Source: Dehalococcoidia bacterium (GTDB taxonomy: Bacteria > Chloroflexota > Dehalococcoidia > Bin125). Taken from it: a DNA stretch of 64,000 nucleotides. The DNA is taken from contig OZ252031.1 of assembly GCA_965247775.1 (NCBI GenBank), forward strand, positions 1,692,855 through 1,756,854, in the 5' to 3' direction. Positions 1-64,000 of this stretch are shown here, one piece after another. Within the stretch, counting starts at the first letter, position 1. Each line of letters begins with the position of its first letter. The position numbers and the translations under genes are program-made. The notes under the pieces were generated by a model. That model saw only the letters and a list, made by a program, of their open reading frames with translations. It had not been told where the DNA came from and ran no database searches.

Positions 1-5
1 CTCGC

Positions 6-1286
6 TCATGGGGCGGCTCCTCGTGAGGCCGCGAAGAGGTGGTCGCGGAGGGTGGCGGGGTCGGGGTCGGGAGCGGCCTCGGCACGTTCCAGGGCCTGGA
101 GGACTTCCGTGGTCGCTTCTTCATCGAGCTGGGCGGCGTGCTCGTCGGTAAGGATGCCGTCGTGGCGGAGGTGCTCGCGGAAGCGGTCGATGGGATCGCG
201 CTTGAGCCACATCTCCAGTTCGGCGCGGGGCCGGTAGCGGCGGTCGTCGTCGTCGGAGGAGTGGGGGACGGTGCGGTAGGTCTTGAGTTCGAGGATGACG
301 GGGCCGCCGTCGGCGCGCGTCTCCTGCACGATCTGATGCATGTTGCGGTACACGAGCAGAAGGTCGTTGCCATCGACGACGAGGCCCCGGATCGCGTAGG
401 CGGCGGCCCGGTCGGCGACATCGCGGATGGCCATCTCCTTCTCCTGCACTTCGGTGAGGGCGTAGCCGTTGTTCTCGACGACGAGGATGAAGGGGAGGTT
501 GTGGACGGCGGCGAAGTTGAGGCCCTCGTGGAAGTCGCCCTGGGAGGTGGAGCCCTCGCCGATGTAGGCGACGGCGACGGCGTCCTCGCCCTTGAGCTTG
601 GAGGCCCAGGCGAGGCCGGCCGCGATGGGGATCTGGGTGCCGACGGTGGAGGACTGGGAGACGACGCGCAGTTCCTTGTCGTTCCAGTGGGCGGGCATTT
701 GCCGGCCACCGGAATTGGGGTCGGTGGCCTTGGCGAGGACGTTGAGCATCAGTTCATCGACGGTCATGCCGAGGGTGAGCATGACGCCGATGTCGCGGTA
801 GTAGGGCAGGGCCCAGTCCTTGCCTGGAGTGAGCGCCGCGGCGGTGCCGACCTGGGCCGCCTCCTGGCCCTGGCCGGTGATCACGAAGGGGGCGCGGCCC
901 TGGCGGTTGAGGGTGAACCAGCGCTCGGCGACGCGGCGGCTGAGGAGCATCAGGTACCACATCTCGACGAGGGCGTCGTTGGGGAGGCCGAAGTGGGGAT
1001 GGGTTTCGGCGGCGCGGCGGGCGCGGCGGCGGCGGGCGGGGGCGGGCGCTTGCAAGGGAATGCGGACGCGGGGGGGACCGCTGTAGGGATCCGCGGCGGC
1101 GGCGGCGCGCCGGGAACGTGTGGCTGGGGCCTTGCGGGCTGGGGCCTTGCGGGCGGGCTGCTTGGGGGCCGTTTTGCCGCCGGCGGCCTTGCGCGACGTG
1201 GCTTTGCGGGTTTGGGCTTTGCGGGCCGTCTTCTTCGCCTTCTTGGCGCCGGGAGCGGTCCGCGAGCGTGCGCTCCGCGTCGCCAT
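6..1286 (-). CDS. 2-oxoacid (pyruvate/branched-chain) dehydrogenase E1 component alpha subunit, TPP-dependent, with a Lys/Ala-rich N-terminal tail
   Basis: The motifs GEGSTSQGDFHEGLNFAAVHNLPFILVVENNGYA and YRTVPHSSDDD are typical of E1alpha. ATG at 1286 is preceded by ggagcggagg (RBS-like) and lies downstream of the lpd stop at 1322, so the track's longer 1418 start is unlikely. AAG-biased Lys codons in the tail indicate it is translated. Confidence 0.8.
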   Translation of the reverse strand: MATRSARSRTAPGAKKAKKTARKAQTRKATSRKAAGGKTAPKQPARKAPARKAPATRSRRAAAAADPYSGPPRVRIPLQAPAPARRRRARRAAETHPHFGLPNDALVEMWYLMLLSRRVAERWFTLNRQGRAPFVITGQGQEAAQVGTAAALTPGKDWALPYYRDIGVMLTLGMTVDELMLNVLAKATDPNSGGRQMPAHWNDKELRVVSQSSTVGTQIPIAAGLAWASKLKGEDAVAVAYIGEGSTSQGDFHEGLNFAAVHNLPFILVVENNGYALTEVQEKEMAIRDVADRAAAYAIRGLVVDGNDLLLVYRNMHQIVQETRADGGPVILELKTYRTVPHSSDDDDRRYRPRAELEMWLKRDPIDRFREHLRHDGILTDEHAAQLDEEATTEVLQALERAEAAPDPDPATLRDHLFAASRGAAP

Positions 1287-1321
1287 GGCGTGCCTCCGCT
1301 CCGCGGCCCGGGCGGGCCGGG

Positions 1322-2719
1322 CTACAAGCGCATCTTGGGGCGCAGCGCGGCTTGCGCGGCCTCGCCGAAGACCTCGGCGACGGTGGGATGCGCCTGGACG
1401 ACGGCGCCCAGCTCCCAAAGTGACGCGTCCATAAAGCCGCCCAACGCGGGCTGCCCGATCATCTCCGTGGCCTCAGGCCCCACGATCTGGCAGCCGAGGA
1501 GGTCGCCGGATTCGGCGTCGGCGACGACCTTGACGAAACCGTCGGCGTCGTCGTGGATGAGGGCGCGGGCGTTGGTGCGGAAGTGCGCGCGGCCGGTCTT
1601 GACGGCGCGGCCGGCCTCCTTGGCCTGGGCCTCGCTGAGGCCGATGGAGGCGACCTCGGGGCTGGTGTAGACGGCGCGGGGCATCCAGACGGGGTCGGGC
1701 GGGGGCGGGCTCTTCTGCAGCAGGCGCTCGGCGACGTAGCGGCCCTGGGCGGCGGCGGCGTGAGCCAACTGCAGGCCGCCCGTGACATCGCCAACGGCGT
1801 AGACGTTGGGGACGTTGGTGCGCATTTCCGCGTCGACGGGGACGGCGCCGCCGTAGGTGGTGACGCCGGCCTCGGCGGGGGCGAGGGCCTCTGAGCGGGG
1901 GCGGCGGCCGGTGGCGATGAGGAGGACATCGGCGGTCGCGCTGCGACGCGCGCCGCCGACTTCGTAGTCCAGGGTGACGTCGCTGGGGCCGACCCGGACG
2001 CTGTCGGCGTCGATGGCGGCGGCGGTCTGTACGTCGACGCCGCGGGCGGCGAGTTGCTTGGCGAGGGCGCGCGCGACGTCACGGTCCTCCTGGGGGAGGA
2101 TCTGCGCTTCGAGTTCGAGCAGGGTGACGTGCGAACCGAGGTCGATCCAGCAGGAGGCGAATTCGACGCCGAGCGCGCCGGCGCCGACGATGATGGCGTG
2201 CGCGGGCGGGGGGAGGTCGATGGCGTGGTCGGAGGTAATGATGCGGGCGCCGTCGACGGGGAGGAAGGGGAGGCTGGCGGGCTGGGAGCCGGTGGCGATC
2301 AGCAGGGCAGCGGCTGTGAGATCGGCGCCGGGGCCGCCCGCCGAGGGCTGCACGCGGACGCTGGTGGGGGCGGTCATGCGGGCGGTGCCGTCGATGCGCT
2401 CGATCTTGGCGAGGTCCAAGGCTTGCGTCATGCCCGTGTGGAGGCGGTCGACGACGCCGTTCTTGAAGTCGATGGCGGCGGGCCAGTCGATCTCGGGCTC
2501 GGACAGGCGGACGCCGTGGGCGGGGCCTCGGCGGGCGCGGCGGGCGAGGGCGGCGGTTTCGAGCAGGGCTTTGGTGGGGATGCAGCCACGGTGGAGGCAG
2601 ACGCCCCCGACCTTGTCCTGCTCGACGAGGGCGACGCGACCGCCGTTCTGGGCGAGCGTCTGGGCAGCGGTGTAGCCGCCCCAGCCCCCACCGACGACGA
2701 TCAGGTCGAAATCGGCCAT
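1322..2719 (-). CDS. lpd: dihydrolipoyl dehydrogenase (E3)
   Basis: FAD-binding GGGWGGY, redox-active CLHRGCIPTK, and the C-terminal HPTVAEV dimerisation motif. Full-length, 465 aa. Confidence 0.9.
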   Translation of the reverse strand: MADFDLIVVGGGWGGYTAAQTLAQNGGRVALVEQDKVGGVCLHRGCIPTKALLETAALARRARRGPAHGVRLSEPEIDWPAAIDFKNGVVDRLHTGMTQALDLAKIERIDGTARMTAPTSVRVQPSAGGPGADLTAAALLIATGSQPASLPFLPVDGARIITSDHAIDLPPPAHAIIVGAGALGVEFASCWIDLGSHVTLLELEAQILPQEDRDVARALAKQLAARGVDVQTAAAIDADSVRVGPSDVTLDYEVGGARRSATADVLLIATGRRPRSEALAPAEAGVTTYGGAVPVDAEMRTNVPNVYAVGDVTGGLQLAHAAAAQGRYVAERLLQKSPPPPDPVWMPRAVYTSPEVASIGLSEAQAKEAGRAVKTGRAHFRTNARALIHDDADGFVKVVADAESGDLLGCQIVGPEATEMIGQPALGGFMDASLWELGAVVQAHPTVAEVFGEAAQAALRPKMRL

Positions 2720-2750
2720 GTCTTCATCCTAGCCCGCGATGGCGGGGGCG

Positions 2751-4088
2751 TCAGACGCGGAGGGCGTCGAGCTGGTCGGGGCGGGGCCGGTAGAGGCGGC
2801 GCTGAGGGGTGGGGCGCATCTCGTACATGTTGGTGCGCTCGGCGGCGTTGAGGAGGACCGGCATGAAGTCCTCGCCGCGGAGATGACCGAGGCCGCCGCG
2901 CGTGACGGAGCGTTCGTCGTAGCGGGTGACGTCGTCGACGCGGACGTTGCCACCGCGGATGGCGATGGGACCGGGCTCGCCGCCGTGCTGATCGGAGAAC
3001 TGGCCGCGGGGGATGCCGGCCCAGACGGAGGGGGTGGTGTGATCGGTGGTGAGGACGGTGACGAGTCCAGGGTCGTCGGCCATCTGGCGCCAGAAGTCGG
3101 CCATGGCGCGGTCGAGCGCTTCGAGCGCTTCGACGCAGCGGGGCGGATCGTTGTCGTGGGACATGGGGTCGGGGTACTTGGTGTGGAGATGAATGAACTC
3201 GTAGCCCTCGGCGAGGAGGCGGCGGGCCTCGGCGAGGCGGTTGCGGAGATCGGTTTCGGGGTCCTCGTCGGTGATCGGGACGAGGTGGAAGCCCATCTCG
3301 TGCATGAGGCCGTGGACGACCTCTTCGTCGGGGAGTGAGGCGGGGCGGAGGCCCCACTTCTCCTGGAAGGGCTCGAGGGCGGGGACCGGCCCAGCCCACT
3401 TGGTGATGAGGGCGTTGATGGGGGAGGCGCGGTCCGCCGCGTTGGGGGTGGCGGCGGGGTGGTCGCGGAGGGTGCGATGGGCCCAGGCGAGGTAGCCGTT
3501 GAGGGCGGCCGCGGTGCGCTGGGCGTTGGCATCGGCGGCGGCTTCGGCGCGGGGGCGGACGCGGAGGACGGGGAGGTCCAGGCCGAGGGGGTCGGCGTCG
3601 GTGATGGCGAAGGAGGCGCCGCCGGCGATGAAGAGGATGCCGTCGCCGCGAGCGCTGTAGGTGTAGCGGAAGCGGAGGCCGCCGGATTCGTAGTGGCCGA
3701 TGGCGGCGGCGAGGGGGGCGCAGGCGTCCTCGCGGCCGTGCACGAAGCGCTGGATGAGGGTGAGGCGGCCGTCCTGGACCTGGGCGCAGGCGAGACGGGC
3801 GGCGAGCATGATCTCGCCGGGGTCGAGGTCGTAGCCGCGCGCGCGGGCGATGAGGGGGCCGCGGTCGGGGAACTGCGCCTCCGGATAGCCGAAGAGGAGG
3901 TGCAGGGCGATGGGGCTGCCGAGGGGGTAGCCGGGGCTCTTGGCGTGCAGGGTGCCGGTGACGCCCTCGGCGGCGAGGCGGTCGATGTGGGGGGTGTGCG
4001 CGGCCTCAAGGGGGGTCTTGCCACCGAGTTCGGCGGCGGGGCGGTCGCCGAGACCGTCGTAGAAGATGACGAGGAGTCTGAGGCTCAC
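2751..4088 (-). CDS. apgM: 2,3-bisphosphoglycerate-independent phosphoglycerate mutase, archaeal-type (iPGM-A family)
   Basis: LVIFYDGLGDRP, ELGGKTPLEAAHTPHIDRLA and TTDHTTP metalloenzyme motifs. The GTG start at 4088 overlaps the upstream TGA (GTGA), implying translational coupling. The remainder of the 663-aa track ORF is a Pro/Arg-rich shadow. Confidence 0.7.
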   Translation of the reverse strand: MSLRLLVIFYDGLGDRPAAELGGKTPLEAAHTPHIDRLAAEGVTGTLHAKSPGYPLGSPIALHLLFGYPEAQFPDRGPLIARARGYDLDPGEIMLAARLACAQVQDGRLTLIQRFVHGREDACAPLAAAIGHYESGGLRFRYTYSARGDGILFIAGGASFAITDADPLGLDLPVLRVRPRAEAAADANAQRTAAALNGYLAWAHRTLRDHPAATPNAADRASPINALITKWAGPVPALEPFQEKWGLRPASLPDEEVVHGLMHEMGFHLVPITDEDPETDLRNRLAEARRLLAEGYEFIHLHTKYPDPMSHDNDPPRCVEALEALDRAMADFWRQMADDPGLVTVLTTDHTTPSVWAGIPRGQFSDQHGGEPGPIAIRGGNVRVDDVTRYDERSVTRGGLGHLRGEDFMPVLLNAAERTNMYEMRPTPQRRLYRPRPDQLDALRV

Positions 4089-4621
4089 AGGGCGGCGTCC
4101 TGCCGGATTTCGTCGATGACGCGGGCGACACCAGGGGGCACCAGCGCACGCCAGTCCCCCCCGGCCGCGAGCCGGGCGCGGATCTCCGTGGCCTCGACGG
4201 CCTTGCCGGCGCCGGGGGTGAGGATCTCCACCTGATAGCCGGCCGCACGCAGGCGATCGGCCTTGGTCCGCTCCCAGGCGGAGAAGACGCGGACGAACTG
4301 AACGGCGTCCGGCGGGACGTAGTGGCGCCAGCGATCGGGGAGGTTGATGGGGAAGGGGATGAAGATGATGCGCTCCAGGGGGACGGCGGCGTCGATGAGG
4401 GTCTCGCGGATCATGCGCTGGCGCTGGAAGAAGGTATAGGGGTTGGCGTCGTCGCGGTGGCGGTGGCCGGAAGTGGCCTCGCGCGTGATCTGGGAGGGGT
4501 CCGGGTTGGTGATGCCGATGATGAGCGTCCGGCAGCGCTCCCGGGCGAGGCGGCAGTACTCCCAGTGGCCGTTGTGGAAGGGCTGGAAGCGGCCGTGCAT
4601 CATGCCGAAGCGGGGCAGCAT
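4085..4621 (-). CDS. cytidylyltransferase-like nucleotidyltransferase (archaeal NMNAT-like, HxGH motif)
   Basis: FGMMHGRFQPFHNGH is the H-x-G-H nucleotidyltransferase signature. 178 aa; tightly coupled to the flanking genes. Confidence 0.65.
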   Translation of the reverse strand: MLPRFGMMHGRFQPFHNGHWEYCRLARERCRTLIIGITNPDPSQITREATSGHRHRDDANPYTFFQRQRMIRETLIDAAVPLERIIFIPFPINLPDRWRHYVPPDAVQFVRVFSAWERTKADRLRAAGYQVEILTPGAGKAVEATEIRARLAAGGDWRALVPPGVARVIDEIRQDAAL

Positions 4622-4623
4622 GG

Positions 4624-4866
4624 TCAGCCGCGGCCGACGAAGTGGGCGCTGGTACCGGCGTGCAGCTCGGCGGCTTCCCTAACGGTCTCGGAGAGGGTGG
4701 GGTGGGCGTGGATGCTGTGGCGCAGGTCCTCGGCGCGGGCACCCATCTCGACGGCGCGGAGGAGGTCCGGGAGGGAGGTGATCCAGTCCTCAGCCTCGAG
4801 CCAGTCGCCGGCGGAGAGGCCGTCGGGAGGGAAGGAGACGGGAACGGGGGTGCGGTCCGTACTCAT
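4624..4866 (-). pseudogene. orphan C-terminal dimerisation-domain fragment (80 aa) of a pyridine nucleotide-disulfide oxidoreductase (lpd/merA/gor-like)
   Basis: [32 protein letters not shown] matches the C-terminal interface motif of E3-family flavoenzymes. There is no upstream FAD/NAD domain. Its stop lies 2 nt from the next gene's start. Confidence 0.5.
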
Positions 4867-5094
4867 GCGCCTCCCGCAACCACCCTCACCCTGCCCCGCG
4901 GCCAGCCCTCAGCAGCCGTGCCGTTCCCGATGGCGTCCCGTTCAGCGTAGGGCACAGGCCGCGGGGCCGCCGAGAGACGCCGTCGACAGATGGGGCCATG
5001 CTTTATGGGGACAGGGCTCTATGGGGACAGGCCGAGGCCGGCTGTCCTAGCCTGGCGGCGCGGACCCACAGGGCGGGCGCCGAAAGGAGCGGCG

Positions 5095-5349
5095 ATGACG
5101 GAGCAGGAGCCGGCGGGGACGGGGGCGGACGAAGGGGCGGAGGGCGAAGAGCGCGAGCCGGAGATCCGGGCGTCGGACCGGTTCACGATCAACGGCAAGC
5201 CGCTGCCGTTCGGAGAGTTCGTGTCGGCGACGATGTCGCAGATGCCGTGGCGCGAGCCGACGGCGCTGGAGCCGCAGCCAGAGCCCGAGCCGTGGGACGT
5301 GATCTGGCTGTCGCGGGTTCCGGCGGGAGAGGAGCCAGCGGAGGCGTGA
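5095..5349 (+). CDS. hypothetical acidic small protein
   Basis: ATG preceded by the strong RBS aaaggagc; high GC3; 84 aa. Confidence 0.5.
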   Translation: MTEQEPAGTGADEGAEGEEREPEIRASDRFTINGKPLPFGEFVSATMSQMPWREPTALEPQPEPEPWDVIWLSRVPAGEEPAEA

Positions 5350-5407
5350 GGGGCGGGGGTGGGCGCGTGCCGGCGGCGGGGGCGGGGCCGCAGGGAGTGC
5401 TGCGGGG

Positions 5408-6025
5408 ATGATGCCCTCGACGACGCTGGGCTGGATCGTGATCAGCCTGGCGACGCTGGTGATCGCCGTGGGGGGCTTCGTGGCGGTGATGGTGATCCTG
5501 GTGTTCGTGGGTGGGCCGACTTCGACGGCGGTGTGCGGGGAGCGGGCGCTGGCGGTGGGATCGGGGGCGGGGCTGCGCTTCGACGGTCGCTGGGACGGCT
5601 TCGACGCGTTCCTGGACACGGGAGTGCCCGAGAGCCTGGACCTGGAAGAGGCGGAGGTGACGGAGCGGGCGCGCAGCTTCCTCACCGTGGAGAACGATGT
5701 GGACGAGATCCGGGACGTGGTGGTGTGCTTCTTGGGCCCGGAGGAGGCGGGCGGGCTGGGACGGGGTGAGCTTCGGGGGAAGGTGGCGATCCCGGTCCTG
5801 CCGGACGTGAGCGGGCGGGTGCGGGGCCGGCTGGACCTGAGTGGGCCGCAGCCGGCTCTGGAGGTGACGGACATCGATCTGGGAAGCGTGCCGGGCTTCC
5901 TGACGTCGAGGGCGGGGGGGGCGATCGAGGAGGCGATCAATGCGGCGCTGGCGGACGTGGCGTTGCAGCACCACTACACGATCGACTTCTTCGAGGGGTT
6001 CGTGCGGATCAATGGGCGGCCCTAG
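5408..6025 (+). CDS. hypothetical membrane-anchored protein
   Basis: N-terminal TM helix (WIVISLATLVIAVGGFVAVMVILVF) and coding-like composition. The overlapping long minus-strand ORFs are Pro/Arg shadow ORFs. Confidence 0.55.
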   Translation: MMPSTTLGWIVISLATLVIAVGGFVAVMVILVFVGGPTSTAVCGERALAVGSGAGLRFDGRWDGFDAFLDTGVPESLDLEEAEVTERARSFLTVENDVDEIRDVVVCFLGPEEAGGLGRGELRGKVAIPVLPDVSGRVRGRLDLSGPQPALEVTDIDLGSVPGFLTSRAGGAIEEAINAALADVALQHHYTIDFFEGFVRINGRP

Positions 6026-6112
6026 CGGGGACGGGCCCGGGGGGCGACGGGGCGGACCCGGGCGCGGCATCGGAAGGGTCCGGCGGGGAGGGTAGCGCGA
6101 TTTGCTCGCGTT

Positions 6113-7228
6113 ATGGATACTCGGCGACGGGGGGGCGCTGCGCGGATGCAGATGACGCTGCTGGCCGGATTGGCGTTGCTGGCGGGGACGCTGGCCCTGG
6201 CCCTGGCCTTTGGGGGCGCCACGGCGCCGGCGGATGGCGGCGCACGTGCGGGAGCCGCGTTGGCGGCGGCGGAAGCGGACGTGGAACGCGCTGCGGGTGG
6301 GGCGGGGGCGGCGGACGACGCTGCGGGGAACGAGGAGGCCGCCGCCCAGGGGGCCGTCGGGGCCGAGAGGGCCGGGCCGGAACGTCCGGCGGCGGAGGCG
6401 GAAGGGCAGGGCCGCGCGGCGGCGGCGGCGGCGGCGGAGCCGCGACGGCTGATCGTGGTCGACGCGGGGCATGGGGGAGCGAGCAGGGGGGCGGTGCGGC
6501 ACGGAGTGATCGAGCGGGACTCGAACCTGGAGATGGCGTTGCGGGTGGAGGGGCTGCTGGTGGCGGCGGGGTTCGATGTGATCCTGACGCGGCGGGGCGA
6601 GGAGCGGGTGGCGGCGGTCCCGAACCTCCCGGAGGTGCCCGAGTCGTTGGTGAACCGGCGGGACTTGCAGGCACGGGTGGACCTGGCGAACGCGGTGGGG
6701 GCGGATCTGTTCATCGCGATCCACTCGAATGGGGCGTCGGATCCGGCGGCGAGCGGGATTGAGGTCTGGTTCGACGGGCGGCGGGCGTTCGCGGCGAGGA
6801 ACGAGAGGCTGGCGCAGGCGCTGCAGGGGAGGTTGGTGTCGGCGGTGGAGCGGGAAACGGGCTGGCGGCCATGGGACCGAGGGGTACGGGAGGACAGTTG
6901 CTGGAACATCTCGGAGCGGAACGGGGAGTGCTCGCCGCTGTTCGTGCTGGGGCCGGCGCAGGAGGTGAAGCGATCGGATGTCGTGCGGCTGGGGATCGAT
7001 CCGGGAGCGCTGGGGTTCGCGCCGGGGCAGGAGCGGCTGATCACGCGGCCGACGCGGATGCCGGCGGCGCTGGTGGAGCTGCTGTTCATCACGCATCCGT
7101 TCGAGGCAGCGAAGCTGAAGGACGAGGCGACGCGGCAGGCGCTGGCGCTGGGGATCGTGGAGGGGATCGTGCAGTACTTCAGGGAGCAGACGCTGGTGAC
7201 GGAGGCGCCGGCCGCCGGGGCAGGGTAG
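6113..7228 (+). CDS. N-acetylmuramoyl-L-alanine amidase (Amidase_3 family) with Ala-rich linker
   Basis: Catalytic domain with LIVVDAGHGG ... ADLFIAIHSNG. Signal-like MQMTLLAGLALLAG; an alternative start at ATG 6146 is possible. Confidence 0.75.
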   Translation: MDTRRRGGAARMQMTLLAGLALLAGTLALALAFGGATAPADGGARAGAALAAAEADVERAAGGAGAADDAAGNEEAAAQGAVGAERAGPERPAAEAEGQGRAAAAAAAEPRRLIVVDAGHGGASRGAVRHGVIERDSNLEMALRVEGLLVAAGFDVILTRRGEERVAAVPNLPEVPESLVNRRDLQARVDLANAVGADLFIAIHSNGASDPAASGIEVWFDGRRAFAARNERLAQALQGRLVSAVERETGWRPWDRGVREDSCWNISERNGECSPLFVLGPAQEVKRSDVVRLGIDPGALGFAPGQERLITRPTRMPAALVELLFITHPFEAAKLKDEATRQALALGIVEGIVQYFREQTLVTEAPAAGAG

Positions 7229-7229
7229 G

Positions 7230-7470
7230 CCGCGCGGGGCGGGCGGCGGGGTTGACTAGGCCGCGCGGGGGGCGCGGCGGGGTTGACTGGGCCGCGCGGG
7301 GGGCGCGGCGGGGTTGACTGGGCCGCGCGGGGGGCGCGGCGGGGTTGACTGGGCCGCGCGGGGGGCGCGGCGGGGTTGACTGGGCCGCGCGGGGGGCGCG
7401 GCGGGGTTGACTGGGCCGCGCGGGGGGCGCGGCGGGGTTGACTGGGCCGCGCGGGGGGCGCGGCGGGGGG
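7230..7470. repeat. 31-bp perfect tandem direct repeat, about 7.7 copies; each unit ccgcgcggggggcgcggcggggttgactggg contains TTGACT
   Basis: Read directly from the sequence. The unit length is not a multiple of 3 and the array is intergenic between the amidase stop (7228) and the amidohydrolase start (7509). Confidence 0.9.
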
Positions 7471-7508
7471 ACGACGGTTTCGCTAGCCTGCGCGTGAAGG
7501 GGGACAGC

Positions 7509-8666
7509 ATGCCGCGCGATCACCTCTATTACTCCTGCGACTCGCACTTCGTGGAGGCGGCGGAAGTGTTCCAGGGGCACGAGGAGCGCTTCGGGGAGCG
7601 GGCGCCACAGATCGTGCAGGACCCGCCCGGGCGGGAGGGGATCTACGTGGTCTTCCCGCGGCAGGAGGTCCTGCTGCCGGTGGGGCGCTTCGGGATCGCG
7701 GGGCGGCGGCTGGACGACCCGGAAACGCGGGAGCGGATCAAGCACGGCTGGACGTACCTGAACCCCGGCGTGCAGGATCCGGTGGCGCGGCTGCGGGAGC
7801 AGGCGGAGGACGGGATCGTGGGGGAGGTGATGTACCCGAGCATCAACATGTTCACCTTCTCCTACCCGGACCGGGAGGTGACGCAGGCGGTGTTCCGGCG
7901 GCACAACGACTGGGTAGCGGACTACCAGAGCCATTCGCCGGAGCGGCTGATCGGGGCGGCGTGCATCCCGCTGCCGGACATGGAGGAGTCGTTGCGGGAG
8001 TTCGATCGGTGCCTGAAGAAGGGGCTGCGGGCGTTCGCGCTGCCCTGTACGGCGCCGCCGGATCTGCCCTTCAGCGATCCGCACTACGAGCCGTTCTGGT
8101 CGGCGGCGGAGGAGGCGGGGGTCCCGCTGTCGATGCACATCTTCTGCGGGTCGGAGTGGGGGATGAGCCTGCCGAAGCACTGGAACTCGATCTCGTCGTA
8201 CGCGCTGAGCCTGTCGGCGATGGCGTGGACGGCGGAGACGCTGATCACGGGGGGCGTGTTCGCGCGGCATCCGGGGCTGCGGGTGGTGTTCGCGGAGTGG
8301 GAGACGGGCTGGATCGCGCACTGGCTGGATCGTCTGGACCACGCGGCGTACCGGACGCCGAAGGCGGCGTCGGGGGAGATGGAGGGGAAGCCGTCGGAGT
8401 ATTTCGCGCGGCACTGCTGGGTAACGTTCGAGGACGACGCGATCGGGATCCGGACGCGCGACCTGATCGGGGTGGAGCGGATGGCGTGGGGCAACGACTA
8501 CCCGCACCACGATTCGATCTGGCCTCACAGCATGGCGACGCTGGATCGGATCATGGAGGGGGTGCCGGAGGCGGAGGAGCGGGCGATGACGTGGGGCAAC
8601 GTGGCGGGGCTGTACGGGCTGGACGAGTCGGAGCTGCGGGCGGCCTGCAGGGAGGTGTCGGGGTAG
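7509..8666 (+). CDS. amidohydrolase-2 family metal-dependent hydrolase (ACMSD-like)
   Basis: ATG at 7509 is preceded by aagggggac. TIM-barrel amidohydrolase_2-like sequence with His/Asp metal ligands (HH...D). Confidence 0.7.
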   Translation: MPRDHLYYSCDSHFVEAAEVFQGHEERFGERAPQIVQDPPGREGIYVVFPRQEVLLPVGRFGIAGRRLDDPETRERIKHGWTYLNPGVQDPVARLREQAEDGIVGEVMYPSINMFTFSYPDREVTQAVFRRHNDWVADYQSHSPERLIGAACIPLPDMEESLREFDRCLKKGLRAFALPCTAPPDLPFSDPHYEPFWSAAEEAGVPLSMHIFCGSEWGMSLPKHWNSISSYALSLSAMAWTAETLITGGVFARHPGLRVVFAEWETGWIAHWLDRLDHAAYRTPKAASGEMEGKPSEYFARHCWVTFEDDAIGIRTRDLIGVERMAWGNDYPHHDSIWPHSMATLDRIMEGVPEAEERAMTWGNVAGLYGLDESELRAACREVSG

Positions 8667-8760
8667 GGGGTGGCGGGGTAGGGGGTGGCGGGGAAGGGGA
8701 AGGCGGGGAAGGGGAAAGCGAAGCCGGGGGGCGGGGCCGATAGGATGGGGTCCGGACGAT
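8667..8760. repeat. G-rich purine low-complexity tract (imperfect 15-17-bp repeats; G-quadruplex-prone)
   Basis: gggtagggggtggcgg x2 then ggaaggggaaggcgg x2. Lies immediately upstream of the RBS of the NHL selenoprotein gene. Confidence 0.6.
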
Positions 8761-8770
8761 AGGAGCCCGC

Positions 8771-10258
8771 ATGACGAACGCCGCGCTGGGGGAGACGCCG
8801 GCCCCGCCGTTGCCGCAGGACCAGGACTGGATCAACACGTCGCGGCCGCTGACGCTGGAGGATGTGCGCGGGCGGCTGGTGATCCTGCACTTGTGGACGT
8901 ACGCCTGAATCAACTGCCTGCACGTGCTTCCGCAGTTGCGGAAGCTGGAGCGTGGTTATGCGGATGCGCTCACGGTGATCTCGGTGCACTCGCCGAAGTT
9001 CCCGACGGAGCGGGAGACGGCGCATCTGCGGCAGGCGGTGCTGCGGCATCGGATCGAGCATCCGGTGCTGAACGATCGGGACTTCCACTACTGGCAGCAG
9101 CTAGGGGCGCGGGCCTGGCCGACGCTGTACTTCGTGGATCCGCTGGGCAACGTGATCGGGCGGCACGAGGGGGAGATCCGGGCGGAGGCGGTGGCGCCGC
9201 TGCTGGAGTCGTGGCTGGGGGAGTACCGGTCGGCGGGGCTGCTGGGGGGGACGACGCTGCCCCTGGAGCGGGCGACGGGGGTGGCGAGTCCGCTGTCGTT
9301 CCCGGGCAAGGTGGCGTACGACGAGGCGAGCGGGCGGCTGTTCGTCGCGGACAGCAACCATGACCGCGTGGTCGTTGGGCGGCTGGACGGGTCGGTGGAG
9401 CAGGTGGTGGGGAGCGGGGAGGCGGGGCTGGCGGACGGTGCGCCGGGGTCGGCCCGGTTCCGGCAGCCGCAGGGGATGACGGTATGGCGGGACGAGGCGG
9501 GGGAGGCGCTGTTCGTGGCGGATACGGAGAACCACGCGATCCGGCGGGTGGACCTGGAGAGCTGGGAGACGACGACGGTGGCGGGGACGGGGGAGCAGTG
9601 CGGGACGGCGCCGCAGCGGCGGGCGGCGCGGGGGGCGGCGCTGAACTCGCCCTGGGACGTCGTGGGGCGGGAGGGGCGGCTGTACGTGGCGATGGCGGGC
9701 TTCCACCAGTTGTGGGAGTTGGACCTGGAAGCGGGGATGATCGGGCCGTGGGCGGGGTCGATGCGAGAGGGGATCGTGGATGGGACGCGGGCGTCGGCGG
9801 AGCTGGCGCAGCCGAGCGGGCTGTCGCTGGGGGGGGAGGGGCTGGCGTTCGCGGATAGCGAGTCGAACGCGGTGCGGCTGGCGGGGGTCGGGGTTGGGGG
9901 CCGGGTCGAGACGGCGATCGGGGAGGGGTTGTTCGAGTTCGGGGACGCGGACGGGGGGCAGGGGGTGGCGCGGCTGCAGCATCCGCTGGACGTGGCCTGG
10001 CTGGGCGAGGAGCTGTATGTGGCGGACACGTTCAATCACAAGGTCAAGCAGGTCTTTCCGCGCACGCAGCAGGTGCGGACGGTGTGTGGGGGGCTGGGGG
10101 AGGCGGACGGGTCGTTGGGGGAGGCGCGGTTCAACGAGCCGGGGGGGATCTGCGCGGGGCCGGGGCGGAGTTTGGTCGTGGCGGACACGAATAACCACGC
10201 GGTGCGGGTGGTGGACTTGGCGGGGGGGAGGGTGCGGACGGTGGAACTCCGCCCATAA
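8771..10258 (+). CDS. selenoprotein candidate: thioredoxin-fold plus NHL-repeat protein (NHLRC2-like) with in-frame TGA (Sec46) in a U-x-x-C redox motif
   Basis: ATG 8771 follows aggag. Continuous frame 8771..10258 except TGA at 8906-8908. Context LVILHLWTYA-U-INCLHVLPQL aligns with the NHLRC2 FTYCCINC motif. NHL repeats follow. Stem-loop 8926-8945 lies downstream of the TGA. Confidence 0.7.
8926..8945 (+). promoter_or_regulatory. candidate bacterial SECIS hairpin (gcttccgc-AGTT-gcggaagc), about 20 nt downstream of UGA
   Basis: Perfect 8-bp stem with an AGUU loop, seen in the sequence. Confidence 0.45.
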
Positions 10259-10273
10259 CCCCCCCCTCCGTGG

Positions 10274-10289
10274 GGCGCGCGAGCGCGCC
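10274..10289 (+). terminator. GC-rich palindrome ggcgcgc-ga-gcgcgcc just after the NHL gene stop
   Basis: Perfect inverted repeat; no U-tract. Confidence 0.3.
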
Positions 10290-10864
10290 TCTCGACTTCG
10301 CTCGGGGGAACCTCGGGACGGGCGGGGCAACGAGAGCCGATCAGCGGATACAGCCGGGGCGGGGCTCGCCGATCACGCAGTTGTGAAGCATTCGGTGTCG
10401 GCATCCCGGCACAACGTGCGCTCTTGGCCGCCGACGTCGTACGTGAGGCAGTTCTGATGCCTCGTGCGGTGTCGTTCCGCGATGGGGTGGTAGCGCCAGG
10501 CGTCGCGGCTGTAGACATTCGTCACGATTGCATCCGGGTCTGGCGTATCCGGGTCTGGGACTGGCCCCTCGGGACTGGCCCCTCGGACTGGGCGATCCGC
10601 CCTTCCAAGCCGGGAGCGACCCCCGAGGAACAGGCTGCAATCAGGACGACCGTGGCCGGGCGGGCCAGGTCCAACCGGCGCATGTCGCGCAGCCCGACGG
10701 TCACAGGGCGCAGAGGGGGCTCCGCGGGCGGCGCTTCGGGGTCGGACGGTCGCGGGGAAGCGCCCGCCCGCGGGAGCGTGTCGCGACCGCTGCGACCGAT
10801 GGGTGGCGCCAGTGGCCGTGGTCGTTGCGCTCTCGCGGGAGTGGCCGTTGGGGCACCCGCTCGC

Positions 10865-11803
10865 TCAGGTCGAACGGGGCGAAGGTGCGAGGGAAGGAGC
10901 GGGGGTGCGGAAGGGGGCGGCGACGTCGCTGAGGAAGCGTTCGAGGGCGTCGCCTTTTTCGTCGATGGTGAGACCGAGGGGCCAATCGGGCAAGATGAAC
11001 TCGTCCAGGCCGAGGTCGGCGTAGGTGCCCAGGGTGGCCTGCATCTGGGCGGGGGAGCCGCTGAGCATGGGGCGGCCGCTGCTCTCGATGCGCTGGGTGA
11101 GGACAGCATCTTGGCTGAGGGGGACGAGGGCGACGGCGGAGCGCTGGATGGAGGCGGGGTCGCGGCGGATGCGGCGGCAGTGCTTGGCAAGCACGCGGGA
11201 TTTGTGGTCGATGACGGGGGGCAGGCCCCAGACGTTCCACTCGTCGGCGTAGTGGGCGGCGATGCGGAGGGTGACCTTTTCGCCGCCGCCACCGATGAGG
11301 AGGGGGAGGCGGTCCTGGAGGGGCTTGGGGGCGAGGGGGGCGCCGGTGAGCTGGTAGTGGGCGCCGGTGACGTCGGTGCGGTCCTTGCGCAGAAGTCCGG
11401 TGACGACGAGGCAGGCTTCCTCCAGGCGCTGGAGGCGCTCAGCGAGGCTGCCGAAGGGGATGCCGTAGGCGGCGTGCTCGTTCTCTTGCCAGCCGGCACC
11501 GAGGCCGAGGACGAAGCGGCCGCCGCTGATGATGTCGAGGCCGGCGGCCATCTTGGCGAGGACGGCGGGGTGGCGGTAGGTATTGCCGTTGACGAGGTGG
11601 CCGAGACGGACGCGGGGGATGTGGACGGCGAGGGCGCTGAGGGCGGTCCAGCTCTCGTTGACGGGCTGGGAGAGGTCGCCGGCCATGGGCATGAAGTGGT
11701 CGGCGTACCAGAGGCTGTCGATGCCGAGGGTCTCGGCGCGGCGGGCGAGGGCGAGGGTGTCGTTCCAGGGGGTGGCGGGCGTGGGCCAGAGGCCGAATCG
11801 CAT
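10865..11803 (-). CDS. LLM-class (luciferase-like) F420-dependent oxidoreductase
   Basis: LLM-family (luciferase-like) motifs. ATG at 11803 is preceded by gagaggag. Confidence 0.8.
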   Translation of the reverse strand: MRFGLWPTPATPWNDTLALARRAETLGIDSLWYADHFMPMAGDLSQPVNESWTALSALAVHIPRVRLGHLVNGNTYRHPAVLAKMAAGLDIISGGRFVLGLGAGWQENEHAAYGIPFGSLAERLQRLEEACLVVTGLLRKDRTDVTGAHYQLTGAPLAPKPLQDRLPLLIGGGGEKVTLRIAAHYADEWNVWGLPPVIDHKSRVLAKHCRRIRRDPASIQRSAVALVPLSQDAVLTQRIESSGRPMLSGSPAQMQATLGTYADLGLDEFILPDWPLGLTIDEKGDALERFLSDVAAPFRTPAPSLAPSPRST

Positions 11804-11937
11804 GGGTGCGCTCCTCTCGGCGGGATCGTCGCGGTGCATACTAGGTGGAGCGAGGAGGCCAGGGTGCGCGCGTGCGCGGGTGTGCGTCAGGGGCGAGGAA
11901 TGACGGCGCCGCGCCGAGACGATGGGAGGAGCGTGCG

Positions 11938-12618
11938 TTGACGAGCGTGCTGGTGGTGGAGGACGAGCGCAGCCTGAGCGAGACGCTGCGCTTCAATCTG
12001 GAGCGCGAGGGCTACGAGGTCCACACGGCGGGCGACGGGAAGAGCGGCCTGGCGCTGGCGCGGCGCCTGGAACCGGACCTGATCATCCTGGATGTGATGC
12101 TGCCGGCGCTGAGCGGGACGGAAGTGCTGCGGCAGTTGCGGACGGATTCCGATGTGCCGGTCCTGCTGCTGACGGCGCGGACGGGGGAGATCGACCGGGT
12201 GCAGGGGCTGGACTTGGGGGCGGACGACTACATCACCAAGCCGTTCGGTCTGGCGGAGCTGCTGGCGCGCGTGCGGGCACACCTGCGGCGGCGGGTAGGG
12301 ATCGGAGAGGCGTCGTCGTCGGTGATCGAGTTCGCGGGGCGGGCGTTGGACCTGGCACGGCGGGAGTTGCGGCGGGGCGAGGCGGTGGTGGCCCTGCGGC
12401 CGAAGGAATACGATCTGCTGGCGTACCTGGTGCAGCATCCGGGGCAGACGTTCACGCGGGACGCGTTGCTGAACGACGTCTGGGACATCGATTTCGGAGG
12501 GGGGACGCGGACGGTGGACGTCCACATCCGCTGGCTGCGGCAGAAGCTGGAGGAGGACCCGGCCAGCCCGCGACACCTGATCACGGTGCGGGGCGCGGGC
12601 TACCGCTTCGAGCTGTGA
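11938..12618 (+). CDS. OmpR/PhoB-family response regulator
   Basis: Receiver domain (VLVVEDE, D...LDVMLP, K) plus winged-helix C-terminal domain. TTG start lies 7 nt after gggagga. Confidence 0.8.
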   Translation: MTSVLVVEDERSLSETLRFNLEREGYEVHTAGDGKSGLALARRLEPDLIILDVMLPALSGTEVLRQLRTDSDVPVLLLTARTGEIDRVQGLDLGADDYITKPFGLAELLARVRAHLRRRVGIGEASSSVIEFAGRALDLARRELRRGEAVVALRPKEYDLLAYLVQHPGQTFTRDALLNDVWDIDFGGGTRTVDVHIRWLRQKLEEDPASPRHLITVRGAGYRFEL

Positions 12619-13976
12619 TGCGGGGCGGGCGGGCGCCGGGCGCGGTGGCGTATGCGGTCGTGGCGGTGTCACTGGCGCTGCTGGCGCTGGTGGGGGCGGT
12701 GGCGGTGCCGGAAGCGGACGACGAGGGGGCGGTGATCGCGATCCTGGCGGCGGCGGCGGCGCTGTCGGCGGCGGGGGGGCTGGCGGTGGAGCGGCTGGCG
12801 GGGGCGCCGGCGTCGCGGCTGGCGCGCGCGGTGCGGCGGCTGCAGTCGGGCGAAGAGTGGGCGCCGCCGACGGTGTCGGGGGACGCGGGGGTGAACGCGG
12901 TCGCGGAGGGAGTGGGGGAGGTGGTGGCGACGCAGCGGCAGCAGCGTGATCGGGCGGCGGCGGAGCGGGGGCGGCTGGAGGAGGCGCTGGCGGCGGCGGC
13001 GGACGTGGTGATCGCGGTGGATGGAGAGGAGCGGGTGGTCTACGCGAATCCGGCGGCCGGGTCGGTGCTGACGGGGCGGGCGGGAGAGGCGCTGGGGCGC
13101 CCGTTGCTGGCGGTGCTGAGCGACCACGAGGTACACGATCTGGTGTCGCGGGCGCTCGCGGCGGGGCAGGGGGAAGCGCCGCCGCAGGCGGCGATCCGGC
13201 GGGATGAGCGGCACTATCAGGTGACGGCGCGGCCGGTGGTGGGGGGCGGGCCGTGGGCGGCGGTCCTGGTGATGCAGGATGTGACGCCGGCGCAGGAGGC
13301 GGAGGCGACGCGGCGGGAATTCGTGGCGAATGTGTCGCACGAACTGCGGACGCCGCTGGCGGCGATCTCCGCGGCGACGGAGACGCTGGAGACGGGGCTG
13401 AGCGGGGAGGACAGCAAGCGCTTTCACGCGATCATCCACCGGGAGGCGGACAAGATGGCGCAGCTAGTGGAAGAGATGCTGGACCTGGCACGGCTGGAGT
13501 CGGGGCTGGCGCAACCGCAGATCGCGCCGGTGGACGTGGGGCTGGTGGCGCGGGGGGCGCTGGAGCGGGTGCGGCCGCAGGCGGAGCGGGCGGGGCTGCG
13601 CCTGGCGCTGGTCTGCGAGCAGGAGTGCGTGGTGGAGGCGGACGCGGATCTGGTGCAGCGGGCACTGGGGAACCTGCTGCACAACGCGCTGAAGTTCACG
13701 CCGTCGCCGGGGCGGGTGTCGCTGGAGGTGCGACGGGAGGGGGAGGCGGTTTGGCTGCTGGTCCACGACACGGGGATCGGGATCCCGGCCGAGGAGCAGG
13801 GACGGGCGTTCCAGCGCTTCTACCGGGCGGATCGGGCGCGGCGACGGGAGGGGACGGGGCTGGGGCTAGCGCTGGTGCGGCACATCGCGGAGTCACATGG
13901 GGGAACGGTGCAAGTGGAGAGCGCGGTGGGGGTGGGGTCGACGTTCGGGTTCTCGCTGCCGCAGGCGGACGGCTGA
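12618..13976 (+). CDS. sensor histidine kinase (PhoR-like; TM, PAS, HisKA, HATPase)
   Basis: ATG overlaps the RR stop (TGATG). H-box HELRTPL; G-box GTGLGL. Sits directly upstream of pstSCAB-phoU. Confidence 0.8.
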   Translation: MRGGRAPGAVAYAVVAVSLALLALVGAVAVPEADDEGAVIAILAAAAALSAAGGLAVERLAGAPASRLARAVRRLQSGEEWAPPTVSGDAGVNAVAEGVGEVVATQRQQRDRAAAERGRLEEALAAAADVVIAVDGEERVVYANPAAGSVLTGRAGEALGRPLLAVLSDHEVHDLVSRALAAGQGEAPPQAAIRRDERHYQVTARPVVGGGPWAAVLVMQDVTPAQEAEATRREFVANVSHELRTPLAAISAATETLETGLSGEDSKRFHAIIHREADKMAQLVEEMLDLARLESGLAQPQIAPVDVGLVARGALERVRPQAERAGLRLALVCEQECVVEADADLVQRALGNLLHNALKFTPSPGRVSLEVRREGEAVWLLVHDTGIGIPAEEQGRAFQRFYRADRARRREGTGLGLALVRHIAESHGGTVQVESAVGVGSTFGFSLPQADG

Positions 13977-14009
13977 TCGGGGCCCGGTGGGACCCGGCCC
14001 GCGCGGCAT

Positions 14010-14048
14010 TTAACAGCGCGCAGGCGGAGCCTTAAACGGACGTTAACC
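14010..14048 (+). promoter_or_regulatory. candidate Pho box: three TTAAC(A/C) direct repeats at 14010, 14032 and 14043 (11-bp phasing)
   Basis: AT-rich hexamers in a GC-rich spacer between the kinase stop and pstS. Spacings of 22 and 11 bp. Confidence 0.35.
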
Positions 14049-14138
14049 GACGGGCCGGGGGCAGTTCATACGCTCCGGACGATGATGGAGTGGCACGATC
14101 GGGAGGAGCCCTTGGCGTGTGCGCCCCCTTTGCGGCTC

Positions 14139-15164
14139 ATGTGGCGGCTCTTGGGCCGCCGGCGTGGGCCGGCGCTGATCGCGGCGGCGGCGCTGGTGGC
14201 GGCGGCGTGCGCGGGCGGCGACAGCGGGAACGGCGGTGGGACAAGGCTGAGTGGGACGATCGAGATGGCGGGGTCGAGCACGGTGTTCCCGATCGCGGAG
14301 GCGTGGGCGGAGGAGTTCGGGCTGCAGGAGCGGCGGGTGCGGGTGAATGTGGCGTCGATCGGCTCGGGGGCGGGGTTTCAGCGCTTCTGCAACGGGGAGA
14401 CGGACATTTCCAACGCCTCGCGTCCGATCAAGCCGTCGGAGGTGGAGCGCTGCGGGGGGAACGGGGTGGCGTTCATTGAGATCCCGGTGGCGTTCGACGG
14501 GCTGTCGGTGGTGGTGAACGTGGAGAACGACTGGGTGGACTTCCTGACGGTGGCGGAGCTGGCGCGGATCTTCGGGCCGACGGACTTCGCGAAGCGCTGG
14601 TCGGAGGTGCGGACGACGTGGCCGGAGGAGAGGATCGATCTCTTCTCGCCGGGGGCGGATTCGGGCACGTTCGATTACTTCACGGACGAGATCAACGGCG
14701 AGGAGGACGTGCAGCGCGTTGAGAACACGCAGTTCTCCGAGGACGACAACGTGCTGGTGCAGGGGGTGGCCGGGGAGACGGGCGGGATCGGCTATTTCGG
14801 CTTCGCCTTCTTCGTGAACAACGCGGACAAGATCCGGGCGGTGCCGATCGACCCGGGGACGGGGGGCGTCAGCCCGTCGATCGCGACGATCGCGGACGGC
14901 AGCTACCGGCCGCTGTCGCGGCCGCTGTTCATTTACGTCACCGTCGAATCGCTGGCGCGGCCGGAGGTCCAGGCATTCGTGGAATGGGCACTGGACGCGA
15001 ACAACGGCCGACGCCTGGTGGACGATCCCACGGTTGGCTACGTGCAACTGCCGGACGCGGTCTACGCGGCCAGCCTGGCGCGCGTGCGGGCGGGGCAGGC
15101 GACGGGGTCCTTGCACCTCGATGCGCCCGCGGGGGCGACGCTGGAAGAGGTGTTCGTGCCGTAG
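14139..15164 (+). CDS. pstS: phosphate ABC transporter substrate-binding lipoprotein
   Basis: PstS-family periplasmic binding protein. Lipoprotein signal MWRLLGRRRGPALIAAAALVAAAC. Alternative ATG at 14082. Confidence 0.8.
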   Translation: MWRLLGRRRGPALIAAAALVAAACAGGDSGNGGGTRLSGTIEMAGSSTVFPIAEAWAEEFGLQERRVRVNVASIGSGAGFQRFCNGETDISNASRPIKPSEVERCGGNGVAFIEIPVAFDGLSVVVNVENDWVDFLTVAELARIFGPTDFAKRWSEVRTTWPEERIDLFSPGADSGTFDYFTDEINGEEDVQRVENTQFSEDDNVLVQGVAGETGGIGYFGFAFFVNNADKIRAVPIDPGTGGVSPSIATIADGSYRPLSRPLFIYVTVESLARPEVQAFVEWALDANNGRRLVDDPTVGYVQLPDAVYAASLARVRAGQATGSLHLDAPAGATLEEVFVP

Positions 15165-15220
15165 CGCGAGTGGAGCGGGCTGATCGAATCGCCGGGGCCC
15201 GGGGGAGGGTCCGGCAGGGA

Positions 15221-15239
15221 CGGCCGCGGAGCGCGGCCG
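15221..15239 (+). terminator. intercistronic stem-loop cggccgcg-gag-cgcggccg between pstS and pstC
   Basis: Perfect 8-bp GC stem, 57 nt after the pstS stop. Confidence 0.35.
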
Positions 15240-15261
15240 CTTGGTGGCGGGGAAGACGTGG

Positions 15262-16251
15262 ATGACGGTGCGGACGCCCGGGATGGATCCGTCCGGCCGG
15301 GCGAGGCTGCGGGCGCGGGCGAGCCAGATCTGGCGGGACTGGCTGAGCCCGAGCCGGAGCGGGACGGGGCGGGAGACGGCGAGCGGGCGGGCGATGCACG
15401 CGCTGCTGTTTCTGTCGGCGCTGCTGTCGGTGGGGGTGACGCTGGGCATCGTCTCGGTGCTGATCTTCGAGACGGTGGAGTTCTTCCGGGAAATCCCGCT
15501 GGGGGACTTTTTCGGCGATACGGTGTGGTCGCCGCTGATCGGGGTGGAGAAGCGCTTTGGGGTGTGGGCGCTGGTGTGGGGGACGGCGCTGGTGGCGCTG
15601 CTGGCGCTGGCGGTGGCGGCGCCGGTGGGGCTGCTGACCGCGATTTACCTGAGTGAGTACGCGCCGCCCCGGGTGCACGCCGTGCTGAAGCCGGTGCTGG
15701 AGATCCTGGCGGGGATCCCGACGGTGGTGTACGGGTTCTTCGCGTTGCTGTTCATCACGCCGATCATCCGCAGCATCTTTCCGGAGACGACGATTTTCAA
15801 CGCGCTCAGCGCGGGGATCGTGGTGGGGGTGATGATCGTCCCGATGATCTCGTCGTTGAGTGAGGACGCATTCGCGGCGGTGCCGAACGCGCTGCGGGAG
15901 GGGGCGTACGCGCTGGGGGCGACGCGGATGGAGACGGCGTTGCGGGTGGTGCTGCCGGCGGCGCTGTCGGGGGTGGTGGCGTCGGTGATTCTGGCGGCCT
16001 CGCGGGCGATCGGGGAGACGATGATCGTGACGGTGGCGGCGGGGCAGAATCCGGCCTTCCTGGCGAATCCGCTGGAGGCGATCCAGACGATGACGGCGTT
16101 CATCGTGCAGATCAGTTTGGGGGACGCGCCGGCGGAGAGCATTGAGGCGAAGACGTTGTTCGCGGTTGGGATGACGCTGTTCGTGATGACGCTAGCGATG
16201 AACGTGGTGGCGGGCTGGGTGGCGAGCCGGTTCCGGGAGCAGTACGAATGA
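15262..16251 (+). CDS. pstC: phosphate ABC transporter permease
   Basis: PstC topology and EAA loop. Start is uncertain (TTG 15241 or ATG 15262). Confidence 0.8.
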
Positions 16252-17417
16252 GGGCCTGGGAGAGGGGGGCGGCGCAGGAGGCGGGCGTGTGGCGTCCGCG
16301 GCTGGGGCTGCGCAAGGCAACGGGCGGGGTGTTCGTGGGGCTGTGCCTGGGGTCGGTGCTGGTGGGGCTGGTGATGCTGACGGCGCTGGTGGTGGACGTG
16401 TCGCTGGACGGGGCGTCGCGGCTGTTCGCGGGGCCGGATCTGTCGCGGTCGGCGCGGTACTTCGGGATCGGGATGGGGGCGGTGTTCCCGCTGATCTTCG
16501 TGTTCCGCCGGCTGGCGGCGCGGGGGGTGACACTGCAGCAGTGGGTGGAGCCGCGATGGACGGTGCGGCACAGGGGGACACGGGCGCTGTGGTGGCTGCC
16601 GGCGCTGGTGGTGCTGCGGCTGCCGCGGGCGTTGGGGCGGCTGCCGCTGATCTTCGTGGGGCTGCTGATCGCGGCCTGGCTGGTGTACCTATTCTTGGAT
16701 CAGGTGTTCCTGACGTCTTTCGCGTCGCGGTTTCCGGAGCGGGCGGGGATCTACGCGCCGCTGGTGGGGACGCTGTACATGATGGCGATCACGGTGGCGG
16801 TGGCGTTTCCGCTGGGGGTGGGGGCGGCGATCTACTTGGAGGAGTACGCGCGGCGGAACTGGTTCGCGCGGCTGATCCAGTTGAACATCGCAAATCTGGC
16901 GGGGGTGCCGTCGATCGTGTATGGGCTGCTGGGGTTGCAGCTGTTCGTGCGGGCGATGGAGCTGGAGCGGAGCGTGCTGGCGGGGGCGCTGACGATGGCG
17001 CTGCTGGTGATGCCGATCATCATTGTGAGCGCGCAGGAGTCGTTGCGGGCGGTGCCGCCGTCGATGCGGGAGGGGGCGTACGCGCTGGGGGCGACGCGCT
17101 GGCAGGTAGTGCGGACGAGCGTGCTGCCATACGCGTTCGGGGGGATGCTGACGGGGAACATTCTGGCGATGTCGCGGGCGATCGGGGAGACGGCGCCGAT
17201 TCTGGTGATCGGGGGACTGACGTTCATCGCTTTCCTGCCGGCGTCGCCTACGGATTCGTTCACGATCCTGCCGATCCAGATCTTCAACTGGATCTCGCGG
17301 CCGCAGGAGGATTTCCAGCTAATCGCGGCGGCGGGGATTCTGATCCTGCTGCTGATTCTGCTGCTGATGAACAGCAGCGCGATCATTCTCCGCCAGCGCA
17401 CGCGGGTGCGCTGGTGA
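16248..17417 (+). CDS. pstA: phosphate ABC transporter permease
   Basis: PstA family. ATGA overlap with the pstC stop. Confidence 0.9.
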
Positions 17418-17495
17418 GGGCATTCTCCGCCAGCGCACGCGGGTGCGCTGGTGAGGGCATTCTGCGCCCGCGCAGGCGGGTGGGCGGGTGAGGGG
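17385..17495 (+). repeat. 37-bp tandem triplication; copy 1 is the 3' end of pstA, each unit has the hairpin cagcgcac-gcgg-gtgcgctg, and copy 3 is degenerate
   Basis: attctccgccagcgcacgcgggtgcgctggtgagggc occurs twice perfectly, then once degenerate. The third copy overlaps the pstB RBS. Confidence 0.8.
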
Positions 17496-17505
17496 AGCGG
17501 CTAGC

Positions 17506-18465
17506 ATGGCGATTCCGGTGACGGGCGAGACGAGCGAAGAGGCGAACGGGACGGACCGGGGGCCAGCCGGGGGGGTGCGGCTGCCGGAGCGGCAGCGCGG
17601 GGGGGCGGCGGAGGGGGCGGCGGGAGGGGGCGACCATCGGGGGCGGGAGCTGCTGGAGGAGATCGCGGCTGGGCGGGGGGCGCTGCGGCACGAGCTGGAG
17701 GAGGAGGTGGCGCTGGAGCTGCGGGCGGTGTCGGCGTACTACGGGGCGTTCCAGGCGCTGGACGAGATCACGTTCGACGTGCCGAAGTACAAGGTGACGG
17801 CGCTGATCGGGCCGTCGGGGTGCGGCAAGAGTACGCTGCTGCGCTGCTTCAACCGGATGAATGATCTGATCCCGAGCGCGCGGATCACGGGGTCGATCCA
17901 GTTCGCGGGGCGGAACCTGCTGGATCCGGCGGTGGACGCGGTGAACGTGCGGCGGCGGATCGGCATGGTGTTCCAGAAGCCGAATCCGTTCCCGAAGTCC
18001 ATCCACGCGAACGTGGCGTTCGGGCCGAAGATCAATGGGTATCAGGGGGATCTGGAGGCGCTGGTGGAGGAGTCGTTGCGGCGGGCGGCGCTGTGGGGGG
18101 AGGTGAAAGACGATCTGTCGAAGAGTGCGCTGGAGCTATCGGGGGGGCAGCAGCAGCGGCTGTGCATTGCGCGGGCGATCGCGGTGCAGCCGGAGATCAT
18201 CCTGATGGATGAGCCGGCGAGCGCGCTGGACCCGGTGGCGACACTGAAGATCGAGGATCTGATGCGGGAGCTGGCGGAGGACTACACGATCCTGGTGGTG
18301 ACCCACAACATGCAACAGGCGGCGCGGGTGTCCTCCTATACTGCGTTCCTTCTGGCGGGAGAGGAGCGGACAGGGCGCCTGGTGGAGTTTGGGCCGACGC
18401 AGGAGATCTTCACGAACCCGGGCGACCGCCGTACCGAGGACTACATCACGGGGCGCTATGGCTGA
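17506..18465 (+). CDS. pstB: phosphate ABC transporter ATP-binding protein
   Basis: Walker [10 protein letters not shown], signature [12 protein letters not shown] follows gaggggag. About 60-aa Gly/Ala-rich N-terminal extension. Confidence 0.9.
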
Positions 18466-18515
18466 TCCCATGCCCGAGGGGCCACGGGCGGCGCCCGGAC
18501 CGGCAAGGAGCCCCG

Positions 18516-19190
18516 ATGCCGCGCACGCTGTTCACCGAGGCGCAAGCGCAGATCGAGGATGGGGTGCGCCTGCTGTCGTCGCGGGTGGAGAAGGCGGTGG
18601 TGGACTCGATGGAGGCGCTGCGCACGCGCAACATGACGCTGGCGCGGGCGGTGGTGGAGGGGGACGAGGAGGTGAACGGGGCGCGCTATGCGCTGGAGGA
18701 GCAGGTGCTGACGCTGATGGCGACGCAGGCGCCGGTGGCGTCGGATTTGCGGGAGCTGGTGTCGGTGCTGTCGATCGTGACGGACCTGGAGCGGATCGGG
18801 GATCACGCGGAGGGGATCGCGCGGATCGCGCTGTTCCTGGGGGAGGATCCGGTGGCGTCGTCGGAGCCGGAGCTGTGGGTGATGGCGGAGAAGGTGGGGC
18901 AGATGATGCGCTCGGCGATCACGGCCTTCCTGGAGCGGGACGAGGCGCTGGCGCGGGTGACGTGCGATCTGGACGACGACGTGGACGAGATCTATGACCG
19001 GATCCACCGGCACGTGATCCAGCAGTTGGCGGGGCTGCCGCTGGACGCGCGGGAGTTCGACGCGTACACGCACCTGCTGTGGACGTCGCACAATCTGGAG
19101 CGCATTGGCGATCGGGCGACGAACATCTGTGAGCGGGCGATCTTTCTGGTGACGGGCAAGCTGGAAGAGATCAACGTCTCGCGGTACTAG
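18516..19190 (+). CDS. phoU: phosphate signalling complex protein PhoU
   Basis: Two PhoU repeats (ExxxD motifs). ATG follows aaggag. Confidence 0.9.
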   Translation: MPRTLFTEAQAQIEDGVRLLSSRVEKAVVDSMEALRTRNMTLARAVVEGDEEVNGARYALEEQVLTLMATQAPVASDLRELVSVLSIVTDLERIGDHAEGIARIALFLGEDPVASSEPELWVMAEKVGQMMRSAITAFLERDEALARVTCDLDDDVDEIYDRIHRHVIQQLAGLPLDAREFDAYTHLLWTSHNLERIGDRATNICERAIFLVTGKLEEINVSRY

Positions 19191-19250
19191 GCGGGGGCGG
19201 TCCGGGCGGGGCGCTGGACGGGCGCAGCGGGGGGGCGCAGGCTAGAGGCC

Positions 19251-19790
19251 ATGGAAGTGCTGGTGATCGGGGCGATCCGGGTGGTCGGGTCGTTGCCGGT
19301 GCTGCGCTGGGCCTTCGTGGGCGGGTTGATCGCGGTCTTCGTCGACCTGAGCGATCTGCTGTGGATGAACCTGCTGCACCTGGGGGGGCTGGGGGACTAC
19401 CAGGAATTCGACAAGATCAGCGACCAGGTCTACCAGTTGGCCTTTCTCTGGGTGGCGTGGCGCTGGACGGGGCCGGCGCGGACGCTGGCGCTGGCGCTGT
19501 TCGCGTACCGGGCGGTGGGTTTCGTGGCGTTCGAGGCAAGCGGGGAGCGGACGGTGCTGCTGGCGTTCCCGAACGTGTTCGAGTTCTGGTTCCTGTTCGT
19601 GGCGAGTCTGCCGCACTGGCGGCCGGGCTTCCGTTTCCGGCGCGGGGCGACGGCGGCCTGGCTGGCGGGGCTGACGGCGCTGAAGGAGTTTCAGGAGTAC
19701 GTGCTGCACTGGGCGCAGTGGCTGGACGACTTCACCTTCGTGGAGGCGCTGGAGGCGATCGGGGACTTCTTCGCGGGGCCGTTCACGTAG
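19251..19790 (+). CDS. hypothetical polytopic membrane protein
   Basis: Several hydrophobic Trp/Phe-rich helices; 179 aa. Confidence 0.55.
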   Translation: MEVLVIGAIRVVGSLPVLRWAFVGGLIAVFVDLSDLLWMNLLHLGGLGDYQEFDKISDQVYQLAFLWVAWRWTGPARTLALALFAYRAVGFVAFEASGERTVLLAFPNVFEFWFLFVASLPHWRPGFRFRRGATAAWLAGLTALKEFQEYVLHWAQWLDDFTFVEALEAIGDFFAGPFT

Positions 19791-19815
19791 GGCGGCGGCG
19801 GGGCGAGGGGCGGGC

Positions 19816-20586
19816 TCAGCCGGGAGGGCGCTCGGTGAGGATTTCGCGGAGGAGGTAGCGGCGGGGTTCGAGGTCCCAGCGGACCAGGAGGTTGGGGGCG
19901 TCGACGGCGTACCAGACGGTCTGGCGGTCGATGCCGGGCCGGACTTCGAGCTGCCAGGCGAGGAAGTCGCCGGCGGGAGTGCGGATGAGGTCGCGGCCGC
20001 GGACGCGCAGGCCGACGAGCTGGGAGCGCTGGGCGAAGACGTTGACGGAGCGGTAGCTCAGGTCGAGGTCGGTTTGGAAGGGGAGGGCGCGCCAGAGCCA
20101 GGCGGAGGAATCGGTGTCGAAGGAGAAGTCGCCGAGTCCGAAGCGGCGCTCACGGACGTCGTCGCCATCGACGACGGTGCTGTCGACGATGCGCTGGCCG
20201 TCAGCGTCGAGGCCGTAGACGGCGGTGACCGCGATGCGCTCGCCGGGGGCGGTGGCGAGGCGCTCGTAGCGGAGGGGGGCGAGGGTGCGGGCGTCGACTT
20301 GGAGGCGGAGTTCATCCTCGGTGGCGCTGTCGGGGAGGAGGAAGGCGATGCGGAGGTGGAACTGGTCGCCGCGCCGTTCGATTTCGAAGTCGACGGTGCC
20401 CTGGGGCTGTTCGGTCTGGTCGGTGATGTCGTAGCGGAGGAGTTCGTAGTCAGGCCAGGGGATGCGGGCGACGGGGTCGGCGGGGTCGGGGAAGCCGGCG
20501 TCGGTGGCGCAGGCGGCGGCGAGCAGGGCCGGGATCGCGAGGGCGGCGAGGGCGAAGCGCAGGCGAGCCGGGGGGAGGGGCGTCAT
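19816..20586 (-). CDS. hypothetical lipoprotein
   Basis: Signal peptide plus lipobox LLAAAC. Confidence 0.55.
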   Translation of the reverse strand: MTPLPPARLRFALAALAIPALLAAACATDAGFPDPADPVARIPWPDYELLRYDITDQTEQPQGTVDFEIERRGDQFHLRIAFLLPDSATEDELRLQVDARTLAPLRYERLATAPGERIAVTAVYGLDADGQRIVDSTVVDGDDVRERRFGLGDFSFDTDSSAWLWRALPFQTDLDLSYRSVNVFAQRSQLVGLRVRGRDLIRTPAGDFLAWQLEVRPGIDRQTVWYAVDAPNLLVRWDLEPRRYLLREILTERPPG

Positions 20587-20616
20587 CGGGCGGGGGTCAC
20601 GGGGCTGGCCGGGGCA

Positions 20617-21663
20617 TCAGACGGGCACGGGGCCGGCGCGGGCGATGCGGTTGAGGGATTCGTCGATGTCCTGGTCGGTCACGCCGGCGTGGGTGACGAG
20701 CCGCGCGGTGGTGGCGGAGAGGATGGTGGCGAGGACGCCGCGCTGGGCGAGGCGCCGGCGGAAGGCGGGCGCGTCCGGGACGGGGACGACGATGATGTTG
20801 GTCTGGACGGACTGGGGCTGGAGGGGGTAGCCGAGTTCGGCCAGGCCGGCGGCGAGGCGGCGGGCGTTGCGGTGGTCGTCGGCGAGGCGGTCGACCATGG
20901 TGTCGAGGGCGACGAGGCCGGCAGCGGCGAGGATGCCCGCCTGGCGCAGGCCGCCGCCGAGCATTTTGCGCACCTTGCGGGCGCGAGCGATGAAGACGGC
21001 GCTGCCGCAGAGGAGGGATCCAACGGGGCAGGCGAGGCCTTTGGAGAGGCAGAAGCCGACGGAGTCGAAGGGGGCCGCGAGGCGGGCGGCGGGGACGCCG
21101 CTGGCGACCTGGGCGTTGAAGATGCGGGCGCCGTCGCAATGGGTGCGGAGACCGAGTTCGCGGGCGATCGCGGTGAGGGTGTCCGTCTCGTCGAGCGAGA
21201 GGACGGCGCCACCACAGAAGTTGTGCGTGTTCTCGAGGGCCAGGAGGGTGGTGGGGGGGTGGTGGATGTTGGCGTTGCGGGCGGCGCTGCGCACCTGGTC
21301 GGGGTCGAGGCCACCGTCGGGGCGGTTGGGGAGGTTGGTGAGGAGGAGGCCGCCGAGGCGCGCGGCGCCGCCGACCTCGGCGCGGAGGATGTGGGCCTGG
21401 TCGCCGAGGAGGACTTCGTCGCCGGGGGTGCAGTGGGTGAGGAGGGCGACGAGATTGGCCATGGTGCCGCTGGCGACGAAGAGGGCGGCCTCCTTGCCGA
21501 GGCGGGTGGCGGCGGCGGCTTCGAGGGCGTTGAGGGTGGGGTCTTCGCCGTAGACGTCGTCGCCGACCTCGGCGGCGGCCATCGCTTGGCGCATGGCGGG
21601 GGTGGGGCGGGTGACCGTGTCACTTCTGAGGTCGATGGGCCGGTCGATGGGAGGGCTGGCCAT
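20617..21663 (-). CDS. ltaE: low-specificity L-threonine aldolase (PLP-dependent)
   Basis: [23 protein letters not shown], and the PLP lysine region. Confidence 0.85.
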
Positions 21664-21683
21664 GGGGGATCTCCAGGAGGGGG

Positions 21684-22121
21684 TCAGGAGGGGTCGCGCT
21701 CCCAGATGGTCTGGAAGCCTTCGCCGCCGCGGACGGCAGCCGAGAGGGTGGCGCGCTCCTCCTGGACGGCCTCGGCGAAGGCTTGGGCGATCTGGGGTTC
21801 AAGAGCGGAGTCGGTGGCCAGGAGTCGGTCGCGGATGCTGGCGAGGATGCCGGCGTCGTCCATGGCGGTGACGCTGCGTGGCCAGAGGAAAGACATGATG
21901 CGGTCGGGGAGGGGGAAGTTGGGGCGGAGGGCTTTGAGGCTGCGGAAGCGCTCCTCGACGGAGGAGGCGGGAGCGACGGCCTTGATCAGGGGGCCGTCGG
22001 ATTGGGCGGAGCGGAAGTCGATGAGGAGGCGCTTCTGGACGACCTGGAAACGGACGACAAGAACCTCGGCGCGTTCGATCACACGGGTGATCTCGGCCAG
22101 ATCCACCCCGTAATCGTCCAC
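21684..22121 (-). CDS. hypothetical protein
   Basis: GTG start preceded by caggaagggc (RBS). The N-terminal part of the longer track ORF lacks an RBS. Confidence 0.45.
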
Positions 22122-22293
22122 GGGAGGCCCTTCCTGGTTGTCGTTGGGAGGCGCCGCCAGTCTATGGAGGGGGCTGGGACGGGTCAATTTCCGGCGGGGA
22201 TCGGACGACGATCAGGAGCGGGGTGGTGGACGGACCGCGGCGGCGGCGCAGCCGGAGGTGGGGGGCAGCGAGGCGCCGGTCGCCTCGAGCAGT

Positions 22294-22502
22294 CTACTCC
22301 GCTGCGGGGATGCCGAGGAGGCGGAGGCGAGCGGCATCGTAGGCGTCCTTGGCGCGAGCTTCGCGGTTGAGGAGCCCCTTGAGGCGGGGGGGGTCGAGGG
22401 GCTCGTCGTGCAGGAAGACGCGATGCAGGGTTTCGAGCTGGGTTTGCCAGCGCTGCCAGGCTTCCCGGTAGGCATCACGGACATGGGGGTCGATGTGGAT
22501 CA
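22294..22502 (-). CDS. hypothetical small protein (69 aa)
   Basis: Only the C-terminal 69 aa of the track ORF (MIHIDPHVRDAYREAWQRWQ...) is protein-like; the upstream part is Pro/Arg shadow. Confidence 0.4.
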
Positions 22503-22562
22503 TGGTGCGCCCAATCCGTCGGGTACGCTGGCGCGGGAGTATAGGCGGGGCGAAGGGGCGTG

Positions 22563-24128
22563 ATGCGGGTTCTCGGTGGAGGCAGGCCCGTCGTTGCTGG
22601 GCTGGCGCTGGCGGCGCTGGTGCTGGCGTCGTGTGGGGGCGGGACGGACGACGCGGTCGCGCCGGGGCCGGAAGCGGCGGGGGGGAGCGCGGGCGGGAGG
22701 GACGGCGATCCGGCGGCGGCCGACGCAGCGGCGGCCGAAGCACCCGCGATCGAAACGCCGGCGGCCGAAACGCCGACGGTCGAGGCGCCGACGCCGGAGG
22801 CGGACGTGGAGGCCGGGCCGGGGGACGGCGCGGCGGCGATGAGCACGCCAGCGCCGGGGGTGGAGGCAGCGGAGTGGGCGAACCCCCCGCAGGATCCCTG
22901 GATCGCCGACGAACTGGGCAAGCCCACGATGGACCGCTCCCTGGACCTGCTGATCGAGCTGCGGGACGAGGCGGATCTGGCGGTGGCGCGCCGGATCGGC
23001 GAGACGGTGGCGGCGCGCCGGGGCCTGCCGCTGCTGGAGGCGGTCCCCGTCTTCCTGCTGCGTCGTGAGGACGTGGGCGCGTTCTTCTTCGACGATCCGG
23101 ACGCGGAAGACGTGGCGAAGACGGAGTTCGTCGAGCGGCTACTGGCGCTGCTGGGGGTGATCGGGCGCGAGGTGTCGCTGAACGACCTCTTGCGCGACCT
23201 GTTCGAGGGGCTGGTGCTGGGGTTCTACGACTCCGACTTGCGGGCGTTCGTCGTGATCAGCGCCAACGACCACATCGCCGGGGGCGACGTGAGCACCATG
23301 ACGCACGAGTACGTACACGCGCTCCAGGACCAGCACTTCGCGATCAGCGACTATTTCGAGGAGCACGAGGACAACGGGGATCGGATCCTGGCGGCGCGCT
23401 TCGTGGTGGAGGGGGACGCGCGGCTGAGCGAGGCGCTGTTCCGCGACGTGGAGTCGGAACTCGCGGCGCAGCTAGAGCAGCGGCAGGACCGGCTGCCCGG
23501 GCTGAACGGGCGGGCGCCGGGGCGGCTGCAGGTGATCTTCAGCGCGCCCTACTTGAACGGGGTGAACGCGATTCAGGCGGTGCTGGCGCGGGAGGGGCAG
23601 GCGGGCGTCGATGCGCTGCTGGCAGCGCTGCCGCCATCGACGGAGCAGCTTCTACACCCGCAGAAGCTGGCGCTGGGGGAAGCGCCGCTGGCGGTGGAGG
23701 CGCCGGAGGTGGGAGAGGCGCTGGGGGAGGGCTGGTCGGTGCTGGGAACGACCACGTGGGGGGAGTTCCAGCTTCGGACGATGCTGGCCGGGGGAGTGGT
23801 GGGGGGAGCGGCGCGGGAGGCGGCGGCGGGGTGGGGGGGAGACCGGCTGCGGCTGTACCGGTCGGAGGAGGGGGACGGGGGCTTGCTGGCCTGGCGGCTG
23901 GACTGGGACGACGCGGATGAGGCGGCGGAGTTCTTCCGGGTGCTGCGTGACTGGATCCGGGGGCACACCGGCGCGGCGGTGCAGCGGGCGGGCGACGGCG
24001 GGGACGTGCGGGCGCTGGGGGAGGAGTTGTCGGCGTGGGGGCGGATCGCCGGGGCGACGACGTGGGTGGTGATCGGCGAGGAGGTGGGCGCGGTGGAGCG
24101 GGCGGCGCGGGCGCTGGGCGGGGTCTAG
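22563..24128 (+). CDS. secreted lipoprotein with HExxH zinc-metalloprotease-like motif (HEYVH)
   Basis: Lipobox LVLASC. Ala/Pro/Glu-rich linker. HEYVHALQDQH. Confidence 0.6.
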   Translation: MRVLGGGRPVVAGLALAALVLASCGGGTDDAVAPGPEAAGGSAGGRDGDPAAADAAAAEAPAIETPAAETPTVEAPTPEADVEAGPGDGAAAMSTPAPGVEAAEWANPPQDPWIADELGKPTMDRSLDLLIELRDEADLAVARRIGETVAARRGLPLLEAVPVFLLRREDVGAFFFDDPDAEDVAKTEFVERLLALLGVIGREVSLNDLLRDLFEGLVLGFYDSDLRAFVVISANDHIAGGDVSTMTHEYVHALQDQHFAISDYFEEHEDNGDRILAARFVVEGDARLSEALFRDVESELAAQLEQRQDRLPGLNGRAPGRLQVIFSAPYLNGVNAIQAVLAREGQAGVDALLAALPPSTEQLLHPQKLALGEAPLAVEAPEVGEALGEGWSVLGTTTWGEFQLRTMLAGGVVGGAAREAAAGWGGDRLRLYRSEEGDGGLLAWRLDWDDADEAAEFFRVLRDWIRGHTGAAVQRAGDGGDVRALGEELSAWGRIAGATTWVVIGEEVGAVERAARALGGV

Positions 24129-24436
24129 ATGAGGCGGCGCAAGATCTGGACCTGGGCGGACTCGAAGATCATGGCCGCGCGGACGCGCTGGCGGAGTTCG
24201 GAGAAGGTCTGGTCCTGGGCGGCCAGTTCTTCGAACTGCTCCAGCTCCTGCATGGAGTCGAAATGGGCGACGATCTTGACCTGGCTGGCGGGGCCGGTGA
24301 TGGAGTCCCAGACGGCGAAGTCGGCCTCGATGCCGCGCTGGGCCTGGTAGTCGAGGGCGGCTTCCACGGCGGCGAGGAACTCGCCGTGCTTGCCGGGAGC
24401 GACGTGTCCGGTGAGCACGCGCTGGTACATGGTCAT
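24125..24436 (-). CDS. small alpha/beta-barrel protein (ABM/Dabb-like)
   Basis: 103 aa. ATGA overlap with the mobA stop. Confidence 0.5.
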   Translation of the reverse strand: MTMYQRVLTGHVAPGKHGEFLAAVEAALDYQAQRGIEADFAVWDSITGPASQVKIVAHFDSMQELEQFEELAAQDQTFSELRQRVRAAMIFESAQVQILRRLI

Positions 24437-25125
24437 GGGGAGCCTCCCTGCGTAGGGCCCGGGGTGGCGAGAGGGGTTGGGGCGCTGGACGCGGCTTGGG
24501 CGAGGATGGCGGCGACGCGCCGGAGGTCGGCGGGGCGGTTGACGTTGGTCAAGGAGCGCAGGCCGGGATCGTGGGGGCGCAGGTCATTGAGGGGGAGGGC
24601 GCGGCCACGCACCCGCTGGAGGAGGAGGCGGGGGCGGCGCTCACCGGCGTCGAGCATGGCGGTGGCGGCGGGCAGACAGGCGCGGCGGTAGGCGGCGAGG
24701 AGGGGCTGGGCGCGGTCGCCATCGTGGGGCATGACGGCGTCGTAGTCGGCGGCGGCGGCGGCGAGGGCGCGGAGGAGGGCGGGGTTGAGGAGGGGCATAT
24801 CCGTGGCGACGACGAGGGCGATGTCGTGCTGGACGGCGGGGAGGGCGGCTTCGATGCCGGCGAGGGGGCCGGCGTCGTGGCGACGGTCGCGGACGACGCG
24901 CCAGGTGAGGTCCGAGGGGGGGGCGGGGAGGTCCTGGCGGGGACGGGCGACGACGACGAGGTCGTCGCTGACGCGGGCGAGGGCTTCGGCGGTCCAGTGC
25001 AAGAGGGGGCGGCCGGCCACCTTCGCGGTGGCCTTGTCGCGGCCGAGGCGGGAGCCGAAACCGCCGGCGAGGATGACGCCGCTGATGGGCTCGGGAGGGG
25101 GCACGTCGGTCGGGCGGGTCCGCAT
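24433..25125 (-). CDS. mobA: molybdenum cofactor guanylyltransferase
   Basis: GVILAGGFGSRLGRDKA nucleotide-binding motif. Confidence 0.8.
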   Translation of the reverse strand: MRTRPTDVPPPEPISGVILAGGFGSRLGRDKATAKVAGRPLLHWTAEALARVSDDLVVVARPRQDLPAPPSDLTWRVVRDRRHDAGPLAGIEAALPAVQHDIALVVATDMPLLNPALLRALAAAAADYDAVMPHDGDRAQPLLAAYRRACLPAATAMLDAGERRPRLLLQRVRGRALPLNDLRPHDPGLRSLTNVNRPADLRRVAAILAQAASSAPTPLATPGPTQGGSP

Positions 25126-25169
25126 CGTGGCGCGAGTGTAGGGCGCAGCGGGCGGATACGCTGGCGCCG

Positions 25170-25955
25170 ATGAGCGCGACGCCGCTGCACGAGGCGCTGG
25201 AGATCCCGCTGCCGGAGGCCGGGCGGCCGAGCCTGCTGGCCGTGGTGGGCGGGGGCGGCAAGACGACGCTGCTGTTCGCGCTGGGGGCGGAACGATCGGC
25301 CGCCGGGGGGGCGGCTGCGAGCGCCGTGAGCGTGCTGACGACGACGACGAAGTTCACGATCCCGGCGGCGGGGGCGGAGTTCCCGACGGTACTGGCGACG
25401 AATGTCCTGGTGCGGGCGGCGGCGATCGCGGAGGTGCAGGGGCGGGGGCCGGCGACGGTCCTGGTGGGGGCGGGGCGGGGGGAGCGGGGGCGGCTGCTGG
25501 GGGTGGAGGCGGAGTGGCCGTCGCAGGCGCTGGGGATCGCGGGGGTGACGTTCGTGGGGGTGGAGGCGGACGGGTCGGCGGGGCGGCCGTTCAAGGCGCC
25601 GGCGTCGCATGAGCCGGTGATGCCGGCGGGGGTCACGCACGTGGCGGCGGTGGTGGGCGTGGAGGCGCTGGGCAAGCCGCTGGAGGCGCGCTTCGTGCAT
25701 CGGCCGGAGCGGGTGATGGCGCTGACGGGGGCGCGCGAGGGGGCCGAGGTGACGGCTGGGATGATCGGGGCTGTGTTGTCGCACGCCGCCGGAGGCCGGA
25801 AGGGAGTTCCCGCCGCAGCGGCGTTCAGTGTCCTGGTGACACGGGCGGGACGCGACATCGAGGGAGCGCGGGCGATCGGGGCGGCATGCCGGGAACGGGG
25901 CGTCGAGCGGGCCGTCGCCTGGGATGCGACGGAGGCCGTGATCGAGGCGGTGTGA
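25170..25955 (+). CDS. yqeC: YqeC-family protein (putative selenium-dependent molybdenum hydroxylase accessory protein)
   Basis: P-loop LAVVGGGGKTTL, then VSVLTTTTKF and a conserved ALGKPL block, in the order expected for the YqeC family. Divergent from mobA. Confidence 0.6.
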   Translation: MSATPLHEALEIPLPEAGRPSLLAVVGGGGKTTLLFALGAERSAAGGAAASAVSVLTTTTKFTIPAAGAEFPTVLATNVLVRAAAIAEVQGRGPATVLVGAGRGERGRLLGVEAEWPSQALGIAGVTFVGVEADGSAGRPFKAPASHEPVMPAGVTHVAAVVGVEALGKPLEARFVHRPERVMALTGAREGAEVTAGMIGAVLSHAAGGRKGVPAAAAFSVLVTRAGRDIEGARAIGAACRERGVERAVAWDATEAVIEAV

Positions 25956-26031
25956 CGCCAGAGCGCCAGGGGTTGGGGCAGGACGGGTACGGGCAAATCT
26001 TCGCTGCGGTATTGTGCGTGCGGAAAGTGGG

Positions 26032-26835
26032 ATGAACGTCTGGAGGGACGCTGCGATGCGGGACCACGAACGGATGCTGAGGGACCCGATGGGCACGTTG
26101 CGGGGGGCGTGGGACGACACCGGCTGGCGCTTTGCATTGATCGCGGCGGCGCTGATCTTCGTACTCGAGACCGTCGTCGAGATCGTCGGGATGGAGCAGG
26201 GCAACGCCTGGTGGGCGGCGGAAATGCTCTCGATCGTCGTCGTCGCGCGATGGCTGGCGGGACGGCCAGTGCGCGGCACGCTGACCGACACGGAGAACAT
26301 GACCGTGGTCCTTGCGGTCGTCGGCTTGCTGATGGCCGAAGGGGTGCTGGCCTATACGACGGTGTCGGACAGCTTTGCGGCCCAGCCGATCTTCTGGCCG
26401 TTCTCCGTGATGCTGATGCTCACGGTGATCGCGGCGCGGATCGCGGCGCCGTACGTGATGCGTCCGCTGAACGCGTGGGTGATCATCTACGCGTTTCTTT
26501 CCTTCTGGCTGCATCTGACGATGTGGACGTCGGAGCTGTCGTTCGTGGACCCGCCGTTTACGTGGGCGCTTGCGCTGACTTCGCTCGCGCTGATCGCGCG
26601 CTGGATCGCCGGGCGTGGGTTCGCTGGGCCGATGCGGAGCCCCCTCAACGTGACGCTCGGGATCTATGTGTATCTGCTCTGGTGGCTTGAATACGGCATC
26701 AACGAGAGCGGGATCGGGGCGGATCCGTGGGGGAACCAGGAACTGTACTGGCCCTGGATCCTGGCGACGCTGGGTCTGGCGCTCGGCGTGCGGATCATTG
26801 CGCCGCATCTCGCGGCGCGCGTGGGCGGGGACTAG
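26032..26835 (+). CDS. hypothetical Trp-rich polytopic membrane protein
   Basis: Lower local GC; 6-7 predicted TM helices. Start ATG 26032 or upstream GTG 26014. Confidence 0.55.
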   Translation: MNVWRDAAMRDHERMLRDPMGTLRGAWDDTGWRFALIAAALIFVLETVVEIVGMEQGNAWWAAEMLSIVVVARWLAGRPVRGTLTDTENMTVVLAVVGLLMAEGVLAYTTVSDSFAAQPIFWPFSVMLMLTVIAARIAAPYVMRPLNAWVIIYAFLSFWLHLTMWTSELSFVDPPFTWALALTSLALIARWIAGRGFAGPMRSPLNVTLGIYVYLLWWLEYGINESGIGADPWGNQELYWPWILATLGLALGVRIIAPHLAARVGGD

Positions 26836-27126
26836 CAGTGGCGTTCGCGCGATCGACGTTTGGCGCGACGCGTCCTCGTCGGCTCCGTTTCCGCGCGCGC
26901 CGCGTCGCGGTGCAGGCGCGGGGGGGACGTGGCTGCGACTCGTCGATGAGTACGCGGCCAGGGAGGAAGCGGAGTTCTGCGCGGTCCTGCGGGAGTTGTT
27001 CGTCGAGCGGCCGCGGGATCTGTCGAGCGTCGAGCCAGCCGTCTCCGAGGAGTTGCAGCGGTTCTAGCGGCAGGATCTGGCGGCGCGGCGGGCGCAGGGC
27101 GCGCCGGCCGAGCAGTGCTGGCGCGC

Positions 27127-29922
27127 CTACCAGTACTGGCGGCGTTTGCCGCGGCGACGCTTGCCGCCGCCGTGGCCCCACTCCTGGGGGTCGGCGGCGC
27201 GGTCGAGGGCGACGGCGCAGACCTTGTATTCGGGGATGCGGGATTGCGGGTCGTAGGCGTTGTTGGTGAGCCAGTTGGCGGCGGAGTCCTTGAGGCGGAG
27301 GAAGGGCACGAAGACGGAGCCGGGGGCGACGTCCTCGGTGAGGAAGGCGACGCCCTCGAGGCGACCGCGGCGTGAGCGGAGGAGGACGGTTTCGCCGTCG
27401 GCGATCTCGGCGCGGGCGGCGTCGGCGGGGTGGACGGCGACGCGGAGTTCCGGGAAGGAGTCGGCGAGGCCCTGGACGCGACTGGTGAGGGCGCCGCCGT
27501 GCCAGTGGTAGAGGACACGGCCGGTGTTGAGGATGAGGGGATAGGCGTCGTCGGGCTGCTCCTCGGCGGGGGCGGTCTGACGCACGGGGACGAACTTGGC
27601 CTTGCCGCGAGGGAAGTCCCGGGCGTACATGCGCTCGGTGCCGGGATGCGCAGGGTCGGGGCAGGGCCACTGGATGCCGCCTTCGCGGTCGAGGCGATCA
27701 TGGGAGAGGCCGGCCATGATGGGGGTGAGCGCGGCGAGTTCGTCGAAGATCGCGGCGGCGGAGGGGTGGTCGAAGCCGCGCAGTTCGACGTTGCGCCGCC
27801 GCGCGACGCGGGCGGCGAGGTCCTGCACGATCTCCCAGTCGGGCCGGGCCTCGCCGGGAGGGTCGAGGAGCTTGCGGAGGCGCTGGACGCGGCGCTCGCT
27901 GTTGGTGACGGTGCCCTCCTTCTCAGCGAAGGAGGCGGCGGGGAGGACGACGTCGGCGATGTCGGCAGTCTCCTGCATGAAGATGTCCTGCACCACGAGG
28001 AAGTCGAGCGTGGCGAGCATCTCGGTGGCGTGCGCGAGGTTGGGGTCGGTGAGCGCGGGGTTCTCGCCGACGACGTACATGCAGCGGATGCTGCCGTCGC
28101 CCATGGCCTCGACCATGTCGGTGGCGCGCAGCCCCTCCTTGTCTGACAAGCGGAGGGCGGCCACGTCGCCGCCCCAGACGGACTGGAAGCGGGCGAGGTT
28201 GTCGGGGGTGTAGCGCTGGTAGCCGGGGAGGGCGTCGGGAACGCAGCCGGCGTCGCCGGCGCCCTGGACGTTGTTCTGGCCGCGCAGGGGGGAGACGCCG
28301 TTGCCGGCGCGGCCGACCTGGCCGGTGAGCAGGGCGAGGTTGAGGAGGGCAGTGGCGTTGGCGGTGCCGTTGGTGTGCTGGGTGACGCCCATGCCCCAGA
28401 GGAGGCAGGAGCCATCGCGGCCGGGGGGGCCGCCGTGCCCGGCGGGGCGGGCGTAGAGGCGGGCGGCGCGGCAGAGGAGATCGGCCGGGACGCCGGAGAG
28501 TTCCTGCACATGTTCGGGGGTGTAGTGGTCGAGGGCGGCGCGCCAGGCGTCGAAGTCCTCGGTGCGGTCGCGGATGAATGCTTCGTCGTGGAGGTTCTCG
28601 TCGAGGATGAGCTTGGCCATGCCGTTGAGGACGGCGACGTCGGTGCCGGGGTACTGGCGCAGCCAGAGGTCGGTGTGATCGCAGAGTTCGATGCGCTTGG
28701 GATTGAGGATGATCATGCGGACGCCGTGATCGTTGACGGCGCGGCGGATGCGGCTGGCGATGACGGGGTGGTTGGAGGAGGTGTCGGAGCCGACGACCAT
28801 GACGCAGCCGGCGTCCTCGTAGTCGGTGTAGGAGTTGGAGGTGGCGCCGCTGCCGAGCTGGTTGAGCATGGCATCGACGGAGGGGGCGTGGCAGAGGCTA
28901 GTGCAGTGGTCGATGTTGTTGGTGCCCATGAGGGCGCGGACGAGCTTCTGGATCAGGTAGTTGTCCTCGTTGGTGGCTTTGGCGCTGGCGAAGGCGCCGA
29001 AGTGGCCGCGGTGCTGGACGAACTTGTCGGCGACGAGGTCGAGAGCCTCGTCCCAGGTGGCGGGCTGGAGGGCGCCAGCGCGGCGGATGAGGGGCGTCGT
29101 GAGGCGGTCGGGGTGGTTGACGAACGAGACGCCGAAGCGGCCCTTGACGCAGAGGAGGCCGAGGGAGGAGCGGTTGGCGGGGTCGTCATCGACGTGGGTG
29201 ACGCGGCCGGCGTCGTCGGCGGAGAGCTGGATGCCGCAGCCGACGCCGCAGTAGGGGCAGACCGTGGAGACGGTGCGGGCGGGGGCGGGGGGCTGCTTGG
29301 AGCGGATGGCGCCGGTGGGACAGGCGGCGACGCACTGGCCGCACGAGGTGCAGATGGACTCCCCGAGGGGTTCGTCGGCGAAGGGGGCGATGCGGGTGGC
29401 GGCGGCGGCGCCGGCGATGCCGATCGCGCCGATGTGCTGGAGGTCCTGGCAGGCGGAGGTGCAGCGACCGCAGAGGATGCACTCGGTGGCGTCGAAGAGG
29501 TAGAAGGGGTTGCTCTCGTCGCGGTGATCGTTGCGGCGGGGGGTCCAGCGGCGGGGGTCGGCGACGTGGGAGACGGCAGCGCGGCCGAGTTCGGAGCCGG
29601 GCTGGGGATCGGATTCGGGGTCGCGCATGGCGAGGGTGAGTTCGAGGACACCGCGGCGGACATCGCGCGCTTGCTCGGATTGGGTGTGCACGACCATGCC
29701 ATCATTCGCGGGAAGGGAGCAGGAGGCGGGGAGGCCGCGGACACCGTCGATCTCGACGAGGCAGGTGCGGCAGGCGCCGAGGGCGGGGCCGTCCGGGTCC
29801 TTGCAGAGGTGGGGGAAGCCGCCGTCGCGGGCGAGGACAGCGTCGAGGACGGTGGCGCCGGGGGGGACCTGAATGGGTTCGCCATCGACGGTGAGGGAGA
29901 GGGGAGCGCTCGTGGGAGTCAT
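27127..29922 (-). CDS. fdsA: NAD-dependent formate dehydrogenase catalytic (alpha) subunit, molybdopterin/Fe-S, Cys-type
   Basis: N-terminal 2Fe-2S and 4Fe-4S Cys clusters. Active-site region NNIDHCTSLCHAPSV has Cys, not Sec. 931 aa. ATGA overlap with the upstream gene. Confidence 0.9.
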   Translation of the reverse strand: MTPTSAPLSLTVDGEPIQVPPGATVLDAVLARDGGFPHLCKDPDGPALGACRTCLVEIDGVRGLPASCSLPANDGMVVHTQSEQARDVRRGVLELTLAMRDPESDPQPGSELGRAAVSHVADPRRWTPRRNDHRDESNPFYLFDATECILCGRCTSACQDLQHIGAIGIAGAAAATRIAPFADEPLGESICTSCGQCVAACPTGAIRSKQPPAPARTVSTVCPYCGVGCGIQLSADDAGRVTHVDDDPANRSSLGLLCVKGRFGVSFVNHPDRLTTPLIRRAGALQPATWDEALDLVADKFVQHRGHFGAFASAKATNEDNYLIQKLVRALMGTNNIDHCTSLCHAPSVDAMLNQLGSGATSNSYTDYEDAGCVMVVGSDTSSNHPVIASRIRRAVNDHGVRMIILNPKRIELCDHTDLWLRQYPGTDVAVLNGMAKLILDENLHDEAFIRDRTEDFDAWRAALDHYTPEHVQELSGVPADLLCRAARLYARPAGHGGPPGRDGSCLLWGMGVTQHTNGTANATALLNLALLTGQVGRAGNGVSPLRGQNNVQGAGDAGCVPDALPGYQRYTPDNLARFQSVWGGDVAALRLSDKEGLRATDMVEAMGDGSIRCMYVVGENPALTDPNLAHATEMLATLDFLVVQDIFMQETADIADVVLPAASFAEKEGTVTNSERRVQRLRKLLDPPGEARPDWEIVQDLAARVARRRNVELRGFDHPSAAAIFDELAALTPIMAGLSHDRLDREGGIQWPCPDPAHPGTERMYARDFPRGKAKFVPVRQTAPAEEQPDDAYPLILNTGRVLYHWHGGALTSRVQGLADSFPELRVAVHPADAARAEIADGETVLLRSRRGRLEGVAFLTEDVAPGSVFVPFLRLKDSAANWLTNNAYDPQSRIPEYKVCAVALDRAADPQEWGHGGGKRRRGKRRQYW

Positions 29923-31925
29923 GCGGGGACCTCCGGCGTGAGGGCGGAGTCGAAGTGGGCGAGGGCGCTGGTGACGGGCGCGACGGCCATTTGGCCCAAG
30001 CCGCAGAGCGAGGCGGAGCGGAGGAGGGGGATGAGGGCGTCGATGTCGGCGCGGGCGGCCTCACGATCGGCCTGGCCGGCGCTGCGGAGGCGGCGGACGG
30101 CGGCGGCGAGACGCTCGCCGCCCTCGCGGCAGGGGGTGCACTTGCCGCAGGACTCGCGGGCGTTGTAGTCGGCCTCGATCTGGAGGATCTCGCCGACGGG
30201 GGTCGCGGCGTCGAAGGCGACGATGCCGCCGGAGCCGAGAACGGCGCCGGCCTCGTCGAGGGCGCCGGGGCCGATGGGGAGGTCGAGCTTCGTGGCGGGG
30301 AGGAGCCCGCCGGAGGGGCCGCCGGCGACGACGCCGCCGAGGGCGGCCGGATCGGCAACGCCGCCGATGTGGAGGATGGCGGCGACGGTGGCGCCCATCG
30401 GGACCTCGATCAAACCGGGGCGGGGGACCGCGCCGCTGAGGCTGATCAACTTGGTGCCGGGGGCATCGTCGGTGCCGGCGTCGCGGAACCAGTCGACGCC
30501 GAAGCGGAAGAGGTCGGGCAGGTTGCAGAGGGTTTCGACGTTGCTGATCACGGTGGGGCGGCCCCAGAGGCCGCGCTCGGTGGGGAAGGGAGGGCGCAGG
30601 CGAGGGACGGCGCGGCGGCCCTCGATGCTTTCGAGGAGGACGGTTTCCTCGCCGCAGACGTAGCCGCCGGCGCCGCGACGGATCTCGACGCGGAGGCCCG
30701 CGGTGTCACTTCCCTTATGTGCGCGGGCGTTCTGCGCGCCGGGGGCGCCGGCGCGCAGAACGCCCGCTTCCTCCGCCTGGGCGAGGGCGGTGGTGAGGCG
30801 CTGATGGGAGAGCGCCGCTTGCCCGTTGACGTAGATGAAGGCGAGGTCCGCGCCGACGGCGTGGGCGGCGATGCAGACGCCCTCGATCAGGCGATGGGGG
30901 TCGGCCTCCATGAGGGCGCGGTCCTTGAAGACGCCGGGCTCCCCCTCCTCGGCGTTGACGACGAGGCTCGGGGTGCCGTTGCGGGTGGCAGCGGCGCTGG
31001 CGGCGCGCCACTTGAGGTGGACGGGGAAGTAGGCGCCGCCACGGCCGCGCAGGCCGGAGGCTTCTACCGCGTCGACGATCTCCTCGGGGGTGATGGAGAG
31101 CGCTGTCTTGAGGCCGACGTAGGCGCCGGCGGCGCGGGCCTCGTCGAGGGAGGCGGGGTCGATGTGGCCGGCCCGGGCGAGGAGGCGGCGGGTCTGGGGC
31201 GCGAGAAAGTCGTGCAGGGCGGGGTCCTCGGGGGCGCCGGCGAGGAGGGCGCGCGCGACGCCGGCGGCGGCGGCGGCCGTGACGGGGACGGCGGCGGGAC
31301 GGGTGGGGCCGTCCGGGGGGAGGGCGAGGACGGGGGCGGCCCAGGCAGCGCCATCGCCGCCGGTCTCGACGACGTCGATCTCGGGCAAGGCGTCGCGCAG
31401 GGCGTCGAGGACGTGGCCCGCGCCGACGGCGCGGGCCATGGCACCGCCGCGGAGGTTGAGCCGGGGGCGGGGGCCGGGGGGCGACGGCACGAGGGCGGGG
31501 GCCGGGTCGGCGGCGAAGCCCGCGGCGGCGCGGCCCCGCTCTGGTGTATCGGCTCTGCCGAAGAGCGGGCCGTCGTCCTCGACGACGGGAGCGACGGCGC
31601 AGGCGAAGCAACACTCGCGTTCCTCCACGCGGCGGCCGGCGTCGCGGAGGGAGGCGGCCAGGGCGTCGCTGCCAGCCAAGCGGCAGCTCAGACCGCGGCA
31701 GACAGCGATCGCGCCGGGCTCGGGGGGGAGGGTGCGGAACTCGGTGTAGGAGGTCGCGACGGCGTAGAGGTCGGAGTTGGGGATGTGGAGCCAGTGCCCG
31801 ATCTGCTCCAGGCCGGCGGGGTCAAGGTAGCCCGCGATCTCGTGGAGCAGGTGGAGGGCGGGGAGCGCTTGGGCGCGCTCCCGGGGGAGAGAAACCAGCC
31901 GATCGTCGAGGCCGTCGACCGTCAT
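29919..31925 (-). CDS. formate dehydrogenase beta/gamma fusion (NuoE-like 2Fe-2S plus NuoF-like FMN/NAD-binding 4Fe-4S subunit)
   Basis: NuoF motifs GRGGAYFP ... GGYVCGEETVLLESIEG ... ESCGKCTPCR. Start ATG 31925 or TTG 31982. Confidence 0.75.
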   Translation of the reverse strand: MTVDGLDDRLVSLPRERAQALPALHLLHEIAGYLDPAGLEQIGHWLHIPNSDLYAVATSYTEFRTLPPEPGAIAVCRGLSCRLAGSDALAASLRDAGRRVEERECCFACAVAPVVEDDGPLFGRADTPERGRAAAGFAADPAPALVPSPPGPRPRLNLRGGAMARAVGAGHVLDALRDALPEIDVVETGGDGAAWAAPVLALPPDGPTRPAAVPVTAAAAAGVARALLAGAPEDPALHDFLAPQTRRLLARAGHIDPASLDEARAAGAYVGLKTALSITPEEIVDAVEASGLRGRGGAYFPVHLKWRAASAAATRNGTPSLVVNAEEGEPGVFKDRALMEADPHRLIEGVCIAAHAVGADLAFIYVNGQAALSHQRLTTALAQAEEAGVLRAGAPGAQNARAHKGSDTAGLRVEIRRGAGGYVCGEETVLLESIEGRRAVPRLRPPFPTERGLWGRPTVISNVETLCNLPDLFRFGVDWFRDAGTDDAPGTKLISLSGAVPRPGLIEVPMGATVAAILHIGGVADPAALGGVVAGGPSGGLLPATKLDLPIGPGALDEAGAVLGSGGIVAFDAATPVGEILQIEADYNARESCGKCTPCREGGERLAAAVRRLRSAGQADREAARADIDALIPLLRSASLCGLGQMAVAPVTSALAHFDSALTPEVPA

Positions 31926-32003
31926 TGGACGGATTATCGCACGGCGGCGGCGTGGCCGGCGCCTGGGCGGGCAGCGGGTCAACCAGCGTCCACGAAGGCG
32001 TGG

Positions 32004-32789
32004 CTACCAGGGGATCGGCAGGAAGCGCTTCCAGCCGCGGGGTTTGATCTCCTTGATGCGCCAGGGCGCCTTCTGGGTGGAGAAGGTGGGAGCGATGTCG
32101 GCGCCGTCGGCGGCGACGAGTTCGGCCAGGGCCTTATCGATGCGGTCGGCGTCGGCCCAGGTGGCCTTGTAGTGGACGCGGCCGTCCTTGCCGACGACGT
32201 AGACCATGTTGGGGAGGTCGCCGAGCTGGTGGTGGACCTCCTGATCGATACCGTCAACGAGGACGCCGACGGACATGGACTTCTGCCGCACCAGTTCCTG
32301 GGCGTACTGCATTTTCTGCTCGTACGTCTTGTGCTCGTGGTAGGCGGTGAAGATCGTTTCGTCGGGGTGGGGTTCCCGCACGTAGAGGTTGAGGACGGCG
32401 ACGTCGTGGCCGGCGTACTTGTCCTTGAGCTGCTCGAAGAGCGGCACCTGCCGCCGGTAGGGCGGTCACGTCATGGCGCCGGTCATCAGCACGAAATGCT
32501 TCTGGCCCTTGAAGGTGGCGGTGTTGACGCGCTCGCCGGTCGTGGTTTCGAGGTCGATGGCGGGGAATTCCTCGCCGGGAGGGAAGGTGGTCTTGGATTT
32601 CTGGTAGAGCTTCTGGATGTAGCCCTCGCCGCCGAGGCCGAGGTGGCCGAGCATGATCTTGAAGACGCGGACGCGGTCGATGTAGTACATGCTCCAGAAG
32701 CCCATCCAGGGCCCGGGGGGCTTGTCGATGGCTTCGTTGTGGTCCTGTAGGTAGGAGCGCGCGGCCGGCTCCCCTTCGGTGGTGGTCAT
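32004..32789 (-). CDS. selenoprotein candidate: iodothyronine-deiodinase-like thioredoxin-fold protein, in-frame TGA (Sec108)
   Basis: Track ORFs 32466..32789 and 32004..32447 are in the same frame and separated only by TGA at 32466-32468. Context KHFVLMTGAMT-U-PPYRRQVPLFEQL ... LYVREPHPDE aligns with the deiodinase FGSATUPPF ... YIDEAHPSDGW. ATG 32789 follows agggggac. Stem-loop right after the TGA. Confidence 0.7.
32440..32455 (-). promoter_or_regulatory. candidate bacterial SECIS hairpin (ggcggc-AGGU-gccgcu) about 13 nt downstream of UGA
   Basis: 6-bp stem including one G-U pair; loop carries GGU. Confidence 0.45.
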
Positions 32790-32806
32790 CGTGCGTCCCC
32801 CTGTTC

Positions 32807-32853
32807 CTGCGAGGCGGTCCGGGCCGGCCGCGGCCGCGCGGACCGCCTCGCAG
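32807..32853 (-). promoter_or_regulatory. 15-bp perfect inverted repeat (ctgcgaggcggtccg ... cggaccgcctcgcag) with a palindromic 17-nt spacer, ending 4 nt before the RBS of the deiodinase-like gene
   Basis: Seen in the sequence. Lies in the 5' leader between the tRNA operon and the selenoprotein gene. Confidence 0.5.
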
Positions 32854-32919
32854 CGCGTCGGGAGCGATTGTAGCGGCCGGGCGGCCGCGCGGCGTCACCG
32901 CTGGCGACATCTGGCGGGG

Positions 32920-32939
32920 AGCGAAACGGCCCCTCCGGA
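32920..32939 (-). terminator. stem-loop ggcccct-ttccgg-aggggcc followed by GUUUCG, 9 nt after the tRNA-Glu 3' end
   Basis: Perfect 7-bp stem plus a short U-run on the minus strand. Confidence 0.5.
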
Positions 32940-32948
32940 AAGGGGCCG

Positions 32949-33025
32949 TGGTGGCTTGGTAGCGCATGGGGGATTCGAACCCCCGATCTCCGCCTTGAGA
33001 GGGCGGTGTCCTGGGCCGCTAGACG
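32949..33025 (-). tRNA. tRNA-Glu (anticodon CTC), CCA encoded
   Basis: Cloverleaf read by eye, with the TTCGAATCC T-loop and a ctCTCaa anticodon loop. Confidence 0.8.
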
Positions 33026-33031
33026 AATGCG

Positions 33032-33105
33032 CCGGATGGTGGCTGGGGATGGAGGATTCGAACCCCCGCTAACTGATCCAGAGTCAGTCGTCCTACCACT
33101 AGACC
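33032..33105 (-). tRNA. tRNA-Gln (anticodon CTG), CCA encoded
   Basis: Acceptor tggggat/atcccca with G73 and CCA. Anticodon stem actga/tcagt with loop ctCTGga. Confidence 0.8.
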
Positions 33106-33165
33106 AATCCCCAGCGACGGGAGCCAGTTTACCGGGGGTGGGGGAGGGCTCGCAATCGGGGGCCG

Positions 33166-34647
33166 TCAATCGTCGTGGGGGGCGAGGCGCCCCGCGGCGA
33201 GGTTGAGGCGCTCCAGCACGAGCGCGCAGTCCAGGGCGGCGAGGGTGTCGAAGAGGGGCGGGGCGACGCGCTTGCCGGTGACGGCGACGCGAACCGGGGT
33301 GAAAAGCGCGCCGGGTTTCAGTTCCAGGCGTTCGGCCAAGCCGCGCAGAGCAGTCTCGATGGCATCGACGGACCAGGGCTCAAGGCCAGCGAGGGCGGCG
33401 CGCACGGCTTCAACGGCGGCGAGGGCGCCGGAGGGGTTGTCGCGGAAGCCCTTGCCCATGAGATCGGCGTTGGTGTAGTCGAGGGGGCCCGCCTGGTAGA
33501 CGAAGTCCGTGTACTCGGCCACCTCGCTGAGGAGCTTGACGCGCTCCTGGATGGCGGGGGCGAGAGGGAGGAGGGGGGCGGTATCGAGGGGACGGGGGAT
33601 GTCCGCGGGGAAGGCGGCGTCGAGGAAGGGGAGGGCGCGGTCGAGGAAGTCTTGGGGGGCGAGGTCGCGGATGTACTCGGCGTTCATGGCTTCGAGGCGC
33701 TGCCCGTCGAAGGTGGCGGGGGTTGTGCCCATGCGGTCGATGTCGAAGGCCTCGACGATCTCGGCCCGGGACATCTTGGTGGTGCGGTCGTCCTTGGACC
33801 AGCCGAGCAGGGCGAGGAAGTTGATCAGCGCCTCGGGCAGGTAGCCCTGCTCGGCATAGTCGAGCAGGGCGGTGGCGCCGTGGCGCTTGCTGAGCTTGCC
33901 CTTGTCGGGGCCGAGGATGACGGGCTGGTGGACGAAGATGGGCGGCTCCAGGCCGAGGGCCTCGTAGAGGAGGAGGTGGCGGGGGGCGCTGGGCAGCCAC
34001 TCCTCGCCGCGGATGACGTGGCTGATCTGCATGGCGGCGTCGTCGACGACGGAGGCGAGGTGGTAGGTGGGGAAGCCGTCGGCCTTGAGGAGGACGTGGT
34101 CGTCAAGGAGACGGTTTTCGAAGCGGACTTTGCCGTGGATGGCGTCGGCGACGACGGTGGCGCCCTCGCCGGGCACCTTGAAGCGAACGACGCAACGGCC
34201 CTCTTGCTCGGCGATGGCGGCGTCGATGGCGGGGGCGTCCAGGTTGCGGCAATGGGCGTCGTAGCCGGGCGGTTGCTTGCGCTCTTGCTGCGCCTTGCGG
34301 ATCCGGGCCAGGCGTTCCGAGGAGCAGGCGCAGCGGTAGGCCTGGCCGGAGGCGAGCAGCTTCTCGATGGCCGCGCGGTAGAAGGGCAGGCGCTCGGATT
34401 GGCGGTAGGGGGCGTGGGGGCCACCGACGCTGGGGCCCTCGTCCCAATCGAGGCCGAGCCAGCGCAGGGCCTGCAGGATGCGCTCTTCCGCGCCCTCCAC
34501 GGCACGCTTTTGATCGGTGTCCTCGATCCGCACAATGAAGGCGCCGCCGTGATGCCGGGCCAAGAGCCAGTCGAAGAGCGCGGTGCGGATGTTGCCGACG
34601 TGCGGGTCGCCGGTGGGGCTGGGGCCGTAGCGGACGCGGACGGTCAT
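33166..34647 (-). CDS. gltX: glutamyl-tRNA synthetase
   Basis: HIGH-type motif PSPTGDPHVGN; KMSKS-type KLSKR. 493 aa. Confidence 0.9.
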   Translation of the reverse strand: MTVRVRYGPSPTGDPHVGNIRTALFDWLLARHHGGAFIVRIEDTDQKRAVEGAEERILQALRWLGLDWDEGPSVGGPHAPYRQSERLPFYRAAIEKLLASGQAYRCACSSERLARIRKAQQERKQPPGYDAHCRNLDAPAIDAAIAEQEGRCVVRFKVPGEGATVVADAIHGKVRFENRLLDDHVLLKADGFPTYHLASVVDDAAMQISHVIRGEEWLPSAPRHLLLYEALGLEPPIFVHQPVILGPDKGKLSKRHGATALLDYAEQGYLPEALINFLALLGWSKDDRTTKMSRAEIVEAFDIDRMGTTPATFDGQRLEAMNAEYIRDLAPQDFLDRALPFLDAAFPADIPRPLDTAPLLPLAPAIQERVKLLSEVAEYTDFVYQAGPLDYTNADLMGKGFRDNPSGALAAVEAVRAALAGLEPWSVDAIETALRGLAERLELKPGALFTPVRVAVTGKRVAPPLFDTLAALDCALVLERLNLAAGRLAPHDD

Positions 34648-34737
34648 GGGCGGCAGGCTCCGGGAACGGCGTACGCGCGTGGCACCGCGTCAGCGGGCGC
34701 GCTTGGCACTGCGTCAGCGGACGCGCTGGGCGCCGCG

Positions 34738-35760
34738 TCAGCGGACGCGCTTGGCGCGATGGCGGGACTGTTTCCAACGGCGGGATTCGCGCGCCGGTGC
34801 CACCGTAGCGCCGATGTCGGCGCCGTGCACGGGGGCGGCTTGGCGCAGGGCGGCGAAGAGGGCCTGGATGTCGTCGGGGGGTTCGACCTCAATGCGGAGG
34901 CGGCGGCCGCCGCTGGGGTGGTCGAAGGCGAGGAGGCGGGCATGGAGAGCCTGACGGTCGATGAGGTGGGAGCGCTGGCCGTAGCCGGGATCGCCGATGA
35001 TGGGGTGGCCGAGGGCGGCGAGGTGGACGCGGATCTGATGGGTGCGACCGGTGATGAGGTGGCAGTCGAGGAGGGAGGTGTCGGTGAAACGCTCACGCAC
35101 CGTGTAGTCGGTGGTGGAGGGCTTGCCGCCCTCGACGACGGCCATGCGGCGGGGGTCGGAGCGGTCGCGGGCGATGGGGGCCTCGATGCGGCCCTGGAGT
35201 GGGTCGGGCGTGCCGGCGACGACGGCGACGTAGCGCTTCTCGACGGTGCGGGCGCGGATTTGGTCCTGGAGGTTCTGCAGCGCCGCGGGGTTCTTGGCCA
35301 CCATCATGACGCCACTGGTGTCCTTATCGAGGCGGTGGACGAGGCCGGGGCGGAGGGCGTCGCCGATGGCCTGGAGGTCGGGGCAGTGGGCGAGCAGGGC
35401 GTTGACGAGGGTGGCCTCGCGCTCGCCGGGGGCGGGGTGGACGGTGAGGCCGGCGGGCTTGTTGAGCACGATGACGTCGGCGTCCTCGTAGCGGACGTCG
35501 AGGGGGATGTCGGCGGGCTCCGCAACCATCGCGGCGGGGCCGGGCGGGTGGAGGACGACCATCTCGCCGAAGCGCAGGCGGTAGGCGGGACGCTCGAGGC
35601 TGCCGTCGATGCGGACGAGGCCGTCGTCGATGAGGCGGCGGGCGGCGGAGCGGGAGAGGCCGGGGAGACGGCGGCCGAGGAAGACGTCGAGGCGCTCGCC
35701 GTCGCTGTCGGCGAGGAACTCCGCGGGGGGTGTGGCGGGGCCGGGGGGATCGAAGATCAC
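34738..35760 (-). CDS. rluD: RluA/RluD-family 23S rRNA pseudouridine synthase
   Basis: S4-like N-terminus and the catalytic HRLDKDTSG motif. GTG start lies 1 nt after the lspA stop. Confidence 0.8.
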   Translation of the reverse strand: MIFDPPGPATPPAEFLADSDGERLDVFLGRRLPGLSRSAARRLIDDGLVRIDGSLERPAYRLRFGEMVVLHPPGPAAMVAEPADIPLDVRYEDADVIVLNKPAGLTVHPAPGEREATLVNALLAHCPDLQAIGDALRPGLVHRLDKDTSGVMMVAKNPAALQNLQDQIRARTVEKRYVAVVAGTPDPLQGRIEAPIARDRSDPRRMAVVEGGKPSTTDYTVRERFTDTSLLDCHLITGRTHQIRVHLAALGHPIIGDPGYGQRSHLIDRQALHARLLAFDHPSGGRRLRIEVEPPDDIQALFAALRQAAPVHGADIGATVAPARESRRWKQSRHRAKRVR

Positions 35761-35761
35761 G

Positions 35762-36364
35762 TCAACGGTGACCGGCGGAGCGGGTGGCGTCGCGGGCGAC
35801 GAGGACGAGGAGGATCAGGACAACGCCGATATTGATGCCGGCGTCGGCGGCGTTGAAGGCGGGGAACTCGTTGAAGTTGACGAAATCGGTGACGCTGCCC
35901 TGGTAGACGCGGTCGAGGAGGTTGCCCACAGCGCCGCCCAGGATGAGGGCCAGGCCGACACGGGTGAGCCAGTGATCGACGAGGGGGAACAGGTAGTAGA
36001 AGCCGAGCACGGCGATGGCGACGACTGCGGAGACGGCGAGGAAACCGTTGGCGTCGCCGAAGAGGCCGAAGGCGCCGCCTTGATTCTCGATGTGGGAGAA
36101 ACGGAAGAAGGAGGCGAGACGCCAGTGCTCCCCCTCCGCGAGGGACTCGCGCAGGATGACCTTGGTGACTTGGTCGAAGCTGACCCAGAGGGCGACGATG
36201 CCGAGGAAGAGGGCGTCCTGGCGGCCGCGCCCGCGACGGCGCTGGAGCAGGCGCCCCCGAAGGCCTGCGGCGGGCGCCGGTGGCGCCGCAGCCGGGGGGG
36301 TGGGGAGGCCCGGCGCCGGGTGCGCGGAATCCGGCATTTCGCGGGCCTCGGGCGAAAGAGTCAT
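35762..36364 (-). CDS. lspA: lipoprotein signal peptidase II
   Basis: FVNFNEFPAFNAADAGI resembles the LspA signature. 4 TM helices. Start taken as the internal ATG; the upstream part of the track ORF is Pro/Ala shadow. Confidence 0.7.
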   Translation of the reverse strand: MTLSPEAREMPDSAHPAPGLPTPPAAAPPAPAAGLRGRLLQRRRGRGRQDALFLGIVALWVSFDQVTKVILRESLAEGEHWRLASFFRFSHIENQGGAFGLFGDANGFLAVSAVVAIAVLGFYYLFPLVDHWLTRVGLALILGGAVGNLLDRVYQGSVTDFVNFNEFPAFNAADAGINIGVVLILLVLVARDATRSAGHR

Positions 36365-36525
36365 GGGCCTGAGCGTAACACCGGCGGCGACGCGCCTCGG
36401 GGCCCGGGCGCGGGCACGGAGGTCGCCTGGACGGCAGGACCAGGGCGGCTTGCTGGGCCCCGGGGGCGGCCATACGATTGGGGCGGCCCCGTCGCGGGCC
36501 ATCTCGCAGCCGGAGGAGCGCGCCT

Positions 36526-37128
36526 GTGACGACACTCTTCAGTGAGGACCATGAGGACCGGGTGGACAGCCCGGACCGGTTGCCGCCGGGTCAGCGGTTG
36601 ACCGAGCAGTGGCCGGTCCTGACCTACGGGAGCGCGCCGCAGGTGGAACGAGGCGAGTGGAGCCTGCAGGTCTGGGGCGAGGTGGAGGAGGACCTGGTCT
36701 GGGACTGGGAGCAGTTCCTGGCACTGGGCACGGAGGAGCGGACGAACGACATCCACTGCGTGACGCACTGGTCGCGCTACGACAACACCTGGGAGGGTGT
36801 GCTGCTCTCGACGATCCTGGCGCACGTGCGGCCGACGCCGGGCGCGCGGTCGGTCCTGTTCCATTCCTATGGGGGCTATACGACGAACGTGCTGCTGGAG
36901 GACATCGCGCGGGACGACCACGCGATGCTGGCCTTCTCGCACGACGGGGGGCCGATCGCGCGGGAGCACGGCGGCCCGGTGCGCGGGGTGATCCCCTCGT
37001 TGTATTTCTGGAAGAGCGCCAAGTGGGTGCGTGGAATGGAACTGCTGCCCCAGGACCGGCCGGGCTTCTGGGAGATGTATGGCTACCACCTGCACGGGGA
37101 CCCCTGGCAGGAAGAGCGCTACTCCTAG
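36526..37128 (+). CDS. molybdopterin-dependent oxidoreductase (sulfite oxidase/MsrP-like Mo-binding domain)
   Basis: HCVTHWS ... DGGPI ... GGPVRGVIPSLYFWKSAKWV motifs. GTG start 7 nt after ggaggag. Confidence 0.7.
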   Translation: MTTLFSEDHEDRVDSPDRLPPGQRLTEQWPVLTYGSAPQVERGEWSLQVWGEVEEDLVWDWEQFLALGTEERTNDIHCVTHWSRYDNTWEGVLLSTILAHVRPTPGARSVLFHSYGGYTTNVLLEDIARDDHAMLAFSHDGGPIAREHGGPVRGVIPSLYFWKSAKWVRGMELLPQDRPGFWEMYGYHLHGDPWQEERYS

Positions 37129-37227
37129 GGCCCCGATTGCGGTGGCCGCGCGGGCAGGAGACGCAGGCCGTGAAATGGGAGAGCCTGGGGGCGGACGGCT
37201 GAGGGCGCTGGGGAGCGGGGAGTGGCG

Positions 37228-38367
37228 ATGACGACATCGACGCCGATAGAAGTCGATGATCCGATCAACCGAGCGATCTTGGCGGAGTCCGAGGATCGGC
37301 TACAGGGTTTCCAGCGCGACCCGCTGGGCGAGATCGCGCGACGCAGCGGGCTGGAGCTGGGGCTGGTGGTGGAGCGGATCCGGGCGATGCTGGAGGCGGG
37401 GACGATCCGGCGGGTGCGGCAGACGCTGCTGCCAACGAATCTGGCGGCGGGGGCGCTGGTGGCCTGGCAAGTGCCGGAGTCCCGGTTGCAGGAGGCCTTC
37501 GACTGGATGTTCGAGCGGGACCCGTTCTCGGGACATGTGGTGATCCGCAGCACGGATGCGGCCGCGCCGGGGGCGCGCTACCGGCTGTGGACGACGCTGA
37601 AGGTGCCGCAGGGCTTTGCCTTGCAGCGACACGCGGAGCATCTCCGCGCGCGCACGGGGGCGGAGCGTTTCCGGCTGATGCCGGCGAAGTGCCTGTTCTC
37701 GTTGGGGGTGGGGCACGTGCGGCGGCGGGGGCTGCACCCGGGGGCGCGCAGCGACGGGGCGGGGCAGGCGCTGGAGACCGGCGTCGTGGCGCTGGACGCG
37801 GTGGAGTGGCGGGTGGTGGAGGCGCTGAAGCGCGAGTTCAGGCCGGAGGAACTCGGTGGCGAGATCTGGGCGGGGCGGGCGGGGGAGGCGGGGGTGGATC
37901 TGGCGTCGTTCTGCCGCGTTGCGTCGTCGCTGGAGGCGCGCAAGCTGGTGGGGCGCTTCTCGACGTTCCTGGAGCACGTGAAGCCGGTGGGGGGGGCGGC
38001 GCCCGTGACGCGCTACAACGCGCTCTTCCACTGGGCGGTCCCGAGGGGGCGGGAGATGGCGGCGGGGCGCGAGGTGGGACGACACGAGATTATGACCCAC
38101 GCCTACTGGCGGGAGGGCGGGCCGGAGTTCCACGACGTGAACATCATGGGCGTGGCGCACGGGCGGGATCGGGAGCTGCTGCTGGCGCACAAGGCGGCGA
38201 TCGACGCGCACTTGGAGGAGGCGGGGATCCCGCTGGGGTACACGGCGGTGTTCTGGGGGGGGCGGAGCGAGATCAAGCCGTCGGAGGTGGCGCCGTCGGC
38301 GTACGCGGCGTGGTGCGAGCGGGAGGGGCTGGATCCGGAGCGGATGCGCGCCACGGCGAACGCCTGA
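37228..38367 (+). CDS. tandem Lrp/AsnC-like domain protein (siroheme decarboxylase NirDL/AhbAB-like)
   Basis: Two AsnC-type HTH plus RAM-like halves. ATG follows ggggag. Confidence 0.45.
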   Translation: MTTSTPIEVDDPINRAILAESEDRLQGFQRDPLGEIARRSGLELGLVVERIRAMLEAGTIRRVRQTLLPTNLAAGALVAWQVPESRLQEAFDWMFERDPFSGHVVIRSTDAAAPGARYRLWTTLKVPQGFALQRHAEHLRARTGAERFRLMPAKCLFSLGVGHVRRRGLHPGARSDGAGQALETGVVALDAVEWRVVEALKREFRPEELGGEIWAGRAGEAGVDLASFCRVASSLEARKLVGRFSTFLEHVKPVGGAAPVTRYNALFHWAVPRGREMAAGREVGRHEIMTHAYWREGGPEFHDVNIMGVAHGRDRELLLAHKAAIDAHLEEAGIPLGYTAVFWGGRSEIKPSEVAPSAYAAWCEREGLDPERMRATANA

Positions 38368-39025
38368 GCGGTGGGGCCCCATCCGGCGACCGCCAGCGGA
38401 AGCAGGTCTTGGCCGCGGCGATGCACCGCTAGCGGAAGCTGGTGGGGACGGGGCCGCACAGCGAGCGGCATCCGAGGCGGGCGGAGGCGCGATCGGCGCT
38501 GGGGCTGATTCTGGATGGGGAGGCGATGCCGGTGCAGGCGGGGGCGCACCTCCTGGGGGGCGGGCGCAGGGGGAGCCGTCGGAGGAGGTGCTGGGAGCTG
38601 GTGGACGCGTTGCAGGCGCGAATGCGGTGGATCAGGCCGGCGGTGAGGGGGTGGTGGACGTGGGGGCGCCCTCCGACGGGCGCCGGTGAACGCGGGCGCT
38701 TGGGGTGGCGGCGATCGTGGCGTCGGGGAGCGGCTGGCGTTGCCGCGGGCGGAAGCTGAGGGGTCCGGGGAAGGGGGGCGGGGGGGTAGGGTTGAGCGGG
38801 GGGATTCTGGGCGACTCCCGCATGGCCCGGGGGAGGGCCGGGGGCGCAGGATGCGGGCATGACACGGGGCGTGCTCGTGGCCTGGCCGCTGATCCCCCGG
38901 GTGGTGGCGCTGCGACCGGCGGCGCTGGCCGTCGAATGTGGTGGCGCGGCGGGCGCCGGCGGGGGGATGGCGGCCGCCGGGCCGGGCGGGGGAGCCGCCG
39001 CGAGTGGCCTGAGGGGGCGCCGGCG

Positions 39026-39054
39026 TTGACACGAGGCGACGCGGTGCGTAAGCT
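39026..39054 (+). promoter_or_regulatory. candidate rRNA promoter: -35 TTGACA, 17-bp spacer, -10 TAAGCT
   Basis: Perfect TTGACA in a 75% GC context, about 245 nt upstream of the 23S 5' end. Confidence 0.5.
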
Positions 39055-39296
39055 TCCCGGGTTGCCCCTCCCTCCGGTGGCCCGGTTTCGCGGTGTCCCC
39101 GGCCGGAGTGGGCCACCTTAGCAACTGAATAGTTTGCACGAGCGACCAACACTGCCGTCCGACACGGGTTGGACGGCAAGGTCACAACGGTGTCGCGCCC
39201 GGGCTCTGCGTGCGATGGATTCATCGCGCGCGGGCGGTGGGTACGACTCCGGTCCTGACCATCTGAAGACACCACACATGCCGAGACCGTAAAGCA

Positions 39297-42282
<2,986 letters not shown>

Positions 42283-42354
42283 TGCTTTGCGGTTTCCGCA
42301 GTGTGGGGTTGATGATGGTCAGGCTGGTCGCTCGTGTAGGCTGTTCGGTGCCGG

Positions 42355-42429
<75 letters not shown>

Positions 42430-42517
42430 AGCAGCTGCACAGGGCCGGTCCTGCGGGACCGGCCCTGTTTGCGTCCCCGCGGCGGCGCATCCGGGGCCCT
42501 GCGTAGGGAAGCGGGCG

Positions 42518-43150
42518 TCAGATCTCGCGGGCGAGGTCGGCGTCCAGGCCGGCGAAGACGAGGGTATCGCCGGCCTGGATGATTTGCGAGCGGACGGGGT
42601 TGAGCTGGACTTGGTTGTCGCGGACGACCATGAGGAGGCGGCGGGTGCGGCCCTCGCTGTCGAGGGCGTCGAGGGGCTGGCCGTGGAGGCGGTCGGGGGG
42701 GGCGTAGACGCCGATGCCGTAGTCGCGGGTGAGGGTGAGGTAGTCCTGGGCGGTGCGGACTTGGAGGAGGTGGGCGACGCGCTCGCCGCCGTCGCGCTCG
42801 GGCTGGACGACGCGGTGGGCGCCGATGCGTTGCAGGATGGTGGCGTGGCCTTCGCTGCTGGCTTTGGCGATGACCGTGGGGACGCCGAGGGAGAGCAGGT
42901 TCATGGTGGCGAGGACGCTGGCTTCGAGTTGGCCGGTGGCGACGACGCCGACGTCCATGCCGGCGAGGCCGAGGTCGCGGAGGCCGTCGGCGTCGGTGAT
43001 GTCGACGATGGCGGCGCGGGAGACGTGGTCGGCCAGGGCCTGGACCTCCCCCTCGCCGCGGTCGCAGGCGAGGACGTCGTGGCCTTGGTCGGTGAGGGTG
43101 CGGGCGAGCTGGGCGCCGAAGCGGCCCAATCCGAGGACGGCGACCTGCAT
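42518..43150 (-). CDS. ktrA: K+ uptake system NAD-binding regulatory subunit (TrkA/KtrA)
   Basis: Rossmann VAVLGLGRFG plus TrkA_C domain. Confidence 0.85.
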   Translation of the reverse strand: MQVAVLGLGRFGAQLARTLTDQGHDVLACDRGEGEVQALADHVSRAAIVDITDADGLRDLGLAGMDVGVVATGQLEASVLATMNLLSLGVPTVIAKASSEGHATILQRIGAHRVVQPERDGGERVAHLLQVRTAQDYLTLTRDYGIGVYAPPDRLHGQPLDALDSEGRTRRLLMVVRDNQVQLNPVRSQIIQAGDTLVFAGLDADLAREI

Positions 43151-43174
43151 GGGTGGCTCCTTTCGGCGGTGGCG

Positions 43175-44581
43175 TCAGCCGATGCGTACGCCTTCAGCGG
43201 GGTAGCGGTAGCGGGCCTGGGGGCGTTCGGGCACGGTGAGGGCGACCATCAGGGCGCCGAGGCGGCCGATGAACATGAGGGCGACGAGGACGAGGGCGCC
43301 GGCGGTGGTGAGATCGCGGGTGAGGCCCTGGGACCAGCCGACGTTGGCGAGGGCGGAGGTGGCTTCGAAGACGAGCGGGAGGAAGGGGGCGTCGTCGGTG
43401 ATTTCGAGGGCCCAGACGCCGGCGGCGAGGAGGACGGTGGCGAGGACGACGACGGTGATGGCGCGCAGGACGATGGCGGTGGGGAGTTCGCGGCCGAAGA
43501 TTTCGGCGCGGTGGCGGCCGCGGAGACTGGACCAGACGACGGCCAGGCTGACCATGAAGGCGCCCATCTTGATGCCGCCGGCGACGGAGGTGGAGGCGCC
43601 GCCGATGAACATGAGCGCGAGGAGGATGGCGGTGGTGAGGTCCTGGAGGGCGGCCATGTCGATCGTGGCCATGCCGGTGGTGCGGTTGACGGAGAGGAAG
43701 AAGCTGTTGGCGAGGGCGTCGCCGGCGCCCTGCCCGTCCAGGGGGCGGCCGCTCTGCACTTCGCCGATGAGGAAGACGAGCATGCCGAGGAGGAGGAGGC
43801 CGCCCATCCCGAGGAGGACGATGCGGGTGTCCAGGGACCAGCGCCGTGGGCGGCGGGGGAGGTCGAAGACGGTGACGAAGGAGAGGCTGCCGAGGAAAGC
43901 CGCGAGTCCCATGATCAGGAGGGGGTAGGGGCTGGCGATCTGGCCGCTGAAGCTCTGGAAGCCGCCCATGAGATCGAAGCCGGCGTTGTTGGCGGCGGAG
44001 ACGGCGTGGAAGAGGGCGCGCCAGACAGCGGCGCCGCCGGAGGCGGTGTCGAAGGCCCACGGGAGGAGGAGGAGGAAGGCGAGGATCTCGAGGGTGCCGA
44101 TGAAGATCATGACGCGGCGCAGGAGGCGGCCGATGTTCCAGTCGCCGGCGCCGGCGAGTTCCATGCCGAAGAGGGCGTTGCCGCGCAGGCCGAGGCGGCG
44201 GCCGATGACGAGGAGGAGGGCGCCGGTGTACATGGTGACGCCGAGGCCGCCGAGCTGGATGAGGGCGAGGATGACGGCTTCGCCGAAGCCGCTCCAGTAG
44301 GTGGCGGTGTCGAGGCGGACGAGGCCGGTGACGCAGACGGCGGAGGTGGCCGTGAAGAGGGCGTCCCAGCCGTTGGTCCACTCCCGGGATTGGGAGGCGA
44401 GGGGGAGGGAGAGGAGGAGGGCGCCGAGGGCGATCGTGGCGGCGAAGGCGCCGACGAGGTACCAGGGGGAGGGGCGGAAGCGGAAGAGCCGGCGGCGGGG
44501 ACGGAGAGCGACGACTTCCGGTCGCAGGCGACGACGGCGCAGAACGACGTTGCCGGGGCGGCGCGGGTGGCGGATGGTCAC
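43175..44581 (-). CDS. ktrB: TrkH/KtrB-family K+ transporter
   Basis: Polytopic, with the TrkH selectivity-loop glycine motifs. Confidence 0.85.
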   Translation of the reverse strand: MTIRHPRRPGNVVLRRRRLRPEVVALRPRRRLFRFRPSPWYLVGAFAATIALGALLLSLPLASQSREWTNGWDALFTATSAVCVTGLVRLDTATYWSGFGEAVILALIQLGGLGVTMYTGALLLVIGRRLGLRGNALFGMELAGAGDWNIGRLLRRVMIFIGTLEILAFLLLLPWAFDTASGGAAVWRALFHAVSAANNAGFDLMGGFQSFSGQIASPYPLLIMGLAAFLGSLSFVTVFDLPRRPRRWSLDTRIVLLGMGGLLLLGMLVFLIGEVQSGRPLDGQGAGDALANSFFLSVNRTTGMATIDMAALQDLTTAILLALMFIGGASTSVAGGIKMGAFMVSLAVVWSSLRGRHRAEIFGRELPTAIVLRAITVVVLATVLLAAGVWALEITDDAPFLPLVFEATSALANVGWSQGLTRDLTTAGALVLVALMFIGRLGALMVALTVPERPQARYRYPAEGVRIG

Positions 44582-44757
44582 GCCGCTTGCCGCCGGAATC
44601 GCGTGGGCCTTGGGTGAGGGTTGGGGCGAGGGCTTGGCTGCCGCATGTCTCCCCGTCCGCTCCGCGCCGACCCCGGCTGATCGTACGATGAAGGGCGGGT
44701 GGGGGATAGCGGAGGGGAGTAGCCGGGGTGGGGCGGGGCTGCGACAATCGCTTGCGG

Positions 44758-44830
44758 GGCCCCATCGTCTAGAGGCCTAGGACGCCAGCCTTTCAAGCTG
44801 GTAGCACGGGTTCGAATCCCGTTGGGGCCA
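44758..44830 (+). tRNA. tRNA-Glu (anticodon TTC), no encoded CCA
   Basis: ggccccatcgtctagaggcctaggac ... cTTTCaa ... ggttcgaatcccgttggggcca. Confidence 0.85.
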
Positions 44831-44960
44831 CACTCCTCTCGGCCGACGCCGCAGTGGCCGGGTCATGTGACCCATGCGCACGCGTGATGCTGGGTGGCAG
44901 CGTTCACCAGCGCGATGCGGGGACGCGAATCGATGAACGCGCACCAGGGCCGGCGCGATC

Positions 44961-45030
44961 CGTGCGCAGTTGGGATCGCTGCAGTTGGGATCACTGCAGC
45001 TGGGATCACTGCAGCTGGCATCACTGGGAT
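44961..45030. repeat. 15-bp tandem repeat (tgcagctgggatcac), about 4.5 copies
   Basis: Seen in the sequence. Intergenic, downstream of tRNA-Glu. Confidence 0.8.
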
Positions 45031-45181
45031 CCTGCCCGGAGTCGTACGGCATCGGCCCCAGATCCCGTTGGGCCAGCACTCCCGGCGGCGTGGACGGGAG
45101 GGTGCGGGGCAGGCCGGACGGTCGCGCCTCGCGCCACGCGGGGCGGTGGCGCCACAGACGGCCCCCAGCGGTTCGGGCCGC

Positions 45182-46056
45182 CTAGCGCCCGACGGGCAGT
45201 CGCCAGCGGGCGTCGGTGACGTCCCCGAGGCTGCGGATGTGAATGATGAACTCCACCCGGCCGGACTCGACAAGATCCGCGAGCCCGATCGGGGAGGTGC
45301 GGCCGGCGTCGGGGTCCGCGGCAGAGCCCGCCGCGGGCGGGGATTGGGGCAGGCGTGGCGGGCGAATCCAGGCCATGGCCTCCAGTTGCTTCACCTCGCC
45401 GGGCCCGACCTCGCGACTGTATGGCGCGGCCACGTAGGGATTCGGGAGTGCGAAGCCGAGCCCAATCGCCGCGACCACTCCATCGACCTCCGCCGTGATC
45501 GCGTGCGGGTCCGGCGTAACGGCGAGTGTCTCTGCGCTGTCGAGGTTCGCGACCCGGAATTGGCACCAGCGCGCGTTGTGGCAGGCCTGCAGTTGTACCG
45601 CGATCGGGCCTTGCCGCCACCACTCCCCGATCTCTAGGACCGTGCCGGGCGGCGTGGCCTCCAGTCGCGTCGCGAGGCGAGCGCCCGCGTCGCTGGTCTC
45701 TGAGCCAGTCCCGGCCTCGGAGCCCCGATCAGCGACGGCCGCACTGGCCAACTCCTCCTGGAGGGAGGCGATCGCCGCCCGGAGCGTGGCGACTTCTCCC
45801 TCCAACGCCGCGATCTGTGTGCGGAGACCCGCTCGGTCGGCGAGGCTCCCACTCTCCGGGCGAGTATCGAACTCCGCTTCAGCGGCGGCGCGGCGCTGCA
45901 CCCGATCCGGCGCCGCGTCGGGGGCCGCGCGCAGGGACTGGCTCTCCTCGATGGGCACCGTGATCGCAACGGGATCGCCTTCTGATCCAGCGTCACTTCC
46001 GCATGCGACGAGCAGGAGTCCGAGGCCGAGAGCGCCCAGGCCGGGCCAGCGTCGCA
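45182..46056 (-). CDS. hypothetical lipoprotein with coiled-coil segment
   Basis: GTG start 4 nt after gggagg. Lipobox LLLVAC. Only the C-terminal 291 aa of the 565-aa track ORF is protein-like. Confidence 0.5.
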
Positions 46057-46251
46057 CGGCGCCTCCCGTCACACGGGAGCTTAGGCGAGCCGGGCAGTGT
46101 TCGGGGCGTTGTGATGACGGTGTCGGGGCGCCTCCAGACCGGGAACGTGTAGCCTGATCCGGCGTCGGCGTACGGTCTGAGTCGGCCGCGAATCCCGCTG
46201 GGGCCGCCAATCCGTGCGCTGCGGCCGGGGGGGAAGGGGAGGTGACGACCG

Positions 46252-46698
46252 ATGACGCTCGAGCGGCGCAGGCCGGTGGTCGTGCGGCCGGAGGATCGGG
46301 CGGGGCAGCCGACGGCGGCAGGCGGGGACATCTACGCGACGCTGGCAACCGGCTCGGAGACGGATGGGGCCTACTTCCTGACGCACACGATCGTGCCGCC
46401 GGGCGGGGGGCCGCCGGCGCACATCCACACGCGGGAGGAGGAGGCGTTCTACGTGCTGCGGGGCGAGTTGGTCTTTCGGGTGGACGCACAGGAGGTGACG
46501 GTGGGGCCGGGCACGTTCTTGAACGTGCCCAAGGGGGCCAAGCACCGGTTCCACAACGCGGGGGAGGTCGACGCTGAGATGATCTTCTGGTTCGCGCCGG
46601 CGGGGATCGAGGGGCTGTTCCGTGAGCTGGGGGAGCACCCGGAGCGGATCCGGGAGATCGGGGCGCGCTACGGGGTGGAGTACTTCCTGGAGGAGTAG
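46252..46698 (+). CDS. cupin-domain protein
   Basis: Cupin motifs HIHTREEE and GAKHRF. ATG follows ggaaggggagg. Confidence 0.75.
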   Translation: MTLERRRPVVVRPEDRAGQPTAAGGDIYATLATGSETDGAYFLTHTIVPPGGGPPAHIHTREEEAFYVLRGELVFRVDAQEVTVGPGTFLNVPKGAKHRFHNAGEVDAEMIFWFAPAGIEGLFRELGEHPERIREIGARYGVEYFLEE

Positions 46699-46923
46699 GG
46701 AGCGGGCGGCCGGTGTTCGCCGCCCCGACCTGCCAAGCGTGGGCGCGGATCCGGTAGGGGCGCCCGGACGCCGAACGGCAGGGCCGGAGGTGGGGCGGGA
46801 GAAGAACGCCCGCCGGGCGGCGCCGCGCGGCAGCGCCCGCCGGGCACGATCGTGGCCCAGCGACGAGCACGGTGCCCACGCCCCAGCCCGCGCCGGGGTG
46901 TGGGCGCGGGCGGCGGGGGGGGG

Positions 46924-47778
46924 TCAGGCGCGATCGCGCGCGGCGGCGATGGCGCGGCCGGCCATGACCGCGGCCATGGCGCGGCGGTACTGGGCGGAGG
47001 CGTGGATGTCGGTGTTGACATCGTCGAAGCCGTCGGCGGCGTGGGCGGCGGCGGCCTCGACGACGTCAGCGGATAGGGTCCGTCCCACGAGGGCGTCCTC
47101 GACGGCGGGGAGGCGCTGGGCGTGGGAGGCGAGACCAGTGATGCCGAGGCGGGCGCCGCGGCAGATGTCGCCGTCGAGGTCGAGGACGGCGGCGACGCCG
47201 ATAATGGCGTAGTGGGAGGCGCGCTGGTGGAGCTTGGCGTAAGCGGCGGTCTGCACGGCGGCGAAGCGGACGGCGGTGATCACCTCGTCCTCGGCGAGGT
47301 CGACCGTGAAGAGATCCTGGAAGAACCCGCCGATGGGCACGGTGCGGGGGCCGGCGGCGCCGACGACATCGAGTTCGGCATCGAGGGCGAGGACGACAGC
47401 GGGCATGTCGGCGGCGGGGTCGGCGTGGGCGAGGCTGCCGCCGATGGTGCCGAGATTGCGGACCTGGGGGTCGCCGATTTCAGCGGCGGCCTCGGCGACG
47501 ATGGGGGCGTGCAGCTGGAGGACGTCGGATCGCTCCACCTCCCGATGGGTGGTGGTGGCGCCGATGGTGATCCGGCCGGCGGCCTCGCTGATGCCGCCGA
47601 GGCCGGGCACGCCGCCGATGTCGATGAGGAGGCCGGGCTCGCTGAGGCGCAGCTTCATGAGGGGGATGAGGCTGTGGCCGCCGGCGAGGAGGCGGCCCTC
47701 GCCGCCGGCCTCACCGAGGAGGCGGACGGCCTCCTCGACGGTGGCGGCGCGCTTGTAGTCGAAGGCGGTGGGGATCAT
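46924..47778 (-). CDS. xanthine dehydrogenase/CO dehydrogenase family FAD-binding medium subunit (CoxM/CutM-like)
   Basis: FAD_binding_5 motifs LLAGGHSL and [12 protein letters not shown]. Confidence 0.85.
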
Positions 47779-47860
47779 GACTGGGCTCCGTGGGTGCTGT
47801 GGGGATCCTGGCGGCGTTCGCGGCGCCGGCCGCCGAGGCGGGCGGGGGCGGCTGGGGCGA

Positions 47861-48340
47861 TCACGCGCGGGGTCCGGCCGTGGCGGCGCGCTGGACGGCG
47901 TTGACGATGTGCTGGTAGCCGGTGCAGCGGCAGAGGTTGCCGTCGAGGCCGTGGCGGATCTCGTCCTCGGACGCGTTGGGGTTGTCGTCGAGGATCTGGA
48001 TGGCGGAGATGATCATGCCGGGGGTGCAGTAGCCGCACTGCAGGCCGTGCTCCTGCCAGAAGGCCTCCTGCATGGGGTGGAGCTGTTCGTCGCTGCCGAT
48101 GCCTTCGATGGTGGTGATCTCGGCGCCGTCGGCTTGGACGGCGAACATGGTGCATGATTTGGCGCTGCGGCCGTTGAGCATGATGGTGCAGGCGCCGCAC
48201 TGGCTGGTATCGCAGCCGACGTGGGTGCCGGTGAGGCCCAGGACTTCGCGCAGGAAATGGACGAAGAGGAGCCGCGGCTCCACTGCCGCTTCATGGACGG
48301 CGCCGTTGACGGTGAGGCGAATGGGGATGCTGTCCGGCAT
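47861..48340 (-). CDS. xanthine dehydrogenase/CO dehydrogenase family (2Fe-2S)-binding small subunit (CoxS-like)
   Basis: [10 protein letters not shown] and CGYCTPGM Cys clusters. Confidence 0.9.
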
Positions 48341-48384
48341 GGGGGTCCTCTCGTGGCGGGGGGTGGGCGGTGGGGGATCGCGGG

Positions 48385-48828
48385 TCAGGTGCTCTCCTGA
48401 ATGTGCTGGTCCATGGCCTTGAAGAAACGGCCGGCCATCATTTTGGCTGCGCTGCTCACGAGGCGGCTGCCGAGGCGGGCGATGGGACCGCGGGCGCGGA
48501 CGTCGGCAACGTAGCGCAGGGCGGTGCCGTCGCCGTCGGGGGTGAGGGTGATTCGGGCGTCGCCCTCGACGCTGCCGCCCTTGCCACCGCCGCCAGCGTT
48601 GAGGCGGTAGCTGCTGGGGGCCTCGGGCTCGCGCATGGTGACGTTGCCGGCGTAGGTGCCGCGAATGGCGGAGATGCCGAGTTTGACGGTCATGTCGTAG
48701 GAGTCAGGGCCAACCTCGGAGAGCTCCTCACAGCCGGGGATGGTTTGGCGGAGCGCGTCGGGGTCCATGAGCTTGCGCCAGACGATGTCCGGCGGCGCAG
48801 CGAAGCGGTGCTCTCCGTGGAGTTCCAC
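48385..48828 (-). CDS. CoxG-like SRPBCC protein
   Basis: GTG start follows aaggagag. CoxG-family N-terminus [23 protein letters not shown]. Confidence 0.6.
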
Positions 48829-49149
48829 CGGCTCTCCTTTGAGTGGGGTCCGGCCCCCGGGCGCGCCGGAGGGCGGGGCGGCGGGCAGGCTACCACAGGG
48901 GCCGGCCTCCAAGCAGCCGGGGCGCGGCGGGAATGCGGGGGAATTTCGGCTCCGACTGGGATTGCGCCCGAGAGGGGTGCGCCGGATGGCGGCATAGGGC
49001 CGGTAGGGAGTCGCTAGGCGTCCCGGGGGTCCTGCGGGTCGGCCGGGGGCTCGAGCGCGCGCCGGACCGTGGCGAGGGCTCCGGGCCCGGCGGGAGGGAG
49101 CAGTCCGTGGGGAGCGAGTCGGCCCAGCCGGCGCAGACGCCCGAGATCG

Positions 49150-49854
49150 ATGTTTGCCCGTACCGGGGTTTGCCCGTACCGGGGGCGAGAGCCAGAGGAC
49201 GAGCCGGGTGGGACGACGCCGCTGCGGGCGCCCGCGCAGGACGCGGCGGCCTCGGGGTCGTTCGAGCCGGCGGAGCCGCCGACGGAGCCGGAGATTCCGG
49301 AAGCGCCGCCCGCGGTGGCGCCGGAGGGGCCGGCGCCGGACTACGGCTGGGTGTCGTTCTGGCCGGAGCGGGTGGAATACACGGTGGCAGCGGGCGATAC
49401 GATCGGGAGCGTTGCGGCGCAGTTCGAGACGCACGCCTACGCGATCGTGTGTCTCAACCAGGGTCTCTGGTCCGAGGCGGCGCGTACGCTCACGATGATC
49501 GCCGGGACCCCGCTGGTCATACCGGTGGGCTACGAGGTCCCGGCCGACGCGGCGACGATCGCCGAGTTCGAGGCGACGGGGGCTTCCTGCTGCGTCGCTG
49601 CGGCTCGCGTCGCCGGGTCCATTCCTCCCCATGGCTCGGGCGACCGACGCTGCCCCGCGACGGGGCCTGTCCGTGCGTCGCGCGCCGCCGGGGCTGAGCG
49701 GGAGCTATCATGTCGTGGCTGCGGCCGCGAGGGCGCCGCGCGAGGGAGGAACAGGGATGGCCGTGGACTTCGACACGCTACCGAAATTCGCCGACTTGCC
49801 CGTAAAGGCCGGCGCGCCGGCGGACTCGACCTGGGGGCTGTGGGGGGACGATGA
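49150..49854 (+). CDS. LysM-domain protein with Pro/Glu-rich linker
   Basis: LysM YTVAAGDTIGSVAAQFETHAYAIVCLNQG. The 3' end in this frame overlaps the next gene by about 97 nt, so the true stop is uncertain. Confidence 0.45.
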   Translation: MFARTGVCPYRGREPEDEPGGTTPLRAPAQDAAASGSFEPAEPPTEPEIPEAPPAVAPEGPAPDYGWVSFWPERVEYTVAAGDTIGSVAAQFETHAYAIVCLNQGLWSEAARTLTMIAGTPLVIPVGYEVPADAATIAEFEATGASCCVAAARVAGSIPPHGSGDRRCPATGPVRASRAAGAERELSCRGCGREGAARGRNRDGRGLRHATEIRRLARKGRRAGGLDLGAVGGR

Positions 49855-50725
49855 CGAGCTGGGCTGTGTGAACCTGCTGAGCGCCGAGGGGATCGCGGCG
49901 GCGGCGAAGCTGGTGAAGAAAGGGGCGATGTTCCGGCTGGACACGCCGATCAACTACGCGGACCCGCCGCTGTTCGAGCGCACGCCGGCGGTGCACACGG
50001 TCGTGCGCTTCGAGCAGTTTTTCGCCCAGGACGACACCCTGGACAACTACAACACGCAGGAGGGGGCGCAGTGGGACGGCCTGGGGCACGTGGGCTTCCC
50101 GCCGGTGGAGGCGTTCTACAACGGGGTCAAGCGGGATGAGATCCGGTCGGGGCCGGAGGGCAAGCTGGGGATCCATCAGTGGAAGGACCGCATTGCCGGG
50201 CGGGGGGTGCTGCTGGACGTGTTCAAGTATCGGCAGGATCAGGGCAACCCCGTGAACCCGGGCAGCACGGACCAGTACTCGGCGGACGACCTGGAGGGCG
50301 CGCGCGCGGCGCAAGGGGTGGCGTTGCGGGGCGGCGACATCCTGCTGGTGCGCACCGGCTGGGTGGGCTACTACATGGCGCTGCCACAGGAGCAGAAGGA
50401 TACGATGGGGACCATGGAAGGTCTGACGTCGTGCGGGATCAGCAACGAGCGCGCCGTCGCCGAGTGGTTGTGGGACAACCACGTGGCGATGGTGGGCACG
50501 GACTGCCCCGCGGTGGAGACGTGGCCCTGGCAGGACTTCGAGACCGAGGCGCTGCACTTCCGCACGCTGGCGCTGCTGGGGATGCCGATCGGGGAGCAGT
50601 TCGTGCTCGACGACCTAGCGGCGGACTGTCAGGCGGACGGGGTCTACGAGTGCATGGTGACGTCGGCGCCGCTACACGTGATCGGCGGGGTGGCGTCGCC
50701 GCCGAACGCGCTGGCGATCAAGTAG
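49757..50725 (+). CDS. cyclase-family protein (kynurenine formamidase-like)
   Basis: ATG follows gggagga. Cyclase-family conserved His/Asp blocks. Confidence 0.75.
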   Translation: MAVDFDTLPKFADLPVKAGAPADSTWGLWGDDDELGCVNLLSAEGIAAAAKLVKKGAMFRLDTPINYADPPLFERTPAVHTVVRFEQFFAQDDTLDNYNTQEGAQWDGLGHVGFPPVEAFYNGVKRDEIRSGPEGKLGIHQWKDRIAGRGVLLDVFKYRQDQGNPVNPGSTDQYSADDLEGARAAQGVALRGGDILLVRTGWVGYYMALPQEQKDTMGTMEGLTSCGISNERAVAEWLWDNHVAMVGTDCPAVETWPWQDFETEALHFRTLALLGMPIGEQFVLDDLAADCQADGVYECMVTSAPLHVIGGVASPPNALAIK

Positions 50726-50795
50726 CGGGGTCGCAGCGAGACGCCCGCAGCGAGCGGGCCGGCAGCGACGCTCAGCAGCAGGAGAGGACGAGCAC

Positions 50796-51281
50796 ATGCC
50801 CATCGCCGAGGGCGCACAGATTCCGGCCGAAGCCAGCGGCATCACCTGGCAGGACGGCACACCCAGTCCGAAGAAGCTGGCCGACCTGGTGGCGGGCAAG
50901 AAGGCCATCGTCTTCGGCATCCCGGGGGCGTTCACGCCGACCTGCTCGAACGATCACCTGCCCAGCTTCGCGCAGAGCGAGGCGGCGCTGCGCGAGAAGG
51001 GCGTTGAGGAGGTGATCTGCCTGGCGATGAACGACATCTTCGTGCTGAGCGCTTGGAACGCGGCGAATGGCGCGCCCCACATCACGATGCTCGCGGACGG
51101 CAACGGCGAGGTGACGCAAGCGCTGGACCTGGCGCTGGACCTGCACGCGGTGGGGCTGGGGACGCGCACGGCGCGATTCGCGATGGTCGTGGAGGATGGC
51201 GTGGTGCGGGCGCTGAACGTGGAGGAGAAGGCGGGCACCTGCGACGTGTCGTCGGCGGGGAGCATCCTGGCGCGCGCCTGA
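50796..51281 (+). CDS. Prx5-type peroxiredoxin
   Basis: FGIPGAFTPTCS peroxidatic-Cys motif. ATG follows ggagagga. Confidence 0.85.
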   Translation: MPIAEGAQIPAEASGITWQDGTPSPKKLADLVAGKKAIVFGIPGAFTPTCSNDHLPSFAQSEAALREKGVEEVICLAMNDIFVLSAWNAANGAPHITMLADGNGEVTQALDLALDLHAVGLGTRTARFAMVVEDGVVRALNVEEKAGTCDVSSAGSILARA

Positions 51282-51300
51282 GCCTGGTCGCGGCCGGGCC

Positions 51301-51852
51301 GTGGCGGGGGCGGGCGGCGCGGAGGCAGGGGGCCCCGAGGGGGGTGGGGCGGACGTGTCCGGTGGGCTGCGGCATCGCGATCGGGTGGCGCTGGCGTCCC
51401 GGCACGACGCGCTGCGGGCGCACGGGTACGAGGGAGGCTGGTTCAACAACGCGACGTTCGTGTTCCCCGTCCTGGGCGCGATCGGGACGTTGATCGCGTG
51501 GGCGGTGGCGGGGAGCACCGAGCTGCTGGGGATCAGCCTCTTCTTCTTCGTGGTGACGGGGCTGACGCTGCCGCTGGTCTGGCTGACGTGGCAGCGGACG
51601 CCGACCGTCGTGGTGCTGCGGGCGTCGGGGATTGAGGCGCTGCACCAAGGGCGCAGGTTGCAGTTCCTGGGCTGGGAGACGGTGCAGGCGGTGCGACGGG
51701 TGGAGACGATGGGCAACGTCCGCTGGTATGTGGTGGGGGCGGAAGAGGAGCATCTGACGCTGGAGGGGGAGATCGCGGACCTGGAGACGCTGCTGGCAGG
51801 GGCGCGGGAGCTGTCGGGGCTCGCGGGGGCAGGAGAGGGCGGCGCGGAGTAG
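51301..51852 (+). CDS. hypothetical membrane protein
   Basis: Two TM helices; start uncertain. Confidence 0.45.
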   Translation: MAGAGGAEAGGPEGGGADVSGGLRHRDRVALASRHDALRAHGYEGGWFNNATFVFPVLGAIGTLIAWAVAGSTELLGISLFFFVVTGLTLPLVWLTWQRTPTVVVLRASGIEALHQGRRLQFLGWETVQAVRRVETMGNVRWYVVGAEEEHLTLEGEIADLETLLAGARELSGLAGAGEGGAE

Positions 51853-51944
51853 TCGCCGGGCGGGACTGGCGACGGCGGTCCCGGACGTGTCGATATGCTG
51901 CCGGGAAGCCCGACACCCCGGGCGAGAGTGAAGGGGAGCGACGC

Positions 51945-52145
51945 ATGGCCGAGATCACGGTGAGGACGAACGGCCCCTACTTGCTGGAGGCGAGCGGGCT
52001 GGAGTTGCGGAACGCGGCGGGGAACGCGATCGCGCTGCCGGAAGGGACGAAGGTGGCGCTGTGCCGCTGCGGGGCGTCGGAGACGAAGCCGTTCTGCGAC
52101 GGGACGCACAAGCGGGTGGGCTTCGAGCACGATCCGAGCAAGTAA
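51945..52145 (+). CDS. CDGSH-type iron-sulfur domain protein
   Basis: CRCGASETKPFCDGTHK. ATG follows gaaggggag. Confidence 0.8.
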   Translation: MAEITVRTNGPYLLEASGLELRNAAGNAIALPEGTKVALCRCGASETKPFCDGTHKRVGFEHDPSK

Positions 52146-52277
52146 CCGCGGGTGTGGTCCCGTACGACGGCCGCCCCGCGGGGCGGCCGTCGTACGTTTC
52201 GGCGGGGGGCTGGCTGATCTAGCATCGCGGCGGCAAGCCCCGCGGCGGCCGTTGGGGCGCGGGAGGAAGGGGACGCC

Positions 52278-53849
52278 ATGAGTTCGATTCTCGTGGGGGA
52301 CGTGCTGGAGCACGCCGAGGCGCTCTACGGCGATCGGCCGGCGGTCGTGGATGGGGCGACGCAGCTGACGTACCGGCAGGTGGGGGAGCGGGTGCGGCGG
52401 CTGGCGGGGGGCCTGCTGGGGCTGGGGCTGCAGCCGGGGGCGCACATCGCGATCTTGGCGAACAACTCCCATCGCTACTACGAGACGTACTTCGCCGCGC
52501 ACTACGCGGGGATGCCCCTGGCGCCGCTGAACATCCGCCTGGCCGCGGAGGAGCTGCAGTTCATTCTGCGGGATGGTGAGATCCGGGCGCTGCTCGTGGG
52601 GCCGGAATACCTGGAGCTGCTCGCGGCATTCCGCGAGAACCTGCCCGATCTGCAGCACGTCATCGTGCTGGGGGCGGAAGCGCCGGCGGGGATGGTGGCG
52701 TACGAGTCGGCGCTGGAGGAGGCGGCGCCGCTACCGGAGGCGGCGCGGGCCTGGCACGAGGACGACATGGTCACCCTCTGCTACACGGGCGGAACGACGG
52801 GGCTGCCGAAGGGAGTGATGCTGACGCAGCGCAACGTGATCGCGAACGCGCAGCACATCCAGATGCAGCTCCCCTTCGGGGAAGAGGATGTCTGGCTGCA
52901 CGTTGCGCCGATGTTCCACCTGGCCGACGCCTGGGCCTGCTATCTGATGACGATGGTGGGCGCGAAGCAGGTCTTCATTCCCGGCTTCAGTCCGGACGGC
53001 TTCCTGGGGGCGGTGCAGGCGGAGGGGGTCACGGCCTCGATCCTGGTGCCGACGATGATCAACTTCGTCGTGAACCATCCGCAGGCGCGCGACTACGATG
53101 TCTCGTCGCTGCGGCTGATCCTGTTCGGGGCGTCGCCGATGGCGGTGGACCGGATCCAGGCGGCGCGGCGGCTGTTCGGCCCGATCCTCTGCCAGGCCTA
53201 CGGGCTGACGGAGACGGCGCCGGTCCTGACGGCACAGAAGCTGGAGTGGCTGGACTTCGACACAGCGGCGGGGGTGGAGCGCCTGGCGTCGTGCGGGCGC
53301 GAAGTGGTGGGGGTGCGGCTGCGGCTGGTGGACGCAGAGGGCGCGGACGTGGAAGCGGGGGGGGTGGGGGAGATCATCGCGCGGGGACCGAACGTGATGC
53401 AGGGCTACTGGAAGCGCCCGGCGGAGACGGAGGAGGCGCTGCGCGGCGGCTGGATGCACACGCGCGATGTGGCGCGGGTGGATGGGGACGGGTTTTACTA
53501 CATCGTGGACCGGGCCAAGGACATGATCATCAGCGGGGGGGAGAACATCTACAGCACGGAGGTGGAGAGCGCGCTGTACGAGCACCCGGCGGTGCTGGAG
53601 ACGGCGGTGATCGGCGTGCCGAGCGAGGAGTGGGGCGAGGCGGTGCACGCGGTGGTGGTGCTGCGGCCGGAAACGCGGGCGACGGAGGGGGAATTGATCA
53701 CGCACTGCCACGAGAAGATCGCGGGCTATAAGTGCCCGAAGTCGGTGACGATTTCGGCGGAGGCGCTGCCCAAGTCGGGGCCGGGCAAGATCCTGAAGAC
53801 GGAGCTGCGCAAGCCCTTCTGGGAGGGGCAGGAAGCGGGCGTCCACTAG
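52278..53849 (+). CDS. AMP-dependent acyl-CoA synthetase/ligase (FadD-like)
   Basis: AMP-binding motif YTGGTTGLPKGV and the conserved C-terminal Lys. ATG follows gggaggaagggg. Confidence 0.85.
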   Translation: MSSILVGDVLEHAEALYGDRPAVVDGATQLTYRQVGERVRRLAGGLLGLGLQPGAHIAILANNSHRYYETYFAAHYAGMPLAPLNIRLAAEELQFILRDGEIRALLVGPEYLELLAAFRENLPDLQHVIVLGAEAPAGMVAYESALEEAAPLPEAARAWHEDDMVTLCYTGGTTGLPKGVMLTQRNVIANAQHIQMQLPFGEEDVWLHVAPMFHLADAWACYLMTMVGAKQVFIPGFSPDGFLGAVQAEGVTASILVPTMINFVVNHPQARDYDVSSLRLILFGASPMAVDRIQAARRLFGPILCQAYGLTETAPVLTAQKLEWLDFDTAAGVERLASCGREVVGVRLRLVDAEGADVEAGGVGEIIARGPNVMQGYWKRPAETEEALRGGWMHTRDVARVDGDGFYYIVDRAKDMIISGGENIYSTEVESALYEHPAVLETAVIGVPSEEWGEAVHAVVVLRPETRATEGELITHCHEKIAGYKCPKSVTISAEALPKSGPGKILKTELRKPFWEGQEAGVH

Positions 53850-54249
53850 GGGCAGGGGTCGGTCAGCGAGGGAGCGATGCGCTGGCCAAGATCATCAAGG
53901 AGCCAATAACGGTGGAGGCGCCCGGGCGGCCGGAGCTGGGGCTGCTGCACCATCGGTTGCCCTTCAGCCTGCGCTCGTTGTGGGTCGTGCAGTACTGGGA
54001 GTCGTTCGAGAAGCTGGAGGCCTACGCCCGCGCGAACGATTCCGCCCACCTGCCCGCCTGACGGGACTCCAACCAGCGGGTGGGCAGCAGCGGCGACGTG
54101 GGCCTCTGGCACGAGACGTACCGGACCATGCCGGCGTACGGGTTGGGCAAGGCGCTGGGCCTGGTCCCCGCGACCGGGCCACGGCAGACAGCGCCCGGCC
54201 GGATGGGGGTGCCGGAGCCGGAGCAGGCAGCCCCGCCGTCGTGAGCGGA

Positions 54250-54655
54250 TAGGCCTGGGGCTGGGCTTGGTAGACGGTCGCTTCGCCGGTGAGGACCGGC
54301 TCACCGTCCTGGTTGACGACGCGGAAGTCCATCTTGGCGATGGGCTTTTTCTCGTGGACCCAGTGATCTCGCCGTGGGCAGTGATGGTGTCGCCGATGTG
54401 GACGGGGGCGGGGAACTGCCAGCGCTGCTCCATGAAGGCCGTGCCCGGTCCGGGCAGGTCCATGGCGACCAGGGCGTGCAGCAGCCCCGTGGCGATGCCG
54501 CCTTGCGCCATGAGCCGGGCGAAGCGGGTGCGCCCGCTCCACTCCGCGTCGAAGTGGAGCGGGTTGCGGTCGCCGGAGAACTGGGCGAAGAGTTCGGCGG
54601 ACTCCGCCGTGACGGCGAGCGAGCGCTGTGCGAATTGTCCGACGCTGGTGATCAC
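54250..54655 (-). pseudogene. MaoC-like (R)-specific enoyl-CoA hydratase, frameshifted
   Basis: The N-terminal hot-dog domain (MITSVGQ ... GDTITAHGEITG) is in one frame, and the C-terminal VHEKKPIAKMDFRVVNQDGEPVLTGEATVY is in another. The shift is at a G-run near 54345-54352, and no proper stop follows. Confidence 0.6.
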
Positions 54656-54814
54656 CGCAGGGCTCCCTCCGCAGGGGACGGGCGGAACCGCACGGGCGGA
54701 CTCTCGCGCGCGGGCCGGGGAGGAGCGGGGGGCCGAATTGCATACCTGCCTTGGCGCGTTCGCGGTTTCGCATTAAGGTAGGGCTGGGTCCACGGTCGGC
54801 GAGGGAGACGGGTT

Positions 54815-56044
54815 GTGGTGACGCTGAGCGGCGGCTGGCCGGCGCTGACGCCGGATTGGTTCCAGGACACGGTGCTGGGCATCGAGGTGGAGCAGTTCAT
54901 CGGCATCGCGGTGCTGATCGCGATCGTTCTGGGGGTGCAGCTTGCCTTGACGCAGGCCGTGCGGCTGTTTGTGCGGCACCGGGCGAAGACGGAGGCGCAG
55001 CGGGAGTTTTGGCAGCGCGAGCGACGGCGGCTGAACCTGCCGATCCTGCTGCTGATCATCGCGGCGACGATCCTGGTGGGCTTCCCGGTGCTGGACTTCG
55101 ACCCGGACGTGGAGGACGTGCTGGACCGGATCGGGGCGCTGCTGGGGGCGGCGGCGGTGGTGCTGCTGGCGTTCCGCGCGATCGACATCCTGAGCGAGCT
55201 GCTGGCGGATCGGGCGGCGAAGACCAAGACGAAGATGGACGATCAGCTGGTGCCGATCATTCGCGCCAGCCTGCGGATGGCGACGGCGGCGGTGGGCGTG
55301 CTGTTCGTGCTGTCGAATCTGGACGTGAATATCGCCTCGCTGATTGCGGGCGTGGGGCTGATCGGGCTGGCGGTGGCGCTGGCGGCGCAAGACACGGTGA
55401 AGAACTTCCTGGGCGGGCTGACGATCTTCGCGGACAAGCCGTTCCAGGTGGGCGACTGGATCGTGATCGAGGGTGTGGAGGGGACGGTGGAAGAGGTGGG
55501 GCTGCGGTCGACGCGGGTGCGGACGTTCGCCAACTCGCTGGTGACGGTGCCCAACTACACGTTTACGGACAACACCGTGGACAACATGGGGGCGCGGCGC
55601 TGGCGGCGCTACTCAACGACGCTGGGGCTGGGGTACAGGACGACGCCGGAGCAGATGCAGGCGTTCGTAGAGGGGGCGCGCGCGATCATTCGGGCGAACC
55701 CGGGCATGCGGCGGGACTACTACATCGTGGAGTTCCGGGACTTCGGACCTTCCAGCCTGAACGTGATGCTGTATTGCTTCATCAACGCGCGCGACTGGAA
55801 CGCGGAGATGCGGGTGCGGCACGTGCTGAACCTGGACATCATGCGGCTGGCGCAGCGGCTGCGGGTGGAGTTCGCGTACCCCACGCAGACGCTGCACGTG
55901 GCGGAGCTGCCGGGGCAGCCGCCGCCGCCGCCGGCGGCGTTCGCGCGGGAGGAGCTGGCGACCGTGATCGAGGATTTCGGACCACAGGGCGAGGCGGGGC
56001 AGCGGCAGGACCAGCCGATCACGCAGGGTTACGACGCCGGGTAA
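54815..56044 (+). CDS. mechanosensitive ion channel (MscS family)
   Basis: MscS core (QVGDWIVIEGVEGTVEEVGLRSTRVRTF) plus N-terminal TM helices. GTG start. Confidence 0.8.
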   Translation: MVTLSGGWPALTPDWFQDTVLGIEVEQFIGIAVLIAIVLGVQLALTQAVRLFVRHRAKTEAQREFWQRERRRLNLPILLLIIAATILVGFPVLDFDPDVEDVLDRIGALLGAAAVVLLAFRAIDILSELLADRAAKTKTKMDDQLVPIIRASLRMATAAVGVLFVLSNLDVNIASLIAGVGLIGLAVALAAQDTVKNFLGGLTIFADKPFQVGDWIVIEGVEGTVEEVGLRSTRVRTFANSLVTVPNYTFTDNTVDNMGARRWRRYSTTLGLGYRTTPEQMQAFVEGARAIIRANPGMRRDYYIVEFRDFGPSSLNVMLYCFINARDWNAEMRVRHVLNLDIMRLAQRLRVEFAYPTQTLHVAELPGQPPPPPAAFAREELATVIEDFGPQGEAGQRQDQPITQGYDAG

Positions 56045-56107
56045 GGTAGGGCGGGACCGGGCGCTCGTCTCCGTGGGGCGGGCGCGACGCCGGGGCGGGA
56101 GGCGACC

Positions 56108-57067
56108 ATGCGGAACTTGACGATCGGCGTGCACGTCGCGCCACCGAACGCGGCGGCGCGGGTGGAGGGAATCGTGGCGGCGGAGGCGGCGGGGCTGGAG
56201 GTGGCCTGGCTGACCGTGTCGCCGGTGGCGCCGGACCCGTTCGCCGTGCTGGGAGCGGCGGCGGGGCGGACGGAGCGGATCGCGCTGGGGACGAGCATCG
56301 TGCCGACGTTTCCGCGACACCCTTTGGTGATGGCGCAGGGGGCGATAGCGGTGGACCAGCTGGCGCCGGGCCGGCTGCGGCTGGGGGTGGGGCCGAGTCA
56401 CGGGCCGATGGTGGAGGGGCTCTACGGGATCCCCTTCGAGCGGCCGCTGGCACAGCTGCGGGAGTACCTGACGATCCTGCGCGGGTTCTTGTCGGAGGGG
56501 CAGGTGGATTTCGAGGGGGAGGTGTTGCAGGCGCACGTCCCGGCCGCCTTCGCGGTGCGGCCGGCGGCGGTGGAGATCCTGGCTGCAGCGCTGCGCCCGC
56601 GGGCGTTCAGGCTCTGCGGGGAACTGACGGACGGGGCGATCTCCTGGATGTGCCCGCCGCCGTACATCCGCGACACGGCGGCGCCCGCGCTGGCGGCCGG
56701 GGCGCAGGCGGCGGGGCGGGAGCGGCCGCCGCTGATCGTGCATGTGCCGGTGGTGGTGTCGGAGGATCGGACGACGGTGGCGGCGGCGGCGCAGAAGCGC
56801 TACGGGGCGTACCAGACGATGCCGTTCTATCGCCACATGATGCTGGAGGCGGGGATGGCGGACGCGGCGGGGGAGACGTTCACGGAGGCGATGGCGGACG
56901 CGCTGATCGTGTCTGGGGACGAGGACGCGGTGGCGGCGCGGCTGCGAGCGCTGCCGGAGTCCGGTGCGGACGAGCTGCTGGCGGACATCGCGCCGGCCGG
57001 GGACGATGGGGGGCGATCGCGGCAGCGGACGCTGGAACTGCTGGGGGCGCTGGCGCGGGCGGACTGA
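56108..57067 (+). CDS. LLM-class F420-dependent oxidoreductase
   Basis: LLM family. ATG follows gggagg. Confidence 0.8.
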   Translation: MRNLTIGVHVAPPNAAARVEGIVAAEAAGLEVAWLTVSPVAPDPFAVLGAAAGRTERIALGTSIVPTFPRHPLVMAQGAIAVDQLAPGRLRLGVGPSHGPMVEGLYGIPFERPLAQLREYLTILRGFLSEGQVDFEGEVLQAHVPAAFAVRPAAVEILAAALRPRAFRLCGELTDGAISWMCPPPYIRDTAAPALAAGAQAAGRERPPLIVHVPVVVSEDRTTVAAAAQKRYGAYQTMPFYRHMMLEAGMADAAGETFTEAMADALIVSGDEDAVAARLRALPESGADELLADIAPAGDDGGRSRQRTLELLGALARAD

Positions 57068-57141
57068 GCGGGAAGGGCCGAGGCCGCGACATACCTGCAT
57101 GCCGCGCTTGACCTCGTCCCCTGCGACGAGGGGCGGCGCTC

Positions 57142-57300
57142 ATGCGCGACTTGAAGATCGGCGTGCACCTGGGGATCACCGACGCCCCCACGATGCTGAG
57201 CCGGATCCGGCAAGCGGATGCCGCGGGCCGGGACATGGCCTGGGACAGGGTGGGCGGGATCGCACCGGACCCGATCGTGGTTTTCAGCCAGGCCGGCTAG
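57142..57300 (+). pseudogene. 52-aa N-terminal remnant of an LLM-class oxidoreductase (paralogous to the preceding gene)
   Basis: MRDLKIGVHLGITDAPTMLSRIRQADAAGRDMAWDRV parallels MRNLTIGVHVAPPNAAARVEGIVAAEAAGLEVAWLTV of the upstream gene, then stops. Confidence 0.5.
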
Positions 57301-57564
57301 GAGCAAGACGTACTTCATGAGGTTCCCCGGCTGACTCGGGTCGGGGGCGTTTGCCCGACGACGGGCGGGCGAGGGCGAGATCGACAGGGCGGCTGGGCTC
57401 CTTGCGCGGGGAGCGTTATGCCCGGGCCGGCATATTGGCGGGGCGGGCGGAGACGGGGATACTCTGGGCGCTGGGGCGCCTGAGGCGGGGTGCACCCGCC
57501 CGGGTACGCCGCCGCGAACGCACGCCAGTCGCCGGCGCAGGGCCGGCGGGAAGGACAACCGCCC

Positions 57565-59433
57565 ATGCCGGAGGAACTCGCGTACAACGGCAAGATCCTG
57601 AACGTGCATCTCAGTAGCGGCGAGATCACGCCGGAGGACGTGCCGGAGCAGATGTACAAGGACTACCTGGGCGGCTACGGACTGGGCGCCCGCTGGCTGT
57701 TCGATCGGATTCCACAGGGGGCGGACCCAATGGGCCCGGACAATGTCCTGGGGCTGATCCCGGGGGTGATGACGGGGACGCCGATCTTCGGCAACCGCTT
57801 CCAGGCGGTGTGCAAAAGCCCGACGACGGGGGGCTGGGGGGACGCGAACTGCGGCGGGGACTTTGGGCCCTACCTGAAGTTCGCCGGCTGGGACGGGATC
57901 CTGCTGTACGGCGAGGCGGCGAAGCCGGTCTACATCTTGATCGACGACGACAAGGTGAGCATTGAGGACGCGTCGGCGTATTGGGGGATGGACGCGATCG
58001 GGGCGGAGAAGACGTTCAAGGAGGAGTACGGCAAGAAGACGTCGGTGGCGGTGATCGGGCAGTCGGGGGAGAAGCTGTCGTACCTGGCGGGGATCTGCAA
58101 CGAGCACGGGCGGCTAGCGGCGCGGTCGGGCGTGGGGGCGGTGATGGGGTCGAAGCAGGTGAAAGCGGTGGTGGTGAAGTCGACGCGGCGGATGATCCAG
58201 CAGCACGACAAAGAGGCGCGGGCGCTGATGAAGGAGTCGCTGGACGACTTCGGGGTGCCGTTGCGGGACTTCTTCCGCACCTTCGGGACGACGGGGATCA
58301 CGGCGGGGTCAGCGCTGAGCGGGGACTCGCCGGTGCGCAACTGGGGCGGCGTGGGGGTAGAGGTGTTCTCGGACGTGGACGGGCTCAAAGGCCCGGTGGT
58401 GAATGAGAAGATGGAGAAGCACTACGCCTGCTGGCACTGCCCGCTGGCGTGCGGAGCGGAGAGCGTGGAGTCGACGAACCCGAAGTACCCGTACCCGCGG
58501 CACACGCACCGGCCGGAATACGAGACGATGGCGTCGTTCGGGACGATGAACCTGATCAATGACCTGGACTTCCTCACCCACGCCAACCACGTCTGCAACG
58601 AGTACGGGCTGGACACCATCGGGGCGGGGGCGACGATCTCGTTCGCGATCGAATGTTTCGAGAACGGGATCATCACAAAGGAGGACACAGACGGGCTGGA
58701 ACTCCGCTGGGGCGGAGCGGACGCGGCGATGGATCTGCTGCACAAGATCGGCAGGCGGGAGGGCTTCGGGGACGTTCTGGCGGACGGGGTGAAGGTGGCG
58801 GCGGAGAAGATCGGCAATGGGTCGGAGGCGTACGCGATCCACATCGGCGGGCAGGAGCTGCCGATGCACGACCCCAAGCTGCAGCCGGAATACCACACGA
58901 CGTACAAGCTGGACCCGACGCCGGCGCGGCACACGCAGTACGAGGGCAACAGCCGCTTCGGCGGGCCCACGTACCCGCGGGCGCCGAAGGACTTCAAGGA
59001 CTACGCAAGCCGCGGCGAGCACCACAAGGGTGCGAGCGAGTACATGCACGTGGTGAACGCGACGGGGATGTGCCAGTTCATCATGATGGCGGCGCCAACG
59101 GACCGGTTCCCCCAGTGGATCAACCAGGTGACAGGCTGGGGGATGACGGGGGAGGAGTTGCAGCAGGCGGGGGAGCGGATCGCCAACCTGCGCATGGCTT
59201 TCGAGGTGCGGGAGGGCAACAACCCGCGCGCCCGCTACGTCCCGGGGCGGATCTGGGGCGGGGAGAGCACGGCGCAGGAGGTGGGCCCGCTGGAGGGCGT
59301 GACGCTGGACGTGGAGAAGCTGGAGACGGACTTCCTCACGGCCTGCGGCTGGGACACGGAAACGTGCACGCCGAGCCGGGGGAAGCTGGAGTCGCTGGGG
59401 CTGGCGGACGTGGCGGAAGCGATCGGTGTCTAA
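57565..59433 (+). CDS. aldehyde:ferredoxin oxidoreductase (tungstopterin AOR family)
   Basis: AOR N-terminal and catalytic domains with the 4Fe-4S Cys ligands. ATG follows gggaagga. Locally lower GC. Confidence 0.8.
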   Translation: MPEELAYNGKILNVHLSSGEITPEDVPEQMYKDYLGGYGLGARWLFDRIPQGADPMGPDNVLGLIPGVMTGTPIFGNRFQAVCKSPTTGGWGDANCGGDFGPYLKFAGWDGILLYGEAAKPVYILIDDDKVSIEDASAYWGMDAIGAEKTFKEEYGKKTSVAVIGQSGEKLSYLAGICNEHGRLAARSGVGAVMGSKQVKAVVVKSTRRMIQQHDKEARALMKESLDDFGVPLRDFFRTFGTTGITAGSALSGDSPVRNWGGVGVEVFSDVDGLKGPVVNEKMEKHYACWHCPLACGAESVESTNPKYPYPRHTHRPEYETMASFGTMNLINDLDFLTHANHVCNEYGLDTIGAGATISFAIECFENGIITKEDTDGLELRWGGADAAMDLLHKIGRREGFGDVLADGVKVAAEKIGNGSEAYAIHIGGQELPMHDPKLQPEYHTTYKLDPTPARHTQYEGNSRFGGPTYPRAPKDFKDYASRGEHHKGASEYMHVVNATGMCQFIMMAAPTDRFPQWINQVTGWGMTGEELQQAGERIANLRMAFEVREGNNPRARYVPGRIWGGESTAQEVGPLEGVTLDVEKLETDFLTACGWDTETCTPSRGKLESLGLADVAEAIGV

Positions 59434-59581
59434 CGGCGGTGTCTAACGGCGGCGTCTGACGCCCGAGCGCAGGCGGCGGCGCGCCGCGGTGTGTCGCGGA
59501 TGAGAGCGGGGTGGGCCGGAAGGCCCGCCCCGCTTTTCTGGGTGTCGTCGCGTGGGCGGGTCGCGCCGGGGATGCACAGGG

Positions 59582-60448
59582 CTAAGTGCTCTCCCAGCTG
59601 ACGAGCCCGATGCGGTTGGGGGTGCGCAGCCGGACGCCACCGTCGTAGGGCTGGAGCTGGGCCGGTAAGGCGTCGCGGAGGCGCTGGTGCTTAGCGCTGC
59701 CCTGGGCGAGCCAGAGGCGGCGCAAACCGGCCTGCTCCGCCTCTTGGCGGGAGTCGAAGCCCCAGATGTGGTCGCCGAGGAGGCGGACCTCGGGCATGCG
59801 GCCGCGGGCGAGGAGCAGGGCGATGAGTTCGGGCAGGGCGGGGAGCGTGGCGGCGGGCTCGCCGTGGACGGGGGGCCAGAGCGGCTCGAAGGCGGAGAGC
59901 GGGGAGCGCTCGAGCAGGACAGCCACGCAGCCACGAGTGGCAGCGGCCTCGAGGGCGTCGAGGAAGGGACCGATGGCCTCGATGTCGTAGCCGACGTGGG
60001 TGATGAGAGCGACATCGACGGGCGGGGGATCGCCGGCGGGAGGCCAGCGCTCGTCGCGGAGGTCGGTGTTGGTGATGCCGGCCTGACGGGCGACATCTCG
60101 GAAGACCTCGCGCATGCCGGCGCTGGGCTCGACGGCGATGAGACGCCGGACGGCGCGGGCGACGCCGAGGGCGTAGCGGCCGCCGCCGGCGCCGATATCG
60201 AGCCAGGTGTCGCCGGGGCGGGCGAGGGCGAGGATGGCGTTGAGGACGGGGTCGTCGCGGCGGGCGGGGTCGGCGCGGAAGACGGCGGCGACGGGGGCGT
60301 AGAAGTCGTCAGACTCGGCCTCTTCGCGCAGGCGCTCGACCTGGGCGCGATTGGCGGAGACGCGGGCGGCCCAGGCGGCCCGAGCGGCGGCGGGGGTGGC
60401 GATGAGGGCGGGGCCGGGGAGCGCCGGCCGGGGGCGTTGCGAGGTCAT
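59582..60448 (-). CDS. class I SAM-dependent methyltransferase
   Basis: Motif I LDIGAGGGRYA. Confidence 0.75.
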   Translation of the reverse strand: MTSQRPRPALPGPALIATPAAARAAWAARVSANRAQVERLREEAESDDFYAPVAAVFRADPARRDDPVLNAILALARPGDTWLDIGAGGGRYALGVARAVRRLIAVEPSAGMREVFRDVARQAGITNTDLRDERWPPAGDPPPVDVALITHVGYDIEAIGPFLDALEAAATRGCVAVLLERSPLSAFEPLWPPVHGEPAATLPALPELIALLLARGRMPEVRLLGDHIWGFDSRQEAEQAGLRRLWLAQGSAKHQRLRDALPAQLQPYDGGVRLRTPNRIGLVSWEST

Positions 60449-60564
60449 GCGGGCAGGGGAGCAGGCGGGCGGCGGGGGCGCAAGGGAAGCGCCCCGGTGG
60501 TGCGCGGGCGCGGACCGCGGCGGTCTGCCGGCGGGCAGAGCGCGCGCGGATCGGTCGCTACACT

Positions 60565-61452
60565 ATGCGAATGAGCGAACACCCTGCGCTGGAGTTCGAG
60601 GAGCAGCCCCGCCTGCGCCGGCCGCGACTGGTGCTGGCCTGGGCGGGCTGGAACGACGCGGGGGAGGCGGCATCGACGGCGGTGCGCTACCTGGCGGCCT
60701 CGCGGGAGGCGAAGCCCTTCGCGCGGATCGACCCGGAGGAGTTCTACGACTTCACGGAGGCGCGGCCGCTGGCGCGCTACAGCGAGGGCCGGCGCGAGAT
60801 CATGTGGCCGAGCACGGATTTCTACGCGCTGCCGGTGGCGTCGGCGGACGCGGACCTGATCCTGGGGCTGGGGATTGAGCCGAACTACCGCTGGAAGAGC
60901 TACATGGCGGCGGTACGCGCGGTCGTGACGGCGATGGACGTGGAGATGGTGATCACGCTGGGGGCCGTGGTCGCGGGGGTGGCGCACACGCGGCCGGTGG
61001 GGGTGCGGGGGTCGGCGAACGCGGCGACGCTGGCGGAGCGGTACGGCATGCAGCCTTCTCGCTACGAGGGCCCCACGGGGATCGTGGGGGTGTTGCACAA
61101 CGACTGCCGGCGGCACGAAGTCGACGGGATCAGTCTCTGGGCGTCGGTGCCGCATTACCTGCCGGGCCTGACGAATCCCAAGGCGGCCCGGGCGCTGCTG
61201 GAGCGGTTGGGGACGATCTGCGCGCTGCCGGTGGACTACGAGCGCCTGGAGCGGGAGGAGGCGCGCTTCACGCGGCGGGTGGAGGCGGCGCTGGCCGAGA
61301 ACGAGGAGCTGGAGGCGTATGTGCGCCAGTTGGAGGCGCGCGGGGAGGAGGCGACGGATGGGGAGCCGCCGCCGGCCGAGCTGCCCTCGGCGGAGGGGTT
61401 GATCGAAGACTTGGAGGACTACCTGCGGGAGAGTCGTCGGGAGGGGCCCTAG
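60565..61452 (+). CDS. PAC2-family protein (proteasome assembly chaperone-like)
   Basis: N-terminal LVLAWAGWNDAGEAASTAV ... IDPEEFYDF signature of the PAC2 family. Confidence 0.6.
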   Translation: MRMSEHPALEFEEQPRLRRPRLVLAWAGWNDAGEAASTAVRYLAASREAKPFARIDPEEFYDFTEARPLARYSEGRREIMWPSTDFYALPVASADADLILGLGIEPNYRWKSYMAAVRAVVTAMDVEMVITLGAVVAGVAHTRPVGVRGSANAATLAERYGMQPSRYEGPTGIVGVLHNDCRRHEVDGISLWASVPHYLPGLTNPKAARALLERLGTICALPVDYERLEREEARFTRRVEAALAENEELEAYVRQLEARGEEATDGEPPPAELPSAEGLIEDLEDYLRESRREGP

Positions 61453-61500
61453 CAGCGGGAACCGACGAGCGGGCCGGCTGGGCGCGGGAAGGAACAGACG

Positions 61501-61995
61501 ATGGCGGACGAAGCGACAGCGGGACAGCCGGCCGTGGACGAGGTGACGGACGCGGACCGCATGGAGGCGTCGGAGAAGAACGTCGAAAAGATGTGGAAGT
61601 TCGCGCGGAAGTTCGCGGACAAGAGCGGCTCCTACCTGCATCCGCAAGAGGAGATCACGGAGTTTCTGGTGATCGGGCTGGCGAAGCACGTCGACGATCT
61701 GGGCAAGCCGCTCTGCCCCTGCAATTTCTATGAGGACAAAGAGAAAGAGGTGGCGACATCCAACTTCTGGATCTGCCCCTGCGAGGAGATGCAGAAGTGG
61801 AAGTACTGCCATTGACTGCTCTTCTGCGATGCGGAAGGTCTTCCCATCACCGAACACCTGCCGGCCGAACATGAAGGCCGCGAGATCTACGGCGTGATCC
61901 CGGACCCGCAGCCGGAGAAGGGCCGAGCGATCGGCCGGCTGGAGAAGAAGCAGGGGCGACGCATTGAGAAGGGGCGGCGGGCGCCCAAGGACTGA
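61501..61995 (+). CDS. selenoprotein candidate: ferredoxin:thioredoxin reductase catalytic-subunit-like protein with in-frame TGA (Sec105) in the CHC motif (CPC-x16-CPC-x8-CHU)
   Basis: The track ORF 61501..61815 ends at TGA. The frame continues to the TGA at 61993-61995 with FtrC-like sequence (U-LLFCDAEGLPIT versus CHC-MLFLTPDNDFAG). ATG follows gggaagga. A stem-loop lies after the TGA. Confidence 0.7.
61819..61839 (+). promoter_or_regulatory. candidate bacterial SECIS hairpin (cttctgc-GAT-gcggaag) 6-8 nt downstream of UGA
   Basis: 7-bp stem with one G-U pair. Shares the 3' arm GCGGAAG with the NHL gene hairpin. Confidence 0.4.
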
Positions 61996-62103
61996 GGCGA
62001 GGGATCTTGGTGGAACTCGTCGCTTGCCCGGGTGGCGCGGCCCGGCCTACCCTGGGGCGTGCGCCGCTCGGAGATCGACGCGGCGGGCAGTGACGGAGCG
62101 GCA

Positions 62104-62409
62104 ATGGCGAAGAAGAGCCAACTGGCGCGGGAGAAGAAGCGCCGGGCGCTGCATGAGCGCCATCAGGCGGAGCGCGCCGATTTGAACGCGAAGGTGCGTC
62201 AGTCGGCGGACGATCCGCAGGCGCGCTGGGCGGCGCAGATCGCGCTGCAGCGGCTGCCGCGGAACAGCAGCCCGAGCCGGCTGAAGAATCGCTGTGAGGT
62301 GACGGGGCGGTCGCGGGGCTACATGCGCAAGTTCGGGCTATCGCGGATCACGTTCCGGGAGATGGCGTCGCGGGGGCTGCTGCCGGGGATTCGCAAGTCC
62401 TCCTGGTAG
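62104..62409 (+). CDS. rpsN: 30S ribosomal protein S14 (long, non-zinc form)
   Basis: [13 protein letters not shown] ... [28 protein letters not shown] ... GIRKSSW. Confidence 0.85.
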
Positions 62410-62589
62410 GCGGCCGCGCATCCAGGCCACCCACCCGGCTCCTCGACTGGGTTCCGCGTTACGTCAAGTTATGCGCATTCGGGCGAAGCGGGTATTTACG
62501 CGGGCCTGGTAAGTATCGTTAACTGCACCTAACGTTGGGTGTTGCTGTGGGCTGTCGCGTCGCGGCGGCCGCTCCGCCTGGGGGTGCAG

Positions 62590-64000
62590 ATGTCGCTGGT
62601 GACTGGCTGGCCCCGTCGCGCACCGCTGTCGCTGGGGCGTCGGGGGGAGGGGCGCGCCTTCGTCTGGGTGCTGGCGCTCCTGGTGGCGGCGGCGATGACG
62701 ATTCCGCTGATCTACCTCGTCGTGCGGGCGGCCGACGCCGACGGGGAGGCCTGGCGAGACCTGACGCGGGCGTCGACCTGGCGGCTGCTGCGGAACACCG
62801 TGCTGCTGGTGCTGGCGGTGACGGGGGCGTCGATCGCGCTGGCGCTGCCGCTGGCCTGGCTGACGGTGCGCACGGACCTGCCCCTGCGGCGCTCCTGGAG
62901 CGTGGTGACGGCGCTGCCCCTGGTGGTGCCATCGTTCGTAGGGGGGATGGCGCTGCTGGCGGCGCTGGGGCCGCAGGGGTCGTTGGCGCGCTTGCTGGGG
63001 CCGCTGGGGGTGGAGCGGCTGCCGACGCTGACCGGTTTCGAGGGGGCTTTCGTGGCGCTGACGCTCTTCACCTACCCCTATCTGCTGCTGACCCTGCGGG
63101 CGGGCTGGCGGGGGATCGACCCGTCGATGGAGGAGGCGTCGCGGGCGCTGGGGCTGGGGCCCTGGCGGACGTTCCTGCGGGTGGTGGCGCCACAGCTGCG
63201 GGTGCCACTCGCGGCGGGGTGCTTGCTGGTGGCGCTGTACGTGGTGAGCGACTTTGGGGCGGTGTCGATCCTCGGCTTCGATACCTTCACGCGGGCGATT
63301 TTCGTGCAGATGCAGAGCAGCTTCGATCGCTCGGCGGCGGCGGTGCTGGGGCTGGCGCTGGTGGCGCTGGTGGCGGGGGTGCTGCTGCTGGAGGCGCTGG
63401 CGCAGTCGCGGGGGCGGTACCACCGCACGGGGGCCGGGCCGGCGCGGCGGGCGCGGGTGGTGCGGTTGGGGCGCTGGCGCTGGCCGGCGACGGCGTTCCT
63501 GGCGCTGGTGACGCTGGCGGCGTTGGGGGCGCCGCTGGGCGTGCTGCTGGACTGGCTGGTGCGCGGGCTGCGCAACAACGTGGCGCTGGGTGATCCGTTG
63601 GGGGCGGCCTGGCACTCGACCTCGGTGTCGCTGGCGGCGGCGGTGATCGCGCTGGGGGCGGCGCTGCCGGTGGCGCTGGTGACGGTGCGACGGCCGGGGG
63701 CGCTGGCGAGGCTGCTGGAGCGGGTGAGCTACATGGGCTTCGCGCTGCCGGGGATCGTGGTGGCGCTGGCGCTGGTGTTCTTCTCGCTGCACGTGGTGCC
63801 GGGGCTGTACCAGAGCTGGTGGGTGCTGGTGTTTGCCTACCTGGTGCTGTTCCTGCCGCAGGCGCTGGGGCCGCTGCGGTCGTCGCTGGTGCGAGTGCGG
63901 CCGAGCATTGAAGAAGCCGCGCGGGGGCTGGGCCGCGGGCCGGCGGCGGTGCTGGCGACAGTGACGCTGCCGCTGCTGGCGCCCGGGCTGGCGGCGGGAT
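62590..64000 (+). CDS. ABC transporter permease, two-module FbpB/ThiP-type (partial, runs off the window end)
   Basis: ATG 62590 frame (MSLVTGWPRR ...) with multiple TM helices and the EAA loop IEEAARGLGRGPAAVLATVTLPLLAPGL. Not in the ORF track because it is truncated by the window edge. Confidence 0.7.
   Translation, partial: MSLVTGWPRRAPLSLGRRGEGRAFVWVLALLVAAAMTIPLIYLVVRAADADGEAWRDLTRASTWRLLRNTVLLVLAVTGASIALALPLAWLTVRTDLPLRRSWSVVTALPLVVPSFVGGMALLAALGPQGSLARLLGPLGVERLPTLTGFEGAFVALTLFTYPYLLLTLRAGWRGIDPSMEEASRALGLGPWRTFLRVVAPQLRVPLAAGCLLVALYVVSDFGAVSILGFDTFTRAIFVQMQSSFDRSAAAVLGLALVALVAGVLLLEALAQSRGRYHRTGAGPARRARVVRLGRWRWPATAFLALVTLAALGAPLGVLLDWLVRGLRNNVALGDPLGAAWHSTSVSLAAAVIALGAALPVALVTVRRPGALARLLERVSYMGFALPGIVVALALVFFSLHVVPGLYQSWWVLVFAYLVLFLPQALGPLRSSLVRVRPSIEEAARGLGRGPAAVLATVTLPLLAPGLAAG

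Follow-up and report, generated by a model that had tools for sequence, protein, structure and literature searches.

A stretch of 64,000 nucleotides (the window) contains an open reading frame of 45 codons that runs in frame into a longer one, and the question raised by this locus is whether a TGA at 8906-8908 separates two genes, interrupts a decaying one or is itself read as an amino acid. The data presented below make it very likely that positions 8771-10258 constitute one gene for a cytoplasmic selenoprotein, in which UGA is read as selenocysteine (Sec) at the active site.

Reading frame, domains and family placement

From the ATG at 8771 the frame runs for 45 codons to TGA 8906-8908 and goes on in the same frame to TAA 10256-10258, this TGA being its sole interruption on the + strand, and the 444-aa ORF starting with GTG (8924-10258) is the tail of the 495-aa read-through product. 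Sequence reading confirmed in this respect the initial annotation, which had described a 45-codon ORF with a good ribosome-binding site and only a TGA between it and the 444-aa ORF. The features of the locus, including the correspondence with Arabidopsis SOQ1 that is dealt with below, are the following:

8761..8765, + strand: Shine-Dalgarno-like AGGAG, read from the sequence, with a 5 nt spacer before the ATG at 8771
8771..10258, + strand: full-length CDS of 495 codons plus TAA, with UGA46 proposed as selenocysteine and a predicted product of ~53 kDa
8795..9220, + strand: thioredoxin-like domain (Thioredoxin_8/TlpA-DipZ type), residues ~9-150, including the cis-Pro loop W116-P117-T118
8906..8908, + strand: in-frame UGA, proposed Sec46 codon, at the N-terminal, attacking position of the U-I-N-C redox motif
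8915..8917, + strand: Cys49 codon TGC, proposed resolving Cys of UxxC, matching the last Cys of SOQ1 CCINC in the alignment
8926..8945, + strand: SECIS-like hairpin GCUUCCGC-AGUU-GCGGAAGC, with a conserved core at 8927-8944 and the apical loop AGUU at 8934-8937
9284..10231, + strand: NHL-repeat beta-propeller, residues ~172-487, according to Pfam NHL and PDB alignments

Pfam matches were obtained for Thioredoxin_8 (PF13905) at residues 34-128, scoring 33.1 bits where the cut-off is 27, and for AhpC-TSA at residues 25-128, and PDB matches to DipZ, YkuV and TlpA extend across the thioredoxin-like region. The N-terminal domain is thus of the Thioredoxin_8 type with a conserved cis-Pro, A115-W116-P117 being invariant among orthologues. 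It is directly followed by the NHL beta-propeller (Pfam NHL, E = 8e-23), which could be aligned end to end with those of SOQ1 (7djm, E = 5e-63) and NHLRC2 (6g7w, E = 8e-59); the count of six blades is taken from these solved structures. The protein has neither a signal peptide nor a membrane helix and ends right after the propeller.

The best solved relative is SOQ1 (Arabidopsis SUPPRESSOR OF QUENCHING 1; PDB 7djj, lumenal Trx-like + NHL), aligned over residues 9-487 with E = 1e-105 and built alike from a Trx-like domain, a linker and an NHL beta-propeller. Human NHLRC2 (PDB 6gc1), mutated in FINCA disease, aligns over residues 10-486 with E = 1e-96. The latter has been described as combining a Trx-like domain of the Trx8 type with an NHL propeller of six blades, with a conserved cis-Pro and a CCINC motif at the N-terminus of helix alpha1, in a cleft facing the propeller cup (PMC6107167). 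The 495-aa protein lacks the C-terminal beta-stranded domain that carries a second Cys pair (C1006/C1012 in SOQ1, C689/C696 in NHLRC2): it stops 8 residues past the last aligned propeller residue and is therefore an orthologue of the Trx-NHL core and not of the full eukaryotic proteins. On these grounds, homology shows the predicted product to be a bacterial two-domain version of the NHLRC2/SOQ1 family.

In the alignment with 7djj, the SOQ1 motif FWTYCCINCMHVLP is matched with LWTYA-U-INCLHVLP of the window protein, and the TGA column corresponds to the second Cys of CCINC (C431); the TGA also aligns with the corresponding CCINC Cys of human NHLRC2. The residues around the codon are L-W-T-Y-A-(TGA)-I-N-C. 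Compared with the family motif C-C-(I/V)-N-C, Ala replaces the first Cys and the UGA codon takes the place of the second, while I-N-C is retained; the CxxC core is preserved only on the reading of UGA as Sec. The location of the TGA at the active-site Cys of the C-C-I-N-C motif of NHLRC2 and thioredoxin-NHL proteins, and the loss of the neighbouring Cys to Ala, had both been proposed initially; the former is borne out by the SOQ1 alignment and the Cys homologues, and the latter by the presence of Ala throughout the Dehalococcoidia clade.

Conservation and annotation of the interrupted frame

The TGA is kept in all 58 Dehalococcoidia orthologues fetched, each with the motif [FL]WTYA-(TGA)-INC; their identities of 57-76% with the window protein show that these orthologues are not copies of a single contaminating sequence. 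Five Ktedonobacteria carry a TGA form as well, C-U-I-N-C, plus a co-varied hairpin. TGC or TGT occupies the TGA column in orthologues from other Ktedonobacteria, Acidimicrobiia and Gammaproteobacteria (including Rheinheimera and Gallaecimonas), which is the outcome expected from the alignment to Cys-containing homologues that had been suggested as a check: an in-frame UGA aligned with Cys. Many of the Dehalococcoidia orthologues apparently come from sponge metagenomes.

Over the span from codon -30 to codon +45, both flanks of the UGA show protein conservation together with synonymous variation in 56 distinct orthologous sequences. This holds for the 45 codons located 5' of the TGA (Gly-12 and Arg-11, for example, are encoded by 4 codons each). 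Cys49 is invariant in the 56 distinct Sec-form sequences (56/56), with both TGT and TGC in use, while Cys-form homologues of 491-498 aa from other lineages cover 98-99% of the read-through protein and many other homologues are longer (546-748 aa). The initial annotation had also considered that termination at this site in close relatives would argue against Sec, but this reasoning turned out to be the wrong way round, since a universal TGA, together with conserved upstream codons and the hairpin, is the pattern of a fixed Sec codon.

TGA is one substitution away from TGC or TGT, and the locus might be viewed as a decaying gene in which the active-site Cys codon underwent a nonsense mutation, or as the result of a sequencing or assembly error; the window does include one likely genuine case of a pseudogene, the DUF4188-like ORF with a TGA at 54059. 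However, 58 independent Dehalococcoidia assemblies and 5 Ktedonobacteria share this TGA, purifying selection acts on both flanks, and the frame has no further stops or frameshifts. An explanation of this kind is effectively refuted, and its probability is negligible.

The way in which these genes are stored in databases follows from their being cut at the TGA, as had been anticipated when it was proposed that annotation pipelines would call a truncated protein or two ORFs: the best 81 database matches are all 440-462 aa long and lack the N-terminus, and gene callers define a separate ORF of 43-45 aa upstream. At least 81 database clusters are thus held as truncated 'alkyl hydroperoxide reductase' or as hypothetical proteins without an active site, and the upstream 45 codons as an orphan ORF, so that recognising the Sec codon would correct the annotation of the whole orthologous group. 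A look-up of the 444-aa ORF by exact sequence gave no database record.

Taken at face value, the output of the gene callers would correspond to two genes, one for a 45-residue peptide ending at the TGA and another for a 444-residue NHL protein starting from GTG 8924, the hairpin then serving for translational coupling, RNA stability or attenuation, and a GTG or ATG is indeed present soon after the TGA in many orthologues. Yet the split would fall within the thioredoxin fold, exactly at the CxxC motif, separating the resolving Cys from the peptide with the first strand and the active-site residue, whereas the chain is unbroken across this site in Cys-form orthologues and in the structures of SOQ1 and NHLRC2. 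Moreover, the I-N-C-L-H-V codons that lead from the TGA to the presumed start are conserved in frame as protein, and the downstream start varies among orthologues (M at L51, M49 or M55). We consider two separate genes very unlikely, and a single Sec-encoding gene is the reading followed in the next sections.

A SECIS-like hairpin downstream of the UGA

The presence of a perfect 8-bp hairpin with an AGUU loop about 20 nt downstream of the TGA had been noted initially. The hairpin is there, 17 nt after the TGA (GCTTCCGC-AGTT-GCGGAAGC at the DNA level, 8926-8945), and consists of 8 perfect pairs in the window, but conservation among relatives is limited to the inner 7 pairs. The 55 nt starting from the UGA fold with -22.9 kcal/mol (z = -3.16), and only 1 of 200 shuffles folds as well. 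With a G+C content of 71%, a comparable perfect hairpin follows ~9 of the 1141 TGA triplets of the window (~0.8%), and for this reason the hairpin was rejected as sole evidence; taken alone it is weak, and the weight of the case is placed on comparative data. Part of the stem is also coding sequence for a conserved peptide, L-P-Q-L-R-K.

Among the 58 Dehalococcoidia orthologues fetched, the hairpin CUUCCGC-AGUU-GCGGAAG is kept. The codons CCG CAG TTG CGG AAG (+8 to +12) are invariant in the 56 distinct sequences, synonymous sites included, and are directly preceded by CTT in 47 of them, even though CTT and TTG account for only 2.3% and 7.4%, respectively, of the window's Leu codons (the choice of these codons has a joint probability of 1.7e-4). 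Compensatory pairs were identified (CUCCCGC/GCGGGAG and CUGCCGC/GCGGCGG, as well as CUCGCGC/GCGCGAG in Ktedonobacteria), and pairing holds in 92% of the alignment cells, 2 pairs showing compensatory changes. The covariation score was 0.122 vs 0.059 in shuffles, being exceeded in none of 500, and GCGCAGTTGCG was present in 5/5 Sec-form Ktedonobacteria vs 1/13 Cys forms (Fisher p = 7e-4), although all these statistical tests overstate independence because the compared sequences are phylogenetically related. Mean hairpin energies are -12.5 kcal/mol in Sec forms and -3.6 kcal/mol in Cys forms; the hairpin of Cys-containing relatives is variable and much weaker, and some of their genes also form one, which in the case of L063 reaches -10.4 kcal/mol. 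The frozen synonymous sites, the covariation and the association with Sec forms support selection on the hairpin at the RNA level, and hence its proposed role as the element expected of a bacterial SECIS.

No Rfam family matched the hairpin when positions 8880-8990 were searched (E <= 10); what is found just 3' of the UGA is a stem-loop conserved as a structure. It resembles the E. coli fdhF-type SECIS and the bSECISearch consensus in its location directly 3' of the UGA and inside the CDS. The likeness extends to a small apical loop in which one of the first two bases is G and a U comes next; this loop begins 25 nt past the UGA, within the 16-37 nt of the consensus. The E. coli fdhF SECIS has a bulged U, unlike the hairpin in the window.

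From these features we infer how Sec could be inserted and used. According to the established bacterial mechanism, SelB·GTP·Sec-tRNASec, bound to the hairpin at 8926-8945, would be waiting as the ribosome arrives at UGA 8906-8908, and SelB would supply selenocysteine in place of release, giving rise to the 495-residue protein; without selenium or SelB, translation would end after 45 residues. By analogy with the NHLRC2 structure and SOQ1 biochemistry, the motif may face a cleft with the propeller 'cup', with Sec46 in place of SOQ1 C431. The propeller would hold an oxidised substrate, for example a disulfide, for attack by Sec46, resulting in a selenenylsulfide that would be resolved by Cys49.

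Probable selenocysteine decoding and comparison with known systems

Besides the gene for the Trx-NHL protein, two other genes in the window have an in-frame TGA at a position that may correspond to Sec:

32466-32468, - strand: in-frame TGA of a deiodinase-like gene, T-(TGA)-P-P, kept in the relatives L086 and L087
61813-61815: in-frame TGA of an FtrB-like gene, C-H-(TGA)

The database matches of the deiodinase-like gene are all truncated. In the case of the FtrB-like gene, the TGA is kept in relatives and the closest matches are truncated, Cys forms being more distant. A further in-frame TGA, at 54059, is located in the DUF4188-like ORF, the N-terminus of which looks truncated. It was rejected as a fourth Sec candidate because of this feature and of the Trp found at that position in the family, both pointing to a probable pseudogene. 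The deiodinase-like and FtrB families are both listed as bacterial selenoproteins (PMC9312934 Table 1), and in one relative a single 3.4-Mb contig harbours TGA forms of both the FtrB and the Trx-NHL gene. The genome therefore appears to decode Sec. Three selenoprotein genes within 64 kb suggest a source organism rich in selenoproteins, in agreement with the 46-49 selenoprotein genes of Dehalococcoidia MAGs in BSepDB (PMC13326102). The two further genes and the BSepDB entries amount to strong, though indirect, support for a Sec machinery in this genome.

Genes for the Sec machinery were also searched for. No tRNA-Sec was detected by ARAGORN and Rfam in the window or by ARAGORN in all 83 fetched loci (~1.6 Mb), Pfam gave no SelA, SelB or SelD among ~55 ORFs of the window, and tblastn with the three E. 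coli proteins against the window and the 83 loci returned only unrelated GTPases. ARAGORN also placed a 92-nt 'tRNA-Glu(ctc)' at 31549-31640, which was discarded as a false positive, being inside a NuoF-like gene and lacking Rfam support. UGA reassignment exists in some uncultured bacteria, and this, along with the results of these searches, could favour a UGA read through without Sec, be it by reassignment of the code (Trp or Gly) or by near-cognate or Cys insertion, with an ordinary residue at the active site. Nevertheless, TGA ends 28 of the 57 called genes of the window and is their commonest ordinary stop, which indicates that the code is not reassigned, and homologues have Cys at the TGA column, not Trp or Gly. 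The conserved in-frame TGAs sit at redox Cys positions of known selenoprotein families, the only other one (54059) looks like a pseudogene, and a conserved structured element just 3' of the codon is a signature of SelB-dependent recoding. Readthrough without Sec is thus highly improbable.

Overall, the TGA column, the flanks, the hairpin and the mis-annotation support the interpretation offered in the initial annotation, a Sec-encoded NHLRC2-like thioredoxin/NHL protein, and this is almost certainly a genuine selenoprotein gene, systematically mis-annotated, with UGA as Sec. As a more tentative proposal, which we see as possible rather than probable, it could define an undescribed selenoprotein family, a Sec orthologue of NHLRC2/SOQ1 fixed in a high-G+C Dehalococcoidia clade and, apparently, repeatedly gained or lost in Ktedonobacteria. 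A position at which Sec and Cys replace each other is regarded as a good sign of a catalytic redox Cys; if the proposal holds, the exchange would mark the second CCINC Cys (SOQ1 C431 and its NHLRC2 equivalent) as the catalytic redox nucleophile, and Ala at the first position would indicate that the first Cys is dispensable. The family provides independent evolutionary evidence that the NHLRC2/SOQ1 motif is catalytic, with the second Cys as the attacking one, as well as a natural variant of high reactivity, and, if the proposal holds, would bear on whether NHLRC2 is a redox enzyme.

In SOQ1, C431 and C434 (the last Cys of CCINC in that numbering) form a redox-active pair with an Em of -274 mV, needed for function (10.1101/2024.11.01.621559), and a recent preprint describes disulfide-reductase activity for the Trx-like domain. 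NHLRC2 was inactive in an insulin-reduction assay (PMC6107167). Both differ from the window protein in having Cys instead of Sec, and SOQ1 also in the presence of the first Cys of CCINC. NHLRC2 has an additional C-terminal beta-stranded domain, and SOQ1 a stromal HAD domain, a membrane helix and a C-terminal domain with the second Cys pair, which receives electrons and for which methionine-sulfoxide reductase activity has been reported. The nearest stand-alone thioredoxin-domain relatives are the C-terminal domain of Mycobacterium tuberculosis DipZ (PDB 2hyx, E = 4e-18), where a related motif, S-C-I-N-C, exists (PMC6107167), and TlpA/ResA-type reductases; these are membrane-anchored or extracytoplasmic reductases without the NHL propeller and without Sec.

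The kind of recoding proposed here is well known from the UxxC thioredoxin-fold class, and it is for the NHLRC2/SOQ1 family that no earlier description was found: no paper on a Sec form of NHL/NHLRC2/SOQ1 proteins came up, prior listing in BSepDB being possible, and in PMC2398784 and PMC9312934 there are 0 occurrences of 'NHL' and no mention of an NHL propeller fusion or of NHLRC2/SOQ1 orthology. These two sources describe the bacterial UxxC selenoproteins 'Trx-like 1', 'Thiol-disulfide isomerase-like protein (Thioredoxin_8)' and 'Prx-like thiol:disulfide oxidoreductase (AhpC-TSA)', families defined at the single-domain level, which may overlap that of the window. With them the window protein shares Sec at the N-terminal CxxC position of a thioredoxin fold, the same Pfam domains (Thioredoxin_8, AhpC-TSA) and a SECIS hairpin directly after the UGA. 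Its Thioredoxin_8 domain with a UxxC motif corresponds to the 'Thiol-disulfide isomerase-like protein' family (PMC9312934 Table 1), represented there by MAK15852.1, a match made by domain and motif.

The reading frame and its active-site column

The initial annotation had proposed that a 45-codon ORF with a ribosome binding site runs in the same frame into a 444-aa ORF, the two being split by a TGA that is followed about 20 nt downstream by a hairpin with an AGUU loop. This organization was borne out, with the hairpin starting 17 bases after the TGA:

8761-8765, + strand: AGGAG, preceding the ATG
8771, + strand: start ATG, opening 45 codons followed by TGA
8906-8908, + strand: in-frame TGA, sole interruption of the frame
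8926-8945, + strand: hairpin GCTTCCGC-AGTT-GCGGAAGC
10256-10258, + strand: terminal TAA, with no other stop between it and the TGA

The read-through product of 8771-10258 has 495 residues, the mechanically listed 444-codon ORF starting with GTG (8924-10258) being its tail, and the TGA is flanked by L-W-T-Y-A-*-I-N-C. Directly 5' of the ribosome binding site lies a G-rich tract (8649-8729; about four copies of 15-nt units such as AGGGGGTGGCGGGGA), whose coding strand might fold into G-quadruplexes.

Pfam assigned residues 25-128 to Thioredoxin_8 and AhpC-TSA, and NHL repeats were also identified. The top match among solved structures was the lumenal Trx-like plus NHL region of Arabidopsis SOQ1 (7djj, E = 1e-105, residues 9-487), and human NHLRC2 (6gc1, E = 1e-96, residues 10-486) and the thioredoxin domain of DipZ were also among the best. 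Alignment with SOQ1 places FWTYCCINCMHVLP over LWTYA-[UGA]-INCLHVLP, so that the TGA corresponds to the second Cys of CCINC, i.e. the N-terminal Cys of the CxxC pair, as had been anticipated for the redox Cys of this family. The pair is C431-C434 in SOQ1 (10.1101/2024.11.01.621559), and CCINC comprises residues 89-93 of NHLRC2 (PMC6107167). W116-P117, in the cis-Pro loop, is invariant. By eye, no signal peptide or membrane helix was seen at the N-terminus, and the protein lacks the C-terminal domain of its eukaryotic counterparts, since the chain stops right after the propeller.

Orthologues and conservation of the hairpin

In a search of 5.8 billion proteins, the best 81 matches (57-93% identity) all had 440-462 residues, covering around 89-90% of the query and missing the N-terminus, as expected if annotation pipelines call a truncated protein; matches at 52% identity or less (Acidobacteria, Planctomycetes and others) covered 98-100%. 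Orthologue DNA was obtained by fetching two truncated matches and by a single scan covering 185,579 species genomes. All 58 Dehalococcoidia/Chloroflexota orthologues have the TGA within [FL]WTYA*INC, and each keeps an upstream start and around 45 conserved codons, so that conservation of the N-terminal segment, on which the proposal depended, is confirmed. Reading the locus as two separate genes split at the TGA is a rival explanation; however, it would break the thioredoxin fold at the active site, and the conserved codons for I-N-C-L-H-V would go untranslated.

The motif WT(F/L)C*INC was found in five Ktedonobacteria MAGs and WT(F/L)CCINC in 13 other Ktedonobacteria, while one Acidimicrobiia MAG and seven Gammaproteobacteria have WTYGC(I/V)NC; alignment to these Cys-containing homologues confirms the column. 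A pseudogene or a sequencing error at the TGA is excluded by the 63 independent TGA-bearing orthologues, all under purifying selection. In a neighbour-joining tree without support values, all Dehalococcoidia Sec forms (orthologues with TGA at this column) make up a single clade and the Ktedonobacteria Sec and Cys forms are intermixed, pointing to several exchanges. The scattered Ktedonobacteria Sec forms (C-U-I-N-C; MAGs L061, L062, L069, L071 and L074) each have a co-varied hairpin, CUCGCGC-AGUU-GCGCGAG or a near variant, and suggest repeated Cys/Sec switching inside this class.

Folding the 55 nt that run from the UGA gave -22.9 kcal/mol (z = -3.16), one in 200 shuffles being as stable. In this window (71% G+C) a comparable perfect hairpin is found 3' of around 0.8% of TGA triplets, so the structure by itself proves little. 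Among 56 distinct Dehalococcoidia sequences, synonymous sites are free to vary on both sides of the TGA, with the exception of codons +8 to +12 (CCG CAG TTG CGG AAG), which are invariant; at codon +7, 47 of the sequences use CTT. CTT and TTG represent 2.3% and 7.4% of the Leu codons in the window's own genes, and the joint probability of this choice is 1.7e-4. Aligning 47 distinct Sec-form sequences showed the helix to be 92% paired, two pairs having compensatory changes (U-A to C-G or G-C; C-G to G-C); the covariation score was 0.122 against a shuffle mean of 0.059, with no higher value in 500 shuffles or in slid controls, although this and the other tests on the hairpin overstate independence because the sequences are related. 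The apical loop AGUU is invariant, and where Ktedonobacteria have Ala for Pro (GCG for CCG), the opposite strand of the helix shows a synonymous CGG to CGC change. Mean hairpin energy was -12.5 kcal/mol in Sec forms versus -3.6 in Cys forms, and GCGCAGTTGCG is present in 5/5 Ktedonobacteria Sec forms versus 1/13 Cys forms (Fisher p = 7e-4). One of the Cys forms, L063, has a fairly good fold too, owing to partial self-complementarity in the peptide A-Q-L-R. The hairpin had no match among Rfam families.

Synteny around the gene is conserved, with an amidase and an amidohydrolase on the upstream side and, downstream, a cluster of Pho-type two-component and phosphate-transport genes; no obvious redox partner was found there. 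A near-perfect tandem array (7228-7468; 7.8 copies of the 31-nt G+C-rich unit GGCCGCGCGGGGGGCGCGGCGGGGTTGACTG, 98% matches) sits where the amidase gene ends and extends over the start listed mechanically for the amidohydrolase ORF (7407); the Pfam match within this ORF begins around 430 nt further on.

UGA usage and other in-frame TGAs in the window

TGA ends 28 of the 57 called genes in the window, indicating that the codon is not reassigned. A code change, or UGA read-through without Sec, is thus contradicted by these ordinary stops, and also by the Cys at the homologous column and the conserved 3' structure. Neither tRNA-Sec nor selA, selB or selD was present in the 64-kb window or in the roughly 1.6 Mb covered by the fetched loci. 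BSepDB reports Dehalococcoidia MAGs that carry 46-49 selenoprotein genes (PMC13326102). ARAGORN called a 92-nt 'tRNA-Glu(ctc)' (31549-31640, +); as it lies inside a NuoF-like gene (29922-31982, -) and has no Rfam confirmation, the call is very probably spurious, and no tRNA-Sec.

A scan for in-frame TGAs flanked on either side by coding signal, combined with Pfam annotation of the window ORFs, revealed two more genes:

32004-32789, - strand: deiodinase-like/redoxin gene (Pfam T4_deiodinase), TGA 32466-32468 in G-A-M-T-*-P-P-Y
61501-61995, + strand: FtrB-like gene, TGA 61813-61815 in C-H-*-L-L-F

The first is a probable second selenoprotein gene: its seven database homologues all break off at the TGA, which is kept, together with its flanks, in two relatives, L086 (90% identical) and L087 (76%). 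A possible GGCGGC-AGGU-GCCGCU hairpin was noted by eye 3' of the TGA; it was not recovered in the MFE fold (z = -0.54). The FtrB-like gene is probably a third. Its closest homologues (82-92% identity) are truncated at the TGA, and those at 55-75% are full-length, presumably with Cys at that column. One truncated homologue that keeps the TGA (L088) is on a 3.4-Mb contig that also bears a TGA-containing Trx-NHL orthologue. Both families are already catalogued among bacterial selenoproteins (PMC9312934 Table 1; PMC2398784).

Another in-frame TGA (54059-54061, in ...SAHLPA*RDSNQRVG...) interrupts an ORF at around 53900-54244 (+), the N-terminal part of which looks short. We take this ORF to be DUF4188-like, from a family with Trp (TGG) at the TGA position; it is probably a pseudogene, not a site of recoding. 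ORF 4624-4866 (-, 80 codons) matches only the last 30 or so residues of the pyridine-nucleotide-disulfide oxidoreductase dimerisation domain, with no recognisable coding frame upstream at around 5000-6100, and may be a gene remnant. A 23S rRNA gene (39297-42284) is followed by tRNA-Met (42355-42429); 16S and 5S rRNA were not detected in the window with Rfam at gathering thresholds, suggesting an unlinked rRNA arrangement.

Proposed mechanism and relation to known proteins

Standard bacterial Sec insertion at UGA46, the proposed selenocysteine codon, is the best supported explanation. SelB bound to the hairpin would bring Sec-tRNASec to UGA46, and a cytoplasmic enzyme of around 53 kDa would result, with Sec46-I-N-Cys49 as its centre.

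Selenoproteins with UxxC in a thioredoxin fold have long been known as a class, and pieces of this gene may already be part of its domain-level families, namely 'Trx-like 1', 'Thiol-disulfide isomerase-like (Thioredoxin_8)' and 'Prx-like'. We found no literature linking selenocysteine with NHL, NHLRC2 or SOQ1, and NHL is unmentioned in two selenoprotein reviews (PMC9312934, PMC2398784) and in the papers describing BSepDB and deep-Sep. The Sec-form gene is of practical use for annotation, and it may bear on NHLRC2 and SOQ1 function.

In NHLRC2 the motif is at the N-terminus of helix alpha1, within a cleft opposite the propeller cup (PMC6107167). Sec46 could attack an oxidised substrate that the propeller holds, and Cys49 would resolve the resulting selenenylsulfide. 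The equivalent pair in SOQ1 is redox-active (Em -274 mV) and hands electrons on (10.1101/2024.11.01.621559); there the C-terminal domain receives them, whereas the protein encoded here has no such domain.

Follow-up and report, generated by a model that had tools for sequence, protein, structure and literature searches.

Three groups of proteins related to the genes described here are catalogued as selenoprotein families (PMC2398784, PMC13188914): the thioredoxin (Trx)-like UxxC proteins ("thiol-disulfide isomerase-like / redoxin"), the deiodinase-like proteins (PF00837), and the catalytic subunits of ferredoxin:thioredoxin reductase (FTR), the latter known from the GOS metagenome (Zhang & Gladyshev 2008) and from the NCBIfam model NF041072. 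MAGs of Dehalococcoidia are among the most selenoprotein-rich genomes, with 46-49 selenoproteins each (PMC13326102). According to the published model, a bacterial SECIS (bSECIS) has an apical loop of 3-9 nt with a G in its first two positions, an upper stem of 4-16 bp, a distance of 16-37 nt between the UGA and the loop, and a folding energy of -7.5 kcal/mol or lower (PMC13188914). The E. coli fdhF-type element is a stem-loop located in the coding region, right past the UGA. Its apical loop is GGUC.

The analysis of a 64-kb stretch of Dehalococcoidia DNA (hereafter the window; 71% GC) revealed three genes in which UGA is, with high probability, decoded as selenocysteine (Sec) at a redox-cysteine site, with a hairpin of the coding region serving as bacterial SECIS (Table 1). 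This reading is based on the retention of TGA in the orthologs, the presence of Cys in other homologs, the conservation of the reading frame to either side of the recoded codon and the conservation of the hairpins. The three genes are new members of known selenoprotein families in Dehalococcoidia; the assignment of the DNA to this class of the Chloroflexota is based on its closest relatives.

Table 1. Features of the window discussed in the text (positions refer to the whole 64-kb stretch).
Feature	Position	Strand	Remarks
Gene 1, thioredoxin-like + NHL-repeat selenoprotein (SOQ1/NHLRC2 homolog)	8771..10258	+	active-site motif WTYA-U-INC
Sec-UGA of gene 1	8906..8908	+	TGA kept in orthologs
bSECIS 1 (putative), CUUCCGC-AGUU-GCGGAAG	8927..8944	+	7-bp stem, UGA-to-loop 25 nt
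MobA-like molybdenum cofactor nucleotidyltransferase	24433..25125	-	PF12804 5.9e-37; divergent from yqeC
YqeC-family gene	25170..25955	+	PF19842 1.8e-30; TIGR03172 134.1 bits vs cutoff 73.05
Gene 2, deiodinase-like (Trx-fold) selenoprotein	32004..32789	-	motif GAMT-U-PPY
Sec-UGA of gene 2	32466..32468	-	TGA kept in relatives
bSECIS 2 (putative), GGCGGC-AGGU-GCCGCU	32440..32455	-	6-bp stem, UGA-to-loop 16 nt
Gene 3, FTR catalytic-subunit-like selenoprotein	61501..61995	+	CPC...CPC...CH-U, C-terminal extension ~55 aa
Sec-UGA of gene 3	61813..61815	+	TGA kept in orthologs
bSECIS 3 (putative), GAUG(C)GGAA-GGUC-UUCCCAUC	61828..61848	+	4 bp + 1-nt bulge + 4 bp, UGA-to-loop 21 nt

In all three genes a coding-type composition (GC3 ~0.9) persists on both sides of the TGA, Pfam domains span the UGA when U is read as C, and substitutions fall mostly at third positions on both flanks, indicating one reading frame; synteny was observed for the ortholog loci. 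An earlier note on this DNA had proposed three Sec-protein candidates with UGA at a redox Cys, and the homology check that it called for is borne out, each TGA aligning with the catalytic Cys or Sec of homologs. The same note held that this is recoding and not codon reassignment: since TGA is the commonest ordinary stop, ending 31 of the 56 called genes, a general reassignment of UGA can be dismissed, and the ATGA overlap that it cited, where UGA is an ordinary stop, is present at 16248.

The UGA would stand in for the reactive Cys of a thiol-redox site in each gene. Gene 1, a Trx-NHL protein of the SOQ1/NHLRC2 type, has it at the first Cys of the CxxC; gene 2, deiodinase-like with a Trx fold, has it at the catalytic Sec/Cys; and gene 3, an iron-sulfur disulfide reductase resembling FTR, has it at the Cys87-equivalent within the CHC motif. 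The short stem-loop lying 10-18 nt past each UGA, whose predicted four-nt loop (AGUU, AGGU and GGUC, respectively) carries G at the first or second position, would act as a bacterial SECIS; if it works as in E. coli, it would recruit SelB-GTP-Sec-tRNA(Sec) to the ribosome, leading to the insertion of Sec instead of termination. Outside the three sites UGA is still the main stop codon. We infer the SelA, SelB, SelC and SelD machinery, the actual insertion of selenium and the physiological roles of the three proteins.

Gene 1 has in common with SOQ1 (Arabidopsis) and NHLRC2 (human) the association of a Trx-like domain and an NHL beta-propeller (Pfam Thioredoxin_8/AhpC-TSA plus NHL, with U read as C), and the similarity is full-length (PDB 7djj, 1e-105; 6gc1, 1e-96). 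The U is aligned with the first Cys of CINC in SOQ1 (7djj); SOQ1 and NHLRC2 have CCINC with Cys, whereas gene 1 has A-U-INC, and the Cys and Sec forms of the gene differ likewise (CCINC versus A-TGA-INC). The UxxC of gene 1 is a form of CxxC, as in the catalogued Trx-like selenoproteins. The best ~80 homologs cover 85-90% of the query and are devoid of the N-terminus preceding the UGA; the coverage is 98-100% for the Cys-form homologs. TGA is kept at 9/9 ortholog loci examined (L043-L050, L056, L057), with protein identity down to 57%, and the 34 codons before it show 28 variable third positions, 14 first and 10 second ones. Hairpin 1 has a folding energy of -15.1 kcal/mol and is the only one of the three that stands out against shuffled sequences (z = -3.6 for the 30-nt fold). 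Its 18 nt are all invariant across the Sec-form orthologs, most flanking third positions being variable, so that the element displays conservation but no covariation; it contains two rare codons, CTT and TTG, which account for 1% and 6.8% of the Leu codons, respectively, and the Cys-form locus L058 has GTATTACCTCATCTCAAGAAG at the same site, without a hairpin. No NHL-fused Trx selenoprotein was found named in the literature searched; such proteins may be filed under generic Trx-like families.

Judged by its sequence, gene 2 is probably deiodinase-like, a resemblance that carries no information on a deiodinase substrate. It matches T4_deiodinase (PF00837, 41.3 bits versus a cutoff of 27) and Redoxin, and scores 76.1 bits with the NCBIfam model deiodinase_rel (NF038285), whose cutoff is 250. 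[quoted passage not shown] The overall similarity to 4tr3 is low (30 bits), and there are differences in the N-terminal region and in the tail at the C-terminus (WKRFLPIPW). At the UGA site, TCPP or TCP is present in distant homologs of full length, and all the close ones (7/7) are C-terminal fragments beginning just past the UGA. A metagenome scan returned 5 loci, two of which were too distant for use; each of the four distinct relatives recovered retains the TGA (L037, L060, L053 and the L038-L042/L051-L052 group), with full-length identity down to 48%. Third positions vary in 40/40 codons upstream of the UGA and in 27/30 downstream. Hairpin 2 (local folding energy -10.6 kcal/mol) is fully paired (100%) in five distinct sequences. 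One of its pairs occurs as G-C, G-U or A-U, and the closing pair as G-U or G-C; its covariation is suggestive only, amounting to one compensatory pair in five distinct sequences, a value reached by 187/500 shuffles and not significant. An alternative hairpin immediately past the UGA, CCGCC-CUACC-GGCGG, was rejected, having no covariation and one break. Gene 2 sits directly upstream of NAD-dependent formate dehydrogenase genes, and this placement is conserved; the formate dehydrogenase itself was rejected as a selenoprotein, since it lacks an in-frame TGA and contains Cys in the motif SLCHAPS.

Gene 3 matches FeThRed_B (PF02943) with 6.5e-24 and 84.4 bits (cutoff 22) and displays the FTR catalytic-subunit motif CPC-x16-CPC-x8-CHC with U at the last Cys (aligned with 1dj7 and 7bzk), corresponding to Cys87 of Synechocystis FTR (1dj7). 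It has in common with the FTR selenoproteins the fold, the CPC...CPC...CH(C/U) cluster/disulfide motif, a Sec at the redox-active Cys and a bSECIS just downstream. The "FtrB family double-selenoprotein" model NF041072 describes two Sec, whereas gene 3 has a single in-frame TGA, with Cys at the Cys57-equivalent, and scores 32.2 bits against a cutoff of 160, so that it falls outside that double-selenoprotein family. Unlike the known FTR selenoproteins, it has a conserved C-terminal extension (Table 1), adjoins PAC2 and rpsN, and occurs in Dehalococcoidia. Eight database clusters stop exactly at ...WKYCH, where the Cys forms continue with CHCLLFV. At this site, 27 of the 32 genome loci covering it have TGA and 5 have TGC or TGT; TGA is also present in L001-L003, where the locus is syntenic. 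In the 25 codons past the hairpin, variable third positions (25) outnumber first (12) and second (11) ones.

Hairpin 3 is the minimum-free-energy fold of both the 43-nt and the 27-nt stretches (-8.1 kcal/mol; -6.6 without dangling ends). Over 23 distinct Sec forms 91.8% of it is paired and three pairs change on both sides, with a covariation score of 0.139 that 0/500 shuffles reach; moreover, the bulge moves with the Pro third position in 23/23 sequences. Within it, GGAAGGTCTTCC is invariant in the Sec forms, although GAA, GGT and CTT represent 17%, 3.5% and 1% of their codon families (joint codon-usage probability of GAA-GGT-CTT ~6e-5); the Cys forms have GAG/GAC, GGC/GGG and CTG at the hairpin codons. 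A comparison across orthologs found conserved hairpins in all three genes, but for gene 3 it was not the one named in the earlier note: that structure (CUUCUGC-GAU-GCGGAAG, 61821-61837) overlaps with the conserved element but is not conserved itself, being broken in 7-8 of 23 orthologs with no compensatory change and departing from the bSECIS model in its 12-nt spacing and GAU loop. The GCGGAAG arm that the earlier note saw in two hairpins is a coincidence, since the heptamer occurs 32 times in the window and its GCG is replaced by GAG, CCG or TCG in gene 3 orthologs.

All three elements fit the published bSECIS model. The doubt about their short spacing disappears once it is considered that the spacing of the model runs between the UGA and the apical loop (PMC13188914; Table 1). 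They lie in the coding region right past the UGA, as in the fdhF type, and display the consensus features, i.e., a small apical loop containing GG or GU and the expected spacing, as well as a one-nt bulge in bSECIS 3; on the other hand, they differ from that type in their short stems (6-8 bp), their mutually unrelated sequences and the absence of an Rfam match, no SECIS family being recovered around the three UGAs at either gathering or permissive thresholds. Their binding to SelB is putative.

It could be argued that such hairpins are not recoding signals but a by-product of the high GC content or of the amino acid sequence. A hairpin compatible with the bSECIS constraints follows 267 of the 1141 TGA triplets of the window (23%); thus, a stem-loop after each recoded UGA is indeed present and conserved, as had been noted, but its presence is not above chance and, taken alone, says little. 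In addition, shuffled sequences fold as well as the 60-nt stretches of hairpins 2 and 3, and the peptides EGLP and LPQLRK are conserved in their own right. However, in Cys-form homologs identical or similar residues are specified by common codons and the hairpin is missing, while the rare codons of hairpins 1 and 3 are invariant in the Sec forms; it is this pattern that gives the hairpins their real support. Taking into account also the compensatory changes and the moving bulge of hairpin 3, the by-product explanation appears highly improbable. Even less credit can be given to the idea that the TGAs are inactivating mutations or assembly errors, and the genes pseudogenes or split genes. Gene callers do split all three, databases hold fragments only, and another in-frame TGA of the window (54059) does look like a pseudogene; nevertheless, the ortholog comparison contradicts this idea, because TGA occupies the identical codon across species and independent assemblies, dozens of them, with coding-type substitutions on both flanks, and a split would sever the Trx fold or the FeS motif at the active site.

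A further explanation accepts the read-through but not the selenium, the UGA being read as a non-Sec residue by a Cys-charged SECIS/SelB-like system or by a near-cognate Trp or Cys tRNA. Allo-tRNAs or Cys tRNAs resembling tRNA-Sec are known from some bacteria. The sequence tests do not address the identity of the inserted residue, and selA, selB, selC and selD are found neither in the 64-kb window nor in the fetched flanks, a near-identical 280-kb contig adding further flank without sel genes. Nonetheless, UGA is the commonest stop, the loops fit the SelB-type consensus, the three families are catalogued selenoprotein families (PMC2398784, PMC13188914) and the lineage is reported to be selenoprotein-rich (PMC13326102), which makes a non-Sec residue very unlikely.

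Other candidates were rejected. The TGA at 54059, in an af470-like monooxygenase fragment, was judged to mark a pseudogene: it is a non-Cys site with no hairpin, the gene is N-terminally truncated and the TGA is absent from syntenic loci. The ORF pairs joined by a TGA at 43175 (TrkH/TrkA) and at 20617 (aldolase/DUF3108) are separate genes with separate domains. Two ARAGORN predictions considered as tRNA-Sec candidates, a 92-nt "tRNA-Glu" at 31549-31640 and a 98-nt "tRNA-Trp" in locus L026, are without Rfam support and were taken as false positives.

The window also harbors the YqeC, MobA and several Mo/W enzymes previously reported for it. The yqeC gene is genuine, passing the TIGR03172 cutoff; the MobA-like gene matches MobA models with scores under the curated cutoffs; and the enzymes comprise an FdsA-type formate dehydrogenase, AOR, a sulfite-oxidase-like protein and CoxS/CoxM. 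What does not hold is the use of YqeC alone as a marker of selenium-dependent molybdenum hydroxylases, since the Se-cofactor trait is marked only by SelD, YqeB and YqeC together, each of which may serve Se-independent processes (PMC9312934, PMC5029168), and neither YqeB nor SelD was found among the window genes. YqeC and MobA are molybdenum-cofactor maturation genes whose link with selenium is not established by the window. That the window also documents a labile Se cofactor is a doubtful possibility: the equivalog-level YqeC, the CoxS- and CoxM-type hydroxylase subunits and the MobA-like gene speak for it, but no hydroxylase large subunit adjoins CoxS/CoxM, and yqeC adjoins mobA and bis-MGD formate dehydrogenase genes rather than a hydroxylase.

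The single-Sec FTR-like protein (CPC...C[PA]C...CH-U, with the ~55-aa extension) and the Trx-NHL protein, both widespread in Dehalococcoidia, might tentatively be regarded as subfamilies that the catalogues do not yet separate; the former does not reach the cutoff of NF041072, the single curated model for FTR selenoproteins. Selenium in the FTR-like protein would occupy a cluster-contacting position and not that of a solvent-exposed nucleophile, which predicts an Fe-Se bonded [4Fe-4S] intermediate; such an enzyme would be attractive for the study of Se-Fe chemistry. Public databases list the three genes as truncated fragments; examples are PZC47580.1, a 121-aa "FTR catalytic subunit", and the ~80 Trx-NHL proteins that lack their N-terminus and go under the name "alkyl hydroperoxide reductase". 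The conserved hairpins enable the repair of clipped annotations across Dehalococcoidia MAGs. The known recoding mechanism is unchanged by these findings, and the lineage was already known as selenoprotein-rich; the three genes extend the picture of Dehalococcoidia as heavy selenium users.

Three genes of the window, encoding a Trx-NHL protein of the SOQ1/NHLRC2 type (gene 1), a deiodinase-like protein (gene 2) and a protein resembling the catalytic subunit of ferredoxin:thioredoxin reductase (FTR; gene 3), carry an in-frame TGA, and translation through it gives a continuous protein in each case. When the residue encoded by the UGA (U) was replaced by C, domain searches matched Thioredoxin_8/AhpC-TSA and NHL repeats, T4_deiodinase/Redoxin, and FeThRed_B, respectively. 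Aligned to solved structures, U takes the position of a catalytic residue in all three. In gene 1 it falls on the leading Cys of CINC in Arabidopsis SOQ1 and human NHLRC2 (7djj, 1e-105; 6gc1, 1e-96), in gene 2 on the Sec position of Dio3 and Dio2, deiodinases whose structures were solved with Cys there (4tr3, 9h48), and in gene 3 on Cys87 in the CHC motif of the FTR from Synechocystis (1dj7). These alignments, together with homologs harboring a Cys codon at the site (Cys forms), bear out the proposal that each UGA replaces a redox cysteine. In FTR the redox-active disulfide is made up of Cys57 and Cys87, the latter being in contact with the [4Fe-4S] cluster when the enzyme is in its one-electron intermediate state. 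The formation of the active disulfide by two cysteines is documented for this family (PMC2398784).

Coordinates of the genes, in-frame TGA codons, hairpins and other features of the window
Feature	Position	Strand	Remarks
Gene 1, Trx-NHL	8771-10258	+	
In-frame TGA, gene 1	8906-8908	+	
Hairpin 1	8927-8944	+	CUUCCGC-AGUU-GCGGAAG; -15.1 kcal/mol, z = -3.6
NuoE/F-like and FdsA-like formate dehydrogenase genes	27127-31982	-	
ARAGORN tRNA, 92 nt	31549-31640	+	antisense to NuoE/F-like gene
Gene 2, deiodinase-like	32004-32789	-	
In-frame TGA, gene 2	32468-32466	-	
Hairpin 2	32455-32440	-	GGCGGC-AGGU-GCCGCU
23S rRNA gene	39297-42429	+	complete, isolated
CoxG-, CoxS- and CoxM-like genes	44900-49632	-	molybdenum hydroxylase small and medium subunits
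Cupin gene	46252-46695	+	
af470-like monooxygenase (PF13826) fragment	53846-54244	+	in-frame TGA 54059-54061
Gene 3, FTR catalytic-subunit-like	61501-61995	+	
In-frame TGA, gene 3	61813-61815	+	
Alternative hairpin 3	61828-61848	+	GAUG(C)GGAA-GGUC-UUCCCAUC

When the published bSECIS constraints were applied in a simple form, a qualifying hairpin followed 267 of the 1141 TGA triplets in the window (23%), and the 60-nt folds of the hairpins 3' of the UGA in genes 2 and 3 (hairpins 2 and 3) were no better than shuffles; in this genome a hairpin by itself means little, and it is the comparative evidence that decides. In gene 1, the N-terminus preceding the UGA is missing in all of the best ~80 homologs (57-93% identity), the Cys forms (~50% identity) cover the entire query, and TGA is kept in the 9/9 ortholog loci examined. 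All seven close homologs of gene 2 are C-terminal fragments, and TGA is kept in the four distinct relatives whose DNA was obtained (4/4); when the C-terminal fragment was used for an exhaustive search, 592 relatives were retrieved, and the full-length proteins among them read ...TCPP... at the corresponding position, apart from a few that have Ser, Gly or Asn. As for gene 3, eight database clusters stop exactly at ...WKYCH, the full-length relatives reading ...YKYCHCLLFV. A scan with one genome per species gave 33 loci, 32 of which cover the site: 27 have TGA (Sec forms) and five TGC or TGT; TGA is also present in three separately fetched loci (L001-L003). The second cluster motif of gene 3, CPC in the window's clade, reads CAC in several Sec forms (L009-L015) as well as in the closest Cys forms; after U, the Sec forms read LLFC and the Cys forms LLFV (loci L001-L035). 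The loci of the three genes are syntenic with those of relatives, and in all three the orthologs differ mainly at third codon positions on either side of the UGA (e.g., 25/25 third versus 12 first and 11 second; 40/40 third versus 15 first and 10 second). A single frame is therefore under selection for its protein on both sides of the stop.

The bSECIS model calls for a loop of 3-9 nt with G in its first two positions, a stem of 4-16 bp, 16-37 nt from UGA to loop and an energy of at most -7.5 kcal/mol (PMC13188914). The three conserved elements all fit it, with UGA-to-loop spacings of 25, 16 and 21 nt; the earlier note had found the hairpins closer to the UGA than the spacing usually quoted because it took the distance to the stem base and not to the loop. 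Hairpin 1 is invariant among orthologs down to 57% identity, with 6/6 third positions fixed and the flanking ones mostly variable; its codons include CTT and TTG (1% and 6.8% of the window's Leu codons), and a Cys-form homolog encodes VLPHLKKL by other codons, with no hairpin. Hairpin 2 is paired in 5/5 distinct sequences, one pair being G-C, G-U or A-U and the closing pair G-U or G-C; five sequences make this covariation suggestive but not significant. A second, overlapping hairpin immediately 3' of the gene 2 UGA showed one break and zero covariation.

Two overlapping candidates exist in gene 3. The one originally proposed, CUUCUGC-GAU-GCGGAAG, is 86% paired without compensatory change among 23 distinct Sec forms, pair 14-20 being broken in eight sequences and pair 15-19 in seven; just 12 nt separate its loop from the UGA. 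The alternative hairpin is 91.8% paired, with both-sided changes at three pairs and a covariation score (0.139) reached by 0/500 shuffles. The third position of a Pro codon tracks the cross-stem codon (G with TCG or CCG, C/T with GAG, either with GCG), so that in 23/23 sequences column 19 or 20 offers it a pairing partner. The core GGAAGGTCTTCC does not vary among Sec forms even though GAA, GGT and CTT make up 17%, 3.5% and 1% of their codon families; Cys forms have GAG/GAC, GGC/GGG and CTG. A conserved bSECIS-type element follows each UGA, where the earlier note had described a stem-loop, and conservation at orthologous loci holds for hairpins 1 and 2 and the alternative hairpin 3, but not for the hairpin first drawn in gene 3. 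Nor does the GCGGAAG arm, said to be common to two hairpins, characterize the elements: the window contains 32 copies of this heptamer, and in gene 3 it would be a 5' arm, not a 3' arm, its GCG part varying among orthologs.

The window has a GC content of 71% (GC3 of coding frames ~0.9); gene calling by codon-usage score gave 57 likely genes, annotated with Pfam and NCBIfam, whose closest relatives are in MAGs labelled Dehalococcoidia or Chloroflexi/Chloroflexota; the window's taxonomic assignment is based on these relatives. TGA terminates 31/56 called genes and ATGA start/stop overlaps occur, confirming that UGA is also an ordinary stop here and arguing for local recoding, not codon reassignment. 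When a fourth in-frame TGA, in the af470-like fragment, was read as Trp, the Pfam score was 68.3 bits, against 33.7 otherwise; a start codon and the first 32 positions of the profile are missing from the fragment, no bSECIS-like hairpin was found at its TGA, and it is missing from the syntenic loci L002 and L003. It was rejected as a recoded gene, being probably a decaying pseudogene. Two ARAGORN tRNAs, the one in the table and another of 98 nt in the GC-rich 3' region past the FTR gene of locus L026 (3438-3535), had no Rfam support and are likely false positives, not tRNA-Sec. The rRNA genes appear unlinked: 16S is absent upstream of the 23S gene (a protein gene ends at 38367), 5S is absent downstream by Rfam, and a tRNA-Met(CAT) lies 70 nt 3' of the 23S gene.

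The YqeC gene genuinely belongs to its family. It is oriented divergently to a MobA-like gene, and ~1.2 kb away lies a formate dehydrogenase of the FdsA type that contains Cys; the window also encodes an AOR and a sulfite-oxidase-like protein. The Cox-like genes have no adjoining large subunit, and the 2 kb downstream of them show weak coding signal except for the cupin gene. The Mo/W setting of YqeC described earlier is present, but YqeB and SelD were not found among the window's genes by Pfam/NCBIfam annotation, and only SelD, YqeB and YqeC jointly mark the selenium-cofactor trait (PMC9312934; PMC5029168), which for this reason is a lead and not a result. Gene 2 lies immediately upstream, on the same strand, of the formate dehydrogenase genes. 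Locus L037 preserves this order, suggesting that they may be co-transcribed. In a more distant lineage (L038-L042) gene 2 has an unrelated neighbourhood.

FTR-like selenoproteins, one form with two Sec, were described from the GOS metagenome in 2008 (PMC2398784), and current catalogues include deiodinase-like selenoproteins as well as UxxC selenoproteins of the thiol-disulfide-isomerase or redoxin kind (PMC13188914). Gene 3 scores 32 bits against the curated double-Sec FTR model, below its cutoff of 160, and differs from that form in its single Sec and conserved C-terminal extension; the literature searched does not list a Trx-NHL selenoprotein under that name. Both differences from known families are at the subfamily level. 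On the conserved TGA, frame conservation and conserved bSECIS, the claim that UGA is recoded in three genes of the window is right in substance, and the genes would add three members to selenoprotein families already described, a conserved bSECIS following the UGA in each. The finding is ordinary in kind, and the lineage is already noted for its use of selenium; according to BSepDB, Dehalococcoidia MAGs are among the most selenoprotein-rich genomes (PMC13326102). In public protein collections the three selenoproteins occur only as UGA-cut fragments (P0060-P0076, P0121-P0127, P0128-P0208 and P0280, i.e., PZC47580.1), some named 'alkyl hydroperoxide reductase' or 'hypothetical protein'. Such entries represent a systematic mis-annotation across Dehalococcoidia MAGs.

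Follow-up and report, generated by a model that had tools for sequence, protein, structure and literature searches.

On the minus strand of the 64-kb stretch of DNA analyzed here (the window), two open reading frames (ORFs) lie in the same frame on either side of a single TGA codon, upstream of the genes of a formate dehydrogenase (FDH). The locus raises the question whether this TGA is read as selenocysteine (Sec, U), which would give one protein of the iodothyronine-deiodinase family, and whether the position of the gene next to the FDH genes says anything about the function of such a protein.

A Single Reading Frame Interrupted by One TGA Codon

Positions 32789..32004 (minus strand) were found to form one reading frame of 261 codons followed by a TAG stop, in which the sole internal stop is a TGA. 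The frame opens with an ATG at 32789..32787 and is closed by the TAG at 32006..32004; the whole of it (32004..32789, minus strand) was annotated as the coding sequence of a deiodinase-like selenoprotein. The TGA at 32468..32466 is codon 108 and joins an ORF of 107 aa to an ORF of 147 aa, which confirmed in the sequence what the first-pass annotation had stated, namely that the two ORFs are one frame split by the TGA at 32466-32468. Read as Sec, this codon (32466..32468, minus strand) lies in the motif G-A-M-T-U-P-P-Y. At the residue level its immediate context is GAMT-U-PPYRRQ, and the wider context reads ...KHFVLMTGAMT-U-PPYRRQVPLFEQL...LYVREPHPDE. GC3 is 0.90-0.93 on either side of the TGA; the G+C content of the 64-kb window is 71%. 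The second ORF opens with a GTG start codon 18 nt downstream of the TGA.

The joined protein contains no cysteine at all, and because of this Sec108 is its only redox-active residue. A transmembrane segment is absent, the highest 19-residue Kyte-Doolittle mean being 0.8. The product is predicted to be a member of the iodothyronine-deiodinase family (PF00837), a cytoplasmic protein of 261 residues that adopts a thioredoxin fold.

An in-frame UGA, taken alone, would also be expected if the codon had been reassigned to a standard amino acid, as in the genetic codes 4 or 25. However, TGA is used as a stop codon more often than any other in the window, ending 25 of the 47 called genes. Moreover, an internal TGA flanked on either side by coding sequence was found in only two genes of the window, each time at the Cys position of a redox motif, and the genome has a G+C content of 71%. 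The usage of stop codons in the window effectively refutes a reassignment of UGA, to which we assign a negligible probability.

Conservation of the UGA Codon among Homologous Loci

A search of 5.8 billion proteins revealed only seven relatives, all of them C-terminal fragments of 147-192 aa. The closest database proteins all begin just after the TGA, which indicates that gene callers split the homologues at the same place. Homologous loci were collected from the DNA of the database relatives, from a genome scan and from a metagenome scan. The genome scan yielded 8 more loci, in Acidobacteriota, Tectomicrobia and one unclassified MAG, and the metagenome scan yielded 28 further loci. In total, about 40 homologous loci from at least three lineages were obtained, the encoded proteins being 37-92% identical to the window protein. 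The recovered loci belong to Acidobacteriota, Tectomicrobia and unassigned metagenome contigs.

TGA occupies the Sec column throughout these loci (L001-L043; 13 loci, then 28 more), and the protein sequence is strongly conserved on both sides of it. The motif of the clade is G-A-(I/M/L)-T-U-(P/A)-P-(Y/F)-R. The exceptions were L040, which alone has U-P-P-C, and one frameshifted contig in which the motif was unreadable. A profile search against 1.8 billion representative proteins revealed 1036 relatives, many of which are fragments starting just past the Sec column. Most of the full-length distant relatives have a Cys at this column (GS(I/M)T-C-P...); in a few it is replaced by Ser, Gly, Asn or Thr. 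As judged from these alignments, the TGA pattern exceeds what chance would produce.

A Conserved SECIS-Like Hairpin Downstream of the UGA

The first-pass annotation had described a 6-bp stem with an AGGU loop, beginning 13 nt after the UGA. Such a SECIS-like hairpin, GGCGGC-AGGU-GCCGCU, is present at 32440..32455 (minus strand); it begins 10 nt beyond the UGA if the count is taken from the last base of this codon and 13 nt if it is taken from the U, so that the claimed distance holds for the latter count. Evidence for this element is comparative and came from an alignment of 60 nt around the UGA in 32 distinct copies. The 6-bp stem can pair in all of these sequences (192 of 192 cells), and compensatory changes were found at three of the six stem pairs. 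Two adjacent pairs change from G-C to C-G between the two main clades, and a G-C pair changes to A-U in one lineage. The covariation of the stem was 0.458 as compared to 0.186 in shuffles (none of 500 reached it), and sliding the partner strand gave values of 0.085 or less; few independent compensatory events underlie the score, essentially two clades and a few single changes. Some of the stem changes alter the encoded residues in step (R-R-Q-V-P-L versus R-G-Q-V-P-A), which argues for selection on the RNA. In the loop, which reads A-G-(G/U)-U and begins 16 nt after the UGA, A, G and U are invariant.

The hairpin alone has a folding energy of -10.6 kcal/mol. In the single-sequence minimum-free-energy fold of the window copy a competing pairing is picked instead of the hairpin, and the 55-nt stretch in the window does not exceed shuffled sequences in stability (z = -0.54). 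A search of the hairpin region against Rfam at a permissive threshold revealed no matching family and only a meaningless snoRNA match.

In the bSECISearch model the apical loop of a bacterial SECIS lies 16-37 nt from the UGA. The hairpin described here follows the UGA directly as a stem-loop, its loop lies at such a distance, and a G is among the first loop bases, as found in bacterial SECIS elements. The bacterial SECIS requires that the apical loop be small and contain a G (PMC1088965). The SECIS of the E. coli fdhF type likewise lies within the coding region, where it forms a hairpin about 11 nt past the UGA, and it shares with the present hairpin a small apical loop with a conserved G-U (compare PMC1088965). 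In contrast to the fdhF element, the stem is only 6 bp long here, with no evident bulged U and no long lower stem. The hairpin probably serves as the recoding signal, its architecture being of the kind recognized by the bacterial SelB-GTP-Sec-tRNA complex. The pairing and the covariation in 32 sequences support its designation as SECIS-like.

These comparisons also bear on the possibility that the UGA is a true stop, so that the locus would be a pseudogene or would encode two small proteins of 107 and 147 residues. The gene callers indeed split the locus in this way everywhere, and the GTG 18 nt downstream of the TGA provides a start for the second ORF. However, a nonsense mutation would not last at one and the same column in about 40 loci, some of them with no more than 37% identity, when its flanks are conserved at the protein level, and the split would cut the thioredoxin fold right at the active-site motif. 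Moreover, the full-length relatives have a Cys at this column, and a covarying hairpin is located where a SECIS is expected. A UGA kept throughout one clade together with Cys in the relatives is the standard signature of a selenoprotein, and on this ground a pseudogene or a pair of polypeptides is ruled out; the probability that we would still give to a true stop is very small. The reading of the UGA as selenocysteine, as proposed at first pass, is supported by the TGA throughout the column, by the Cys in the distant relatives and by the covarying hairpin. From these three lines we infer the insertion of Sec at codon 108 itself, and we consider the assignment of the gene as a selenoprotein gene to be well supported by the sequence comparisons.

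Indirect Indications of Selenium Use Elsewhere in the Window

A search for sel genes had been suggested together with the first-pass annotation. Within the 64-kb window no selA, selB or selD and no tRNA-Sec were found: ARAGORN and Rfam detected no tRNA-Sec, and the Pfam scans of the 43 called ORFs detected no SelA, SelB or SelD. The window was also scanned for in-frame TGA codons with coding signal on both sides, which revealed, besides two ordinary gene junctions, one other case. This second UGA-interrupted gene (8771-10258, plus strand, TGA at 8906-8908) encodes a Thioredoxin_8 domain and NHL repeats. Its TGA falls in a CxxC motif, in which it takes the place of the first Cys (LHLWTYA-U-INC-LH), and a hairpin, CUUCCGC-AGUU-GCGGAAG, is located 18 nt downstream of the TGA. 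Among its best 120 homologues, 84 are truncated at the point of the TGA and 36 read FWTYC-C-INC. The window also contains yqeC (25158-25952, plus strand; 134 bits against an NCBIfam cut-off of 73), which is a marker of the selenium-cofactor trait. The second UGA-interrupted thioredoxin-like gene and yqeC suggest that the organism uses selenium.

Both the selenoprotein gene and the second UGA gene are split or truncated by every gene caller, so that their annotation needs correcting. The whole clade of the deiodinase-like protein sits in the databases as fragments of 107 aa and 147 aa. Several of the truncated homologues of the 8771-10258 gene are named "[Chloroflexi bacterium]" by NCBI, a sign that the organism of the window is probably a member of the Chloroflexota.

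Relationship of the Protein to Animal Deiodinases

For the Pfam search U was written as C in the joined protein. The top match was T4_deiodinase (41.3 bits over residues 71-209, the cut-off being 27), and the Redoxin (35.5 bits) and AhpC-TSA (34.3 bits) models, also above their cut-offs, scored below it. Searching the Protein Data Bank with the clade profile revealed mouse Dio3 (entry 4TR3, E 2.9e-15) and Dio2 (entry 9H48, E 2.4e-12) as the best solved relatives, and structures of the ResA/TlpA type were matched at about 1e-8. The NCBIfam model NF038285 (deiodinase_rel) gave 76.1 bits (E 3e-21) against a cut-off of 250, positions 179-324 of the 347 profile positions being covered. Although related to this equivalog, the protein falls outside it and belongs to a different subfamily.

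The GAMT-U-PPY motif aligns residue for residue with GSCT-U-PPF of Dio3, a motif that in the deiodinase family opens helix 1 of the thioredoxin fold, and the downstream block LYVREPHPDE aligns with YIEEAHPSD of Dio3. Both the active-site match and the downstream block had been pointed out in the first-pass annotation and were borne out by this alignment. The catalytic proton relay of Dio3 consists of Ser167, Thr169, Sec170, Tyr197, Glu200, His202 and His219 (PMC11592359). In the profile alignment, Thr107, Sec108, Tyr136, Glu139 and His141 of the window protein correspond to Thr169, Sec170, Tyr197, Glu200 and His202 of Dio3, respectively. His153 corresponds to His219 and is replaced by Gln in a few members of the clade, and Ala105, which is Ala throughout the clade, corresponds to Ser167. 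By sequence alignment five of the six relay residues Ser167, Thr169, Tyr197, Glu200, His202 and His219 are kept, and Ser167 is substituted by Ala.

The window protein shares with Dio1-3 the G-x-x-T-U-P-P-F/Y motif, the Y-x-x-E-x-H-P block and the next relay His, and is predicted to share with them the thioredoxin fold with the deiodinase insertion. It differs from them in several respects. The N-terminal membrane anchor of Dio1-3 is absent, the insertion loop is about 5 residues shorter, and neither the proximal nor the distal Cys of the deiodinases is present. Trp207 of the substrate loop of Dio3 is without counterpart, and the Arg275 clamp of Dio3 lies outside the aligned region. Finally, the putative SECIS is an in-frame bacterial one, whereas that of the animal genes lies in the 3'-UTR. 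That a thyronine should be the substrate in a Chloroflexota-like bacterium is implausible.

The Redoxin and AhpC-TSA scores above cut-off and the matches to ResA and TlpA structures could be taken to indicate a generic peroxiredoxin (Prx) or a ResA-type thiol-disulfide oxidoreductase with a superficial resemblance to deiodinases. Against this, deiodinase models were the best ones in Pfam, NCBIfam and the PDB alike. Furthermore, T-U-P-P-Y/F with a Thr at position -1 is deiodinase-like and is neither the T-x-x-C of Prx nor a CxxC motif, conservation extends to the E-x-H-P block and to the His that follows it in the insertion typical of deiodinases, and a second Cys with which a disulfide could form is absent. 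A generic enzyme of either type is improbable. With the 1-Cys peroxiredoxins and the selenoperoxidases of the glutathione peroxidase (GPx) type the window protein has in common a single catalytic chalcogen, the thioredoxin fold and, presumably, recycling by an external thiol, in addition to its weak matches to the AhpC-TSA and Redoxin models. However, neither the P-x-x-x-T-x-x-C motif with the conserved Arg of Prx nor the GPx tetrad is evident, and the deiodinase models score higher. The deiodinase-like identity first proposed for the protein is supported by these data, which place it in the PF00837 branch of the thioredoxin fold.

Formate Dehydrogenase Neighborhood

The gene next to the selenoprotein gene is fdsGB (29919..31925, minus strand, with the likely start ATG at 31925). 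It encodes the diaphorase part of an NAD-linked FDH as a fusion of NuoE and NuoF, with Pfam matches to 2Fe-2S_thioredx, Complex1_51K and NADH_4Fe-4S. It is followed by fdhA (27127..29922, minus strand) for the alpha subunit (TIGR01591, 719 bits against a cut-off of 666), the ATG of which overlaps the stop codon of fdsGB (ATGA). Cys344 of this subunit, encoded by the TGC at 28893..28891 in the context HCTSL-C-HAPSV, occupies the Sec position of FdhF-type enzymes, and the first-pass description of the subunit as Cys-type was confirmed by this codon.

The closest relative of the locus, L001, is a largely syntenic metagenome contig with proteins 84-92% identical to those of the window, the selenoprotein itself being 92% identical. 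Comparison of the two revealed that the stretches from the selenoprotein stop to the conserved fdsGB ATG differ by indels totalling 17 nt, a number not divisible by 3, and that the conserved start context of fdsGB is ATG(A/G)CGGTCGAC. Since indels that are not a multiple of 3 lie upstream of this conserved ATG, they point to ATG 31925 and not TTG 31982 as the start of fdsGB. The gap of 21 nt given at first pass had assumed the TTG start; the gap is probably 78 nt in the window and 61 nt in L001. The sole conserved island in the gap is CGTGCGATAATCCG, which contains TGCGATAAT, a box that ends 7 nt before the fdsGB ATG and resembles an extended -10 element. The presence of this box near the ATG suggests that the FDH genes may have a promoter of their own, and an independent, possibly leaderless FDH promoter at TGCGATAAT would fit the two sequences.

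The order of the genes could be that of a dio-fdsGB-fdhA operon, in which the deiodinase-like protein is coupled to FDH as a redox partner, a protector or a maturation factor. In both the window and L001 the genes lie on the same strand, in the same order and with a short gap, and a terminator scan found no terminator on the minus strand between the selenoprotein gene and fdsGB. However, the gap of 78 or 61 nt contains the TGCGATAAT box, which fits a separate promoter, and a short GC hairpin follows the stop codon in both genomes, although with a differing sequence. Moreover, the adjacency to FDH was seen only in these two genomes with their closely similar proteins. The loci of other lineages with usable flanks had no FDH nearby and no neighbor shared across lineages, and an all-against-all BLAST of the flanking ORFs revealed nothing in common beyond near-identical contigs. 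We consider a functional coupling to FDH unlikely. Of the tie to the FDH locus that had been claimed, the adjacency stands for the window and L001, whereas a functional link is not supported, given the absence of FDH from the usable flanks in other lineages and the promoter-like box in the gap. The location of the gene ahead of a Cys-type NAD-linked FDH most likely reflects a juxtaposition peculiar to this lineage rather than a functional coupling, and the FDH neighborhood alone gives little functional guidance. Taken together, the product is probably a genuine Sec-containing oxidoreductase of the deiodinase family without an FDH-specific role.

Comparison with Known Bacterial Deiodinase-Like Selenoproteins

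Deiodinase-like selenoproteins with a bacterial SECIS and with Cys homologues have been described from the Sargasso Sea metagenome by Zhang, Fomenko and Gladyshev (2005; PMC1088965), who proposed a redox function unrelated to thyroid hormones (PMC1088965). The family is included, with the motif UxxC, in overviews of prokaryotic selenoproteins from 2022 and 2026 (PMC9312934, PMC13188914). A bacterial deiodinase-like selenoprotein had been called unusual in the first-pass annotation; this kind of protein has been reported since 2005 and is listed in both overviews, so that the term does not apply. The window protein resembles the 2005 family in its PF00837 domain, the in-frame UGA at the active site and the Cys-containing homologues, as well as in the SECIS hairpin directly downstream with a G in a small apical loop. 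The features by which that family is defined were all found here: homology to PF00837, conservation of the in-frame UGA and homologues with Cys at the same column.

The clade also differs from the proteins described before. In contrast to the tabulated UxxC, its members have the animal-type motif U-(P/A)-P-(Y/F), which is U-P-P-Y in the window, and U-P-P-C occurs in L040 only. Unlike the family of 2005, the window protein and the closest members of the clade are without any Cys. The clade is arguably a distinct subfamily within a known kind of bacterial selenoprotein. It adds a well-documented subfamily of about 40 loci, in which Sec is always present, together with an animal-type motif and, by alignment, most of the proton-relay residues. 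Our literature searches found no experimental work on any bacterial member, and the clade is a reasonable candidate for a first biochemical test of the bacterial deiodinase homologues. It is also useful for asking where the animal deiodinases came from. The biological value of these findings is modest, and a specialist would not be surprised by them.

Proposed Catalytic Role

As far as can be read from the sequence, the protein is most likely a soluble one-Sec reductase of the deiodinase type, for which a catalytic cycle, a reductant and a substrate can be proposed. The specific cycle and the class of substrate are much less certain than the identity of the protein as a Sec oxidoreductase. Sec108 would be surrounded by the relay residues Thr107, Tyr136, Glu139, His141 and His153, as in the mammalian deiodinases. 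In the proposed cycle the selenolate would attack an electrophilic atom of a small substrate, either the oxygen of a peroxide or the halogen of an aryl halide, and an Se-OH or Se-X intermediate would arise. The leaving group would be protonated by the relay, and a thiol reductant from outside the protein, for example thioredoxin or a low-molecular-weight thiol, would then restore the selenol.

A peroxide or another oxidant is a plausible class of substrate, if short of probable, and reductive dehalogenation is a more tentative proposal. Of these two we favor the first somewhat, and what remains falls to something else. A further-reaching and rather doubtful idea is that the Cys-free clade, with its animal-type T-U-P-P-Y/F motif and a nearly complete relay of the deiodinase kind, might consist of bacterial selenium-dependent reductive dehalogenases of natural aryl halides, of the ancestor type of the thyroid deiodinases and perhaps powered by FDH. 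If this were true, the clade would represent the prokaryotic ancestor type of the thyroid-hormone deiodinases, and the reducing power in the Chloroflexota lineage might come from the adjacent NAD-linked formate dehydrogenase.

Upstream Leader and Promoter-Like Elements

A scan for consensus promoters called nothing. It passed over a -10-like box, TACAAT (32867..32872, minus strand), since this box is not accompanied by a -35 element. The box lies inside GCTACAATCGC, which is also present upstream of the L001 gene, and may be a -10 element. Both this box and TGCGATAAT were read from conserved islands in alignments of two sequences.

The presumed 5' leader contains a GC-rich inverted repeat (32807..32853, minus strand) with arms at 32807-32824 and 32836-32853. 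The arms are 18 nt long and 94% complementary, with 15 nt matching perfectly, and the repeat ends 5 nt before a Shine-Dalgarno-like GGGGGA (32796..32801, minus strand), which was read from the sequence 6 nt before the ATG. The 15-bp inverted repeat just upstream of the ribosome binding site that had been noted at first pass is present as described. It has no second copy within the window and is missing from the closest relative, L001, and on both grounds a REP-like element or a conserved regulator was rejected. The inverted repeat is thus far a leader hairpin specific to this lineage. For the 91-nt leader a folding energy of -53.5 kcal/mol (z = -3.65) was obtained, and in the predicted fold the GGGGGA pairs with an upstream GCUCCC.

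A Second UGA-Interrupted Gene and a Marker Gene of the Selenium-Cofactor Trait

A second selenoprotein gene is probably encoded in the window at 8771-10258 (+). This gene, which combines a Thioredoxin_8 domain with NHL repeats, contains an in-frame TGA (8906-8908) at the first cysteine of a CxxC motif (LHLWTYA-U-INC-LH), and a hairpin of 7-8 bp with an AGUU loop lies 18 nt downstream of the TGA. Comparison with the 120 best homologues revealed 84 that are truncated at the UGA position and 36 with cysteine (FWTYC-C-INC). Several of the truncated homologues carry the NCBI name "alkyl hydroperoxide reductase [Chloroflexi bacterium]".

Convergent with fdhA, a yqeC gene was found at 25158-25952 (+), with 134 bits on TIGR03172 (cut-off 73); yqeC marks the selenium-cofactor trait of molybdenum hydroxylases. 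A molybdopterin-dehydrogenase FAD-binding subunit is encoded at 46924-48012 (-). Neither yqeB nor selD was seen within the 64-kb window.

Active-Site Variants of the Deiodinase-Like Proteins

The metagenome homologue L040 has U-P-P-C (around 5261) in place of U-P-P-Y/F, a residue pattern that links the deiodinase-like clade to the published UxxC form. Both L040 and a further metagenome homologue, L041, contain frameshifts, which are probably assembly errors. In the wider deiodinase-like superfamily, the Sec/Cys column is occupied by Ser, Asn, Thr or Gly in some full-length distant relatives (P0026, P0049, P0061, P0098, and P0150); with such a residue, these proteins are unable to perform the same redox chemistry.

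A Conserved Island Upstream of fdsGB

Between the window and L001, its closest relative, the island CGTGCGATAATCCG is kept (window 31926-31945, -; L001 around 10485-10505) whereas the rest of the intergenic region has diverged. The island stops 4 nt 5' of the fdsGB ATG and resembles an extended -10 box, whose position would suit a leaderless transcript.

RNA Genes and Gene Content

Inside the coding region of fdsGB, on the opposite strand, ARAGORN called a 92-nt "tRNA-Glu(ctc)" (31549-31640, +); this call is probably a false positive because the Rfam tRNA model did not confirm it. The 23S rRNA gene (39297-42429, +) is isolated: the region upstream of it contains protein genes (36379-38367) and no 16S gene, and no 5S rRNA was detected across the whole window. 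A tRNA-Met follows 70 nt downstream of the 23S gene.

The window also encodes a tungsten-type aldehyde:ferredoxin oxidoreductase, two luciferase-like (F420-type) oxidoreductases, a PAC2-family protein and a ferredoxin-thioredoxin reductase beta-chain homologue (jointly 57484-59433 (+), 10865-11992 (-), 56045-57067 (+), and 60406-61815 (+)), a gene set consistent with an organism resembling Chloroflexota or Actinomycetota.

Follow-up and report, generated by a model that had tools for sequence, protein, structure and literature searches.

The gene at positions 61501-61995 of the window (the whole 64-kb stretch of DNA that was analysed) very probably encodes a [4Fe-4S] disulfide reductase of the ferredoxin:thioredoxin reductase (FTR) type, in which the in-frame UGA at 61813-61815 is decoded as selenocysteine (Sec). 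The frame opened by the ATG at 61501 runs through PLC72-P-C74, 17 residues, C92-P-C94, eight residues and C103-H104 to this TGA. Behind it, 59 sense codons (LLFCDAEGLPITEHLP...) follow before the second TGA at 61993-61995 is reached. The features of the locus are listed in Table 1.

An FTR-type reading frame with UGA at an active-site position

With U written as C, residues 28-112 of the product match the Pfam family PF02943 (FeThRed_B) with 84.4 bits (cutoff 22, E = 6.5e-24), and this is the only Pfam domain detected in the product. Matches to PDB sequences of FTR catalytic chains were obtained with E of about 1e-24. The seven-residue constellation CPC-x16/17-CPC-x8-CHC is present with C72, C74, C92, C94, C103 and H104, while the seventh residue, a Cys, is replaced by U105. 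In the alignment with the Synechocystis FTR, U105 corresponds to Cys87 of C85-H86-C87. The initial annotation, according to which the ORF encodes an FTR catalytic-subunit-like protein with TGA at the second, cluster-side Cys of C-H-C, thus agrees with both the profile match and the alignment. Of the two motif spacings proposed there, the x8 spacer is correct, but the first spacer comprises 17 residues in this protein; the proposed x16 is found in orthologues with STW instead of SNFW.

The codon of C74 is TGC (61720-61722), and the sole Sec UGA of the gene is that in C-H-U. In FTR, the mixed disulfide with thioredoxin is reportedly formed by the CPC Cys, which has the CHC Cys as its partner. 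Judged from the alignment, U105 occupies the place of this cluster-side partner and not that of the CPC nucleophile. A role as cluster ligand is predicted for C72; for C74, a Cys and not a Sec, the predicted role is that of the exposed nucleophile of the redox-active pair.

Table 1. Features of the FTR-like locus and of a second TGA-containing gene in the window
Feature	Position	Strand	Basis and remarks
FTR-like gene, predicted selenoprotein	61501-61995	+	164 codons (U = codon 105) and terminal TGA; translation, Pfam, homologues, dN/dS
Putative Shine-Dalgarno-like GGAAGGA	61487-61493	+	7 nt 5' of ATG; spotted by eye
C72-P73-C74 codons	61714-61722	+	aligned with Synechocystis C55-P-C57; invariant columns
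C92-P93-C94 codons	61774-61782	+	both Cys predicted [4Fe-4S] ligands; alignment, invariant columns
C103-H104 codons	61807-61812	+	predicted cluster ligand and conserved active-site His; alignment, invariant columns
UGA, predicted to be read as selenocysteine U105	61813-61815	+	counterpart of Synechocystis FTR Cys87; column comparison, alignment with 1DJ7 and 7BZK, clade structure
Cys109 codon, +4 from Sec (U-L-L-F-C)	61825-61827	+	locus comparison
SECIS-type hairpin inside coding sequence	61826-61850	+	comparative conservation, pairing, dS, fdhF likeness
C-terminal extension, residues 113-164 (GLPITEHLPxxHEGREIYG..DPxPxKGRAxxRLExKQGR...)	61837-61992	+	conservation; ordered in AF2 model of P0034
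True stop TGA	61993-61995	+	orthologues stop with TGA, TAG or TAA at variable positions
PAC2-family protein, upstream neighbour	60565-61452	+	locus comparison
Ribosomal protein S14, downstream neighbour	62104-62409	+	locus comparison
Second predicted selenoprotein gene, deiodinase-like	32004-32789	-	in-frame TGA, T-U-P-P-Y site

Conservation of the frame across the UGA codon

Homologues with TGA and homologues with a Cys codon at the Sec column were found: 27 of 32 motif-bearing genomic loci have TGA at this column and the other 5 have TGC or TGT (Dehalococcoidia/Chloroflexota MAGs). The frame downstream of this position is intact in all 32 loci, TGA and TGC/TGT alike. Upstream of the UGA, dN/dS is 0.105, and over the 59 downstream codons it is 0.18 in frame, as opposed to 1.08 and 2.32 in the other two frames. 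By this measure, the 59 downstream codons are under in-frame purifying selection. The initial annotation, which described them as FtrC-like sequence up to the second TGA, had also considered that they might lack conservation and that relatives might end at C-H; the codons are conserved, and the frame of the relatives runs on past C-H.

The Sec forms of the clade to which the window belongs are monophyletic and come from Dehalococcoidia/Chloroflexota genomes, and their relatives have Cys at the same column. Two further, divergent lineages also have TGA at this column. The eight closest database clusters end exactly at CH, and the database entry P0019 has Trp at the position of the TGA.

All 27 Sec forms of the clade have Cys at position +4 from Sec; most Cys forms have Val there, and canonical FTR has Leu. 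A requirement of Sec for the +4 Cys at the level of the family was rejected, since Val is present at +4 in the two other TGA lineages and Cys at +4 in some Cys forms. Likewise, CPC versus CAC in the second motif was rejected as a tracker of Sec on the basis of the orthologue alignment. For the Cys109 thiol, a protecting or back-up role is conceivable.

A SECIS-type hairpin downstream of the UGA codon

A hairpin located inside the coding sequence begins 10 nt after the UGA. Its core (61828-61848) has the structure GAUG-C-GGAA[GGUC]UUCC-CAUC, which corresponds to 4 bp, a 1-nt 5' bulge and another 4 bp, and can be extended to the pair G61826:C61850. The apical loop GGUC (61837-61840) occupies nt 25-28 when the U of the UGA is taken as nt 1, and thus starts 22 nt after this codon. 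The hairpin proposed in the initial annotation therefore exists, but the plain 7-bp stem suggested for it has to be replaced by the bulged structure with its GGUC tetraloop.

Single-sequence folding of the 63-nt segment that begins with the UGA gave a result no better than that for shuffled sequences (z = 0.02), and RNAalifold preferred another weak structure and reported no covariation. Therefore we relied on comparative tests of the named structure, and the case for the hairpin consists of the named structure itself, the analysis of synonymous sites and the comparison with the Cys forms. All TGA forms have an identical core 12-mer, GGAAGGTCTTCC, which in the Cys forms varies and is either absent or decaying. 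It is constant across TGA forms with a GC content of 46% to 73%, being identical in the 46%-GC genome, and codons +7 to +9, which are non-preferred, read GAA-GGT-CTT in 26 of 26 TGA forms; in Cys forms, GGC and CTG are seen in place of GGT and CTT. In the pairing analysis, 85.7% of the cells were paired, and the slid controls reached 17-51%. Changes on both sides were seen in three pairs, a modest covariation among related sequences. The dS value over the hairpin was 0.22 as compared to about 0.7. Furthermore, the 12-mer decays stepwise in Cys revertants: it is intact at the locus L035, carries two changes in L041 and four changes in L037. In the two other divergent TGA lineages, the same codons are spanned by hairpins that differ from this one. 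On these sequence comparisons, the hairpin is under RNA-level selection in the UGA forms only, and a structure of the SECIS type is thus found behind the UGA.

Alternative explanations

If the TGA were a genuine stop, the locus would be a pseudogene or would give rise to a 104-residue product without the last active-site residue. In line with this, gene callers give the gene and its orthologues as proteins of 104-115 aa, and the NCBI name for the entry P0076 is 'hypothetical protein'. However, this TGA has been retained across 27 species-level genomes, in which the downstream frame is intact and strongly conserved, and dN/dS downstream is low in frame and above 1 out of frame. Conservation sets in at the very next codon without a start codon or ribosome-binding site, the Cys homologues are colinear across the UGA point, and the shortened product would be devoid of half of the redox-active pair. 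Hence, we give termination at this codon hardly any credence. Alternatively, the UGA could be read as one of the standard amino acids Cys, Trp and Gly, by stop reassignment or near-cognate suppression and without any Sec. The Trp in the entry P0019 could be taken in this sense, as could the fact that Sec machinery was not seen within the 64-kb window. Against this, TGA terminates many ordinary genes of the window, including the FTR-like gene itself at 61993 and a Pfam-verified gene of the Glu/Gln-tRNA synthetase family (class Ic, 33166-34689), and therefore reassignment of the stop codon is excluded. Moreover, an fdhF-type GGUC hairpin at SECIS distance, which is lost once the codon is TGC or TGT, is a signature of SelB-dependent decoding, and Cys at this column in the relatives makes up the usual Sec/Cys pair. 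The window contains a second TGA gene of a known selenoprotein family, and according to the literature the class Dehalococcoidia is rich in selenoproteins (PMC13326102). Insertion of a standard amino acid is thus very improbable, and decoding as Sec is the reading that we prefer.

Assuming that the UGA is decoded as Sec, the protein could still be a member of the catalogued FTR selenoprotein family (NF041072, GOS 2008) and thus be entirely known. Homologues of the FTR catalytic subunit were described as a new selenoprotein family in 2008 by Zhang & Gladyshev (PMC2398784), two reviews carry the entry 'Ferredoxin-thioredoxin reductase, CxU', and both the Pfam superfamily and the C-x-U position of Sec are common to this family and to the window protein. 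Like the window protein, the NF041072/GOS family (JCVI_READ_1093012271142, 841845) has an FTR-like fold and was predicted from in-frame TGA and SECIS. In contrast to the window protein, which has one Sec, the conserved His and a C-terminal extension, the proteins of this family have two Sec (CPU...CIU), Ile instead of His and a length of about 104 aa, and they originate from marine plankton. The window protein reaches 32.2 bits with the model NF041072 (FtrB family double-selenoprotein; cutoff 160), which is no better than its Cys homologues, and it is 25% identical to the GOS sequence. Also, a 2026 review, in which subfamilies are split by the position of Sec, contains an FTR entry for the two-Sec form only. 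We therefore regard membership in the catalogued family as unlikely. A search of the literature on FTR, Chloroflexi and selenocysteine yielded nothing relevant, and in recent reviews the single-Sec C-H-U form has no separate entry (the BSepDB tables lie outside this comparison). The view that the protein belongs to no described selenoprotein family has thus to be narrowed: FTR selenoproteins have been known since 2008 and are represented by NF041072, but the single-Sec C-H-U subfamily of Chloroflexota, which is distinct from NF041072, appears to be uncatalogued.

Structure, proposed mechanism and likely substrate

As a stand-in for the window protein, the AF2 model of a natural homologue (P0034, 67% identical) was used, which has a pLDDT of 94.7. 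It superposes on the FTR catalytic chains 7C3F, 7BZK and 1DJ7 with an rmsd of about 1.0 Å over 86-89 residues. The C-terminal extension of approximately 50 residues is ordered in this model and absent from the solved FTR catalytic chains, and it probably takes the place of the variable subunit of the plant and cyanobacterial FTR.

According to the mechanism that we propose, SelB with Sec-tRNA(Sec) would bind the hairpin on the translating mRNA and deliver Sec to the UGA. In the mature protein, C72, C92, C94 and C103 would hold the [4Fe-4S] cluster, beside which the C74 thiol and the U105 selenol would form a redox-active selenenylsulfide. As in the established mechanism of FTR, a first electron supplied by ferredoxin would break the S-Se bond; U105 would then bind a cluster iron in a transient Fe-Se bond, while C74 would attack the disulfide of thioredoxin. 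The second electron would free the selenolate, which would then resolve the mixed disulfide. All of this enzymology is inferred, from cluster binding and the electron donor to the Fe-Se intermediate and the part played by the extension. Sec is a better nucleophile and a better leaving group than Cys, and therefore it can be expected to speed up the resolving step, and the active-site couple should have a shifted potential.

The substrate is likely to be thioredoxin, since about half of the Sec-form loci have a thioredoxin gene as a neighbour: in 14 of 27 it is located 0.25-1.3 kb downstream in convergent orientation. At one locus (L016), a TrxB-like gene is found upstream as well.

Taken together, we suggest, with belief and doubt in about equal parts, that the gene represents an uncatalogued and widespread single-Sec subfamily of stand-alone bacterial FTR-like enzymes. 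In these, only the cluster-side partner would be Sec, with a Cys-Sec selenenylsulfide and a transient Fe-Se bond; at least three Cys/Sec exchanges would have taken place at one position, leaving 'fossil' SECIS elements in the revertants; the +4 Cys would be specific for the clade, and the extension would perhaps replace the variable subunit.

Genomic neighbourhood and Sec machinery

The gene order PAC2-FTR-S14 is kept in the subclade of the window, and synteny of the window neighbours, as determined by tblastn, is limited to the nearest subclade; GC3-filtered clustering of ORFs was contaminated by antisense shadow ORFs. The long ENA contigs ERZ25072076, ERZ25069086 and ERZ25067264 contain an identical copy of the FTR-like gene. 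In this subclade, no thioredoxin, ferredoxin or variable-subunit gene adjoins the FTR-like gene, and no variable-subunit (FtrV) gene was found next to it in the window or in more than 30 loci.

No tRNA-Sec, selA, selB or selD was detected within the 64-kb window, and among some 30 window genes annotated with Pfam there was no selA, selB or selD. The evidence for Sec competence of the source genome is therefore indirect: 46-49 selenoproteins have been reported for Dehalococcoidia MAGs (PMC13326102), and the window itself harbours the deiodinase-like gene listed in Table 1. A 92-nt 'tRNA-Glu' predicted by ARAGORN at 31549-31640 was considered as tRNA-Sec and dismissed; it has no Rfam support, is GC-rich and is probably coding sequence. 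Two same-frame TGA junctions on the minus strand were also rejected as Sec genes, since they merely separate adjacent genes, threonine aldolase and then a lipoprotein at about 20617, and TrkH and then TrkA at about 43175.

Implications

The identification of this subfamily is important for several reasons. In dozens of Dehalococcoidia/Chloroflexota genomes and in many metagenome contigs, the gene is cut at the UGA and deposited as a 'hypothetical' or 'FTR catalytic chain' entry. NF041072, the sole curated model for FTR selenoproteins, misses the single-Sec form, and a dedicated model would mend this systematic annotation error. Further, FTR is a textbook case of disulfide chemistry at an iron-sulfur cluster via a cluster-bound cysteine. 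Variants with Sec at the cluster position only, along with near-identical Cys versions and recent revertants, provide matched pairs for studying the effect of selenium on this step. The gradual erosion of the hairpin once TGA has changed to TGT or TGC is a clean example of SECIS loss, and if Sec and Cys were indeed exchanged repeatedly at this one site, the position would be a replacement hotspot. Last but not least, the similarity of the SECIS to that of E. coli fdhF means that heterologous expression in E. coli may need little engineering.

Comparison with known systems

With the fdhF SECIS of E. coli, the hairpin described here has in common the GGUC apical tetraloop, the single-nt 5' bulge and the location within the coding sequence soon after the UGA. 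However, the loop corresponds to nt 22-25 in fdhF and to nt 25-28 here, which is one codon further; the arms of the stem have 3+3 bp in fdhF and 4+4 bp here, and the stem sequence differs.

At the protein level, the FTR catalytic subunit (FtrC/FTRB; 1DJ7, 2PVG, 7BZK, 7C3F) and the window protein have 39-42% identity, the Cys constellation CPC...CPC...x8...CH(C/U) and the conserved His in common. They have the same core fold, as judged from the superposition of the P0034 model, and presumably the same mechanism, with a redox-active dichalcogenide beside a [4Fe-4S] cluster. In contrast to this subunit, the window protein has Sec in place of Cys87, Cys and not Leu at +4, the C-terminal extension and an N-terminal extension; there is no variable-subunit gene nearby, and the host is a non-photosynthetic member of the Chloroflexota. 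Closely related are Cys-type bacterial FTR-like proteins found in Dehalococcoidia/Chloroflexota and in Rokubacteria, for example P0001, P0009, L017 and L029. These are 55-75% identical to the window protein, colinear with it over the full length including the extension, and belong to the same subfamily. They differ by TGC or TGT at the Sec column, by Val at +4 and by the absence of the hairpin, and some of them have Rex upstream. Finally, FDR of Methanosarcina acetivorans (4TPU) and the Grx-FDR fusion of Desulfotalea psychrophila (7PWE) are FTR-like enzymes of non-photosynthetic organisms that consist of a single polypeptide and have no variable subunit, as is probably true of the window protein. 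They are, however, only distantly related (22-33 bits, with 33 bits for 4TPU; TM 0.42-0.46, with 0.42 for 4TPU, as calculated from the P0034 model), they contain no Sec, and they carry rubredoxin or glutaredoxin domains, whereas the window protein has neither.

Reading frame and decoding of the UGA

The frame opened at 61501 reads ...PLC72-P-C74-NFYEDK...W-I-C92-P-C94-EEMQKWKY-C103-H104 up to a TGA at 61813-61815 and then runs on through 59 in-frame sense codons (LLFCDAEGLPITEHLPAEHEGREIYG...), ending at another TGA, 61993-61995. This agrees with the C-P-C...C-P-C...C-H frame, interrupted by TGA, of the initial annotation, including the x8 spacer before C-H, but the first spacer comprises 17 residues and not 16. 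The proposed identity as a catalytic subunit of ferredoxin:thioredoxin reductase (FTR) is borne out by a match to Pfam PF02943 (FTR catalytic chain; 84 bits vs a threshold of 22) and by alignment to solved FTR catalytic chains (E values of approximately 1e-24 to 1e-22), in both cases with selenocysteine (Sec, U) written as C. The alignment partner of U105 is Cys87 of the Synechocystis C85-H86-C87 motif, which places Sec, as proposed, at the redox-active Cys.

Protein searches revealed full-length relatives of approximately 150-165 residues, which are 55-75% identical, have Cys at the Sec column and cover the post-TGA part, and eight closer clusters (83-92% identical), which all end exactly at ...KYCH. 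When the 104-residue product was searched against 1.84 billion cluster representatives, 15 of approximately 90 complete-motif representatives (50%-identity cluster level) ended exactly at CH. The comparison of this codon among homologous loci, as suggested in the initial annotation, comprised 33 loci from a one-genome-per-species scan and one syntenic metagenome locus. The motif is present in 32 of them, with TGA at the Sec column in 27 and TGC or TGT in five. All but one of the TGA loci belong to MAGs of Dehalococcoidia or other Chloroflexota. Wherever a TGA locus offered sufficient readable sequence, the frame past the TGA proved open and strongly conserved, with the consensus LLFC[DN]xEGLPITExLPxxHEGREIYG..DPxPxKGRAxxRLExKQGR.

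A pseudogene, a shortened protein or a separate downstream ORF could be considered instead of Sec insertion. Pairwise Nei-Gojobori estimates for 26 TGA forms gave a dN/dS of 0.105 for the 16 codons preceding the TGA and 0.18 for the 47 that follow it, while the other two frames of downstream codons +11 to +47 (numbered from the UGA) gave 1.08 and 2.32. Thus the 59 downstream codons, on whose conservation the initial proposal had been made to depend, are conserved, and head and tail belong to one translated frame, which excludes these three explanations. Reassignment of UGA is also excluded, since TGA is an ordinary stop in the same genome: it closes many well-supported window genes and the FTR-like gene itself, the orthologues of which terminate with TGA, TAG or TAA. 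We conclude that 61501-61995 genuinely encodes a selenoprotein and carries an fdhF-like SECIS, the RNA hairpin for Sec insertion.

SECIS-type hairpin

The 12-mer GGAAGGTCTTCC, which spans the Glu-Gly-Leu-Pro codons, is invariant in all TGA forms. GAA-GGT-CTT stands at codons +7 to +9 in 26/26 TGA sequences, although these codons are non-preferred, and other four- and six-fold degenerate codons of the gene vary freely. The five Cys forms use different codons for the same peptide, and synonymous divergence drops from approximately 0.7 to 0.22 over codons +5 to +10. Codon usage cannot explain the 12-mer, because it is identical in the TGA form L042, a locus on a contig with 46% GC.

The minimal element has a folding energy of -8.1 kcal/mol (z = -2.1). 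The 7-bp hairpin initially noted after the TGA does exist as a hairpin, but its shape is different: 4 bp, a 1-nt bulge, 4 bp and a tetraloop. In an alignment of 23 distinct sequences, 85.7% of cells pair under the proposed structure vs 17-51% with the 3' arm slid, and three pairs of the lower stem are altered on both sides (G:C/A:U, U:A/C:G and C:G/A:U). Covariation is modest, as would be expected for a hairpin within a conserved coding region. Since neither a 63-nt single-sequence fold nor RNAalifold singled out the structure, the argument for it is comparative; L042, the decay in revertants and two divergent lineages (see below) make this a strong case for a predicted SECIS. When both were folded, the hairpin resembled the SECIS of E. 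coli fdhF (a 46-mer that matches the annotated fdhF of 5,419 E. coli genomes with 100% identity) in its 5' single-nucleotide bulge and GGUC tetraloop. Counted from the U of UGA, the loop occupies nt 22-25 in E. coli fdhF and nt 25-28 in the window gene.

Features of the window and of homologous loci
Feature	Position	Strand	Remarks
FTR-like gene start	ATG 61501	+	GGAAGGA Shine-Dalgarno-like motif upstream
SECIS-type hairpin	61828-61848, extendable to G61826:C61850	+	GAUG-C-GGAA[GGUC]UUCC-CAUC
Second selenoprotein gene	32004-32789, TGA 32466-32468	-	deiodinase-like/redoxin-fold, ...FVLMTGAMT-U-PPYRRQ...
Aldehyde:ferredoxin oxidoreductase (AOR)	57490-59433	+	2 kb upstream of FTR-like gene
Redoxin/AhpC-family gene	50682-51281	+	Cys-type
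L035 (GCA_936421135.1)	3001-3447		Cys form TGT; exact GGAAGGTCTTCC, hairpin intact
L041	712-1158		Cys form TGC; GGAAGGCCTCCC, two synonymous changes
L037	174-641		Cys form TGC; GGAGGGGCTGCC, four synonymous changes
L043	1501-1932		TGA after C-H, conserved in-frame continuation
L044	1070-1501		as L043
L045	1501-1758		as L043
Loci with adjoining thioredoxin gene			L006-L008, L010-L012, L014-L016, L020, L021, L023, L027, L031
Database entries shortened at UGA or, in P0019, with UGA rendered as Trp			P0060, P0064, P0067, P0068, P0070, P0071, P0073, P0076, P0019; L038-L040

Evolution of the Sec position

The nearest Cys-form sister group displays graded hairpin decay in three stages (L035, L041 and L037), the pattern expected of a SECIS made useless by reversion from Sec to Cys. 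Two divergent TGA lineages, L043/L044 and L045 (47-54% identical, 52-64% GC), form different hairpins across the E-G-x-P codons, GGAA-GGA-UUCC and CGGGA-GGGCG-UCCCG. In neighbour-joining trees the TGA forms near the window protein build one clade nested among Cys forms, and the two divergent lineages are placed elsewhere, each among Cys forms. Judged by these three separate placements, Cys and Sec have replaced one another here on at least three occasions.

A Cys four residues past Sec, Cys109 (U-L-L-F-C), went unmentioned in the initial annotation. All Sec forms of the window's clade and the three revertant sisters share it; most Cys forms have Val and canonical FTRs have Leu at this position. 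Its retention in L037 and L041 after hairpin decay makes a protein-level feature probable. A general requirement for Sec is ruled out, because both divergent TGA lineages have Val.

Evidence on Sec use by the organism

No tRNA-Sec was found in the 64-kb window, and selA, selB and selD are absent among the approximately 30 of its genes that were annotated. ARAGORN called a 92-nt "tRNA-Glu (ctc)" at 31549-31640 (plus strand), and this length is tRNA-Sec-like. The call has no Rfam tRNA match, lies in GC-rich coding-like DNA and is probably a false positive.

The protein of the second selenoprotein gene matches Pfam T4_deiodinase (41 bits) and Redoxin, and NCBIfam deiodinase_rel with 76 bits, under the 250-bit cutoff. 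Its hairpin has a 6-bp stem (GGCGGC-AGGU-GCCGCU) with the AGGU loop beginning 17 nt past the UGA, and close database homologues are called only as a post-TGA fragment of 147-149 aa. Deiodinase-like proteins are a bacterial selenoprotein family of long standing (selenoprotein review), and Dehalococcoidia MAGs with 46-49 selenoproteins are among the richest known (BSepDB paper, PMC13326102). The gene and these MAGs support Sec use by the organism indirectly.

The window also encodes a molybdopterin formate-dehydrogenase-like protein of 977 residues (27127-30060, minus strand) with Fer2_4, 4Fe-4S and Molybdopterin domains. Its gene is without in-frame TGA; apparently the FdhA-type enzyme of this organism is not a selenoprotein, unlike its FTR-like and deiodinase-like genes. 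Two same-frame, TGA-joined pairs of segments with high GC3 on the minus strand were rejected as read-through, being adjacent genes for threonine aldolase and then a lipoprotein (19816-21798) and for TrkH and then TrkA (42518-44776).

Gene neighbourhood

In 14 of the 27 Sec-form loci, the Sec-FTR gene is followed at a distance of 0.25-1.3 kb by a convergent gene for a classical WCGPC thioredoxin; one of these loci (L016) additionally harbours a TrxB-like flavoprotein gene upstream. This gene context supports thioredoxin as the substrate. Within the 64-kb window, no WCGPC-type thioredoxin was found. A Rex-like redox-sensing regulator is encoded upstream in three Cys-form loci (L017, L019 and L026). 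The gene order in the window's subclade is fixed: methyltransferase-like, PAC2, FTR, S14, ABC permease. The AOR gene, for which the Pfam call (AFOR_N/AFOR_C) was taken from the 88%-identical L034 orthologue and not from the window copy, shows conserved synteny in the closest relatives and is suggestive of ferredoxin-linked metabolism.

A complete 23S rRNA gene (39297-42284, plus strand) is followed by tRNA-Met (42355-42429, plus strand). No 16S rRNA was found in the 39 kb upstream and no 5S after it by Rfam; the rRNA genes appear unlinked.

Predicted structure and mechanism

An AlphaFold2 model of the natural homologue P0034, 67% identical to the window protein, is confident along its entire length (pLDDT 94.7), and 86-89 residues superimpose on FTR catalytic chains from plants and cyanobacteria at approximately 1.0 A. 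For the conserved C-terminal extension of approximately 45-50 residues there is no solved counterpart. Since no variable-subunit gene was seen in any gene neighbourhood examined, the extension may take over the role of the variable subunit.

From the alignment, C72, C92, C94 and C103 are the four predicted cluster ligands and H104 the predicted catalytic His. C74 would be the exposed nucleophile forming the mixed disulfide with thioredoxin, and U105 its cluster-side partner, roles in FTR reportedly described by Dai et al. in 2000 and 2007. By analogy, we infer an FTR-type mechanism with a selenenylsulfide in place of the disulfide. The first ferredoxin electron would cleave the C74-S-Se-U105 bond; C74 would attack thioredoxin, with the selenolate bound to a cluster iron. 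On arrival of the second electron the selenolate would be freed and would resolve the mixed disulfide.

Annotation and relation to known selenoprotein FTRs

Public gene calls systematically shorten the gene at the UGA to 104-115 aa. NCBI names one product "hypothetical protein", and one ENA gene call renders UGA as Trp (CHWLLFC). Several ENA metagenome contigs, 55 kb to >1 Mb in length, encode the exact 104-aa product of the window. The single-Sec gene is of interest to annotation and, as a natural matched set, to FTR enzymology.

The initial annotation did not recognise a described selenoprotein family here, which in general terms was wrong. On the basis of two GOS reads, FTR catalytic-subunit homologues had been added to the selenoprotein families (Zhang and Gladyshev 2008), "Ferredoxin-thioredoxin reductase, CxU" is listed in reviews of 2022 and 2026, and NCBIfam NF041072 models an "FtrB family double-selenoprotein". 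The 2026 review separates subfamilies by Sec position or motif and lists only the two-Sec FTR. In the literature searched, no paper ties FTR, Chloroflexi and selenocysteine together; a listing in BSepDB is possible. In contrast to the window protein, the GOS/NF041072 family comprises approximately 104 residues with two Sec (C-P-U and C-I-U) and no His, and the GOS sequence shares 25% identity with it. The window protein scores 32 bits against NF041072 (cutoff 160), and Cys relatives score no worse. By these sequence comparisons the single-Sec form is distinct from the double-Sec FtrB family. With its single Sec in C-H-U, stand-alone occurrence and C-terminal extension, it is not a new category but a novel form within a known selenoprotein type.
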